From Moniliella sp. 'wahieum' (lineage: Eukaryota), in the NCBI GenBank assembly GCA_003971905.1, contig RSEE01000028.1, forward strand, positions 434,001 to 498,000: 64,000 nt of DNA, read 5' to 3'. The notes below the pieces were generated by a model, which had not been told where the DNA came from, did no database searches, and saw nothing but the letters and a program-made list of their open reading frames with translations. Below, one piece after another: positions 1 to 64,000 of the stretch. Position numbers and translations under genes: made by a program. Numbering within the stretch: position 1 is the stretch's first letter; each line of letters starts with the position of its first letter.

Positions 1-9
1 ATTGCCTCA

Positions 10-3000
10 TTGGCCTCATCCCCACTACAGATCAAGCAAGAGACACAACCCCAGCATATGGCACCCTATGACTTCCTCAAAGATGCTCCCGAAGTGAAGA
101 AAAAATCTTTCTTTACCAACCGTCGCCCAAGCCAACTCGCCTTGCGCCTCAAGGATACCAGCCCCGAGCCTACTTCGTCATCTTCTCAGCTTCACAGCTC
201 AGCGAGCTCAAGCTTGTTGGTCTCTCAGAACCACCACCCGCTTCGCCAGGGTCAGACAGGGGGGCTGAGTCTGCTTTCTCGTGCATTCCTCCTTCAGGCC
301 CTACTACATCGCCCTCCCCTCCTTTCGTCGAAGCGTCACAGGGAAGATCTGTACCTGCGGCGGTCGCTTTTTCTGCTCCAGCCCGGTCCCTCTCATCTTT
401 TTCTTACCTGCAACCATCGTCTCCTTCTGACACTCTTCACTCGCCAACCCACCACAGGGTTTTATGTCACCCACGGCTGCCTCTGTGCAAGGTAAGGATA
501 AGCCCGGTATGACTCCTCTCCCGCCCTCTGAAGATGTGTTATTTCGCCGTCAGCCGTGCCGGGCGATGGGGGGAGTGTGCATGGGGCAGGTCAGATGACC
601 GGGATTGGAAGAGGGAGCAGCACCTCTTCCTCAGTTGGTGTCACAACCATCGACAGAAGCGCCCCCGACGTGGCCCACACTACACCACCCTTGGACTTTG
701 ATGACTATCTCAAGCACGCCGAGTGGACTAAAGTCATTTATTCTACCGGCGAGTCATACATTTCCTCAGCTCCAGCACAAGTCAGTTCGTCTTCCCCGTC
801 TTTTGCCTTTGGTATGCAGGCCAAGGACGCAAGCATCGACAATTTGTTGCTCTCCCCCTATTGGGGTTGCGTTCGCCCAGCCGGGCACGTTCACGGCGCC
901 GCAAAGGTCATCTTCGCCCCTCGTTTTCCGATTCAATGCATGACACAGATCCTGTTTCAAGCTCACCGCCACCCGCAACGATACCTATGGCAACAGGCAT
1001 GTCAAGCTTGGGATCGTTGGCCCAGTTGGCCAATGCCTTCCGCGACGCGCGCAACAAGGACAAAAATGGACAGGCACAACCTCGTTTAAGCCTCCGGACG
1101 TTATGATGCCTATACACCCATTTCCACAATCCGCGTTGGATGCGACGGGGAGCGGGGTCGACTTACCTTTGCCGGGGGGGTTGCCAGAGCTGACTGACCT
1201 GGTCCCCTCAGGACCATCAGATGACCTGCTTTTCCCTAGATATGTCTCGTCCTGTAAGTCAAGCGGGTAGCTCCGTGGGCGGTGGCTGTGCAGGAGCCGG
1301 TCATTCAGTTTCCAGCCTTCATGATGGGTTGCGTGCCTATGCACCCTCTGAAACGGCTGGAGGGTGACCAGCGACCTGGCCTACACATCTCATTCGTTTT
1401 CAGCCCGCTCCGAGGGGACGGGAGGAGTGTACGGCGGTGCATCAATGCCTGATTTGGGCATTAGCCCTCCCACTGAGACGATGGAAGGAGTCCCCACGGG
1501 ACGACGTCCGTCGGTTCAATCGCAGAAACGTATCTCTTTCAAAGGACGTACGCTCTTGCGCCATTTACGCACCAAAAGCAGCGAAGGTTTGTGGGCCACC
1601 AAAATCCGACAGACAACACCGTCGCCCAATCCACGCCCGCCTACTTTCTTTCACGATTCAGCTCCCGCACCTCCGTGCGGGGCTGGCGCATCTTCTCGAC
1701 CTTCTGCGTTGGCTGCCACAATGCTCCCACATACAACCTCCGAGGGCAAGTCGGGTCCGACATCGACTTTAACAGTCGTGACAAACGCAACGGGCAGTTC
1801 GTTCTCCTCACTAAACGATCAACCACCGTGCCACTTACCTTCAACGTCCACCGGCGACGGTGTCCCTATGGGCCCGCGCCGCCAGTCGGACGAGCATGAG
1901 TTACTGGCGATGGACTCGAAATACCCCCCCACGACGCCGACCATACCCATTTCGCCTTTGACAGTTCCATGCCACAGGAATGCGAGCAAGAGAGACGAGT
2001 GCAACGGCGCTCAGGCGGTGCTCTCCAAGACATCCATCATTTCCCCGCTTGCGCCACGTTCAGATTTGTTGGATTCTCTTGTCTCGGCTCCGGACAATTA
2101 CCTGCGCCTCACTCCGACCGATTCACCCGAAGACCTGTGGGCGGCGCTGCAGGCCACTCGTGCTGCCGCCATCTTTCTCCAGCTCCATGCACCGGGCAGC
2201 GCAAACCAGGGTAGAAAACTGGGGGTCTTATCCGAAGCTTCTTCGCCCGATCTGATGTCAGCCCCATTGGCAGTTGATGCACCGCCCCCATCATCAAGCT
2301 TGAACTCTGCAGCCAATTTGTCTTCGGATCTGTACCCTGATTCGAGTCCCCAATCTCTGAAGCACATGTTGGATACGTTGGCTTTATCTGTTGTTCCATC
2401 GTCTCCTGCTTTGGCCAACAGCAGTGCCACGGAGAAAGAGAAGAGACCGTCTCTTCTGTCGACCACTCGCCCGCAAAGGGGCCAAATCGTTCGGCTGAAC
2501 CTGGTGGTTCATCTACGATGTCCACCCCGTTCCCTGGTTGGTCTGCAGCCTATGCACGTCACGCGACTGATCCCAACACTTTGTCCTCATTTCTTTCTGT
2601 CCAGAAAAAAATGAGAGGAGGGTTTCGGCATCGCGCTTACTCGGCGGGAGCCAAACCGGGAATGGCCGTGCAGCCCAAACCATCCCACGCCAACCCTGTT
2701 TCCCAAACCGACGAATCGTCCTGTCGTATCGCGGCGGAAGATCCCACGCCATACTCACTTAGGTCGCCTCCCACGCCCACCACCGCCATTACCCCGTGCA
2801 CACCTGCCGCTTGGTCGGCCTCTCTCCTCAGCCCCACGCTCACTACTCCTATCTCACCTCTCACCCCCAACTCACGGCGCAGCTTCTCCGTGGTTGGCGA
2901 AGGATCTTCCGTGCCCCTGGCAGGGTACGAGGGCGCAGCGGACCTTCCCTCTCCGCCTGGCCCCGTCCCTCCTCTGGCATATCCATCGTTACCGGATTTA

Positions 3001-3393
3001 TCCTCTCCGACACCCCGGTTCTCGCATAGCCCCCAGCCCGAGCTGCGACCAGGGACGAGAACGGGTGGTGCCGCTGATCTGCTGACGCCCCATCAGCGCG
3101 TTCAAAGCGACGGAAACGGTGTAGAGCTGGCGCCTCCATTTGCTTTCCGTCCGCCTCCCCTTCCAAGAAAACTTCGATCGCCCCGCCCAACTGCCCTGAT
3201 GATGAGTGGCGACTCTGTGGGGCGGGATGGGGGATCGGGACCCACTGCCGACGCGGCCGCCTACCTTGCCCTGGCCCGGTCCCGGATCAACGAGCAAGAT
3301 GCCGAACTGTATGCCCGCTTCTTGCGTGGGACAGAGGCCCGCCTGAGCCAGCAACAGCAAGGCGGCGGCCGGAGTGGCACTGCGGTGGCTTAA
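10..3393 (+). CDS. Hypothetical Ser/Pro-rich low-complexity protein (probably one frameshifted gene; may start before the window)
   Basis: Consecutive + strand ORFs (10-495, 556-1089, 1364-2614, 2518-3393) with similar S/P-rich composition. The last ends at TAA 3393 and is followed by a T-rich 3' region. No recognisable domain. Confidence 0.5.
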
Positions 3394-3526
3394 GCACCTT
3401 CCTTATACTTTTGCTCTTTTTCCTCTCATCGCTTTTGCGCACATACTCTCACTTTACGTTGTCGTTCGTGCCGTTCTCTCTCGCCAGCGAGAAGAAGTAT
3501 GTGTGGCATAATATATTTCGTAAGGC

Positions 3527-3619
3527 TCTTCGTCTTCGTCTTCGTCTTCGTCTTCGTCTTCTTCGTCTTCGTCTTCGTCTTCGTCTCGTCTCGTCGTCTT
3601 CGTCTTCGTCTTCGTCTTC
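3527..3619. repeat. (TCTTCG)n hexanucleotide microsatellite, about 15 units with interruptions
   Basis: Directly visible tandem tcttcgtcttcg run. Confidence 0.95.
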
Positions 3620-3957
3620 ATCAGCGTATGCGTTCAACGTTCATCGTCAGTTCTAATTCAAGTTAAAGTCATACTGTTTTCTACCCTTATGTACTACCTC
3701 CACCCCCGCACGCCACAAGTCCCATAATGACTGCGGAAAGGCAACAGTGGATGGGTGCTGTGGATGTGTCTACTCTATAGTAGCAGCTAGGTTTTCAAGC
3801 GAGCCATCGTTCTCGTGTGCGGGGTAGACTTGGAGCTTGGGCTGTGTTCGAAGCACACGACCAGTCTGGCCTCGCAAACATCCTTGTCGCCGCCAGCAGT
3901 CTGGTGCAGATCGATACATGGTACACCCGCACAACGGATAATGGCCGAGGGCCTTGG

Positions 3958-4179
3958 AGCTTGAAGCTTGACTGGCTTTGCCTGTCATGCACACGTTGGA
4001 ACCCTGAAATTTCAAGTCCAAGCCGCCCCGCGTAAGCAATACATCACAGGATCACCTCAGACCTGGCATGTCACATGTCACAGCGGGGTGGCCGCGGCGG
4101 AATGCAGGATGCGACGCGTCGGAGCAGGCACAGGGCAAGTGCGTGGCGGTGCGCCTCAACGCTGATGCATGATGCATGA
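3958..4179. repeat. 7-bp TNA+palindrome arrays upstream of SCC2
   Basis: AGCT-TGA-AGCT-TGA (3958-3971), CATG-TCA-CATG-TCA (4067-4080) and TGA-TGCA-TGA-TGCA-TGA (4163-4179). Confidence 0.85.
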
Positions 4180-4734
4180 TGGGGGGATGCGCGGACGCGG
4201 GATGGGCATGCAGGATGCAGGATGGGACGCGGGACGGGACGGGACGCGAGGCGAGGCGAGGCGCGTCGCGTGCAGCGGAACGCCCTGCGGACACCCGCTC
4301 TGCACAGACGCACAGACGCAGCAGACGCAGCAGACGCAGCAGACGCAGCAACCGCAGCACCGCAGCACCGCAGACGCACCCCACCCCACCCCCTGGCAAC
4401 TGCCGCAATGCCGCCGTATCCGTCGCTGGCGCTTCCGTCGGGGCGCAAGGAGGCGCGGCAGCATGCTGCGACGAGCGTGTGCGCGCCGCCGCTCGCAGAT
4501 GCGCAGTGTCCTCTCTGCTGCCCGCGTCCAGGGCTTTGGCCCTCCCGACCGCCCTGCCCGCCCCCGCCCCGCATTCACCCGCGCCTCGCGCCCACCTCGG
4601 CCGCCGCCCCGCCCGCTGCGCCCACCGCCACGCCCATCGTGCCTGGCGCGCCCATGCCCACGCACACACCAGGCCCCCCCACCCCCCCCACCCCCAAACG
4701 CATCCCCCTCCCACCCCCCCCCCCCGCGTCCCTC

Positions 4735-7700
4735 ATGCTCGCCGCCCCGCCGTCACCGGTGGCTTCTACGGCCCCGCTGCCACTCCCTCTTCCCGCGCCA
4801 AGCGCCCCATTAGCGCTACCCCCCGTCCACTGTCTCGCCCCCCGCCGTCCAAGCGCCTCCGCCCGGCCGACGGCCACCGCAGCAGTGGCAGTGGCACCGA
4901 CTCCGACTCCGACGAGGACGAGGAGGACGAGGGCCTGGGCCTTGGCACCCTTCTCCGCTCCGCTCAAACACGTTCGACACCATTGAATGCGCGTCACCCC
5001 CCAACTCCTTTGCCGCAAGCACAAATGCCCGACTCGGACGCTACCTTCGCCCCTTCGCCCCTCCTCTCTCCTGCCTCCCGCCCTCCCCGGTGCATTGAGT
5101 GAATCGGATAGTGACGATGGGGTCGGTCTTGGTGTCCTGGCTGCTACCTCTGCCTGTGTCTCGGATCCGCTCCTGCTCCCCGCCCTGCACGCAAGACACT
5201 TGCCACTGGAGGCCGCACTCGTCGCACGCCCGCCCCTACTAGTCCCGCATCTGGTCTCACCATCACCCCTACCCCCGCGGCACTTTCTGCTGTGCACTCT
5301 GGACCAAAGAGCGACCGTGACCCCATCTCAACCACAACCACCCGCACCAACACTGATATGAAAATCCCAAACTGGCACAGCCGCCGCCGCGTCGGCGCAT
5401 AAGCTCAGAGTTACGAACTCCTGCGCCTGCGCGCCTCAACGCGTGGCCGTATCTGATTCCGAGTCGGAGCTATCTGATTCTTATTTGGATCTTGATGCAT
5501 ATGAGGAGGAAGGGGAGGATGTGGAAGACGATCAGATCATGCTGCTTGGACCAAAGCGCCGCGGGGAACCTCGAACATCTAGGGTGACACGAGTACTCAA
5601 CCCAGCTTCAACATTACCTGCCAAGCGATTGCAAAAGGTACTCGATGATCTGTTTGAGGACGACGATTCCGTTCCCGTTCCCACCGAGTTGGCCCAATTG
5701 GCTGCCGCGCATAGACCCTGGACGAGTACTTGGCTCCACCACATTTCTGGCACCCGTGCCCGTGTTGTGCTCCGTCCTCACGCCGTCGTCCAACTAACTA
5801 AGCTTGTCAAGGCCGCAACATTGCCCTTTGCCATGCGAGCCGCCTCGGACGTGCGTGACCTTGCCACCCTCGAGTCGCTGTTTCCTCTTCCAAGGCAGCT
5901 GTCGGACCTCGACCCTAGCTTGCTCGCGCGCCTTGCCCGTATTCTTACCCGCACTGCCGCTGCGGAGGAGGACGATCCCGATCCCCGCCCACCTGCTATC
6001 CTCTCTTCTGGAGCCAAGGCGACTGGTGATGACGGAACCGAGACTCTAGATCTTGAGGCTGAGCGCAAAGAGGTGAGTAGATTTGCTACCCTCAGCGCAC
6101 TGCCTGCACTGCAGCCGAGTGCTTGCCACCCTCCTTCTGCCCCGCTCGTTCCTGCAAGCCTGTTGCGGGAGGATGCATTTACTTCCTCCCTCGATGCTGT
6201 CAAGTCCGTCTCAGAGTTACTTTTGCCCCTCACCGACTCGGCCACCCTCGCGACTCCTCCCACGATGCTGTCTTCTCGTTTCTTTGCATCGATAGCTCAG
6301 GATCTTTCTCGTTCTGCCGAAGCGGACTGGGAATCGCCCGGCTCCGAGGCAGCACACCTCTCGGCGGTGCAATGTGCAGCATCGTTGCAGCACCTCCTCT
6401 CCTCCACCCGCTCGGCCATGCGAGCCTTGGCAACTTTGCTCGAAACGGCACCCCTTCCTCCTAGTGAGCAGTGGCCATTTCTGCTTCCGATCTGGCCCTT
6501 ACAGCATTTTTCCTCCCTGCGGCAGACGACGAGCGGATCAACAATGAGGTCGCACCCAAACCCAAGTCTACCACCAAAGCCAAGGGGAAGGGGAAGGGGA
6601 AACCCACGAAACGGCGGGGAGCCAACACCGCTGATTTCCCGCACACTTCCTCGGCCGACTTGTGGAATGCGGTAGCCGATCCCAATGCACTCTCCCGCCG
6701 CCGGGCACCGGAGCTCTGGGGGGAAGGCATGGGGGGACCCCTCGCACCTGTGGCCCAGGCCGTGCTACGACCCTCTTTGCCCGCACCCCTTCCAGCGGGG
6801 TTGGATTGTTGATGAGTTGGTCAGCTCCTTGATTCGGTTCCCCCTCCCACCCCCGTCGCCGTCTAGGGATGAGAGTGTTTGCGAACCGCGAGCTCCCCAT
6901 GCCTCCTCCTACACCTCATTCAGGCTGCCGTTAAGATGCCGACGCTCCCTGACAAGGACGAGGAGGAAGAAGGCGAGGGTAGGAATCATGCCGAGGAGGT
7001 GGGCTGTCCCAGCAAGATCCTCCTCAGTTGGATGAGGGCAGGGATGGAACCGATCCTGAATCCTGCATTGGCGAATGCGCTTGACTGACCCCCTCGCAGG
7101 TCCCAAAGCTGTGGTGGGGGTAGTGGCGCGTGTGTTGGTGGGAAGGCTTCCAGTCTGTCCACCGCTGTGGACGCCCGGGGTGGAGAAGTACTGGCCTCGC
7201 TCGTTGCCGATGTAGGAGGATGCCTGGGTCAACGGCCTGGCCGGGGGCTGCAATGTTGGTTGAGCGTCTTCCTCGGCCCTTCTTGCTTTACTTCAGCTAC
7301 CCTCGCGCGCTGCATCGCCCCCTGAAGGCAAACTTCACCCCTCTTCGCGGGGCGGCGATCGATGTTTTAGCTCGCTTGTTAGGCAGTGTCTCTGCGGTGG
7401 AGTCTCGCTTAGCTCCGCTGTCCCCTCCCAAAGCAGCCGAGCCAGCGATCAAGGTGGTGTCTGGCGCATCTGCAGTCCCCTTGCCATCGGATGAGATGGA
7501 GGTGGACCAGAATCGGATCAACCCGAGAAAGAGGTACCCCCTTTGGAGCTGATGGACCATGGTCGACCAGCCTCTGAGCTTCCTCTCATCCGTCGATGCA
7601 GTCGAAGGCACGGTGCAGGCTTACGCCTATTGATTTCTTGTGGGGTCGATGCTCCACCCGTGTCTGCTCGCGAGGAAGCGCATCGGTTTTGGTTTGCCCA

Positions 7701-10700
7701 GGCCTGGGCAGAGGTGCAGCAACTGCGTCGAAGTGCAGAAGAGGTATGAGCCCCCCGACTGCTGTGGATAATATATGAGGCTCAGATGGAGCCTCGTACC
7801 CTTCGCCCGCGGACCTGGAACATGCACGCCAACTGATGACGACAACCGAGAATGCCCAGTCTGTCTTGGCTGCCGCCTGGCGGTCATCCATTGGGTCAAG
7901 TGCATCAAAGCGGGCTCAATCGGACTGTGCCATGGCCATGGCACGCGCATCGTGGGCGCTCGCCCTGGCTACCGTGCGTCGGACCCCCTTGGCGACGATC
8001 CAAACGATCCTTGTGGAAAGTTTGAACGACATGTGGTGGGCAACCGCACGCGTGCGCTCCGGGCACTAGCCACCATGACAGAGCGGCTCTGGTCCGACGC
8101 TCAGCTTACAGAGACGGTCCTATCCCGTTTAGCCGATACATCGCCCAGCGTACGAGATGCCGCTCTACAGCTGGTGGGGAACCATGTTCTCTCCCAGTTT
8201 GCGTCTGCCTAACGCGATCCCCTCGTTGCGTTGCGGGCGTATGCGCCTATTTTACTGGGCGTGCTCACGACGCATCCCTTTCGGTACGAAAACGTGCCTT
8301 GCGCTTATGTGCTGCGGCCTACGCGGCACTTGGTCCACCAGCGATGAGGTATGTTTCCCCTGCTCACTGGTGCAATGGCCAAACCTAGGCACTGACTGAA
8401 TCCGTTTATTATCTAGCCTACCGAAGAAATGGACGAGATGCGGTCCAACTTGCCCTCGTTCTCGTTCGAGCTGTCGGAGATGACGATACTGCTGTGCAGC
8501 AGTTGGCACTGGACGAGATGCAAGAGTTTGGTTTGGTCTTGGATCTTCCTCGCCCGCTCCAGTCATGAGCAAGAACGGCAAGTCGGAGCACAAGTTGATC
8601 AAGCAAGAGTCGCAGGCCCACGGAATCGCTCGTTGCTCATGCGCGCATCATTACCTCCGTCTGTGGACAGTGCAGGAGCGGCCGTCCCCACTCGAGGACA
8701 TTTTCCGTCGGGTCGGGCGTCCGTCTACGCCGGCCGGAGCTGGCTTGGGTGCCCGTGACCCCCTCACGCCGAGGGTTTGGAACGGGCTTGCCGTGCGTTG
8801 GTCGATCATCTCCTTGCAGCCCTCGTTGGGCTCGAGCCAGCCGGAGGAAAATTTACCGACTGGATGGCCACCGTTCACACCATCGTCGTTGCTCACCCGA
8901 CTGCTTTGAGCGTGGCACGGACCAAAGCGTTACTCCCGTATCTTCGTGCAGCCCAGGGATCCGCCGAACTTCGCATTGCCGAACTCATCATTCGCATCCT
9001 TCGAGCACGTCTTCCATCCCTTCCTCGTACAGCTCGTCTCTTTGCCGAAAAACTTCAAACCACCTTGGCGGCAGCTCAACCGTGTGCCTGCCGGCGTAGC
9101 CCCACTGGCTCCGTTCCTGCAAGTCCTCGTTGCTACCTTCTCGACGGCGGCCAACACATTGACCCTCAGCTTTGGCTTGCTGGTCGCATGGCAGCTGCCG
9201 CTTGGAAACGCTGGAAGGAATCGGTTGTCTACTCAGAAGATGGCGTCCCCCTTCCCCCCACACGCGCCATTGCGCTGGCCACCTCTCTCACTGCACTTTT
9301 GATTGAACATACCGATTTCGATGCTCTGAGGGTGAGCGAGCCCGAGACCATGGTCCCGCTTGACGCGGTGGTACCTCCGGGACAAGAGGTCCGCGCAAGC
9401 CTGGTGACCGACCTTCTTTCATTTTTGCCCATCCCATCCTGGCGTCCTCTGGCGCTTCGGGCACTCGGATTTCTCCTTCGCCGCCACGCGCAGTTGTGGA
9501 CCAGACCTGATGTCGCACAAGCCATATCCCAATCCCTTCCACCCCCTTACGCTACCCAACCTACCCAGCCCGACGCAGAGGAGCTGCTCAGCGCTCACGT
9601 CATCTCATTTTGACTACCATGACAGAGTTCCTCGCTTTGGACGACGAACGCCTAGAGGAGGCAACAACCAAGCGCGAGCGTGAGGCTGTCCAACTGGCCC
9701 GTACTGCTGGACGTTCAGCCCGTGCTGAGCTTTTGGTGGGTGAGACGGACACCCTGGCTGATTCGAGGTACGTTTCCCTTTCCCTCTATTTTTGTCTCTG
9801 TTCCATGGGTGCCAGAACTAACCTACTCGTGTTGGTAGTGTGAGCACACAAGTTATTCAACAGTACCTCGAGCCCGTCTTGGCGTGCCTAGGAAATCCGG
9901 CGGCCCCTGCCATACAGACGCTAGCACTCGAGGTGGTCCGTCATACGGTCTTGCGCGGTCTAGCTCATCCGCTCCAATGCTCCCCGCTCTGATCGGGCTG
10001 GAAACTTCGTCGGATGCACGTTTGGCCACGCGTGCTGCCACGCTCCACTTGCACCTTTCCAATCGGCACGCTTCGCTCTTCATGTCCGTTGGCCTGACCA
10101 TATCAAGGCAGCTTTTGACTACCACCTGGCTGAGCACGAGGCTCTCCGCACTAAGGAATTGGCCATTTCCTCCAGCGAAGGTCGGGACCCGGTGCCCGAA
10201 CCCATGCTCCGTGGCTTCCAGATGGGGGAGGGGATGCCACGGCCCTGTTGGGGTCTTGGTATGCATTGGTGGTGCCAAAACGGGCGGCACGGGTCGAGTT
10301 TCTCAAAGCATTGGTTCGAATGGTGGACGTCGATGTTTCTCTTCCTGTGACGGACGAGCGATGGCCCTAGCCCGTTTTGCCGCGGATAATTAGCCACGCT
10401 CCCATACAAGGGGCAAGACGAGGTGATCCAAGTGGTGCACGAGTTGATCGTTATGCTCACCTTGAGTGGCATGCAGACCTTGGCCGTTGCGGCAGCGTAT
10501 GGTCAGAGGATCGAAGCTGAGACGGTACCTGTCTTGCCTAGGGCTCAGGGGCTGGCACCGACAGCCCGTGCACGGCTGGCCCCTTTTCCGACGCAGCCTC
10601 CTCCCCACCCCCCTTGTCCAGCCCGATCGGTCCCCGTCCCGCCTGGCCTCGAGCCCCTTGCGGCAGGCCACCGCTCTCCTTCTCGCGCAACGGCTTCCTC

Positions 10701-11610
10701 GCCCTCTGGCCCAACGCGACGCAGCCTGCGTGACCGCAAAGACGTCTTTTACGGCTCTTCGTACGTTGCCTTTTCGCTCTGGTTCTGTTCTGGGGTTACT
10801 AACTGTCTCTTGTTCCAGTCGGAGGACGAGTCGGAGAAGGAAACAGCAAGTGAAGACGATGGAACGGCAAGCCCATCTAAATCCACCTCCACCGCGCACG
10901 AAGATGAAGGCTTAGAATCGTCCGATTCGAGCAACAGCAGTGACGATGGTGGTGCCAGTGATTGGAGCGACGCCGAACGAAAGCTGCAAGCGTCTAAGGT
11001 GGCCAGAGCAAGCCCAAACTCAAGCGACTGGCGCATGGCTTGACGGCCCAGCCACCCCTCGCGTCGCCGCCCGTACCCTCGGCATGCACACTGTGCCCGG
11101 CGCCGAGATTCTGGCGTTGGATATGAACCTAGATGGGGACGGGAATGGGGACGCGGAGCTTCCTTCTTCACAGGGCGGCGCCAAGCCTACCATGGCGGAC
11201 CATGCGCGTGCGGCACTCGCCATGTCCATCGCCTTGGGGTTGCGGATGCATCTTCGTTGGCTGTACCGGGTGACCGATGCCCAGCTCACGCGCCACGCAC
11301 AGCTGGTGAGCGCTGGAACGCGTCGGCGCGGCCGGGTGCAGGAGGCGTCCAATCGTCAAGCCAACCTGCGTGCGTTGGAGGATCCGGCTCATATGGCATT
11401 GGATCTGGAAACGCCGCTCAAGGCAGTACAGCAAGCCGTGCTGGATGCGATTCCCGCGCCGACTTGGAAGGAATCGGGCAAGAGGGCGTTGCAGCGGACA
11501 AGATGCGTGTGTCAACGGACTTGCATGTGCTGCGTCTGTTCCAGGAGCTCGTCGCTTCCGATGCCCCGGTGGAGATGGAGGATGATTTGTCGGATTCGGA
11601 CGAGGACTAA
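4735..11610 (+). CDS. SCC2: Cohesin loader Scc2/Mis4/Nipped-B HEAT-repeat protein (multi-exon, frameshifted in assembly)
   Basis: Cohesin_HEAT-type motif RTRALRALATMTE...VLSRLADTSPSVRDAALQLVG at ~8046-8180. Nipped-B_C-like segments (LADS; LIGLETSSDARLA; FAADNLATLPY-like; EVIQVVHEL). Introns at about 8349-8417, 9768-9838 and 10761-10818. Acidic C-terminus ends at TAA 11610. Start codon uncertain. Confidence 0.85.
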
Positions 11611-13884
11611 ACTGCAAACCACTGAGCGGTTCGACTAACCACCGAACATCTCGGAATGCGCAACTGAACGTGAACATGCGGGTGTCTAGCTCCCGCTGTC
11701 CATGTTTTGCTGCGATCACATCGATCAAGCAAATGACACTAGCTTGTGGTTCCTCGCCACAAGCATGTCAAAACACCCTACCCTGCACATACCTATACTG
11801 TTTTCTCACCGCAATTCCATGTGTTTCGATGTCAGTCGGATGGTGTCAAGTAGTCGGGTGGGTCAAGATTTTCTTCCTATAGGATCACGTCGATCACAGT
11901 GGGGTGTGTACGGAGGAGACTGCGTGTATTATGGAGATCGAGAGAGGACAATATAAAGGCTCGGACAAGAGCAAATCGAACTTCAACCGAAATGGTTGCC
12001 CATAGACGGACGATAAGAAACTGGATGACCAACAACACAAGAGTTGTTGGTCACACTGAAAAAGCTACTGTGATCTGTGTTCTGTTGGGACAGCCAGAGA
12101 GCTTGAAAATCGAGAAGGTTGTCTGTGCTGGGTTAATTGCGTTAACTGGGGATCATGCATAATGGCAAAGCATGTTTACACCACACAGTGAAGACGAAGT
12201 GAATATAATAGACAAAATGGCCAGCTATAGGGAGGAAAGCGTGTAGGCCAAGGCTAGACGCCACATTGAGGCTAGAGTAAAGACAAAAAGTAAACGAAGG
12301 AAGCTGGAAAACCAAGTCCACACAGCCTTCAGTCAGGAACACGGACCAAGAGGGATTATCGATTAACGTTCTATGAACAGGCTCTCAGCACCCACAGTCA
12401 GGAACGGGAAAAGCATGAGCCGGCGAATCTCGCACCGAGAATGGAACGCATAAATCCGCGGACGCTCAACTTAGAGCCCACGCATGCTTATAATACGCGC
12501 GAAAAAGGTTCAGTACAAAAAGGATAGTTAGGAGACGTGTGAGATCTCGAGATACATATTGAAGCAATACTAGGAAGGACCAATAAAAGGCAATTCGCGG
12601 ACCATCTCGGTCTTAAAAAACAGACTCGATCCAAGTGATACAGATCGAAGGCAGAGACTTGCTCCGTTTGAACACAAAACGGAATTTACATCTGATTGTA
12701 GAAGGTTTCGTGCTACCCGGGGGAAATGATCGGGAGAAGAATGGGGAACACACAGTATATAGAATTGGAACCGCATGCATGGCTTCCCTTATTGGCCGAC
12801 GGGGATGCCCAACCACCGATTATGTGCACTGTATCGATCCGAGATGGGCATTTAACGCTTAACTGCAGAAAGAGTTGGAGCGACACAGAAGGACACAACG
12901 ATCGTTGAAACACCTATCAATCTTTAGAAAGAGACCATAATCAGCGAGTATACTATATTGATTTTTAGCATCGAGTCGAGAGCGAAGAGAGAAGTCTCAA
13001 TTGGGTGTTGATGTTATCCGATTATCTCCGAACGCCGAGCCCCGCATCAGTCGTAGACATCTCATCCAGACACGCGTCAGTCCTGTTAGACTAGCGAGAG
13101 AGAGCCAGTCGACATCTTATCCATGCTGCAGATATCATCCGCGACCCGCCATGGTCGCATGGTGGGTTCATCGGTACGATGCTTCGTGCCCATTGCGTCC
13201 AGTCTTGGCGGAACCCTCCCTGTTGCGCCCGACTACGCAGCGCAGCGTCAGAGCGCCTTTGAGAGCACGGTATGTGCATTGGTTTTTACCTCTCTGGAAA
13301 GTGCCCGCATTTGTCTATACCTGTCATATAGGGCACTTGAGGCCTGGTTCCTTCTGTTCTATAGTATAAGCACAGCCATGTCTAAGGCTTGCTAGCTGAG
13401 GCCCTTGTCGACCATCCTGTCTTTGGTCTCCCCGACTACCTGTTCCTCTCTCGCCCTTCCGCCTTTTACCATCCTTACGCTTACGAACTTACGAGTTACG
13501 TCGAGTACGCTGCAAGCCGCGGTTACTCTCATCAGTAGCGCTTGCTCTTCTTTAGGACTCTGTCTGTTCCCGCCTGGTACGCTGTGTGGTAACGCTGCGA
13601 GGAACAAAGTAACTTCGGAGCTCCTGGACCCCTCCAGCTGGTCTAACGACCTACATACGCGGCTCCTGCCTCGAAGGGTCTGAGCTGCGACCTCTGCACA
13701 CTGGCAGTCACCCAAACTAGACGGTCTCTCCCTCGCCTTTACGCCCGCGCGGTTCACCCACCAGGTTCTGAAGCAGGACCTAACGTACAAGACATCGATT
13801 GGCTGTGCAAGGGTTTATATCCCTATATAAACTACAGGAGGGGTCCATGACACTTGACGTGGACAGAGAGTTCAGTACTATAAG

Positions 13885-14732
13885 TGTCACGGGCGGGCGC
13901 CGCCAGGGGGCCCGCCCTGGGGTTTTTGGGGTACAATCCCTTAGGCGACGGTAGGTCGACTCACGGTAGTTTCGGGCTTAGGCTGGTTGGTGTGTCCGAG
14001 CGGAGCTAGGGACGAGGAGAGGCCTTTGGTGGGGCGGCTGCACGTGTGGCAAGGCTGCGTCTGCACCGGCTTGGGCCGTAGTAACGTGTCTGAAGCCTCC
14101 GGGACTTAGGGACGGGAGGAGGCAGCGGCGGACAAACACTGCCTTAACTGGGACTGGGAATCGCCGCGACCGAAGGAGGGCTCGCGCGATTGGACTGACG
14201 AAGGGCTGGAGGACGAGGTCGGAGGAGATGTCGGGCGCTAACAAGAGGAGCTGCCTGTACTGGATCAATTGGCTGGAAAACGGGCAGGAGTCGGACAGGA
14301 TAGGCGGGAAGGGACGAGGGTGGAGACGAGAGATGACGAGAATGGAAGGTGGGGGAAAAGATCCCCATCAACCAGGGGTACAGGCAGGATCAAAAGGGAA
14401 ACGGATACAAGAGGGGGTGTAGAAAGGAAGACATGTCAAAAGCGGGGTTGGTCGCCGTAGGCGCGACCGAGAAAGGAAAAGGAAACGGGGACGGGGCGAC
14501 AGTCGTCGCCACGGCACTGGAAGCTCGGTGGCCTTATTTAGGCCGGCCGACTTGGACTTGGGCGGGGGGCGACTATTGTCGCACGGAGCATGACCCTTCG
14601 GGCCACGGTACTTAATTTAGCCAACCGTCATCACACTTGGTTGGCCTGCGGTGCACGCTCTACTGGGCATGTGCGGAGCAGGCGGGCCTTAGCTTGGGTC
14701 GGACCATCTTGGGTCCGCCGCAGCCCGTGACA
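13885..14732 (-). repeat. Complete ~848-bp LTR (3' LTR in minus orientation)
   Basis: Bounded by TGTCACGGGC and GCCCGTGACA and preceded on the minus strand by a PPT. Confidence 0.75.
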
Positions 14733-15300
14733 TTACGCTCCTCTTCACAAGGCGTGTCCGCACGCCTTCCATGGATGGGCTTCCCTCTCTTTCAGCAACG
14801 GGGGAGGGGGTGAAGGAGTGTACGCTTACCCGTGCGCACATCTCTCCTTTCCACGGTAAAGCAATCGCGAGCTTCGGTCTTTGGGCATGCGGTCGGCGTC
14901 AAACTCCTTCCTGCGCCGACCAAACTTGGAACGGGGCTGGGTACTTGGATACTTGGCACGCCCCTCCTTCCTTCGAGCGTCGGGGGTGCGAGTCAAAGCC
15001 ATCTTGAGAGCAGAGAAACCAAGGGGTAGAGGCGCTGTTGGCCCGCCGGCTAATGCTCGCCTCCTTTGAGACTTGGGGGAGAGTACAAGCTCCGCTGGCC
15101 CGCCTGCCAACGTTCGTCCGTCACATCACGCTCCCCTTCACAAGGCATGCCCACATGCCTACTTGGTAGGATAAACATGGTAATTGGGCTTTCAGCCGTC
15201 GCCTCGCCTTATGGCGACCGGCGCTCCCACGCCCCATCCTCCTTATGCGCATCCGCGCGCATCTCCTGGGCCTCCTCCCTCTCCGAGGGGGGGACCAGGA

Positions 15301-15413
15301 GTTAACCATCATCACACTTGATTGGCCTGCGGTGCACGCTCTACTGGGCATGTGCGGAGCAGGCGGGCCTTAGCTTGGGTCGGACCATCTTGGGTCCGCC
15401 GCAGCCCGTGACA
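15301..15413 (-). repeat. Truncated second LTR copy (first 113 bp)
   Basis: Matches 14620-14732 with 4 substitutions, all transitions. Confidence 0.9.
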
Positions 15414-15452
15414 ATAAGTACGATATGCTTGGTACTCAGTGCGCAGGTGAAC

Positions 15453-15997
15453 TCAATATTCAGCACGCTCTCAGTCCTCCAGGCCTCAGGCCTCACGGGC
15501 CTAAGGCCTGGACACCCAGGACTCTTTCATGGACACCTAGGACTCTCCTTCTTCCATTATATCTACGATCTTGTGTGCTTCAAGCTCATTGCACCCTTCT
15601 GCTCTAGCCTCACACGTTTCATCATACTCTGCGTCTCGCCCGCACTGGGGCAGGCATTACAAACTGGCACGTACTATAGACAGACACACGTGCTAGCTAG
15701 CACACGTGCTGCACATCACAGGTACAAAAAACTATATAGTACAGACGTTTTATGATCACGAAATTCTACTACGACTATAGCGCTGCTCAGAACCTCTTTC
15801 TAGCTGTTGTCGGAGTACCGCGAGAGTGTATACTCAAAAGAGTCCTGATCACACCGTATTACTGATCGGCCTAACCGCCACCCATACGTAAACCATAACG
15901 TTGACCATTTCCTATAGTCTCTTCAATGGAGCTACTACTGTGGCTTCTAGCTCTCCTAGGAGGCCCTGAGGCCAGGCCTGTGACATGTGACATGTGA
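15453..15997. repeat. 7-bp TNA+palindrome arrays upstream of the RTA1-like gene
   Basis: TCA-ATAT-TCA (15453), GGCC-TCA-GGCC-TCA and GGCC-TAA-GGCC (15482-15508), TGA-CATG-TGA-CATG-TGA (15981-15997). Confidence 0.85.
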
Positions 15998-16903
15998 TGG
16001 TCCCTGCAGTGCCGGTGTATTGAGTGCTCAGCCTGTATAGTAAAAGGCACACAGGCCTCTCACCGGGAGACTGAGTACTACTATACCGGTAGACTGAGTA
16101 TACTGATGTACTCAGTGAAGCGCCTCCAATTATTAAAAAGTAAGAAAAAAGGGGGGTCTCGATTATATAGAATAGTAGTAGAATAATAGAGTTTAGATGC
16201 AGCGTTTCCCTGTCCCAGCCTTAAGCTCCGTCAATGATATGGATGTAGTATGGAGGTGTATCGTGAGCGAGGGCTCTCCGCCACTTGTGATTCTCACGTC
16301 TCGGACAAATGTCTTCGGACTCCTATGTTGCAGCACTTCCATAAGGGCAGCGACCTGTATCTATACGGCGCCTGATGTCCGAGACGTCCGACCGAGTGTA
16401 GAGTTTGTGTATATATTGTTTTGAGTACTGCCACAGAGTATATTCCTGCTTTGTGCCGATGACATCATGCATCGTGGTCGGTCATTCGATGACTACACTG
16501 TACGTGTGTCCATGCCATATATCTTTTGGGCATGCGCGTTTTATATATGCGTTTCCAGCCGATCTACCGGGCCGATCGACCCTTTCGCCTTCGCGACAAT
16601 CACATCGATTCTGCTTTCAGATGATCACTAGTCACTATCGTTCGTAGTCCCTAGTCCCTAGTTCCTAGAGTCATTACTGGTCAGTGGGTGATGGCGCTGC
16701 CCCGTTAAAATGTGTGCGACCTCAAGGTTTCCACACTCTCGCGGCGAGCAATATAAAAGACTTCCCTCCCAGTTGTCTATCACATCACACAGCCACTCGC
16801 CCATCTTCTCCGTTTCAATTGGCTTGCTTCAGCTTCCCTTCCTCTCTCTCTCTTCGTCGCACCTCCCTCGGCTTACTGCAACTTCCATCATGGGCGTATT
16901 CAG

Positions 16904-17998
16904 ATGTGGACGACTGCCATCACATCGATCCCACCCGGGGCCACCTGTCAGCTGGACAATGCACCATACGAGTACATTCCCACTCTCTGGCTGAGCATCC
17001 TCTTCACCGTCCTCTTTGGCATCCAGTTCATCCTTCACTGTCTCTTGGCACTTTGGCCCGGTCGATTCCGCCGCGGCGGCTTTATGCTGCTTGCCGCCAT
17101 CTGTGCTGCCGGCGAACTCGCTGGTTGGATCGCCCGTCTTTACAGTCACTTCAACTTCTTTCAGGTTGACCCCTACATTGCCCAGCTTGTATGCCTCATC
17201 TTGAGTCCTGTCTTCATCAGCGCGGCCAACTACGTGACACTCCAACGTATCATCTTTAGTGTTGGGACGGAGCTGACCCGCATTAGCACCAAGGTTTACA
17301 TTAGCGTCTTTGTCACGGGTGATATCATTTCCCTCGTTATCCAAGCCGTTGGAGGTGGTATGAGCGCTTCAGCTGATACTGACTCGGATGTACACACCGG
17401 ATCACATATTGCTTTGGCTGGTGTCATTATCCAGACACTGATTACGGGCCCCTTCCTTATCCTCTTGACGGATTTCCTTGTGCGCCACTGCTTGGCCTGG
17501 AGGGCCGGTCAATATCGCGAGCGCTGGACCAAGGGAACTATTCTCGTCGCATGTGCTTCACTCTTGTCTTCGATTTTCATCCTTATTCGGTGTGTGTATC
17601 GTTGCGTTGAGATGAGGCAAGGATGGACGGGCTATCTTGCGGTGCACGAGGTTTGGTTCCCCATCTTTGATGCCACCATGATCTTTTTCTCTCTTTTCGT
17701 CTTCCTTGTGGTTCATCCCGGCTTTTTCTTACCAATACCTTGGGCGGAACGAGGGGGGGATGAATCCTTCGTCATGGAGAAGCCAGATGACGCCAACGAC
17801 TTTTCGGAAGGGGAGTACGGAGGGTACCCGGAGAATCGTGCAAAGCCTCGCCGCAACACTCCCATCTTCCACCTACCAACAGCTTGGTTAAGGATGGGGA
17901 TTTGTCTACCGCATAAGCGAAACTTACTTCTCATTCAATGGCCGCTCCTCTCTGTTGGCCCTATGAAAATCGAAGAACCGCGGGTCCAGTACTACTGA
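16904..17998 (+). CDS. RTA1/RSB1-family 7-TM lipid-translocating exporter-like protein
   Basis: Motifs GELAGWIAR, PVFISAANY, GDIISLVIQAVGGG and IRCVYRCVEM..GWTGYLAVHEVWFPIFD, with multiple hydrophobic helices. Confidence 0.92.
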   Translation: MWTTAITSIPPGATCQLDNAPYEYIPTLWLSILFTVLFGIQFILHCLLALWPGRFRRGGFMLLAAICAAGELAGWIARLYSHFNFFQVDPYIAQLVCLILSPVFISAANYVTLQRIIFSVGTELTRISTKVYISVFVTGDIISLVIQAVGGGMSASADTDSDVHTGSHIALAGVIIQTLITGPFLILLTDFLVRHCLAWRAGQYRERWTKGTILVACASLLSSIFILIRCVYRCVEMRQGWTGYLAVHEVWFPIFDATMIFFSLFVFLVVHPGFFLPIPWAERGGDESFVMEKPDDANDFSEGEYGGYPENRAKPRRNTPIFHLPTAWLRMGICLPHKRNLLLIQWPLLSVGPMKIEEPRVQYY

Positions 17999-18390
17999 GT
18001 GTCAGTCGCAATTCCATGTATAATATGATTCTCCAGCCCGACGGTAGGGCCACCTTTACTGTCAAGCCTGCGCCTTGTTCATGCGCGGCAACAATCCACC
18101 TCTATACTGAGCCATACTAAACCATGAGCCATGAGCAGCCACTTTGCGTTCGATGCAGGAGGACATTTGTTCATCTAGCCGTTTGTGGCTGCGTTTCCTC
18201 TTTCCATTACATTACTTTTTACTCCATGATTCCAGTCTTGTCACAGGGTCTAAACGCACTCTCTCCACTTGTAATACAAGGCCACACATTTGCACAATCT
18301 ACGGGGTAAACATCCGAGGTGGTACGAGAGACATGTGGGTAGCTAGCAGCATGCGAGAGTAGTGGGAAGGTTCTGAAGAGGCAAGTGGGG

Positions 18391-19765
18391 CTAGTGGTCA
18401 CCAGAGTCACCCGACTGGACCGCGATGGTCTTCGCTGGGGCGGCAGGTATGCCAATGTGTTCTTGTTGGCCGGGAGAAGGGCCAACGTAGGTATAACCAC
18501 TCTCATGAAGAGGATTAAGACCAGCCTCGGTAGCGAGCTCAGCGTAAACTGGGTCGTCCTCGGTAGCTTCAAAGAACACATTTGCATGGGCCACTCTTCA
18601 GCTGCCCGGTCCTTGCGCAACTTGCGTTGCTCCTCTTCGATTCGCGTTTTGTCCTTGGACGCAGCGACATAATCCTGAGATCGAATCCCCTTGGCTGTCT
18701 CACTCCAAACTGTGCGTGATTCGCGAACATCCTCGAGCGCAGTAGCGGGGACAGTGACCAAGCGGCGCGTTTGCGCGTGGGCATCTGCATCCCAAAAGAC
18801 CGTGTCCTTCTCCATCGCACTGGAAGTACGTTGGTCTTGAGATACCTTGCTGACTCCGTCCCATGATCCAGCAATAAGAACAAGTGGGGCGGTTCCGGCG
18901 GCTTGAGCGGGAGATGCGTCCGCAGAGAGGGGCGCATACACTTCCGCATTGAAGCCGTGTGATGTACCGAAAAAGTAGCCCTTGCCCGTGTAGTGGATTT
19001 TAGTGGTATACCCGGAACTCGAAACGATCGTGCTCTCATTGACCAACTCGAGGTAGGGGCTCATATACCACAGCCCCTCAATGGCCACCTCGGGTAAGGT
19101 CAGAAGGTACCTCTCCTCCTCCTCAGTCCCGGGCACTCGGACTCGAAGTACCGCATGGCCGACCTGCCGCACCCGAATTGATCCCTTGGAGAAGGTAGTC
19201 TGTTGACCCGAATATCCCGTGACTGAGATGCCAGCCTGGGCATTGATAATATGATAGGCCGAGATGGGTGGGTGGTGCGAAACTTGCTCGGCCACCAGCT
19301 GGGTCGGTCCAGCCGTTGAGGCATCAGGATGGTCGGGTGCATCGCAATCGGGCGCATCAGGGTCGGCACTGGCAGGCCACTCACCCCGAAAGAGCTCGCC
19401 CAGAATGGGGTTGAGTGGTTTCTTCTCCATCCCTGAACGGTTGCGCGCTGTGTAGGCACCACGCAAAGTCGAGATAAACCAACGCAAGACGCACAGCATT
19501 CGTTCCGCCGGATCTTCCGCCTTGGCGATTGCAACTAGCTCCGATGGGTGCTCTCCCCAATAGGCAGAAAATTCGAGAAGCGAAACAGGAGGAGGATGAA
19601 GGAAGGTGCAGTTAGGGCGCTTAGGTCCCCCCGGAATGATGCGAGCGTGCCCAAAAAGCCTTCCATGTCGGCGCTTGCCCCGCAGTTTCTCCAGGCGCCT
19701 GAGCCGCAGAAGTTGGGGGAATGTCGGGGCTGTCAGGTGCTGGACGCCGGATCTGTAACGGACAT
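18391..19765 (-). CDS. KES1: Oxysterol-binding protein, Osh4/Kes1 type (frameshifted in assembly)
   Basis: OSBP signature EQVSHHPPISAY, plus EKKPLNPILGELF and SLLEFSAYW. The N-terminal TLASFRGDLSALTAPSFIL lies in an adjacent frame, and the C-terminus is in ORF 18391-18594. Confidence 0.9.
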
Positions 19766-20623
19766 GGCAGGGCAGAGAAGGAAAGTGGGAAATGGTGGTG
19801 TACAATAGCCTTTATCAGTCAAATGCCGCGTTGGCCGTCAAGACACGTTGAACCGATGCGGTGCAACAATCGTGGTGGATGCAGATGAGTGAAGAAGTGA
19901 AATTGAAGGGACGCCTTGGTGGACCGACCTAGTTTGGGTAAACTTGGTTGAGCACGTTGAGCGCGTCGAGCAATGAGCAATGCGGGATGGACTTTCAAGA
20001 GGGTCGGTTTGGTTGTTGGGGGAGCGCCGCGATGGTGCTGGTGGTGGAAAGAAGGAGGGCGGGGAAGCGCTTGCTCTTGGACTATATCATAACCCGTCCC
20101 AAATGATCATGCCCTTGCCAACCCTAGGCCCACAAAAGATATCAAGCCAACTCTAGCACGTGCGCAGCGTGAATTTTTGGGACAGTCACCTAGTTACTCT
20201 AGTTACGTCGACAAGCCAGTACTCAGTGCTCCTAGTAGTACACTCAATGGGCACGCTGGGCTGTTGGTCTTTCATCTGTTTCGTCCAGTAGTGGCTCACT
20301 CTCAGTTCTCAGCCTCAGCCCTTGAGGCCTCATGGACTCATGGCCGCAAGGGCCCATGGGCTCACGGCCTGGCGGTGTTACGCCTTATGTACCGTATCGC
20401 CAGTACCAGCACCATCTACCACTTCTCCGTCCAGACCGGGGAACTACGTACATCGAACCTGTGTAGTGGAAATGGGCGCTGAAACGCCACACCACTTGCC
20501 ATTGAAAAGATCAGTCAAAGCTTGGGGCAACTGGCTGCGTTCGGTTTCACCGGCTTCACCGGCTCCATAGTATTCGCACGGGGAGTACAAGTAGACGAAG
20601 GACGGCCAAAGGGTGCGACCAGA

Positions 20624-21663
20624 TTAATGGCTGGTGGTCCATCCAACTAACTTCGACCAATCACGATGGAGGTTGTGCTGGTGCCTGTTGAGTAGTATCA
20701 TGTGGAGGGGGAGGGTCCTGCATGGACAGGTCAGCTGGTGGGGAGGATTGATTTGGTCCAGGATGGAGCGCATAGACTCGATGCTAGCGCGAATGGCAGA
20801 GCATGTGCTGTTCATGTGTGAAGAAAAGTCAAATCAGTGTCAATCGCCTGGTCTGGTCAGAGAGAGAGGGGAACGAACTTTCGCATCTTTGCTGTTTTTT
20901 CCCTACGCCGCTGCAGCTGCGCAGACAGATATGCCTCGGCGTCCATATGGGCCTGGGGTGCACGCATCTCGTTGATCAAATGTTGTATGTTGACCGCCAC
21001 ATTGCGAACGAAGGAGGCCAATCCATGGCTTCGTTACGCCATGTCATTCGGGACGGGGGCGGTGGTACTCCAGGAGGCACAGGCACTGGCTCATATGCGA
21101 CATACTCGCGCGGAGGCGCGGTCAACACACCCACCAGCTGGTAGTGGGCGACCAACAAACTGCGTAGCAGGCTCACCATCGCGTCCCGTTTATCTAGCGG
21201 CCGAGTTGCCCATCTGGCCCAGGAGGCAGAGCAGAGGGTAGAGCTGGGAAATCCCGCTTCCAGGGGCGGCAGCAACGACAGAAAGTGGGGGCAGTGTTTC
21301 TTGGATCGGCCAAACAGCGCCAAAGCACGAGTAATGACCTTCCTCCACAATCCAATCGGCCCGAGGCGGAGACAGATTCAACAATATGTCGATCTGGTCT
21401 GGATTGGATTCAAGCGATTCTGCTGGTTTGGAATCTTCCGCAGATGTGCCCGGGGCAGGAGCAAGAGCGTAGCCATCCACCCGGGCGCCTTGTAGCAACG
21501 CCTCCTGCCTGCGCAAGCGCTCGGTGGGTTGAAGTGCCTGCCACTCCTCGGCTGGCGTCTCAGACAGTCGCTCCTTTAGCTCAAGGTTGTTAGCGGTAAA
21601 GAGACCCCACTCCCCCGGCGGAGGTGGGAAGATGGAAGCAGTGAAGGCCACGTCGTCTGTCAT
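20624..21663 (-). CDS. MED7: Mediator complex subunit 7
   Basis: SIFPPPP...FTANNL, YSCFGAVW, ISQLYP, LLRSLL...LVGVL and NIQHLINEMRAPQA (Med7 NxHHLINExRPxQA motif). 3' end approximate, with a likely intron near 20850-20905. Confidence 0.85.
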
Positions 21664-22257
21664 TCCGTCGATGGGTTGCTGCCCCGCGGGAATGATGGTG
21701 CTGTGGCTGCGTCGAAGGTCGATGGCATGGTCACGCGTTTCGGTTAGAGAGGCGGGAGAGGGCCGTGGTTTCAATGTTCAAAATGCAGGTGCGATCCGAG
21801 TCTTTGTGGTTCTACGCCTAAGGGCGGAAGCATGTTTGGCACGCTTTGAGCTTTGGTTCTCAATACGCTTGAAGAAGCAGGGGGAACAGGGGGGAACTAC
21901 TTCTCCGTCACCTTGTACGCGCTCCGTATCAGTTCAGGTTCAGCCCCCCTCCATAAGGCTAAACTGCAGGCGCGGTACTAGCTTTCGGTACTTGACTTTC
22001 AGTACGTTCAGTACTGGTGTTGAGTCGTGCACAAAATCTATGCCGATGCCTGTGGGGATATAATGAAAGAACGAATCTGTATACACTACACCAAACAAAC
22101 TGCGGCAGGGGGTCTGAACAGTGTTGAGTGTCAATAGAGGGATGCCAATTTCATGATGTGGATGAGGGCAGAGACATAGAAGTACATGTGGGGTAGAGCA
22201 CTATTGAGCAGGAGCTCGCAGCCTTGGCCAGGTCGACCTTTTGGAAGATAGGGTCCT

Positions 22258-23403
22258 TTAAAGGGTCTCGGTAAGGGTCGAGACTGGGCGGCCATTGTAG
22301 GCCACTTCGTATACCTCGGTGAAAAGAGGGTAGTCCTGTGTCCGCCCACGGGCGGCGAGGAAAAGATGAATCTCCTTGGCAGTCACAGTGCCTTGCAACT
22401 TTTGGCCGTTGAGGAGCTCAGCCTCGAGCTCATCGAACGACTTACCCGTCTTGACGAAGGCTTCCGCAACACGGCGGTTGCGCCCGCCGTAGCAGGTGGT
22501 AATCAGGTCGGCAACACCAGCGGAGGTCTCCGTAAATGTCTCGGACTTGACAGGGAAGAATTCTTGAGCAAAGTTCTTCATCTCGATCAGGCCAATGCGC
22601 ATGATGGCAGCCTTGGCGTTCTCGCCCCAGCCGAGGCCATCAACGAGGCCAGCGGCAATAGCAACCACGTTCTTCAGCGCACCGCCCAGCGACACGCCGT
22701 ATACATCCTCCACAAGACCAACACGGAACTTGGGGTCTCAAACATCTTGTGGAAGAGCTCGGCCCAAGCGCGCTGACCTTCGCGGTAACCGATCGTCGTC
22801 TCGGAAAACTTGCCACGCGCAACCTCGTTAGCAATGTTGGCACCGGAGAGCGCCGAGCACTTGCATCCGAGGTGCTCCTCGATAACATCGGCAAACACAC
22901 GGATGTGGGTCGTCTCAACCTCGACACCCTTGATCATGGAATGGCGTGGGCGTGGGGTGCAATGTGGCCCTTAAGCTTCTTGCAAATCCCATCAATAAAC
23001 TGATGGGGGGTAACAAAGACAAGAAGGTTGGCATCCTTTGCCGTCTCGACAGGGTCGGGGCAAGCATAGACATTGTCGGGCAGGGCCACGCCAGGCAAGT
23101 ACTTGACGTTCTCGTGGTTTTCGTTGATGATCTCAGTCAGGTTGCGGCCGTCAATCTTTTCCTCGTAGACATACATCCACACGCGTTCCTGGAACAAGTC
23201 CGGGAACTTGCGGACGTTCTCGCCAATGATCTTAGCAATGGCGCTACCCCTACAGAGCAGAATGTGTTAGTAAGAGCCCCAGAACATCTGACCCAATGAG
23301 CTGGCAGAGGGAATGCCAGAAGGGACACGTGGGGGGGGCATACGCACCAGTTGCCAGAGCCAATGATGGCGACCTTGAACTGCTTGTTGGTGGGAACGGA
23401 CAT
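22258..23403 (-). CDS. GPD1: NAD+-dependent glycerol-3-phosphate dehydrogenase
   Basis: [16 protein letters not shown] across intron 23250-23347 (GTGCGT...TACTAAC...TAG). Also [46 protein letters not shown] and LNGQKLQG. Confidence 0.97.
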
Positions 23404-24369
23404 GATGAAAAAGCGGGGTGAGAAGAGGGTGAGGAAGAGAGGTGGGTGGTGGATCGATAGACAAAAAGGTGAGAGGAAAGGAAAGGGCTGGCTTTTATAC
23501 CCAGGCTGCTTGCTGTTGCTCGCTGGGGGACGATTCGGCTTGTCTCGTGTCTTCCTACCACGACGTCAGCGCGTCAGCGCAGCAGCCTCGATAAGATGGG
23601 CAGCGTGGCATAAGCCAGGGTCGCCGAATATCTGCCTCCCCGAGCGAATAAGGACAGGTTGCTGCGCTGATGCGCTGATGCCCTGATGGATGATGCGCTC
23701 AGCGGCTCACGCGTGCGCTCATGGCTCAACGCCGCTTTCAGCTGGCCTCCGTCGCTGACGGTACGGTGCGTGTGACGCATGATGGATGGTGCATGATGAC
23801 ATGCACCATGCGTCACGTGTCACGTGCTGCATGTCACCAGTTTGGCCTTAGAGTCCACACTGCCCTGCTGCGGGGGGCGAGCTTGGCTGTGGCGGGCGAG
23901 GAGCACGGCGGTGGGTTCGCCCTGGTGTGCCCAGGCTGTCGCTGTCCCCCTCGCCGCAGGCCACCCTAAGGCCGAATGTGGACTGTTTTGAAATAGAAAC
24001 TTACACCTCCAACTTCAAACCCAGCCCGCGGCCGGCACCGCGGCTGTGTTCCCCCGTGCACCGACGCGGCTGATTTTTTTCACCGCCGGTTTCGCTGCAT
24101 TCGGCCCGCCCGCGGCACTTGCTGACCCTCCCTCCTCTGTGGTCGACATCGCGTTGCCGCTTGCGCCAGGCTGAGCCTCAGGGCCTCAGCGCGCTCGAGC
24201 GCTGACTCTGAAATTTGGCGCCGCCAGCGCGATGGCCAGCGTATGGGATGCGGGCACTTTGAAACCAATCTGCTCCGGCGTAATGAAACCAAGGTGCATG
24301 AGTGTCTCAGCGGAATGGCATGGTGCATGGGTGAGGTGTCACGCTTAGCTAAGCGCGTAGTTGGTAGAC

Positions 24370-24875
24370 TTACATCTTAGATCTTAGATCTTAGAGCTCC
24401 CTGAGATCTGACAGCAATTTAAAATTTGATGCAGATTCAATATTCACCGGTCACAGATCACCGGTCACCGATCACGCATTGTCAGCCACTTGCATGTCAC
24501 ATGTCACATGTCACAGCGCCCAGGATATTGACGTCATTGTTAATCACGGACGGTATCGCGAGGCGTCTGTAGTTGGGCAGACAACGGTGGGTGGGATGGA
24601 TACCTTGGCCCTTGTCCGGTTGGGTCTTTTCGTCGCGCTTGGTATATGGGGAGTGGGGCTAGAATGTGCTAGATGGAGGACCGCGAGGGGAGTGTATACA
24701 GTACTGCCTCATCAGTATGCAGTACCATCGCATATCTTCACGATCGTCCACCAGCGCCTCTGTGGGTTTGGGCGCCCACAGTCAACATAACTGCTTCGTT
24801 TGCCGATCGTCGATCCATCGATCATCAGTGCCAAGTGACAGATTACTAGTTACTAGCTTTACTAGTTACTAGTTA
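24370..24875. repeat. 7-bp TNA+palindrome arrays in the GPD1 / tRNA-lipase divergent region
   Basis: (TTA-GATC)n at 24370-24393, six TCA in 7-bp phase at 24437-24474, (CATG-TCA)3 at 24493-24513 and (TTA-CTAG)n at 24843-24875. Confidence 0.9.
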
Positions 24876-25246
24876 CTGGCCTCTGTGGCATCCACAACCT
24901 CTCTCACCAAACGTGTCTTCACAATTAACAACTGCTATATGTATATGCCCATGTCACGTCAAACTGTCACAGGCCTAGCTAGCGATGCTGGCGATGAGGG
25001 ATGGAGATGGCATTCAAGAGCTAAGGAGAGCTAGAGCTATGGATTCTGTTCCCGAAGAATGCGGTTTGGAGAAGGTGTCTGCGTCTGATTATATGTAGAG
25101 AGTAAGATCAAGTGCAAGTGTGGAGCTAACAAGACCCTCGACCACTCGATCCCCCTGCCCCCATCTGCAGTTGATGATGTGGTATATACTGAGGAATCCA
25201 TACGAAACAGTGACGTATTTATCAATGCAGAGAAGACCCCACCACT

Positions 25247-25345
25247 GTCGGGTTAGCTCAGATGGGAGAGCGTGAGATTGAAGCTTCTTCAATAGCAGAT
25301 CCTCTGGATTCCTCAAGGTCCCCGGTTCGATCCCGGGACACGACA
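25247..25345 (+). tRNA. tRNA-Phe(GAA) with ~25-nt intron after position 37
   Basis: GTCGGGT/ACACGAC acceptor stem, D arm TAGCTCAGATGGGAGAGC, anticodon GAA at 25280-25282, intron ~25284-25309, T arm CCCGG-TTCGATC-CCGGG. Confidence 0.9.
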
Positions 25346-25351
25346 TTTTTT
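25346..25351 (+). terminator. Pol III oligo-T terminator of tRNA-Phe
   Basis: TTTTTT immediately after the discriminator A. Confidence 0.8.
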
Positions 25352-25562
25352 GATTGAGATTGATTACTCAACCCTAAGTCCTGAATCTTAATTCCTTTCG
25401 CCCCTATAAGTGCCCAACTCCCGATTCACATCTCCTACCGCACCAACGCCACGCCGTCCTATTCCACCTCATCTCGACTTTCTCACCCCTTTCGCCACCC
25501 TTTATCTGGCAGCGCTCTAGGCCATGTAGGGCCAGCCTCATTTCTTCTATTCCATATCCGCC

Positions 25563-27060
25563 ATGACTCTCCCCACCTCTGACAAGGAAGCCCTCAAAGG
25601 CGCAGGCGCCAGCGCTCGCATTTCTCATGCTGAGCCGTGCAACGAGCTCCCATCGCCCCGTGTGTCCCATTCAAGACAGTTGCTTTCATGGGTGCGTATG
25701 GCGATGCTCCTTAGCACCGCTATTATCATCCTCTACGCGCCGGCGTTGCACGTTTGAGTGCTGCGTTGGAGACAGGTTCGCTTCCCTTTCTCGGAGAGCT
25801 TTTCCGGTTCCCTAGTGACCTGCTTTTACACCGCCCAGCAAGGATCAATTCTATCTTCCCCCGGCCAACATTTCCCTTTATCCCCCGGCGGATTGATCGA
25901 CTGGAGGAAAGTCCACAGTATCCTCCCGGAGCTCCAGTTCTCCCGAGCTAAGCGGATGGTTCAGTTGGCCTTTGCCACAACCGACACTAAAGGCAACCCC
26001 ACCCACTCAGTCGCGACGTTCTATGAGCCTTTCTCCTCCCTGTGGGACGTATGGAAATCGGACGTACCCAGCCGCATGATCGTAATTTCCGTATGGGAAG
26101 ACGCGGTTAGTCTTGACTGCAGCCCCAGCTGGGCTTTACGCGTTGGGGGAGCGAATGCTCAGTCGGTCCTCTCCGACACCGCCTTTGTGATCAACTGGGC
26201 TTTAAATCGGGGTTGGTACGTGTTGGTGCCTGACCACGAAGGCCCACAAAGCGCATTTGCTGCTGGCTGGCACGAGAGCGCTGCAACGTTGGATGCGATC
26301 CGATCGGCGCTAATGGGCTCGCCTTGATACCACACGGACTTCGATCGCCTTGTGGGGTACTCTGGAGGAGGGCACGCCTCCGCCTGGACCTCCCAACGGC
26401 ACGCTTCCTACGCTCCTGAGGTTCCCATTGTGGGCGCAGCGATGGGTGTGTGCCTGCCGATTTAGAGGCTTGTCTCGTTGATCGACCGAGGCCCCTTCGC
26501 TGGATTTGTAGCGGCTGGCCTAGCCGGATTGGGTGCTGCATACCCTGAGTTGGAGCAATGGATCGAGGGCCATGCCCTTCCTGACCTGCAGGACACTGTG
26601 CACTGGCTTCGGAACGGCACATGCCTTCTCCCCGAGCTCTCCGCCCTTGCTGGACGGGACATCGAGGGCGATTTTCGATTCCCAACCCGTTGCTTCACCC
26701 TATCCCTGCTCGGATCCTTCAGCACGAATCACTGATATCTCCATTGGGTGGGGGTGGACTGAAACCACCTTCATTCCCTCGTTACATTTGGCATGCACTG
26801 CACGACGAAGTGGTGCCCTTTGACCCTGTCAATGAATGGGTCTCAGCCCAGTGCTCCTGAGCTCCTCAGGGATGGCATACGGACCAAGCTCTACAACTGG
26901 TCGGCGGGGCAACATTGCCTTTGCTGTACATCCTTTTGGTGGACATGCTGCTGTTCAGGGTTCTGGTCTTGCCCCCTCTCTAGCCTTTGTTGCTCGAACT
27001 CTTGAGGGCACACTGCAGTCGGACTGGGCATGTGGATCCGACCCTTTTGGCTTGCTTTGA
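25563..27060 (+). CDS. Secretory lipase (LIP family, Candida/Malassezia-type), frameshifted in assembly
   Basis: WEDAVSLDCSPSWAL, ALNRGWYVLVPDHEGPQSAFAAG, nucleophile elbow GYSGGGHASAW (~26355), YAPE, GLAGLGAAYPE and WHALHDEVVP. Hydrophobic N-terminal segment MAMLLSTAIIILYA from ATG 25698. Confidence 0.88.
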
Positions 27061-27691
27061 ACAAAGGCAAAGATGAAGCTGATTTGGAGATGACCGTCCT
27101 TGCTGTTAGGCCAATCGAGCTGCTTTTCAAGGTGCCCTTAGGTGGTCTGAGGAAAGGCACTTCCCATTTCTCTGCGGAGTCCCGTGGCAAAATTTCCCTC
27201 CCCATATGACTTGTCCATCACGAGCAGCAGCAGCCTGCAGCAGTTTTGTTTTTGAACACAGAACACTACGACTTGCGGAGTCTCGACTCAGCAGTACTGA
27301 TCCAGAGTGCATTGTTGGGCCACTGAGCGTAGCTTAGCATGGGTCTCGATAACGGAGATAGGGCCTATGAGTCTTGCTATACTCACCAGTATGGGAAGGG
27401 GTTCCAGAAAATAGTCTCACTCAAGGGCGCAGAGGCCTCAGAGAGTAGTGCTGGCGTGGGGCTTCGGTGCAGCCGCCCAGTGCAGCCTATTCAACCAACC
27501 ATGAAACTTTTCACTCCCAACCCTTTCCCAGCTTCTTATCAATATCACCACCGGCACCCCCGATCCAACGTCGATCATAGCTGCGGGCGAAGATGGGCTG
27601 GGCCTCCCAGCCTCAGCTTTCCGTCAACCTTGCGGCTCCCATTGTTTATCGTGTCCCAACACCACCTCCGCCTCCCTCCACCTCAGGCGCT

Positions 27692-28658
27692 ATGCTCCCG
27701 CGTCATAGTGTATCCTGTCTAGCCCGCGAGGCTACCCATGGGGTGTTGGTACGCTGCCTCAACACCAGCGCCCATCTCAGCCGGCCCCAGGTTGATTATA
27801 CCAAGTCGTCCACTCGGGCGATCGACTACAAGGATCAGCGCCCTCATCGTCAGCTGCCTCCGCTGCCCACGATCGAGCCCCCTCGTATGCGACCAAGCGA
27901 AGCGGTGGGGAACATTCTGTACAATACCCCCGAGCCAAGCAATGTACCCTTGATGCGGCACACACTTACGGCACTGGTGCAAGACGAACCTGGGGTGTTG
28001 GCACGAGTATCGGGTGCCCTGGCAGCCAGGCTTCAACATTGATTCTCTGGTTTTGCTCGACCGAGGTTCCTGATCTCTCGCGTATGTGTATTGTGCTCAA
28101 CGGACAAGCTTCTGTGATTGAGCAAGTCCGACGTCAACTCGAGGATCTGGTTCCCATCTGGGCCGTTCTTGACCACACCCACACCCGACAATTGAGCGGG
28201 AGATGATGCTAGTGCGAGTAAGTTTGTTGGGGCCAGAGTATTTCCAAAACCAGGTTGAGTATGGAGCTGCAACCAACGGCACCTCCCGCGCCTTACTTTT
28301 CGGAATCGGAAGTGGAGCGCGTTTTTTCCGGCTCGTCCCCCTGGCCCTCCCGCGGGCCAGAGACTGAGTCCGACAGATGCACTTCGCATCAAGGGCGAAC
28401 ACCTTCGCCATGTCATTACCCTGATTCAACAGTTCCAAGGGCGCATGGTCGATGTCAGTCCGGACTCGGCGATTGTAGAAATGACGGGCAAGACTGAACG
28501 GTGTGATGCACTCTTGAAACTGCTTCGTCCTTTTGGTATCATCGAAATGTGCCCGCTCTGGCACCATGGTTCTGCCGCGGGCAGCCCATGGTGACGAGGA
28601 CGATTTACCAGTCCCGGACAAGGTCCACGTTGACGCCAGCCTGTTGCCCCCGGGCTAA
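27692..28658 (+). CDS. ILV6: Acetolactate synthase small (regulatory) subunit, mitochondrial
   Basis: AVGNILYNTP, LVQDEPGVLARVSGALAAR, FNIDSLV, LSRMCIV, RRQLEDLVPIWAV and C-terminal SLLPPG. Basic N-terminal presequence. Confidence 0.93.
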
Positions 28659-29114
28659 GATGGCAACGGTGGTGCAGCGTGTCCCTGCCTCCTCGAGCCT
28701 TCATCTTTTTCTCAGCCAGGGGTCAGCCGCCGGTCTGCGGGTCGGCCAAGCTCATTGAATCATGGTTGAGAACACGTTGAATGGCGATCATCGGTTTATC
28801 ATTAACGCCGGCTCATCCCAGGCTGTGGGGATGGTACATGGATGGAGGCAGGATACATGGAATGGCCGATGTGAGCTGCATAGAAGCGATGGACAGCGCC
28901 TGCAACGGTAGAATGGTATATCTAGGCCCAGTGTGGAGAAGAGTACCGAATGTTTTAGGCGCCACCAGCCACGGATCCATGTGAAAATGTGCCAGCACAC
29001 ACTGCCCTCATGCTCGCGAGATGACTTGGTCCGTGCCCCAGCCAGTGAGCTCGACATGCCGTGGCGCGTGACGACGCGTGATTCGTAAATGGAGGGCGCA
29101 AACAAGGGCTTCCT

Positions 29115-29142
29115 TCAAGCTTCAAGCTTCAAGCTTCAAGCT
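29115..29142. repeat. (TCA-AGCT)4 heptamer array upstream of the Bap31-like gene
   Basis: Four perfect units, about 200 bp before the ATG. Confidence 0.95.
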
Positions 29143-29343
29143 TTCTTCGGGGCTCAGCGCACCACAGACCTAATGGCCTCAAAGTCACTAATCAGCGTTC
29201 GGCACAGCCGCCAGCGCGCCAGCCCGCAGCCCCGCTGGCCGCGCATGCACAGGTTTCAATCTCAATTCCCGCTGCCGCGCCGCTTCTTTCTCCCCCACCA
29301 CCACCTTCCCTCCACACTAGGTGTTGTGCCGACTGTGCCCGCC

Positions 29344-29938
29344 ATGTCGCTCCCTTACACAAGTGCGTCTCATGTCTGCCGTGTCATGCCCCCCCCTAGC
29401 TCTTGTTGGGCATACCATTCCCCATTCTCTGTCCTAACCCTACCCAGTTTGCTTTCTGCTGCTGGCCTTTGAGATGGCATTCTTCTTTGTCCTCATTTGC
29501 CCCATCCCTTTTGCAGCCCGCAAGAAACTCATCCACTTCCTTGCTTTCAACCCGGTTGTGAGTCAAATTCAGTACGGCTTCAAGATCTCTTTCATCTTTG
29601 TCGCCATTCTTTTCATCGATGCCGTCAGCCGCCTGATGAAAGCCCAGGAGAGCACCGCCTTCGCAAGGCCGGCAAGTTGACACCCGACCTTGGATTCAAC
29701 GCTCAACCCGGTGGCGAGCTCATCAAGCTATTCTACACCCAGCGCAACTTGTATATCACCGGCTTCTGCCTCTTCCTTTCCATTGTGCTTGCTCGTACCT
29801 TCTCGATCGTACAAGAGAATGTGGCACTCGAGGGGAGAACCGCGAATTCAAGGCCAAGCATGGACCTCTTGCTCCAAGCACCGGCACCGCCCCCCCCCCC
29901 CTCCCCCTTCCAAGCCCGAAGAGAAGAAGAAGTTGTAA
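29344..29938 (+). CDS. Bap31/Yet3-family ER membrane protein
   Basis: MSLPYT|intron, EMAFFFVLICPIP, FIFVAILFIDAV and KLFYTQRNLYITGFCLFLS. Ends in a di-lysine KKKL ER-retrieval motif. Confidence 0.9.
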
Positions 29939-30316
29939 GCCCCTCCTCCCCTCCCCCTGTTGTGTGCAGCAACAGCGCCCTTCCTTGTTTTGCTTGGACA
30001 GTGCATCTGTTTTCCCCTGCCAAGGATCTTTACTTGTAGAGCATCATAATTTTTGGTATTGCGCCAATTGTGGCATGAACCTACATTCAACCCTGGGTAT
30101 TCATGCACCGGAGACACCCATATGTAGGTAGGACGGGGTCTACACCGTCGACCAACTTTGTGTGTATGCGGGCGAGCAGCCCTGGGAGCCCCGATCTGAG
30201 TGGGCTGCATCATTCTCATCGTCTCCATCTTTTCATATCCAGTGGTTTCCGCAAACAAGGCGTACTCATTGCCAGGCTTGCCGCATCCGACTTTCCCTCT
30301 CTCCCTTCCAGGGACA

Positions 30317-31970
30317 TGGATGTCACCGCGTGCCTCCTGTGTCCTGCTTCACACTCATATACGTATCCCCGGTTGGGGCGATGCGGCATCGCTACTATAG
30401 AGACAGCAATCAATTCCCGCCGCTTTTTTCGATCGCCGAACCCGTTATGGACGTTATCCATTGAAAACGTCGATGGCGCTCTCTTTTACCCGCCGCTGAG
30501 GGGGGGGGTCAGTTTAGCAGAAGGTACAATCCCGGGAGCGGCATCGCATCCCGAGGTATTCCACCCCACTGATGCCGAGCTGTCTCGTCTGGTTCATCGC
30601 TACTACATCTTCTTCTCTGTGGCGAAACGGGCTACCACACTGTGACGGGGATATTGTTGCACCACCCCAGGCTCGGCTAGTGTTCCTCGCCTCTGAGAAG
30701 CACATGATGGATTTTTGAAAGCGGTAGGCTCAGGCACATCGGTTCCTATGGCTTCTACCTTGAGCTCCGATCCTGAGACTTCGTACTTCCCTCCGTACGG
30801 AGAAGGCTAACGCCTTCCTTCGTCGTTGTCCCGCTTGTCTGCCTCCTCCCAAGGCCAGCTACGGCGAGCTTCTACTAGTGGGTGCAGGCATGCATACGCG
30901 TGCCGACTGGTGCCACATCGGTTCCCTAGGTGGTTCTCCCAAGCAGCATATCCTCGCCATGGTGGAGGTGGACCAAGTGACCGCCTTCATGCTTGTGACG
31001 CGGAAGCTTCTCAAACTGGCAGGGAGACAGTGGCTCGGTGCATAACCATCAGTCCTTCTGCCCCTTCGGCCCGCCCGAAGTTGTCACCACTGACAAAATG
31101 GCCCGGAACTCATAGCATGGTGGCCTCCCATTACCTGGAATTGCAGGGCCTCGGACAATCACACTGCCCCGGCCCGCACAACCCCCAAGGCAACGACCCA
31201 GCTGGGGCAATGGTGAAGTATACTGATTAAGCCCTTAATCCTAGTAGATCGTGCTCCCCGTCGGCTACGCTCGCCTTTGCGCTATCGCCGCGTATGGACC
31301 GCTGTACTGGATGCTGTCTTCCGCGCTCACAATGTATCCTTCTTCCTGCCGACGGAAAGATACGTGCGCCTACCTTTGATCGTTTCGTGCGCCACCCGTC
31401 TGACGCTCTGCTCAACAAAGTCATCCGCATGTAAGAGACCCCCGGCCCCAGGCATTGCCAGGGACCCGTCCGAATCCCTGACTGTCTATCTCGTGCGCTA
31501 ATACATGACAGAGCCGTCGCGATTAGCTCACTTCGACTCCTCCGTCCAAGGAGTGTAACATGTAATTTCCCACCGGGATATGAGCCCACTGGCAGCGCCT
31601 CCTTTGTCATGCGGCAAATCCAATCGGTACGTTCTCTGCTCGTTGGACGTCTCCTTGTAGACTGAACGGTCTGGTATACATCTCCATCAATAACGCTTCC
31701 ATCAATAGCGCTTGTTCGATGCTGGGGGCAACATCGTAGACGAGGTCGCCCACACATGAAAGCTGGCTGCGCCCTTTGCCCGAGGACCTTGATCCTCCGG
31801 CTCAGAGGAATACTAGCTTTCCGGGAGGAGGTACGCTGCCAAGCTCAATATATTATGCTACAAGTAGTCGCGCCACCCGCGCGGTAGGCGCAGCGCTTGT
31901 CAGCCTCTTATACTCTCGTTCGCCCTTCCGCTCTCTCCTTTTTCCCACTCACCACCCACCTCTCGCATGA
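30317..31970 (+). CDS. Putative hypothetical protein (fragmented reading frames, no recognised domain)
   Basis: Several adjacent protein-like frame segments (e.g. FHPTDAELSRLVHRYYIFF; GELLLVGAGMH; RVWTAVLDAVFRAHNVSFF). Boundaries uncertain. Confidence 0.3.
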
Positions 31971-32886
31971 CTCCTTTGATGAGACCTGGAGTCCTGATGG
32001 TCCTCGAGGGTGATGCAATCGCACTGGTGGTGGCGGTGGTCTAGAACCAAGCAACACCTATACAGAGGAACATCAAGCAGCGAGTCGCCATACCAGGGGC
32101 TAAGCTACGGAACAAAAAGGAAAAACAAGAGAGAGAAAACAACGGAATTCCCAGACCTGAGAGGAACTGAAGAGACATTGGCCAAAGCACGAGCCGCCGA
32201 TGGCTCAACATCATTCGCTCATACGATCTGTCCGGCGTCTGCTTTGCTCCGTACGTCTTTGTGTTGAACAACGTTGATGCATTGCTGCGATGCCCCGAAA
32301 GCTAACCAATCGCTAATCAACTAATCGCCGGGCGCACCTGAACATACTGAGCAAGACGATTGCAACATTGAACACCGGTGTCGAACGCGCGGGCGCCCCG
32401 TGCCCGGGCCGGCTCAAGCGCTCAGGCGTTCGGGGCCTGGCCGCCACAGGCACAGGGGCACTATAGGCGGCTGGCCCACACTCGGTACTCACTGGATGAG
32501 GCGCATGCAGATTGCAGAGCATTAACGGTGCCCTCAGGGCCAGCAGCCGGGCAGTCTCCTGCCCGCCCTGCAGGCTAAGCGCTGACGCGCTGACAGCGCT
32601 GATGCGCTGACGGCAGAAGTACGAAGAACAGCGCATCACTGGCGCCATGCCCACCTCGAGCTGTCGCACTGGCTGCGGTTGCTGCAGGGTTCCGTCGGCG
32701 GTGCACGCCGGGGCGGAGTGGGGCGGGGCGCATGCAGGGTGGGACACTGGCGCCACGCGGGCTGCAGCTGCTCCACCCCCTTGCATGCAGGCCCCGTTGC
32801 TCAGTCCAACTGCCACGCCTTCGGCTGGCCCTGAGCACCACCACTCTTCCTCCCCTCCACATCCGAGTTGGTGCCGTCGACGAGCA

Positions 32887-35270
32887 TGAGTGCTGCTGCC
32901 AGCTCCCGCACTCTGGGTGACCGCCGCACACCCTCGTCGCCCGCGTCGGCGTCGGCGTCTGCGTCCGCATCTGCGTCTGCGTCTGTGCCTCCGGCAGCGG
33001 TGCCGGCGACGCCAAACCCTGGTCGGCTGTCGCGGCCGCTGCCGCTGCGGCTTCCTCCCCCCGCGGTGCCAGCCATGCGCCCGCCAGGTGCATCCGCTCC
33101 GCGCCCCCCTATCGCCTCGGCCTTCTCGCCCCCTCGTCCACGGCGCCCACCTGCCTTCACGCCCGCCACCTTCTCGCCTACGCCCACACCGGCGGCCACA
33201 GCGCCGGCCCTGCCCTCCACCTCTCCGCACGCCCCTCCGGCTTTGATGGACAAGGGCCACGCCAATTTGCGGGTCTCTCATACTGAGGGTATCAACCTCA
33301 GCCCGCAGAGAAAGACTGGTCGGCTTGCGGCGACGGGCCGAAAGAAGACGATGAATTGGCCGGACGCGCTGCTGTCTCAGGATGGGACCATTTGGCTAAG
33401 AAGGATGCCAAGGAGGTTCAAAAGATGGCCACGCCAACTGCACCTGTTGAGCGTCTGGCACAGAAATTTGACCAGCCTGCCGCACCGGACAAGAATCTCG
33501 CCACGGAGACTGCTCAACCTTCTCCCGGCAATTCTCATAGCAACGAACAAGAGGGGGCCGAAGTGACCCAGATTGGCAAGCAGGAGGAGAAGCACCTGGC
33601 CGATCCGCAGGACGCGGCCAAGCCACCCGTATCTCCTCCCGCAACTCCGCCTCTTATTCCCGCGTCCACTTCCAACCTCGATCAGGGGACTACGAGTTCT
33701 GATGCAGCCCCCCCTCACCCGCTGCGACCCTAACGCGTGCGCCATCGGAGAAGGCCCAAAAGCTCCTGACGGTCACCCAAGCGAGCCGGGCCCGGGCCCA
33801 CGCTGACATGGGAGAAGCTCCCAGTCCCGCACCTCTCAAAGCTAAGGCGACACCGACCGGCCAACGCCAAACTAACGTGGGCGCTGCGCCTTTAGCTAAC
33901 TATCAGATGACGTTCGACAAGTTTGTTGTCCGCGAACAAACATGGATCAATCATGTTGGTCGCGAAAAGCATCGCATCGACAAGGACAAGAACATTGCCG
34001 CTCTTCGCGAGTTTGCCGCCAAGTTCCACCTCAAGACACCCGTTCCCGATGACATATCGATTTGGTCATCCAAGAAAGATATCCATGCTGTCGAGACGCA
34101 AGGAGACAAGAGGTCTGTCAATCCCAATGGCACCTCGCTCCATCCCAATGCAAGCAAAGGGGATCCGAATGCGACGACCACATTACCACATCTGACGACT
34201 TCTGCGCCTCCCCCAGCGCAGTCTATGGCCCAATCGAATGTTGGCAAGCATGAGGGTGGGTCTGACGTGTTGAAGATGTCTCCGAGTGCTACTCCGTCCG
34301 ACCCTTTGGCCAGAGTCCAGGAACGGCCTGGGGCAGGAGGGGCCTCCTCTTCGATCAACCAACTGTCAGCCAAAGCGTCCCAATTACGACTTGGCACTTC
34401 CGATGCCACCGAGCAGGGAAAAGGAAAGACGCGCAATGTCAATCCGTTCTTTGGCCACAAGGTTCCCAACATCAAGGACTCGGCTGACGTTGCGATGCAC
34501 TTCACGTGCTTGCGTCAACGTGACCGCCCGAGCCCCACATCCGTTTCGCACTTGTGGCCCTACCACGGCCGCTCCTTCCGCACTTTCTTTGCTCCTCCTA
34601 ACAGTCCTCTGGGCCAGGCGTCAAGCCTCTCATCTAATGCTGGGGGGCCCTTCCCCTCTGGAGCGCAGCCCTTGCTCCGGGGCAAGCAAGCCCTCATGTT
34701 ATGTTCGCCAACGGATCGGTTTCGCCACATCTGGTGCAAGGCATGAAGAAGTCGTCACCTTCGGAAACTCCCGGGGCTTTAGGGGGAACGCCGCACAACC
34801 CGGGATTGACACCCGTCCCGATGCAGATGCAGTATGTGATGGGGCCAAATATGTTTCCTGGCGGTGTGATGCCCAACCCGTCGCCTGTACCTGGAGCAGG
34901 GCAACCAATGATGCCTGCTCAGGGACCATTGATGTACGTTGCTCCGGGTGGTTTCGCATGGCAGCCAGCCGGCCAAGTGCAGCAAATGTACGCGTTCCCC
35001 CCCGGGCCTCCGCCAATGGGGCCTGGTGCAATGGGCCTGCCCTCTGGCTTTGTTCCTGGGATGCCTCCTCCCGGCTATCCAGGCCCCTTCGCCTCCCCGT
35101 ATGGATTCCCGGTCGTTCCGGGACCACTACCAGGGATGCCAGTACAAGGCGTCGTTCCCCATGGCCAAGCTCCTCATCACCCGCACGGCCACAAACACTA
35201 CCACAAGCCCCCACGTCGAGGGCGCCATCATCGCCCTTCCTCGCCTATCCCGCAGCGACACAAAGATTGA
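32887..35270 (+). CDS. Pbp1/ataxin-2-like protein (C-terminal-type motifs only)
   Basis: FDKFVVREQ...DKDKNIAALREFAAKFHLKTPVPDDI resembles the fungal Pbp1 'L.KF...FKL.TPVP.DL' block. Also VNPFFG and an M/P/G-rich low-complexity tail. Confidence 0.6.
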
Positions 35271-37332
35271 GGGCGTGAGGCAAGAAGTGGCTTTCTTCTC
35301 CGTACCCCCTCCTCATGATACCGTGTTTTTGAATGTCGGGGGTACCCCCCCTTCCCCCTCTATGGTTTGTGGGTACCGTCGTTCACGTGGGACACGTCTT
35401 CCTGCATTGCATTTTTTTGGTATGACGATACTTTTCTGATTCAATATAGATACCAACATTGTAGCCCCTCTCCCCTCCCACAAAGCACGTGCCCTACAAA
35501 AAGCGACTCGTACCCGTCAAAAAACAACTAGCTGACGGGAACATGAACGTCGGAAAGGACGGGGGAGCTGTACTGTGACTACCCCCGTCGCTTGCGGCTT
35601 CACATTGGGGATCATAGATCATAGCGGGATGAAAAGAGAACGAATGACCCGGGTGGAAGGCAAGCTAGACCACACACTTCACAAGCTTCACACCTCACAT
35701 ATTTAAGGGCAAACTCGTCAGCCTTATTTGACAAGCATTTTTGCTCCCGAACTGAGGCCGGGGGCTCAGTACTCCGTCTCCGTGACCCACACAGGAGATC
35801 CGACCCCTCTACTAGAACCCCGGCCTTTGCCCTCTTTATCACTGTTGGTAAGGGGTAGACGGAACTTTGCCTTTGTATGAACTGTTATGCCACGTATTCA
35901 TCGTATCCGTGTCTGATGGTCCGCAGTTATCTATCAACTGAAGCCGCGTAGTAGCTTCCTTTTCTCTCTTGAACCTTTTTACTGAGGCAGGTCCGTCTTA
36001 CGGAAGCGGTCCCTAATATGTTATTGTGGATGCCTCTTCTCGGCATTGGTGTTTTTTGCCCTAGTACACACACTACTTCAATAGTGCAACACGCATGTAG
36101 CGCGTTGGGACTTGACTTGTTGTATTGAGCCTCGTGGCATAAGAAGTCCGGGCGCTCGATGAAGCCGGCACCTGTGCTTTTTTTTCCATGACTGCACAGT
36201 GCGTTGCCAACGTGCGTGTCCGATAACGAGGAAAGAACAACTGGAGGATCAGTTCTTTTACTGCAGCGTATCATCATCATGGGGGAAGCACCCTCCTCTC
36301 AGTGTGCATATATAAACTTACGACTTTTGACCAAAAGTAGAAAACAATGATACTAGGTTGGGCTTGCCTATACTATACGCGTCACACACCTTCTCACATA
36401 CTCGCCCTTCATTACAAACTAGTTCCCCATCATGTTTTTGACGCTCTCTTTTGGCCCCCTCTGTTGCGGAGACGAAAGAGAGTATGTAGTAATCATTTAT
36501 AGAATCCATCTCTTCTGTGGTATACAGTGAGAGCCCCAAGTTGTGACCACACTGTACTGGAAGACGTATAGGTGGATTCACATGACAATGCATCTTTCCC
36601 ATCATGTGTCCTATATCTCTTCGTCCCGGAGGTGGACCTTGCCCCCCTTTTGGCAGAGTCGGAGCTGCACTAAGGCAAAAGACCTTCGGCTTCACATCCT
36701 GTGGCGGGTCATCGAGGATATAACACAGGCGTAAAGGCGGTGAGGTAGAAGCGGTCCTTGTACTTTTACGGTGTTTTTGTGTCCCAAATTGCAAAGGTTG
36801 CATGTGATTCCCTTGGAAAAAGGAACCGTACTCACAGAAACAGGGGTAGTCCTCTCGAAGACCGCGGCAGAACAAAAAAGGCGTCCACACGCAACTGTGG
36901 CCTCCCCACGCAACTGATCTCCACGCAGCTGCTCTCTCCGCGCCACTGCTCTCTCTGAGGTAATAGCGTTCTGATCGCTCGCGGCTCGCCTAGCTGCCCC
37001 CCTAAAAAGCGATGCCTGTGTTGCCGCGACAGAGACACTTCTCATTTTTGCGCATCCGTGTCAAGGAGAAAAAAGACAAGTGTGCGAGACGGAGATTCAG
37101 CGTCTGGAGCGGCCCCACATACAGGAAAAAGTGAGAGGGACCCTCGTCGACATGGATACTGCTAAATTCGCCGTGTCGAAAAGAGACTGCGATATGCTCC
37201 TCTCCACCTACGGACCTTCTCTCCCAATATGGCTATTAGTATAGCAAGCGGCAAAACCAGGCACTATCCTTCCGCCGCCGTGTCATTCTCATGATTGAGT
37301 ATCGTTTACCTGCCTCCCCTATATCTCCATCA

Positions 37333-38926
37333 TGACCGGTGACCGGTGACCGTTGTCACCACGGCGGAGTTACCATATCAAGTGTTGAGCGCGTCAACAC
37401 TGCCTCAACGCTGAGTCTCAGGGCGGAGATTTTTATATGGTTTCCACTCTCTATTCCCTCTGTATATATGTTGATCGATGATCGGATACTTGGTACCCGG
37501 TACAACTGTGTGGTAGTCGACAACCCTCTGTACAGTAGTAACAACAATAATGTAATACGTGAGACACGTATAGCTCTCTCTCCGCTCGTGATGCGTGATG
37601 ATGTTACGCGTGATATGACGAAGTGGCCGCATGCGTCAGATTCATCCGTAGTAATTGAAGACGTTGCTACCGTTGATTTCTATCAATTGTGATGCCAGTG
37701 ATTTGGCAGTTGTCCAAAAGTAGATAAGATTGTGTGGTGCACATCATAGGCGCGAAATAGTCGGCGATGATAGATGAAGTCGATGAAGATGTGTCACAGT
37801 CGGGGCTAAGGCGAGGGAGACCAAAATCGGACTAGGCCAAGGGGTGTAGCAATCGTTCGTGGGGAAGAAGCAAGACAGAGGACATGGTGCGAAGTGGAAG
37901 AAACAGGGAAGGAGCGAGACGCTCGAGACGAAGACATTGGAAATGGGAGCGAGATCAGCCAAACTATGACAAGGTGCTTAATGCTTTTAAAGATTTTGCA
38001 CTATATGTTGGCCAACACACTCATTTTGGCCCTCGGTGCTTTTTGATGCTGATTGGTATAGATCCTATTCCAAGATATGGCGAGCACACACTTCTCTGGG
38101 TCGCCTTGTAGTACGGTGCAAGACTCGCTACATGACAACAATCGTAATTGGACCCCCCAGAACAGCTTACTTCGAAAAATCGCCATAAGATCTAAGAGCT
38201 GATAATATGCGCTGCCAGAAATAATCTATTGCTATGTCGCGTGACGTGTGACGTGTGACGTGTGACGCGTGACGAGAGATGGGGGGTGGTGTTGCATGTT
38301 GGGGTCTTTGAAGCTTGAAGAGAGGCAACCGGCGACCGATCTCCGCCCAAGCAAGCGTGGAAGAACCTAACGCCTCCAAGACACCCGCACTCAGCCATCG
38401 CTCGAGACCTGTGCTCCATCTGTAAAACAAGCTGCCTTTCAAGCCGCCGGGGTGCATCATGCATCATGGATCATGCATCATGCACCATGCATCATGGATC
38501 ATCGATTTGATCATCAATATCTCAATCGTTAATTACTAATCGATAACAATTCACCAGTCACGTCACGCGTCACGCGTCACCTGTCACAGTGTCACAGGAT
38601 GGGCCGTGGCGCGTGGCACTGGCGGCCAGCCTCCCAATTCACGGGTTTAACGTTCCAGTCCACTGGTAGTATGCCATAGTGGGCTTTAGTGCATTCTTAA
38701 CCGGGAGAAGGTAGCCCTAGTATGCGCGCTAGTCGGTGCCAAGTATTTAACGTCACGCGTCACACGCCAGGCCTCAGGCCTCAGGGACGCGTCAGGCAAT
38801 CGATAAGCGCTGCGCTAAGCGCTAATAAGCCTGGGTGGTAAAAGTGTTTCACTTTTATCGCCACCGTCGCTGGGGGGGTAGTGTGCGGGCGAATGTCTGT
38901 AGCCTTTAAATTTGAACGTTGAACGT
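37333..38926. repeat. Cluster of 7-bp TNA+palindrome arrays upstream of the MFS gene
   Basis: (TGA-CCGG) 37333-37349, TGA-CGTG/CGCG 38238-38272, (TCA-TGCA) 38453-38505, TAA-TCGA-TAA 38537-38546, (TCA-CGCG) 38563-38579, (GGCC-TCA) 38770-38783, TAA-GCGC-TAA ~38816 and TTA-AATT-TGA-ACGT-TGA-ACGT 38906-38926. Confidence 0.9.
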
Positions 38927-39259
38927 CATCGAGAGATCGGGAAAAAAAGGAGAGGTACGTTGAGACGTTCGCGCGTGTCAGATCTGGTGCTCTGGTGGGT
39001 TTACGCAATTTAAAGCAAGCCATATTTTCTTTCTTGGCTGAATCGTGTCTTCCTTTCGCAGCAGCTCTTCGGCGAGAGATATAAAGGATCAAGTGATCGG
39101 CAAACCAGCTCCTGGCCCTCCTCAGAATCCCCAACTGGGCGAAGCAGCCCCAAAGACGCCGTTAACAGGCGTATTTTGAGACTGTTTGACGCGGTCAACG
39201 TTCACCACTGCCACAACTTCCACCTATCCTGTGTCTGCTCTCCTCTGCACACGCCCAGC

Positions 39260-40883
39260 ATGGGAAATATCCTTACCCGACTCGAAGCGATGGGCGATCG
39301 CATGAACGACCGCTTTGAGGCTGTTGCCAATCCTTCATTCATCAGGTTTTATCGGTCTGTGTATTTCCAGATTGTGCTCGTGGGCATCGTCGCGTTGGCC
39401 GATCCTGGCATCTTCAATGCGATAAACAGCTTAGGAGCCGGTGGCCTAGCCGCCCCTTGGCTATACAACGCAAGCACAGCTTTGACATACGCGATCATGA
39501 TCCCAGGTTGCGCTCTTGCTGGGATATTGGCCAATGCGTTCATCGGGAACAAGTGGACAATCGTTCTAGGTGCAATCTTTTACACGCCATACGCGTCTGC
39601 CTTATACGTCAACAACCGCTACGGTACCGAGTGGTATATGCTATTTGGGGCCGCTCTATGTGGCATTGGCGCATCACTGTTTTGGGCTAGCGAGGGAGCA
39701 ATTGCTGTGGGATATCCTCTTCCATCAGAGCGTGGGCGCTGCATATCGGTATGGATGCTACTGAGAAACGGGGGGCCTTTGATTGGTGGTGCCATCTCCT
39801 GCGCAGTCAATCTCCGGCACGGCTCAAAGGGAGCTGGCCATGTTGCGCCAACAACCTATCTCTGTTTGGTGGGCGTCCAGTGCATTGGCGTACCTGCTGC
39901 TCTTCTTCTTTCCCGGTCAAGCGTGTTCGCCGATCGGATGGCACAGGCGTGCCTCACGTCACGAGGGGCCAAACCACCATTCTCAAAGAAACCAAGGCAT
40001 TAGGGCGTGCCTTGATCACCCTCATATTGTAGCACTTATGCCTATATTCATTTGTGGATTGTGGGGAACGGTAGTGCTGTCCAACTTTCTGGCTGCTACT
40101 TTCTCGGTCAGGACTAGGAGTCTCGCTTCTCTCCTGACGGCCATCTTCAACCTATTGGCAGATGTTCTGGCCGGGCTGGCCATGGACTGGAAAGCGCTTG
40201 GTGTGAACCCCGTGTACGCGCACGCAACCTTTGGTTCTTCCTTGGCACTGTCACTACTGGACTTTGGGTCTGGATGACTGTCACCGAGGTCCACTTGTCT
40301 CGACATCGCACGACAGAGTCTGGTGCAAAGAACGTCGCTGACTATGGCACCCCAACGGGCAAGTTCAACAATGCTTTTGCTCTCTACATTTTATGGAAGT
40401 AAGTTTCTTCTTTCGCGAGAGACTATGGTTTACTGACCTTTGTTTTCTTCTTTGTCAGGTTCATGTACGAAGCACAGCTCACCTTTGTCTACTGGCTAGT
40501 GGGGTATTTCCTCAAGTCCCGGGCTCGATTGAGCGGGAAATCGGGGTCTTGCGTTCATTTGAGAGTATTGGCTCTACCTTCAGTTACGTTGCTGGCGCAA
40601 CACATTTCTCTTTGCTTCATCAGGAAATCTTGTCATTTGCTTTGTGGGGGGTTGCATTGCTGCCCACCACATACGCTGTCTTCAGCATTCCCGAATCTCG
40701 GGCCGACGGAAGCGACGACGTTGGAGAAAGCCCTACCCCCAGCGACCATGCCTCTCAAGATGAAAAAATCAGCTCTATTTGCGATCCCCATCAACGACTG
40801 TTTACGACGAGCAGAAGCACACTGAACCTTACGATGAAGAGAAGAATGCCCACGTCTCCGTGCTGGTTACTGAGGTGCCATAA
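39260..40883 (+). CDS. UNC-93-like MFS transporter
   Basis: FQIVLVGIVALADPGIFNAINSLGAGG, GAALCGIGASLFWASEGAIAVGYP..ERGR, FSVRTRSL and GVLRSFESIGS. Intron ~40399-40458. Confidence 0.9.
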
Positions 40884-41612
40884 ACGGGGTATTCGCTTTA
40901 CATGTGGCTATATCTCCATGTCCTCACACTGTTGATACCACCGCGGCTGTGTGCACCTTTCTTATATATGATCCGTTGGCTTTTTCTGTTATTGCATGCC
41001 ATGGATTACATCGAAAGACTGAGTACTCAACGGAAGAGTACTGAGATGTGATACTTTATTAGTGTTGTGTGTTTGTGGACCTGCTGTCAGTTTGGCAGTC
41101 GCGTTACCGTCATTTCCTCACTTCTCCCCCCTTTTCTTTTGACCTCAGAAACTTACATGTATATACTGCAGCTTGTTCAAACCCTCAGGTGGGAACAAGG
41201 CACAAGGGTTTTTAGTATACGTAAACCACTATCATCACCATTGGATCATTAATCTACTTTTCTCCACTGACAGCGGGTGCCGCCACCCACAAAGGCACAG
41301 AACATGATGTCTGTTGTTGTTGAGAGAGCCGACGGGTATAGAATAGCGCCACACAGAGGCGACGCGTGGTCAGCTACATGCATGATGGCGCTGACATGTA
41401 TCCACACTTTCCGAGTCTCAACAGTTGACTTGGATGAGGGATAGGAATGGCCGTTGTCCCATGTTTCCATGTATAGGCGCTAACTGGTCATGAACGAGCG
41501 ACATGAGCAACGTGGGGCCTGCAGTCGATATTCCGTTCTTATAGTGATGACGCGTTGATGCGCGCTGATGTCAAATTTAATTCCGTCTTCAAGCTTGCGC
41601 AGCGCGCAGCCT

Positions 41613-41650
41613 TGAAGCTTGAAGCTTGAACGTTGAACGTTGAACGTTCA
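41613..41650. repeat. Heptamer array TGA-AGCT x2, TGA-ACGT x3, TCA, upstream of GH55
   Basis: Perfect 7-bp phase with a core switch, about 100 bp before the ATG. Confidence 0.95.
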
Positions 41651-41748
41651 TTTCAACCGCCAGCCTGTCCACGTGTTCAACATCATTGGGCGCAGTTGCC
41701 ATGTCGCCCCCATGGTGAGCTATCCCACTACCATTATCCCTTTCTGCG

Positions 41749-44375
41749 ATGGCTTCCGAGTTCGAACCCTTTTGGATGGAGTCCATCAAGCACAATGGGC
41801 AGTCCCCTTATCACCCTTCCTCTTCCTATGTCGTCTTTCGCAACGTGCGTGACTATGGCGCAGTTGGAGATGGAATTGCTGATGACACCGCAGCTATCAA
41901 TTCGGCCATCGCATCGCTTGCCCGTCCAACCAATGGGCAGCCAGCCCCGGGAGAGCGATGCGGGTTCATGGGAGAGAGCAGCACCGTTGCACCTGCTTTG
42001 GTATACTTTCCACCTGGTGTCTACAGGGTCAGCTCTCCTGTGATCAGTTTCTACTACACCCAGCTCGTGGGTTCAGCATCGGACCGGCCAACGATCCTGG
42101 CCGATCCATCGTTCCAAGGGTTCGCAATCATCGATGAGGATCCATATGGGCCTGGCGGGAAGAATTGGTACACTAACCAAAATAACTTGTACGCTATTGG
42201 TCTGGCTCTTGAATTAATGTGAAGTCTTGCATGTAGCTGACCATGTCGGCAGTTTTCGCGAGGTCCGAAATCTAATCATCTGCATGACAGAGGTTCCCCC
42301 GGAGCGGGAGGCGACCGCTATTCACCACCAAGTTTCTCAAGCAACTGGCCTCTACAATGTCGATATTACCATGCGCCCTGGATCGTGTCACAGGGGTATT
42401 TTCATGGAGAATGGAAGTGGAGGACTTCTCCGTCAACTCAAGATTACAGGTGGACATACTGGAGCCGTGTTCGGAAATCAGCAGTTCACGGCTCAAGACC
42501 TGGTCTTCGAGGACTGCAGTGTGGCAATTGATCACATTTGGAACTGGGGATGGGTCTTCCACCACATCCAAATCACTCGATGCAACGTTGGGATTATTGC
42601 TCGGGGGAAGCCTTCGATGGCGATCGATTCCGAGCGTAACATCAAGCTGCTAGTGCATGTACTCTCCTTGATTGGACAGTCATCGACACGCACACGGCAG
42701 TTTTGATTGAAGGAGATTGTACTAGTGTCAGTATGATAATGTGCGTTGCCGCTCATCCGTCATGTTGAACCCGTCTTGCGCCGTTACTAACTTGAGCTGG
42801 GCACCCACAGTGACAACTTGACACTATGTGATTGTGCTGCGGCCGTGCGGGATGCCAAAAGACTTCTTCTTCCTGGGCCTGGTGTTGACACGCACCAACT
42901 TCAACATCCCATCGTGGATCTCCACCCTCCAAGATCGCAGGGGCAACCCCCCTGGGTGCGGACGCCACGTGCACTCCCTCTTCTGGACCAAGATGGAAAC
43001 TACTTTCGTCGCGCAAGGCCCCAATGTACGCCCACCCTTTACCCCTCATTCCCTTCCTATGTTTATGTACTGAACAGATTCGTTCATACCGTTCGGTACA
43101 GACGAGCATGAACCTTCATATTTGTTCTACAATGCGAAAGAATGGGGCGCCCGAGGAGATGGCGAGAAGGATGATACTCTCGCTTTGCAACGTGCACTTG
43201 ATGCTTCTGCCAAAGAAGGGAAAGTCCTGTTTGGTGCGTGCTCCTCAAACTAGTGTGGTTCTGCGATCTGACGGAGGTTGTTTTTCTCCCAGTGCCCCAT
43301 GGAACGTACATGGTCGCATCCACACTTCATATACCATTGGGCACTCGTTTGGTCGGCGAAGTATGGTCAGTGTTCATGGGATATGGCGCAAAGTTCAGTG
43401 ACGCGGACGATCCTCAAGTCGTTTTCCGTGCTGGGAACCCAGGGGACGAAGGCATTCTCGAAGTTTCCGATATGATCTTTTCAATTCGTGGACCAGCCCC
43501 GGGAGCGATTGTGGTAGAATGGAATGCTCGGCAACCTGAGGGGCAACCTGGTGCTGTGGCATGTGGGACAGTCATATTCGGATTGGTGGGTTTGCGGGTC
43601 GAATCTGGAGGCAACCACAACCCCAAGCCGTGTTTCTCATGTGGAAGAGGCCGGGAGGGCCGGCTTCCTCGGCCTGCACATTACCAAGCCAGCTAGCATT
43701 TACGCTAGCAATGTGTGGGTCTGGGTTGGAGATCATGATCTCGATGGTTCTCACGACCAGATCAACGTTTTTTGTTCCCGTGGTGTCTTGGTCGAAGCAG
43801 ACCCTGGACCAGTCTGGTTATACGGGACGGGGAGCGAACACAGTGTGCTTTACCAGTACAACTTTAATCACGCGTCCAATGTGCTTATGCTTGTGGGGAC
43901 AAACCGAGACGCCTTACATGCTCGGGGGCGGGTTCCCATTGCCATGCACCATTTTCCCAGCCTCTTGCGCGTTGGGGGATCCCACCCCCCTGTTCCAGAA
44001 GGTCGCGGCTGTGGCGAGTCGCAGGATCCGCATGTGCATCGCAGCTGGGGCGCACTGATCCAGGATTGCCACCGGTGCACCATCTATGGGTTGAACCTAT
44101 ACTCCTTTTTCGATGCGTACGATCAGACTGGTTTGACGAAGCCACAAGGTTGTCAGCGTGCGCTGCTGCGTGTGGAGTCTGAGGAGGAGGTGGATGGCCA
44201 AGACGCAGTATACATCTTCCAGTTGGTACAGGTGGGAAGCCAGCTACTGATGGTGAAGAACGGGAACGACACTGTGCTTCCACTGGGGGAAAGTCGGCGC
44301 AACGGATTCAGCTCCTGTTGGGAAGCTTGGTCCAACGCCCGCGTCGGGGGGAGGAGTAGAATCCTTGACCAGTGA
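41749..44375 (+). CDS. Glycoside hydrolase family 55 exo-beta-1,3-glucanase (multi-exon)
   Basis: VFRNVRDYGAVGDGIADDTAAINSAI, VYFPPGVY, NWYTNQNN, GIFMENGSGG, GNQQFT, IWNWGW, a second GARGDG..DDT repeat, PVWLYGTGSEHSVLYQY and QTETPY. Confidence 0.95.
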
Positions 44376-45324
44376 ATGAATGGAGCATACACAAGAAATC
44401 ACATGCAGGATTGTATATGCGAGGCAAAAACAACACTGGCAGTGTCCAGGGTAAACCAAGAATCTCTCAGAGATCGGGCGCGCAAGTGAAGACAAACAGG
44501 TTCGCTCGACCGCTTATTATCAAGCCTCGCTCCAGATACGTGCACCGGATGCAGTGCTTTCCCAGTTACCGCCAGGGGCTAGGCTGCAGAACAAGGAAAA
44601 CAGATGCGATGCGAGAACAAAACGGAACTCCTATGCCTGGATGTTGGCCAAAACGCACGAGCCATTGGCGGTGGCTCAACGAAAATATATTTAGTCACTC
44701 AGTGGGCCTCACGTGGACCATTCGCCGACCTGGCATTACGTACATGTCATGCCGTCATGTCGAGATATTTAATTTCATTCGACAACCCATGTCAGGTACT
44801 GATGTCGTGACAGCAACAGCTTGCACGCCATCCCTTCCAACTTGCCGTCGTCCACCCGACTCCAATAGTCTCGGCTGTGCCCGGCTCATCTTGATAACTA
44901 GACCCGTGCCATTGAGCGCGCACACACCCTTGAACGTTGGGTGTGGCGCCAACCGGCAGTTCTCTGGGTGTGCACTTCACCCTGATGGATGTCTCTCATC
45001 CGCGGAAATGCTACATGTCCCCACTCCTGTCATCAAACAAGCCCCTGCTAGCATGCACGTCGGACATACAATATGATACGCCATCTCGTCGCCATCCATT
45101 GCTATCTGAAACGTCCTCACCTGGCCCACTGTCAACGTTCAACGCACTAACCACCTGCAAGGCTCGCAGGCGTGCTGCGCTGCTGTACTAATCATAGCCT
45201 CTCCTTGTTGAATGAGTGGTGTCAGTATCCTCTCCACACACCTGTACACTATAAGTTATCGTGCTCTCCTGTCCACCACCCCGAGAAAATCCCAGCTTTC
45301 CTCCCCATCCTTTTCAAGGCCATC

Positions 45325-47205
45325 ATGAGTGGATTCGATCCTGTCCATCTGCAAGACGATTCCTACCAGTTCCCCAACCCCATTCACAAGGTGGCTGTAA
45401 TTGGCGGTGGCCCTTCCGGGGTAAGTTTCTAACATAGGTCATCCGCATATTCCCATCTACGTCAGTCAGCTGTGTCTAGCTAGCTGCCGCTCGCCACCTC
45501 CGTGAGCATGGCCTTCAGCCTCGTCTGTTTGAGCGCCAAGCTGTGGTAGGTGGCACATGGAATTACAATCCGATTCCGACACCTTCGCTACAGGCGATTC
45601 GGAATCCCGCCTCGGTGAACGACTACAAGCCTTCACTCCCTCCAGCCGGTCAAGAGCTTCCGTTTAAGCAGCAGGATGAATCCCTGCAGGAGCGGATTCT
45701 AGAGTTGTCCCCGCCACCGCCTGTGTACAACAGCCTGAAGAACAATATTTGTCTGCCGTTGATGCAGCTCAAAGACTTCCCTTGGCCTACCGAGGTTGGG
45801 TGGAACGAGCCGCATTACGTACTGGCCAAGTACTTACAAGACTATGCCCATCACTTTGGCCTTGACCATCCCGACATTCTGAGCACTTCGACCCGGGTGG
45901 AAGAGGTCAAAAAGGAACCCAGTGGATCTTGGAAGTTGACACTCAAGAGTGTTAAAGACGTTGGCGGGAAGGCGGAGACAGTGTGGTGGACTGAGGAATT
46001 TGATGCGGTTATATCCGCCTCCGGCCATTACTCTGCTCCCAACATCCCCACACGCCTGGCTTAAAACAACTATGGTCCAAGTTCAAGGACTCCCCAGGAC
46101 AAGAGATCATCCACTCTAAGTCGTATCGTCATTCTGAAGGTTACAAGGACCAGACCGTTCTTCTCGTGGGCTGCGGGACCAGTGGGATCGACATCAACAA
46201 TGACATCTCGTACGTTCTTGCCCTTCAGTTCCCTTCATCAGTGCTAATTCCGGTACCACAGGGCTGTTGCCAAGCAAGTGTACCAATCGGTGCGTGACAC
46301 CATGCCCGAGAATCCAACCTACCGGTATTTACGACAGAAGCAGAGGGGGGATTACCAAGCCCAACTCTCAAGCCGTCGCCGAAGTCAAGTTGGTCCGGGA
46401 ACCAACCGAGGGAGAGAAGGGCATTGCTGTATTTGAGCTGAAGGACGGATCAGTCCTGACAGTGTGGACAGAGTGATTTACTGCACCGGTTATCAGGTGT
46501 CCAAGCCCTATTTATCCCAGTTCCACGACGATCGTCCCTCGGCCGACGATCTGCTCGTCATCCCTGGAGCGGACGAGGATCTGGCTGGCCGCTTGAAACA
46601 AGCGCAAGCGCATCGCACTGCTATCGTGATCGTGACCGACGTCGTGGTACAGAACTTGTGGGAGGATCTTCTTTATCGCTTCGATCCCACGCTGGCCTTC
46701 ATTGGTAGCCCTGTGGGCACAGCAACATTTTCTTTCTTCGAGGTTTGTCTTTTTTCCTCCAGCGCTTCGGCTTTCTGTGTACTGACTACATTTACAGTTC
46801 CAAGCGATTGCTCTCGCCCTTGTTTACTCTGGCAAGGCTCGCATCCCCTCACTGGCCAAGCAGGAGACGCTGTACTTCAACCGTATTCGATCCAAAGGCC
46901 CGGAAAGATGCTTCAAACAATGGGAGAAGATGGTGAGATTGAGTATGTGGCTCAGATTACCAACTGGCTGAACTCGGAGGGCAACTCGGTTGTTTGGCCA
47001 CATCCCAAACTTTCGGGCGTTACGCAAGTACACGTTGAGCGTATTCTCAGCACATCGCTGGCCACCCACCCCCCCCAAGTCCGTTACAGATCTTTCTGTG
47101 CCGGACTCATCCTTCGAAGCCGTTGTGGCCTTGGGTGATGATGAGAAAGACACCCCTCCTCTCCCGGCGGCCCTGCCTTCCAGCACCGTAGCCATCGGTG
47201 CTTGA
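45325..47205 (+). CDS. Flavin-containing monooxygenase (FMO family)
   Basis: VAVIGGGPSG, VGGTWNY, FDAVISASGHYSAPNIP, IHSKSYR...VLLVGCGTSGIDI and VIYCTGY. Introns near 45421-45483, 46211-46261 and 46744-46797. Confidence 0.93.
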
Positions 47206-49163
47206 AGTTTGACGGGCGATGAGAGAAGTATAGAGTGGTTTTGTCAATATCGTTGACGTTCTATACATGCGTTCACATATACGAAGTGAAGGTCATTATA
47301 TATAGCCACACTGCATTCATTAACCATCTGCTCCGCTCTTACATCTTTACGGGATGAATTCACGGGCTCTCCCTTCGAGACGTCTACAGCACATGTTTTT
47401 ATGAGCGAAGATGGTTCAATGAGATAAAATGGCCGACTTCCATATAGCAGCATACAGTTTATGTGGGGATGCTACAATCAGAGCCCCTCCGATATTCCTT
47501 TCCAAGCGGTATGCACACGTTTGCGCTAAACAGTGGAGAATGTATTAGCTCGGAGGGCTCGACTGCAAAAAGTCAAAAAGGAAAGAGTCGGAGCTGGAAG
47601 AGTCCTGTATAACGCCGTAGATCTCTTTCCAAATGGTCCTTCTGTGGACCCGGCCTGTCGTGTGGGCCTCCACCATACATTATAACGTGCATTATTCACG
47701 TGTGTGGCCTGTGAGATCCGGGATACGCCTGTCGACCCCGTATACTTTTGGTATACAGGAGCCCGTGGACCTCATCGAAGAGCTTTTTCACCAACATAAG
47801 TGTACTCTCTCGATCACTCTCGATCATCGACGATATCATCTCGATTGCTTGTTCGTGATACACGCGTCTTATGAGACGCGTCTCTTAATGAGGGTCCTCT
47901 CTCCCTCTGTGTTCCGTTATCGACTCTGCCTCTCCCATACAAACGTGTAATACCCTGCATCGGTGTGTTGTGCAAGCCAAAGAAATACACCACAGTTCGC
48001 TGAAGCTTCATCTGAATCCTGCCTGATTATTCCATCATGGCGTGCTTCCTTCATTTGTTGCGGTAGTTACTAGTTTATCGATCCTGCTATTCCGAAAGAG
48101 TAGGGAAAAAATGTATAGCCGCACTAGCATCATGCATCATCATGCATGATCTTCAATATATCAATTCTTGTGCGTTTTGATAGCTCTCCGTATACCCCAC
48201 CCGTCTAACGTTTATACCTCCTGCCGTCACGCGTCAGTCTCATGATCTCATACCGCCGCGAGTCAAAGCGGGTATAACAGCAAACGCAAGAAGCTTTGTA
48301 TTGTGTGCATGTGGAGCTTCAAGCTTCAAGATTAGTGCTAGTGGCTGGGACCTGGCGTCCGGGACCGGTGACCGGTGACCAGCATATCATATCGCCTCTC
48401 CTGTTGTCTAATAGCCGATTATCGCCGACAAGGCGTGCTGCCTTGAAGCTTGACATGTGCATGACGGAAGGTAGGAAGGATGGAGCTTGGCGTGTGCAGT
48501 ATGCCATTTGCATGGCTCTCCTTAGATCTCACGCAAGGATACTTTCAATGACATAAGGCAAAACCGCATAATGTGTTTGCCCCGCAGTGCCAAACGCGTC
48601 TTGGTCTATAGATATAGCCGAGGAGACCATCTTGATGCTTCTACTGATGTGCTGAGGACACATTCGTCAGATATAAGAAACGACGCTCAGATGCACCCTC
48701 TGGTATAAACCTAAGCTGTCAGCACTCTATAGCATTACCCGGCCTTGGCTCGCCGATGTTCACACGCCACTGCAACCATCTGCGATGCCCTCCCCGAGAA
48801 CTGTGTTAATATAGGGCCAATCTTGGGTTGACCCGAAGACGCAATGGCGCAACTCAATAACGGGTTGCATCTCTGTGCACATGTTGACCTAATAACCGCA
48901 GGGTTCCCTTTCAGGGCGATTGCGAGCCCGCGTCTGCCGTGGTGGATGCCATAAGCTTATTGGAGCTCCATGTCAGCGGCGAGTAGAAGTCCGACATTTG
49001 GATGCAAAGAACGCTGGGGGGGGTTTTCCTCGTCTCCCGTATCTCTCCAATCTCTCTTGCGTAGAAGTATATTAGAGAGCTGCCATATCGCATGCCAGCG
49101 TTTTCCTCCATCCCCCGTCCACATCCTCAAGAACCATTACCCGTTGCCCATTCCCCCACCACT

Positions 49164-50563
49164 ATGGCTGCTGCTTCCGTTGCCACCCAGGCCCACGATG
49201 TGGGCTCCCTGTCGTCGAAGCTGGAAGCGGTGAATCTCCAGTCCACACGGCCGCCGTCCAGCTGGAATACGACCCGAATGTGGACGAAAAAGTGATTCGC
49301 GAAGCGTCTGTTTGGCACGCCGTACGAACCCAACGAGGCTTTGGAACGTGGACCATGCCAAGTGGGCGGCCCAGCAGGGCCAAGCGCCAAGAAGCGTTTG
49401 CCAAGTTTCGTGCGTCTGGGTTGCCGCTTCATGTTGAAGGCCCGGCGGTCTGGGACGGACGGGTGTTGCAAGGTCAGCCGGACAAGTGGCTGCAGGAGTT
49501 AGCGAGAGCGAGAAGAGGAAGTGCAACGTGCACTGGAGCACTTTAAGACCTTGCTGCTGCTGCCCACGAAAAGGAACCATACAACTTTGATGCCATCTCG
49601 CCGGTGACCTTCCCTCTGCCCACGCTGAGCACGGCGCTTCATGCTGCGGCGGACAAGGTTCTGAATGGAGTTGGGATCCAAGTGTTCCGTGGCTTGGATC
49701 CGGACCAATGGAGTCGGGAAGAACAGATCATTGTCTATGCGGGCGTGGCATCGTACATTGGTGAAATCCGCCTGGCGCAGCAAACGGATAAAGCGTTGAT
49801 CCACCTTCGTGACCTGACCAAGTTTAAGAAGGAGGACCGACCTACGATCACTCTGAAGGGTACGTTGATTCTTTCCTTTGCTCATGGCAATGCCATCCGA
49901 ATTGAGGTACGCACGTCACGTGGTAGTCCCAAGCTAACATCGGTGGTTTGCTTGCCTTCCCACTTTCCAGGTCAGACTTCGGGCAACCAAGTGGCTCACA
50001 CGGACGCCGGCGACATCATCTCCCTCTTCACGCTGAGTCCTGCGGCGGAAGGAGGGTTGAGCCAGGTGGCGTCGGTAGGAGAAGTGTACAATTGGTTTGC
50101 GGAGCACCGGCCTGACTTGCTCAGCGTGTTGACCGACCCGAGTTGGGAGTGGGGCGGGCACGCGGCCATCCCCTTGGTTCACTGGTACCAAGGGCGCATC
50201 CTGGCGCAGTATGCGCGTCGTCCTTGGTTCCCCTTTTTCGAGGGGGAGCGCTTGGCCAACACGGTGGAACTGCCGTATGACAAGCACATCGCTCTTGACG
50301 GTCTTCACTTTACGGCCGCCGAGCGGTTTATCAATCTCGATCTCCAAAAGGGCGATCTCGAGTTTATCAACAACCTCCAAGTCTTCCACGCTCGCAACGC
50401 CTCGAACGACAATGACAAGACCCAGCGTCACTTGCTGCGTCTGTGGCTGCGTAACGAGGAGAAGCATGTGCCCATCCCAGACGCTCTCAAGCCGCTCTGG
50501 ACGCCCCTCTTGGACAACAAGAACCTCAAGTGGCCCCTCGAGGCTTGGGAAAAGGAAACCTAA
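49164..50563 (+). CDS. TauD/TfdA (clavaminate synthase-like) Fe(II)/2-oxoglutarate dioxygenase
   Basis: TFPLPTL, GIQVFRGL, iron-binding HTD (QVAHTDAGD), LQKGDLEFINNLQVFHAR and RHLLRLWLRN. Intron ~49860-49970. Confidence 0.92.
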
Positions 50564-51158
50564 ACGTTTCCGCTGGGCAACCATCAGGGACGTCTGTGGG
50601 TTCTGGTTAAGTATGATATATGATTGGTGATGTGCGTGGGAAACGGAGCAAAAAGCTGGTTCTATAGGATGTAGCAGTGTGGCCGTCTCTGTAGAATACT
50701 CAGAGAGCAGTTTCGCCTGTCGAAACCCCGAGGGGGGGAAGGTTGGCCATAAAGAGGCTTCTCTCACTTGGCAGTCGTCTCTTCCTTACATTTAACTAGC
50801 CTAGCTGTCTCTCTACAGAGACCAGGGATGGGCGGACAAAGATGAAGAGCCAAGAGAAACGGGCTTGCTGGCTCAAGGGGTGGTTTGCAACACATTTTCT
50901 TATTAGTACGGAATGGATCTACGTAGCATAGATGGCAGGCACGGTGCACCAGCGTCGCAACCGAGAACAAAACGCACAAGTCGTGAACTGTCGCAAGATC
51001 GGGACCGGTGCGGCCCAAGCGCCAAAATTAAAGCACTGAGACGTGACATGTTGGATGCTATCAAGCGGGACGAGCAAAGAGAGGGAAGAAGAGCCAAGCG
51101 AAAAAGTGTTGAGCTACTCAACTTGTAAGGAACTGGGGCGGCTTCCATGTCGGCTCTC

Positions 51159-51161
<3 letters not shown>

Positions 51162-51189
<28 letters not shown>
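51162..51189. repeat. (GA)n microsatellite
   Basis: About 14 GA units. Confidence 0.95.
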
Positions 51190-51190
<1 letters not shown>

Positions 51191-51589
51191 GACAGACAGG
51201 CTGCACTAAACTCGGCTCTGTGACAAATTGGTTCACCACCAATCGCCCTTTCTTTGCTGGGCTGAGCGCTCACGAGCCCTGCAACACGGCAGCAGGGGTA
51301 GAATTTCTACATCTCGACGCCTTGGCTTTTGGCGCGCTGCAAATATTGGCTTCCTTGACAAACGTACCATCTTACAAAAACAATCAAACAAACAAACAAA
51401 CAGACAGACCGACAGAGTTGGGGAAATGGCCGATAAACCGTTTCGCATCGTCTACCACGTGGCGGTGCGTGGATGCGAGTAGGATGATTGTAGAGGGAAC
51501 ATGTCGTATGCTTCAAACTGGGCGGAGACGGGTGTGGAGGGTAGCAGGAGGGAGAGGAGGGTGGGGGAGAGAGCAGGATAGACGTGAAG

Positions 51590-53023
51590 ACGATGGTATA
51601 CCAAGATACCTCAAATATGCGGTCATATGCGACAAAAGGCGACTGGCTGACAAGACGGGCGAGAGGGGATGCGGTACAGAACGGTGCGTTGGCGAGCAAG
51701 ATCCCAGAGGGGAAGAGAACTATCTACCCGAACCGAGCCAGCACCCTCAACGACCGAGGACAGACAGGCAGGGAACGTACCCTGCTTCTGACCCGGTGGT
51801 ACTTCTCCCGAGGAAAGCTACCGTGCCAGTTGCCACGTACTCTTATTCCATGGGAGAGACCGAGGATCGCTCGACAGGCGTGAGGATGCGTCGACGCGCA
51901 TTGATGAACCAATTGGAGATCTGGTTCATGCTCAGTCCCGTTGTTTCGCACAGGTGGCGCTTTCGTCCTCGGTGGGGTAGGGGTGGTTGACATGGTCCAG
52001 CAACCAGGTGCGAAGCAAGTCCGTTACTTCCTTGGGAAGTTTGCCGCGTCGCTTGACGATCGACGTGCGGGAGGAAAGGGGGGGAGGGTACATGTGAGAA
52101 GGCGGGAATCGCGGTGGGGCGCCTTCGGCCATGCCAGCGAGGGCGGGCAAGGGTTCCTTGGGACTAGGCCGGGCGGTAGGATGGGGTGAAAGGGCCGTTT
52201 CCCTCTAGGGCGGGGCGGCGAGGGCACACGGGCATAGGGATGATGCCGCACACCAGGACCCACATCCCTACTCTGGCTTGGGCGGGCAAGCCCATCACTC
52301 TCTGCGTTAGAGGAGCGAGGCGAAAGAGTGTGCACAGTGGTTGTCAAAGGGTGGGCGGCATCGTGCTCGCATAGATACCCGGTGGCGGGGGTACGTAATT
52401 GCCATACCTTGGGTCGAGGTAGGCAGCGTTCATCGCAGGCCCCTTGGGGCCATCCAGATGGGGCGGGAGATGGCTCGAGGGACTCGGGATAGTAGTACCT
52501 GCAGAAGCTGGGGCATAGGGAGGCGATTGCGGTTGGGCTTGGGGATAGGAAGCCACCGCCTCGCTCGCATCTGCTTCACCCGGGGCAGGGGTCGCGGCTG
52601 TCTCGCGGGTACGGGTACGGCGGCGGTGCCTGGGACGAAGGATGGGGCACATAGGGCGCACTAGCCTGGCGCGGGCGTCAGCGGCACCCCTTCCTTGGGC
52701 TGGAAATGCGAGCGGAAGAGCCGGTGCAGTAACCGAGTGAGCACGGGCATGTTGGTGGAAGAAGTCGGTGGGGAGGAACTGGTCGATGTAGGAGGATGCC
52801 GGGTAGGCGCTGCTTGGACGAAGGCAGGGCCGAGAGCGAGGTGCGAGGGCCGCGCGACGACGGATCTGCAGCGTCCGGGCCGGGTGGGGAGTCCTGGCTG
52901 GAGGAGAGGGGGGCAGAGACAGGCGGCTGGGGCGGTTCTGGGCGGCGAAGACAGTGGCGAGGCCGGGCAGAGGCAGGCGGGGCGGAGGCGGGGAGGGGGG
53001 GGCGCACTGGGGGTCGAGGCCAT
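51590..53023 (-). CDS. TALE-class homeobox transcription factor (Cup9/Tos8/TGIF-like)
   Basis: KRRGKLPKEVTDLLRTWLLDHVNHPYPTEDE, continuing across a 1-nt shift to LCETTGLSMNQISNWFINARRRIL at ~51890-52060. Pro-rich N-terminus. Both ends approximate. Confidence 0.9.
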
Positions 53024-53625
53024 GTCGGCCGTGGGCGGCTGTGGGGAGATGGTGGGGGCAGGGCAGGTCAGCATGTCTGCAGCGAGGCGGGGAGAAGGGG
53101 AACGAGAGACGGCGGGCGGCGGGGAGAGACGTACGGCGACACAGGACATGGAGGGTGATGGGGCGGAGAGGGGCGGAGGCGGCGGGAGCAGCGGAGGCGG
53201 AGGTGGGGCCGAGGCAAGCAGGCAGGGCAGGGTGGCCAGCAGGCACGAGGGCGTGCTGGGTCCAGACAGGGTCCAAGGCCAGGGCGCCGACAGCGCAGCT
53301 GGGCAGGCGGGCGCTGTGCGTGCCTGGCCGGCCGGAGCGCAGGCAGCAAGCACCGCAGCCCAGCCGCCACGGGGGCAGTCGCATATGCACATGCTCTTCG
53401 ACCGATCATCGATCCATGAGCGATCCAAAGACGACTCTAGGCAGACGCACGCTCTGTGCACGCCCTCGCACCCTCCGCTGCACTCCCCCTCGCACCCCCT
53501 CGCAGCAGTGCTTGGCAAGCGCTGTGCCCGCGCTGCGTTCGCGGTGCGCACAGCCGGCCGCACAGCCCAGCCACTGCCCTGTGCCTCGCGATCACCCGGG
53601 GGCGCCTGGGGTGGCACGGGACGCA

Positions 53626-56017
53626 TGATGCATGATGCATGACGAGCGACTAGTGACTCGTAGTGATCGTGGTGGTGACATGGACATGCAGCAGGCGACA
53701 GGCGACATGCGCCAGGCGGCAACAGGCGGCAACCGGCGCAGGCTGGCATCTGGCCCCAGAGGAGCATGTTGGTGCACACAGCTTTGCCAGCGCAGCTGCA
53801 TCCCACCTCCTGCATGGCCATCGGCGCACCGAGCACCGAGCATCCCAGCCTCCCCTCCCGCACTGGGCCTCAGCACCAGTGTGCGGTGGCACCTGTCACA
53901 TGTCACATGTCATGCATCATGCATCTTGTAACATGTGACACATGCTCCGACAGGTGCGCGTGACATGCACACGCGCGACATGCGACAGCGCACCCTAGCG
54001 CCCTCCGCCCCCCTGCCTGCCCCCTGCTCGTCCTCCTCTGCTCTCCTGCCGCTGTTGCAGCGTGTTTGCCCCATGCGGCATCTGTTACGCGGCAAGTATG
54101 TACCCCGGGCTTGAGGCGGCCGGCTTGAAGCTTGACGCGTGACGCGCGTGACGCCTCAGCCTGAGGCTCACCTGAGGCCTGAGGGATTAATGATCGATGA
54201 TGTTGTCAGTGTGCGTGATGCAGATGACATAATGCATGATGCTCAGCTAGATAATCGATAACTTCGATAATCGATAACTAGAACTGGCGCAAATCGGTGA
54301 CGCGCACGTAACAAGTAACGCGTACACAGTAATCATAGTAGCCGGGTAGCCGGTATCCGGTAATCGGCACCCGGCTGCTCAGCCTGAGCGGCTCAGCGCG
54401 CGTCCCAAACAACCGGTAAGCATCAAGTGTTCAGGGTGTTATTTACGTGTTCAGTTGAACTTGAACGTTGAGCGTACGTTGACGCATTAACGGGTTGAAC
54501 GTTGAACGTTGAACGTTGACAGCGTCCATGGTTTCTGCGTCCGGAGTTCCACGTTCCACGTTCAACCGAACGTTCAACGTCCCCAGCTGTTGGGAGTATA
54601 GCACACCTGCGGTCAAATCCACCGTTCCCTCCACCATGCGCCATGCTGTTTCGGGGGTAGGATTGGACGTTGGGGTTGGCTACTTCAGTCACTAGTCACA
54701 CATGTTAGTCACAGGAGCCTAACTAGTAACTGGTAACTAGATGTCTGGCTGTGACATGTGACACATGTGACATGTGACATGTGACATGTGAGCCGCCGCG
54801 AGCGTGAGGCGTGAGGCGTGAGGCCAGCGCGTTATAGGCGCGGAAGCGCGCCCTGAAGCTTGAAGCTTGAAGCTTGACCCTAGCTATAGCTTTTGCCCGC
54901 CTGAAGCTTGAGAGTTTTTGAGCCCTACATCAGTTTATGGTTAGGCGCAGCGTTTCTTTGTCCCAGCCTTACGCTTAGGCGCTTAAGCTCTGTAGATGAT
55001 CGATAATAGATGAGACTGAGTACTGAGTTCAGAAGTACTAACTAACAACTTAAAAGAACGCGTCATGACGAGTGACGTGACGTGGCCGTGACGTTGATCA
55101 TAATAAAGGAGGTGATAATTATCCGTGGCGCTCTTCACAGGCAGGCTCAGACCTCAAGGTATATCCGCAAAACCTGGCCATCGATCATGATCGCAGAGGC
55201 ACAGGTGCGGGAAGGCAGCCCAGCCATGGCTACTCTGGACCTCGCGTGTCTACGACCGCTGTTGAATATACGCGGAGTAGGGCCGCCATGTATCAGCTGA
55301 CACATCGGATCCCAACATGCAATCCTCCTCCCTCAAGTAAGCGGGTGATTTCTTGAGCGGAATGTAGCACGATCACTAGCATGGTCACTATAGCACTCAT
55401 GAGTATATGATGTGTACCCTGATAGTATCCCACCAACTGACGGGGCCGATGACATGCATGGCCGGGTGGTGTATTCGCCCGTTCTGTCCCGGGCTGCGTT
55501 GGATCTGAGCGGGGCCCGTCCGTGACACTTTCTTTGATTGGAAGTTCGACAGCTCTCCTGGGTGCCACCACATTCTGTAGCCAATATATGAGTATCTCCT
55601 CAATTAATTGAAATTCAAGTACCTGTGAGTCCGGAGTGTTCCGACTGCACCACAGGCCTCATTCCATAAGGAAACAACCCTCTCCCCTTCCCCTTGTCTT
55701 TACTGGTCTTAGCGCCTTAGCATGTTAGCGCTTAGCCCTCCCGCGACAGTGGCCCAGATGGGAAGCGTTTCTGGCGAGATTGCTGGAACAGCAAAAAGTA
55801 GTAACAAAAACCCACCCGCCGGCGCCCCGAGAGCTTTTTGATGTAGTAGCCAGAAGGACAGACAGGTTTATGAGACCCCCGAGACGGGAGAGGCCGAGGC
55901 CAGTGAGGGAGAGGCCTCGGTGAGTACGCGTGGCCAGACAGGGGCATGCCAAATTGATATCACACGCTGATGGGATTGACCGCTTATCCATTTAGTTTAA
56001 CGTTTAACGTTTAACGT
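53626..56017. repeat. Dense cluster of 7-bp TNA+palindrome arrays upstream of the homeobox gene
   Basis: TGCA 53626-53642, CATG/TGCA 53896-53923, AGCT/CGCG 54126-54146, GGCC 54173-54182, TCGA 54252-54277, ACGT 54496-54519, CTAG 54720-54740, CATG 54752-54791, AGCT 54854-54877, GTAC 55017-55026 and TTA-ACGT 55997-56017. Confidence 0.92.
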
Positions 56018-57859
56018 TTTTACGGTTCAACTTATCGACAGCTCTCCATTTTCTCAGTCTGCAGTGTTGGGTCTCCGCGCGTTTACGTTTTATCTGCTTT
56101 CAAAATGGGTACACAGTGGCGAGGTCCCAATTTCTCATCAGAACTCAAACTCCGATCTCAGATCCCGTTCTTCAGAGCAAAATCAGGTCTCCTAATCGCT
56201 GGAACACAGAGGATATAGGGGATCCAGATCGAGCCCTATATATAGTAGGTCGTATATATTGTGCCAGATGGAAGTGTGGGTGAGGTCTGTCAAGACCCTC
56301 TGAAGAGGCCCTGAGGCCTCAGCCTGATGCCTGAGGTATAGGAATTTGAAGCGTCACACCCACTCATCGCGCGTAAAAGAGGCACAGGAACATGCTAGTC
56401 ACATATGTCCGCATGCACGGCTATACCAAACACCCTACCTTTTGCACCCCCAAAGAAGTACAGAAGTACAAAACTCTATAAATGCCAAGTTCTTAGCACA
56501 AACTCTCTAGATGGTTAAAACGGAGGAGACGGTCCTTGTCTTGCTGAAGCGTGGAGGGTTCATACTAACAGTTCCTACCGTCTTCTTGTCCATCGAGACA
56601 GCCGAGAGGACGACGTGGTGCTGCTAGCTTTGCATTTGCGTTCACATTTACTCCGGTGTCTGTGCACGCCTCTGCAAACCATCCTGATGGAACCTATACA
56701 CCTCCCTATAGGTTGCCCATTTCATCGGTTCGACTCCGGGTCCTGTCTTCCTTCGCCGCTAGGAGGGTATCCTGTTGATGTGAAAGTTCGCTTGTCCCAG
56801 AGTGTCCCCCGGAGGGACGGGCGAGGTAAACCAGCGCAAGGGGAGCCCCAGGATGAAGGTAAAAATGAGAGGGAAAGGGATATGGCCCCTGGGACGGACG
56901 ACGACAGCATAGTTAATCATTAAGACCCAAAGAAGTGGAAAATGGGGTGGGGGCTGGTGGGCCCAAAGGGGTACCATGCCACCGTACTCGGGGACACCGG
57001 CAACGGGGGGTATAGCTCTTTGGACAGGATATGGGACAAGCGGGCCTCAAGAGCCAGGGAAAAACCTTTGTTGGATCCATACCAAGCGTGCAGTGGCCGA
57101 TGAGAATATCCACGTTTCCCCGCACCGCCGCACCAACAATAATGGCACATGAACGATGATCTGTCGTTCGGTTGCGTTAATAGGTCTGTCACATGTCACT
57201 GTTGATCAAACGTTGCCCCAAGCGCTGTTGGTGCATGCAATCTCACACCTTATGTAGTGCATAGTTCTCAATATATAATAGTCTTCTCTCCTTCAGCAGG
57301 TGGCCGCGGGGGGGGGGGGGGGAGGGGGGGTAGGTCATGGTTTCAAGCAGGGGAAACAATCCACGGAAGCGCGGCTTCGTACCCCGATTGGGAAGAATCC
57401 TCTGGCGATACGGTCGGGGTTGGATGATGACTCGTTGATGTATACTCCGTGAGATGCTGGGCGGGCGACAAAAAGGTAAAAATAAGCGAAACGAAAAACA
57501 GGATGTTAACCTCCAGCCCGAAGAAACCCACCTGCCATCACAATGCACCGCGGGGGAAGAGGGCGCCCGGACGTGCAGGATATCTCCACGTGGTAGGGGC
57601 AAGACAGCTTGGTGTTGTAGGTGTTGCTCTCTCCTGTCTGCTGGACTCGGCTGTATACCGCCCTCGCCTTGTTTGCAGCTCAGGCGCTGAGGCTGAGGTA
57701 TGCCGAAGTGAAACTTTCACGGGTTCCACGTGGCCCACATCGCTGGCTTCGCTCACCAAAGGATGGATCGTTTGATATGCCCCCACCATCCTGAAGCTTC
57801 GAGGTTGACGTCTCGCCTCTGCGCTTCCTGCCCAGTTGACGCCCAAGGCGACGACTGCC

Positions 57860-59909
57860 ATGTCCTCCTCTTCCTCCGCCTACGATGACGATGATGAGTC
57901 GGGGATGCTCAGCGTTCTGATGATCATCGCCTTCACCCTAACCGTACTCGTCCTTGCCCTGTTGGCCGGTGGGGCTCAAGTGTTTGAGCGCCATGTGCGC
58001 ACGGCGCGCCGACGTAACCGGGCCAGAAGAAGGGCCTTGATCCGAAGACTCGGTCTTCCCCCCACTTTCTCTCCCGATTCAACTAGTCACCCCGACGTGG
58101 CCATCACCTCAGCCACCAACATTTTCTTCTGGCCGCCCCCCTGTGGCCCCCACCGCAGCCTCGGCTCCTACGGAATGGGTACTTGCTTGTGGGCTTCTTG
58201 CACCCCTATGCCAATGCTGGTGGTGGTGGGGAGCGCGTTCTGTTCCATGCGCTGGACTGGGTCATCAGAGAACATCCTTCGGCCGTGTGCGTCGTCTACA
58301 CGGGCGACATCCATCCGGACCTGGGCTTGGGAACTCAATTTTCTTCCAGTTCGCTGAACGCGGTCATGTCTGCTATCCCCTCTGCCCGGGCCACGGCCGT
58401 TTCTATTGCGGAGCGAGTGCTGCTCAGCCCCGCTCCCTTGTTGCGCCCGATGGATCCAAATATGTGGATGGGGCGGAGATCCTCGAGCAAGCCCACAAAC
58501 GGTTTGGTGTCCACTTGCCCTCGAACCGAGTCTACTTTTTGCCAGTCAAGTCTCGTCATTTGCTCGGCGACAGCTGGAAACGGTTCACTCTTGCTGGGCA
58601 AGCGTTTGGCGCGGCCATGGTGGCTTCCGAAGCTATGACCCAGGTCACGCCCGATCTGCTCATTGACACTACGGGTTTGGCCTTTGCTTCTCCAATGGCA
58701 CGCGCCTACAACTCTCGCTTGCCTGTGGCTAGTTACACCCACTATCCTGCTCTCACACGCACCATGCTCGGCCGTGTTGCGTCACGGCAGCAGGGTCACA
58801 CCAATTCGGCCGATGTGGTAAGCAGCGCTTGGCGGTCGCGTGCCAAGTTACTGTACTATCGTCTCTTTGCTCGTTTCTACACATGGGCCTTGCGTTCGCC
58901 AGATGCCTTGGTGGCCAATGGCTCGTGGACGCGCGCTCAACTCCGTGCCCTGCTCTACCCAACCGCGTACGATTTGGATTCCCAATTGGTGCCCGTCACC
59001 CCGGGCCGGCCCGACTTGGCCTCTGCCTCGGACCAGGCACAAGCACCGCCCCCGCGCAAGAGGGGAACCAAGGCGGCGGACATTGAAATTGTTTACCCGC
59101 CGGTGTGGCTGCCTTGTCGGTCTGCCCTCTCGACCCGCCCGGCGGACGGGCGGGGATTGTGTCTCTGGCCCAGTTCCGGCCTGAGAAGGAACATGTGACG
59201 CAACTGTACGCCCTTGCGGCGCTCCATGCGCTCCAAACTTCCCCCCCTTCCCAAGCCGAACAAGGCGACGAGAAAATTGAACCCAGCTTGAGCCCATTGC
59301 CTTTGCCCAAGCTCACACTCATTGGTGGCGTGCGGAACGCGACGGACGAGCGTCGGGTGGCGGCACTCAAGCAGCTGACGGCTCAGCTGGGATTGGAAGA
59401 TCATGTCGAGTTTGTTGTCAATGCGCCTTGGACCCATAGTGGACTTGCTTGCGCATGCCTCCATCGGCTTTTCCACCATGGTAGACGAACATTTTGGGAT
59501 TGGCGTGGTGGAGTTTATGGTACGTGCTGCGTCGGCCTGGCTAGCGTTGTCCTTCCTTTCCTTACTAACTCTCGGACTTCAGGCCGCCGGGTTGATTACC
59601 CTCTCGCACACCTCGGCCGGGCCGTGGCTCGATATCGCGGTACCTGAGTGGGAAGAGGTAGAGCAGGACGGCACGCCTACCTGGACCTTATCTCGCACTG
59701 GCTTCCACGCGAGTGATGTCGACTCGTACGCTGCCACTCTGGATTCGATTCTGCGCCTGCCTAGCGAGGCGCAGATGGCCATCCGCCGCGCGGCGCGGGA
59801 GCGAGCGGAGCGGGTGTTTTCCGCCTCGGCATTCGAACGTTCGTTTGCCCTCCACATCTGGGCGCCGCTCCAGGACAAGATGCTGGCTCAGACCCGTAAG
59901 AAGCAGTGA
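57860..59909 (+). CDS. ALG11: GDP-Man:Man3GlcNAc2-PP-Dol alpha-1,2-mannosyltransferase
   Basis: N-terminal TM helix, [53 protein letters not shown] and [16 protein letters not shown] (intron ~59520-59582). Confidence 0.95.
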
Positions 59910-60127
59910 CAGACCAGGGTAGGAGATCTGCTCATCAAACTTTTCTATGATATGAATGCATTCTGTCGGTGCGGCAGGGAGAGTCTGCCACCAGCGTGCA
60001 GCCTGACGTTCTTCCAATGTATCTTTGAACCGTACAGGGAAGGGGACATTGCGTGAGCCCAGTCGGATGCGATGTCACGGATCGAATAGCAGCATGAGAA
60101 TCCGATGTGGCCATGGGACCGATGCGC

Positions 60128-60702
60128 TTAGAACAGTTTCTTGTTCTGTTCCGACGCCTTCTTGGTCGCCGCATACCCTTCCGCTCCCACCACAGCCACC
60201 GTCACAGCCGCTGCACCAGCCAGAACAGGCGGTTCAATCTTCTTGATCTCCTCTTGGTGCGTGTAGATGTAGTACCCAGCTCCGCCAAGCAACAGGAGGT
60301 TGACCGCCCCGAGGGCCGAGACCCAGTAGGCCGGGTGGTGCTAAACACCTGCCAAAAGTGCTTGGCTTCCTTTTTGGCATCGGCCGCCGCCTTGGCCGCT
60401 CTAATACCGTCCCGCGCGTCCGTCGTCAGTACTCAACTCAGCGATCAAGATGAACAGGATGTGGCCGCGGGTACAAAGCAAGAGTTCGGTACGCACTTGT
60501 CTTCCCATTCCTGGGCGGCCTTGTTGAGCTCCGCGGCGAGGCGGTGAGACTCGGCATCGGCGTTGCCCGCAGCCTGCTTGGCCTGCTTGCGCAGGTCCTT
60601 GGCCTTGGCACTGGCTGCCTTGTGGACTTCCTGCGCCTTGGCGCTCGCGTCGTCCACCACGGCCTTGGCGGTGGAGTCGATCTTTTGCTCGGTAGAGACC
60701 AT
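60128..60702 (-). CDS. Small protein with A/K-rich helical N-terminus and two C-terminal TM segments (OM14-like, tentative)
   Basis: MVSTEQKIDSTAKAVVDDASAKAQE..., intron 60401-60496, then AVNLLLLGGAGYYIYTH...AAAVTVAVVGAEGYAA. Stop at 60128. Confidence 0.7.
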
Positions 60703-61835
60703 GATGGAACGGTGGATGGGGCAGGGATGCAGGAACAACCGGAAGAGGTGGTGGATGGAAGGGGAAACGGGAAGAGAAGACCAGGGGGGGAGGGGGGTAG
60801 TGGATGGTGCCATTGGGCTGGCCAAGGGGAGTGTCCAAGGGTGCGGGTGATCCCGATCGGCGCGGGAGGAGCCGGGGGCAGCACGGGGAGGCTGTGGCGG
60901 CGGCGAGAGAGGGGCAATGGAGGGACACCGTGCATCGAGAGGATCGAATACTACCGAGCGCACATGAGACACATTCACAGATTCCGATTCCGTGCCCATC
61001 GCCTGGCTGGCGCGCTGCCTGCCGCTTGCCAGCCGGCGCAGGCGAGGCAGTGGGCGACACCTGGGGCCTGGAGCCATGGTGGCTCGCCAATGGGACCGAC
61101 GTCCAATGCTTCTGCTTCGACGGATTGGCCGTAGCGGATTCTACCGTGTGTGGTTTCATGTGAAGAAGTGGCGGTGGCGCCAACCGCACGGGCCTGCATC
61201 CCATCATGCATCCCGGCTGCCCAGCCGCACGGGGCCAGTGCGTGTGGTGCCCCGATCACATTCCCCCTCGCGATCTTCGATCGAAGATTGGAGCGTCAGA
61301 TTCCGATTCAGATCCCAGACGGCCTCGCAGCGCCTCCGACGCAGAGCCCCAGATTGTGCTGTCACCCGGTCACACCCACGAGCCAGCCTGGGCCGCGCGG
61401 ACCATTCATCGACGTCATCGCGTCACGCGTCACTAACCACCAGTGATCGATGGCACGTGGCATGTGGGCTTGCACCGAACGCAGGTGGAATGTGGAAGAG
61501 GGCATTGGAACTGCCTGGGTGCCGATTACGCAATGGGCGCTGGCGATGGCGCGTCGATGCCGGCTGGGGCCAGCGGGTGGCGAGCAGCGGACAGACGGGG
61601 CCGGGCGGAATGGGCAGAGGCGGAATGGGTGCAGGCGCCATGCTGGCCTCAGCCTGAGGAGCGCCTCAGCGCTTAGCTCAGCAGCCTCGGGTGGCGAGTC
61701 AGGCGGTGGCGCGCAAAGTCCAACTCCGGCTGAAGCTTCAAGTGAAGGCCGAAGGCACGCGCACGGGAAACACAATACACCACAGCCAGTGTTCTGTCCG
61801 TCCTCCCTTGCCACCACCACCACCATCCCCCCCAC

Positions 61836-63000
61836 ATGTGCCGCCTGCTTGTCTTCAAGGGCGCCGAGCCCATCCAGCTCAGCGAGCTCGTCACCCGGCC
61901 TGCCCACAGCATCATCAACCAGGCCTACGACTCTCGTCTCCGCCTCGACGCCACCCGCGCCGTCAACGGTGACGGCTTTGGCGTTGGCTGGTACGACGCC
62001 GACCTGCCCTCCTCTCCCCCCGCGTCCATTCCATCCGACGATGATCATTCCCTTTCCTCCGACGCGTCTACCTCCCCTTCTACTGCCTCCGCCGACCTTG
62101 ACGCAGCCGATGCCCCCGACCGTGGTGGCAACGACCACGACGCCAACCCCGCTGCGCCGTGCATCTTCACCTCTGTCACGCCCGCCTGGAACAATGCCAA
62201 CCTGCACCGCCTGGCTGACAAGATTCGCAGCCCCCTCGTTTTTGCCCACGTTCGTGCCTCCACAGCCGGGGCTCTTGCGGAAACCAATTGCCACCCATGG
62301 CGGTACGGACGGGTAATGTGGATGCATAATGGCCAAGTCGCCCAGTTCTCTTCCCACATCAAACGCCGCCTCCTTGCCTCTTTGCCCGACCATCTGTTTG
62401 CGTTCCCCCAGGGTCAGACCGACTCGGAGCATGCGTTTGCCCTCTTCTTGTCTCACTTGACCAATCCGGAACGTGCGACGCCCTTCGCGTGGCGCGAGCT
62501 GCGCGATGCGTTGCTTGCACGCACATTGCCGTTTGAATCGCTGGGCACGGAAGCAGGCGTGACCGAGCCGCTTCTCAACTTTGTCGCCACAGATGGCTGC
62601 AGTGTTGTAGCTTCCCGCTACGTTTCGTCCGCCACCGACGAAGCCGCGAGCCTCTACTTTTCTTCGGGCACCTCGTTTACCCCGCAGTCCTGGCAAGTAC
62701 CGCATGGTCAAGGCCGACAAGCGCGAGCGCTTGGCTGTCATCACATCCGAACCTCTCACCTTTGAGAAGGCCGATTGGATCCAAATCCGACCAACACCTG
62801 TGTCGTCATCACACCTCGGATCAACATCTTCAAGAGCCCATCCGCGACCAATTTGCGTCCGAACCGGGCGCGCCAGAACGCTCGCCTTCCTTTATTCTTC
62901 GCTCGGGATACAGCCCAACATTCCTGTCGGCCCTGCTGCGGAGCGGGCAAAGCAAGACACGTCGCAGGTGGTTCCCCCTGCTTCCCCCGCCGTCGCAGTA
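61836..63000 (+). CDS. DUG3: Class II glutamine amidotransferase Dug3 (glutathione degradation); may continue into the Rrd2 domain
   Basis: N-terminal nucleophile MCRLLVFKG, AVNGDGFGVGWY, PAWNNANL, FAHVRAST, NCHPW...WMHNG, GQTDSE, LNFVATDG and ITSEPLTFEKADW. Confidence 0.93.
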
Positions 63001-63299
63001 TCCTGCTTCTGCTTCTGCTTCTGTTTCTACTTCTGCTCCTGCCTCTGAGCCTACCGCTTCCGTTCCCGAGGTTCGGCTGACTGATCCCCCCTTGCCACCA
63101 AGCCCATTTCCTCGCCCTCCGCGACCACGCCCCAAGCCCCGTTGGTGGAGGCCAAAAAGGACGCATTGGCTGCGCTCCTGAAACGGCCCTCCAAGGCCCC
63201 CTCGCCCCCTGTTCTGTGACCAAAGAGGAGACGGATACCAGGTCCCCGATCCCCTTGGAGACGCCTAGCCTGAAGGTCACCCCCGTCCCTGCTGCTCAG

Positions 63300-64000
63300 C
63301 TGGAAGGCAGGAAGTTCGAGGCGCCGCCCAAGCGGTTCTCAGTGCGCATGGCATGGACCGCTGGCGCACTTCGCAGACATTTGAAGATGAAGTGTTGTCA
63401 TTCATTTGGGTTTTGAACCAGGCGGCATGGGGCCGGACGCTGCGGGACCCGCAGGTGCAAGATTCAGCGCCGGTCCAAGCGCTGCGCCAGTTGGTCCGCT
63501 CTGTCGATGCGCTGGTCCAGGCCACCCCGGCCGTGGAAACCAATTCGCGGTTTGGCAACCCCGCCTTCCGTGAATTTCACGCCAAGTTGGTGGCGGCCGT
63601 GCCGGAGCTGCATCGTGCGTTGCGACAAGCTGCGCCGCTTCCTCCAGGGGTGGAGAACGAAGTAGGGGTATACCTGACCGAGTCGTGGGGGTCGGTACAA
63701 CGGTTGGATTATGGTTCGGGGATGGAGCTGTCGTTTGTGCTGTATCTGTTGGGTTTGGTCAAGGTGGGCTACCTGGACTTGGAGAGGGATGGAGCGGCGA
63801 TGGTGCTACACGTGTTTTGGGATTACATCCAAGTCATGCGCCGGATCCAACAGACGTATTGGCTCGAACCGGCCGGCTCACATGGCGTGTGGGGGTTGGA
63901 CGATTACCATTTCCTTCCGTTTGTCTGGGGCTCGGCGCAGCTTGCCCCGCACAAGCACTTGCGTCCGCGCGCGATTCACGATGCCGGCCTGGTACAGGAC
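63300..64000 (+). CDS. RRD2: PP2A activator (PTPA) Rrd2-type domain, running off the window end
   Basis: SRFGNPAFR, YLTESWGSVQRLDYGSGMELSF and YWLEPAGSHGVWGLDDYHFLPFVWGSAQL. Confidence 0.93.

Follow-up and report, generated by a model that had tools for sequence, protein, structure and literature searches.

What could give some thirty short tandem arrays the same architecture while leaving their sequences different? The question arises in a 64-kb window (the whole stretch of DNA analysed here) of nuclear DNA from a deep-branching Ustilaginomycotina (smut-related) fungus, and all counts below refer to this one window of one genome. An earlier note on this DNA had described about 30 arrays of period 7, in each of which T-N-A is followed by a 4-bp palindrome. 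In the literature that we searched, this building rule for heptamers is not described.

The excess of palindromic cores is far beyond chance. TNA-palindrome-TNA matches with a 4-bp core and the same N on either side number 86, against 2.9 in 100 simulations, whereas the 15 other flank pairs lie close to expectation in the same window test, the highest being TNG (18 against 5.5). The middle base is identical on both sides in 86 of all 110 TNA-palindrome-TNA matches. When core lengths of 0, 2, 4, 6 and 8 are compared, enrichment is restricted to length 4: there is no excess at length 0 (56 observed, 54 expected), and lengths 2, 6 and 8 give 10 against 7.4, 2 against 0.5 and 1 against 0.15. Exact period-7 arrays of at least two units number 50, against 3.8 in 30 order-4 Markov simulations. 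Thirty-five of them are an A....T palindrome plus one nucleotide, a type simulated 0.17 times, with C....G, G....C and T....A palindromes contributing 1, 1 and 0. Periods 5 and 9 show no enrichment like that of period 7, and the excess is specific to TNA as well as to this period. The figure of about 30 arrays is a fair one. Exact period-7 runs that reach 15 bp or more number 37, and 26 of these contain an A....T 6-bp palindrome.

As the earlier note proposed, the arrays have a common rule and not a common sequence. Between two TNAs, 15 of the 16 possible cores are found, in near-even use: the 14 listed in that note (AGCT, ACGT, CATG, TGCA, CGCG, CCGG, CTAG, GATC, GGCC, GTAC, GCGC, TCGA, ATAT and AATT) and TATA (at 50614), with TTAA absent from this position in the 64-kb window. 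Every position at which the note placed an array holds a unit of the type claimed. All four spacers are indeed used (N by locus is G 42, C 40, A 15 and T 11). Counted by run, N is G or C in 80% of cases, compared with 67% at TNA sites in unmasked intergenic DNA (P = 0.025); because these shares are close, N is nearly free. A role for TGA and TAA as stop codons in all frames was ruled out because TGA and TCA are about equally common.

Arrays with the core AGCT lie at 3958..3971 (linker TGA, 2 units), 29113..29143 (TCA, 4.4 exact units) and 54854..54877 (TGA, 3 units followed by a further TGA), and the segment 48315..48380 combines an AGCT/TCA array (48315-48330) with a CCGG/TGA array (48363-48380). 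CATG is the core at 4067..4082 and 24493..24515 (both TCA, the latter with 3.3 units) and at 54750..54791 (TGA, 5.7 units with one 2-bp indel). GGCC occurs with TCA at 15480..15495 and 38768..38785, and CTAG at 24843..24877 (TTA, two runs) and 54720..54740 (TAA). The remaining single-core examples are GATC (24374..24395, TTA, 3 units), CCGG (37333..37352, TGA), GCGC (38812..38825, TAA), TGCA (48127..48149), TCGA (54250..54277, TAA), GTAC (55015..55028, TGA), ACGT (55995..56019, TTA, 3.6 units) and CGCG (61419..61433, TCA). Many arrays consist of perfect copies. Derivatives that depart from the rule, such as those with TCC linkers, also attained 2-3 units.

Isolated units are not enriched. With period-7 runs masked, single A....T hexamers number 213 against 207 expected, and single y'x'TNAxy heptamers (where y'x' is the reverse complement of xy) 167 against 173. 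The signal is therefore the product of an event and not a favoured word.

The boundaries of the arrays indicate what kind of product this is, and their flank-derived structure goes beyond what the earlier note had observed. We took the 66 runs that contain TNA-core-TNA, which have 132 ends, and counted how far the periodicity extends past the outer TNAs: 0 nt at 46 ends, 1 at 18, 2 at 38, 3 at 10, 4 at 12, 5 at 3 and 6 at 5. The top boundary class is (0,2), with 15 runs, followed by (1,2) and (0,3) with 8 each; the classes (0,0), (2,2) and (1,1) are rarer, with 6, 3 and 1. Runs therefore measure 7n+5, whereas tandem duplication would give 14 or more. The most frequent form is (TNAxy·y'x')n·TNAxy, a 5-bp direct repeat whose last two bases stand, reverse-complemented, between the copies; cores are therefore built from the dinucleotide that flanks a TNA site. 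This form is seen at 4163..4181 (core TGCA, linker TGA, two repeats plus TNAxy, class (0,2)), at 15979..15997 (CATG, TGA, class (0,2), n = 2) and at 54494..54519 (ACGT, TGA, class (0,2), n = 3). In the window as a whole, the 5-bp word W followed by the reverse complement of its last 2 bases and a second W occurs 108 times against 0.6, and spacers of 0, 1, 3 and 4 nt instead of 2 give 9, 5, 1 and 2 cases. The mirror product, with a spacer taken from the TN end, has 9 cases, mostly degenerate overlaps, and is not independently enriched. Ends that extend 4-6 nt (20 of 132, about a fifth) do not fit a flank-derived model, and the 12-mer could alternatively derive from a longer array after contraction.

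Different cores are also joined in phase. The distances between hexamers with different cores peak at 7, 14 and 21 (10, 9 and 8, against about 2.5), and there are 10 independent mixed-core junctions. At 24435..24475, ATAT and then CCGG units share one TCA site (AT-TCA-CC); at 41611..41650, a single TGA (CT-TGA-AC) carries two AGCT units leftwards and three ACGT units rightwards; and at 53894..53925, two CATG units precede two TGCA units (site TG-TCA-TG). Further chains pass from AATT to ACGT (38906..38926) and from AGCT to two CGCG units (54123..54146, site CT-TGA-CG), and an AGCT unit adjoins a CATG unit at 48442..48453 (site CT-TGA-CA). When mixed chains were read by eye, five of six had one outer boundary 2 or 3 nt past the outer TNA, and in the same five the two cores equal the dinucleotides on either side of a single TNA. 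Since palindromic hexamers of different sequence follow one another in 7-bp phase, the rule acts above the level of unit sequence. Duplication of a 7-bp palindromic target (y'x'TNAxy doubled) was rejected, as this parse fails at mixed-core chains and only 3 runs belong to class (2,2). Footprints of variable length were likewise rejected, since the excess lies at the 4-bp core and the 2-nt spacer and not at other lengths.

The earlier note likened the arrays to hairpin-forming (CNG)n repeats, an analogy that stands for fold geometry and fails as a cause. Both have a self-complementary unit with one N.N mismatch, and either strand can fold; the predicted folds of seven arrays have 5-6-bp stems, a TNA triloop and one 1x1 N.N mismatch per unit. 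These folds are weak, with predicted energies of -3.2 to -10.5 kcal/mol (z from +0.55 to -3.7), and for three of the seven arrays equal or better folding is reached by 21 to 129 of 200 shuffles. Model arrays have predicted energies of -10.1 kcal/mol for C....G, -9.8 for G....C and -7.2 for both A....T and T....A, and hairpin stability as modelled does not explain a rule confined to A....T. The arrays also differ from (CNG)n in their period of 7, their length of at most about 7 units, their acceptance of any core and their mixed-core chains; self-pairing with one mismatch per unit is shared, and expansion determined by stability is not, the flanks being unpredicted by it.

These observations bear on hairpin-assisted replication slippage acting alone, according to which chance 'palindrome + 1' seeds would grow as slipped strands fold. 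The predicted stem, TNA triloop and 1x1 mismatch are what this account calls for, multi-unit duplications typical of slippage are present (variants recurring in a 28-bp pattern in the seven-unit TGCA/TCA array at 38453..38502, and period 14 in 24444-24475), and the TCC-linker and similar non-rule arrays grew too. Yet C....G and G....C would be more stable and T....A equally so, and the arrays number 35 for A....T against 1, 1 and 0. Periods 5 and 9 lack comparable enrichment, the folds of the real arrays are weak, chains of different cores stay in phase although they are unable to pair, and slippage does not produce a length of 7n+5 in which one boundary falls exactly at T. In addition, generic W-2nt-W 12-mers would arise about 60 times by chance according to an arithmetic estimate, yet non-rule arrays make up only 15 of the 50. 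We consider slippage alone improbable, and ordinary slippage, as the earlier note held, gives no account of period 7, palindromic cores and the fixed T and A.

The arrays are concentrated between genes. Only one of the 86 matches falls inside Pfam-supported ORFs, which occupy 18.6% of the window, and 78 of the 86 fall in nine intergenic clusters that occupy 13% of it and include spacers, divergent or tandem, that lie upstream of genes. The only convergent spacer with good support (17995-18222) holds no arrays. The gene map was drawn from codon bias and is approximate, and convergent spacers are few and short; the map is too weak for firm gene ends, and a 5'-versus-3' spacer argument is therefore tentative.

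This distribution, with the empty convergent spacer and the perfect copies in many arrays, is what would be expected if the arrays were selected promoter elements of a cis-regulatory or chromatin kind, read through shape, dyad symmetry or a 7-bp-phased T.A contact and serving, for example, to exclude nucleosomes or load factors. One core with its linker also matches ACGCGTNA, which we take to be the MluI cell-cycle box consensus. However, the 15 cores occur at similar frequency and therefore cannot all be read by one sequence-specific protein. Arrays of transcription factor sites have a conserved recognition sequence, whereas the arrays here employ 15 of 16 cores, leave N nearly free and keep only T and A constant. 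Nor is there a strand or orientation bias (TGA 42, TCA 40), single units are not enriched, the gene map has the limits given above, and selection does not predict cores copied from whichever dinucleotide flanks a TNA. Selection for such an element seems to us unlikely, and both it and pure hairpin slippage are weaker readings than a scar of break and fold-back repair.

An alternative source of scars is the excision of PIF/Harbinger-like elements, which would leave a 3-bp TNA target-site duplication and two terminal bases from each end (TNA, xy, y'x', TNA), so that each core would mark one transposon family. TNA is a symmetric 3-bp target whose two copies agree in N in 86 of 110 cases, the filler has a strict length of 4 bp, re-insertion at TNA would add units in phase, and elements of this type favour promoters. 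Against this, near-uniform use of 15 of 16 cores would require about 15 families with all possible termini, and the identity of the core with the adjacent flank dinucleotide is not explained by transposon termini. Harbinger excision is, moreover, reported to be mostly precise. The duplication of TNA with an identical middle base is thus found, and the few, family-clustered cores that transposon termini would set are not: same-core loci within 150 bp number 5 against 3.9 (P = 0.34), a lack of clustering that also led us to reject locally hopping transposon families. We saw no transposon, terminal inverted repeat pair or transposase domain, Harbinger-like or other, in the 64 kb. Among the 25 longest of 106 inverted-repeat pairs, the best are inverted pairs of the arrays themselves, and no transposon-like or MITE pair is present. 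We regard Harbinger-like footprints as very improbable.

Two known classes of repair product resemble the arrays more closely. Enzymes of the hAT, Transib, RAG and MULE groups form hairpins on flanking DNA, and end joining then leaves footprints (PMC5499845); in V(D)J coding joints and excision footprints, direct target repeats surround a short inverted copy of the flank, and the break site turns into a small palindrome. The arrays likewise have a target repeat around an inverted flank copy (the 108 cases against 0.6). They differ in that no element is present in the 64 kb, the 5-bp repeat begins with TNA, events are stacked into arrays, and the filler invariably measures exactly 2 nt and comes from the side opposite TNA, that is, the xy end, in place of variable-length additions from either flank. 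In alternative end joining, short direct or inverted flank copies are placed at the repaired break (PMC2943611, PMC11292364); SD-MMEJ, a synthesis-dependent form of microhomology-mediated end joining, yields templated direct and inverted insertions (PMC2943611), and some repair polymerases (Pol theta, eta or lambda) carry out stem-loop, fold-back synthesis from minimal pairing of two terminal base pairs (PMC11292364). The products described there are heterogeneous and follow experimental breaks, whereas the arrays represent a single stereotyped product that lies at T-N-A sites and is fixed in a germline genome.

We tentatively read the arrays as mutational scars and not as a repeated sequence family, a view held at a little under even confidence. 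That the scars come from a lineage-specific, stereotyped event of break and fold-back repair or of a transposase-like kind, followed by some slippage, is likewise plausible, though we would not put it quite at an even chance. Such an event would start where T-N-A occurs in open intergenic DNA that contains promoters and would insert 7 bp, repeating W (TNA and the two adjacent flank bases) and putting y'x' between the copies to give TNAxy-y'x'-TNAxy. The core xyy'x' would be palindromic because it consists of one flank dinucleotide and its own inverted copy, much like P nucleotides, which come from an opened or copied DNA hairpin or fold-back. One TNA could be used towards either side, so that two unrelated cores would be chained with a common 7-bp phase, and arrays would grow through repeated events, with some ordinary slippage once at least two units exist. 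The rule, its specificity, the derivation of cores from the flank and the intergenic setting are observed; we infer that the product is made when a staggered break goes through a hairpin or fold-back step, for which a transposase-like enzyme and end-joining polymerases are candidates. The scheme is an outline and stops short of deriving the product through every reaction step.

Some features argue against the scar model. A symmetric enzyme acting at TNA is not obviously expected to cut 2 nt away on one side only. Opened hairpins usually give P additions of variable length, whereas the length here is strictly 2. A 5-bp duplication beginning with TNA is not known to us from any transposon superfamily. 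It is possible, though rather doubtful, that in this fungal lineage an undescribed enzymatic activity repeatedly breaks promoter DNA at T-N-A and reseals it with a fixed 7-bp signature whose palindrome is a copy of the flank; the activity could come from a hairpin-forming transposase that has been domesticated, or from an end-joining or fold-back polymerase step of an unusual kind. If so, the arrays would be a natural tally of break events and a new, sequence-independent origin of microsatellites, and they may secondarily shape promoter chromatin.

Microsatellites are thought to arise from chance seeds and to grow via slippage. Here a whole repeat family is set by a structural rule, and its cores look as if they were written from the local flank, which points to a specific break-repair or transposase-like reaction that leaves a readable germline scar. 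If confirmed, this would be a new mutational signature, a handle on fungal hairpin or fold-back repair and a possible source of fast promoter variation, and the combination of run length 7n+5, TNA and a flank-derived palindrome would serve as a computational marker in other genomes.

Heptamer arrays at the prokaryotic and metagenomic loci compared do not follow the rule, and a lineage-specific generating process, which the earlier note had raised, is the better reading. The heptanucleotide simple-sequence repeats of bacteria (Rehm et al. 2015, PMC4692102) are likewise of period 7 and intergenic, with many different units per genome. Bacterial units are arbitrary, non-palindromic and free of the TNA rule, whereas 35 of the 50 arrays here are a palindrome plus one nucleotide. 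In heptamer arrays at 129 prokaryotic loci, 8 of 944 cores are palindromic, and none of 236 prokaryotic TGA-phased 31-mers is all-palindromic. Among the metagenome matches listed, which include at least 121 heptamer loci, most cores are non-palindromic and no relative of this fungus is present. The flanks of the 18 palindromic-core metagenome loci examined hold no second palindromic array core; at one of the 18, a single CGCG 10-mer lies beside the searched core.

Promoter repeats of yeast are short tandem repeats similarly concentrated in promoter DNA, but they have neither the palindrome nor the flank rule; the unstable repeats reportedly described by Vinces et al. in 2009 are said to be ordinary and mostly AT-rich. 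In the present window, some arrays occur as inverted pairs. Four TGACGTG units, with a core one base from a palindrome and TGACGCG as the last unit (38241..38274), are paired with the CGCG/TCA array at 38561..38580, and the TGCA/TGA array at 53623..53642 has its inverted partner at 53910.

Many period-7 rows are reported in the window by Tandem Repeats Finder, and of 37 exact period-7 runs that reach 15 bp or more, 26 contain a 6-bp A....T palindrome. Exact period-7 arrays of two or more units number 50, against 3.8 in 30 order-4 Markov simulations; 35 of them are an A....T palindrome plus one base (0.17 simulated), with one C....G array, one G....C array and no T....A array. Across periods 4 to 11, no palindrome-class excess of comparable size appears outside period 7; period 9 has two arrays with an 8-bp palindrome. 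The 10-mer in which a 4-bp palindromic core lies between TNA flanks with the same N on both sides occurs 86 times, versus 2.9 in simulations, while counts for the 15 remaining flank pairs are near expectation and cores of other lengths are not enriched between TNA flanks. These counts bear out the T-N-A plus palindrome rule for heptamer arrays put forward in the earlier note, the coordinates of which all check out. The arrays use 15 of the 16 possible cores at fairly even frequencies, and 80% of runs have G or C as N, not far from the 67% at free TNA sites in the same intergenic DNA. With period-7 runs masked, single A....T hexamers (213 versus 207 expected) and single y'x'TNAxy heptamers, where y'x' is the reverse complement of xy (167 versus 173 expected), occur at background levels.

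For each of the 66 period-7 runs with TNA-core-TNA inside, we measured how far the periodicity extends past the outermost TNAs. Across the 132 ends the extension is 0 bases at 46, 1 at 18, 2 at 38, 3 at 10, 4 at 12, 5 at 3 and 6 at 5. When runs are classed by the extensions at their two ends, the commonest class is (0,2), with 15 runs in which one end stops at the T and the other continues two bases into the next core. Classes (1,2) and (0,3), which are expected from (0,2) through one chance matching base, have 8 runs each, compared with 1 run in (1,1), 3 in (2,2) and 6 in (0,0). Typically, then, an array reads (TNAxy·y'x')n·TNAxy and is 7n+5 bases long, with copies of a 5-bp direct repeat, W (TNAxy), set apart by a 2-base spacer in which the terminal dinucleotide of W (xy) appears as its reverse complement. 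The string W-spacer-W occurs 108 times against 0.6 in simulations, and spacers that differ in length, or that derive from the opposite end of W, show no independent enrichment. This scheme does not cover about a fifth of the ends, the 20 among 132 at which the extension is 4, 5 or 6 bases. Plain 7-bp tandem duplication, which would yield at least 14 periodic bases, is excluded because the two bases preceding the first TNA of the typical array differ from y'x'.

Different cores also occur in one phase. Pairs of A....T hexamers with unlike cores peak sharply at distances of 7, 14 and 21 (10, 9 and 8 pairs), versus about 2.5 pairs at neighbouring distances, and ten junctions between unlike cores are independent. 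Among six array junctions compared, the cores of three pairs differ at all four positions, so the one did not arise from the other by mutation. The rule operates at a level above the unit sequence. These mixed chains fit the flank-derived scheme, with a site pq-TNA-xy carrying q'p'pq units on its left and xyy'x' units on its right: CT-TGA-AC gives AGCT and ACGT units (41611-41650), TG-TCA-TG gives CATG and TGCA (53894-53925), AT-TCA-CC gives ATAT and CCGG (24435-24475), CT-TGA-CG gives AGCT and CGCG (54123-54146) and CT-TGA-CA gives AGCT and CATG (48442). Judged by eye, the outer boundary falls 2 or 3 bases past the outer TNA on one side in five of six mixed chains.

Predicted folds reproduce the hairpin geometry proposed in the earlier note, with a TNA triloop on a 5-bp stem, one N.N mismatch and then a 6-bp stem, and TNA is the loop in every fold. 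Folding of the seven arrays is weak (-3.2 to -10.5 kcal/mol), and for three of them equally good or better folds come from between 21 and 129 of the 200 dinucleotide shuffles. The note's likening of the arrays to hairpin-forming (CNG)n repeats finds no support as an account of their origin. When all 256 'palindrome + N' heptamers were folded as 27-nt arrays, C....G (-10.1 kcal/mol) and G....C (-9.8) were more stable than A....T (-7.2) and T....A was equal (-7.2), so the restriction to A....T cannot be put down to stability. Pairing is impossible in chains of unlike cores. Pure hairpin slippage fails on the A....T-only rule and the mixed chains, as well as on the 7n+5 length, and is an improbable origin.

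The window is eukaryotic nuclear DNA. The ORFs, which are interrupted, have their matches in fungal families: RTA1, oxysterol-binding protein, Med7, glycerol-3-phosphate dehydrogenase, secretory lipase, Bap31, UNC-93/MFS, pectate-lyase-like protein, FMO, TauD, ALG11, class-II amidotransferase and PTPA. The oxysterol-binding (KES1-like) ORF (18222-19811, minus strand) has at most 52% identity to named fungal proteins, the best of which all come from Ustilaginomycotina (Tilletiaria, Violaceomyces, Melanopsichium, Pseudozyma and Malassezia), and we therefore read the source as a deep-branching member of that subphylum. One unnamed, assembly-derived protein shares 71% identity with the same ORF. 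Sampling of the lineage is sparse.

Of the 86 TNA-flanked palindromes, 78 lie in nine clusters that occupy 13% of the window, and one lies in the Pfam-supported ORFs, which occupy 18.6% of it. The clusters are intergenic: one occupies the divergent spacer between a dehydrogenase and a lipase gene, and others lie in spacers upstream of UNC-93, pectate-lyase-like, TauD, Bap31 and amidotransferase genes. The sole well-supported convergent spacer (17995-18222) has no arrays. Codon bias is not strong enough to fix the gene map firmly, which leaves a link to promoters only suggestive. Selection for a cis element would agree with the location and purity of the arrays but leaves unexplained their 15 interchangeable cores, lack of strand bias and flank-derived cores, and we consider it unlikely. 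The array-rich dehydrogenase-lipase spacer also holds a tRNA gene (25247-25345; Rfam 43.6 bits), which at 99 nt is long enough for an intron.

Our preferred reading, held tentatively, is that the arrays are the scar of a stereotyped break and fold-back event. Three features of the arrays are as expected if a DNA end is folded back or hairpinned during break repair and two bases are copied inverted: the core palindrome comprises the flank dinucleotide and its own inverted copy, direct repeats of the neighbouring bases enclose it, and the middle N is identical on either side. The fixed T and A, with N free, would be the sole sequence requirement of the agent that makes the break or fold. Arrays could then lengthen by repeat events at the same site or, from two units on, by slippage, which is visible as higher-order patterns (28 bp at 38453 and 14 bp at 24444). 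Symmetric 3-bp sites like TNA are of the kind duplicated by some transposases. Classical footprints of transposons with 3-bp target-site duplications that leave two terminal bases would account for a filler fixed at 4 bp and for duplication with an identical N. They would also require about 15 families and predict neither the core-flank match nor the observed absence of same-core clustering, which makes them a very remote prospect. The fold-back scar shares its logic with the P nucleotides of hAT, Transib, RAG and MULE footprints (PMC5499845) and with the templated insertions of alternative end joining (PMC2943611 and PMC11292364). We stay short of favouring it outright because we derived no full reaction path, no transposon was seen in the 64-kb window, and ordinary footprints are variable whereas the filler of the arrays is strictly 2 nt and confined to one side. 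A bolder reading is that the arrays are the product of a new enzymatic process.

Bacterial heptamer repeats are already known (Rehm 2015, PMC4692102). Scanning for five TGAs spaced in 7-bp phase, with each prokaryotic species represented by one genome, gave at least 129 loci. Among the matches listed, none of 236 distinct stretches has all-palindromic cores, and palindromes account for 8 of 944 cores, fewer than the 1 in 16 expected by chance. Both cores of TNA-4-TNA-4-TNA are palindromic in 24 of 39 cases in the window, compared with 1 of 887 in the prokaryote loci listed; the bacterial repeats are thus of another kind. Searching metagenomes for three TGA-A[S][S]T units gave at least 121 loci, most of which, among the matches listed, have the non-palindromic cores ACCT or AGGT. 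The flanks of the 18 palindromic-core loci examined contain the searched core alone, except for one single CGCG 10-mer at one locus. Three environmental contigs (L035, L023 and L047) are dense in TGAACGT/TGAAGGT heptamer arrays, with 15 period-7 arrays within 2.6 kb in L035 (2647 bp); each has a single unit family with point variants and does not follow the multi-core rule. The literature searched, including for two-unit strings of six arrays and with subscription journals mostly outside its coverage, yielded no description of the rule. We rate the arrays as a new variety of known short tandem repeats or of repair scars.

Period-8 arrays, of TNA plus five bases (for example TGA/TCA, GCGC and one extra base), occur at 23564-23580, 23663-23699 and 32579-32612. 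They fit a 6-bp direct repeat with a 2-nt inverted spacer and are possibly a variant of the event behind the period-7 arrays. In two period-7 arrays, at 16645-16662 (CTAG) and 54546-54563 (ACGT), a TCC linker between cores replaces TCA; these look like one-base derivatives, still at 2.6 units, which suggests that slippage after array birth is independent of the rule. An 8-bp unit repeated twice at 38582-38597 holds the 7-bp interrupted palindrome CACAGTG. Low-complexity tracts, none of which follows the rule, comprise a 9-bp repeat in seven copies (4305-4367), a C-rich tract of about 50 bases (4589-4725), (GA)14 (51162-51189) and a G23 run (57308-57330). Same-core arrays are often paired in inverted orientation, with the TGA-type preceding the TCA-type at separations of 30-850 bp, as at 53611-53657 and 53895-53941, 38247-38277 and 38558-38588, 23559-23588 and 23656-23685, and 54493-54514 and 54546-54567.
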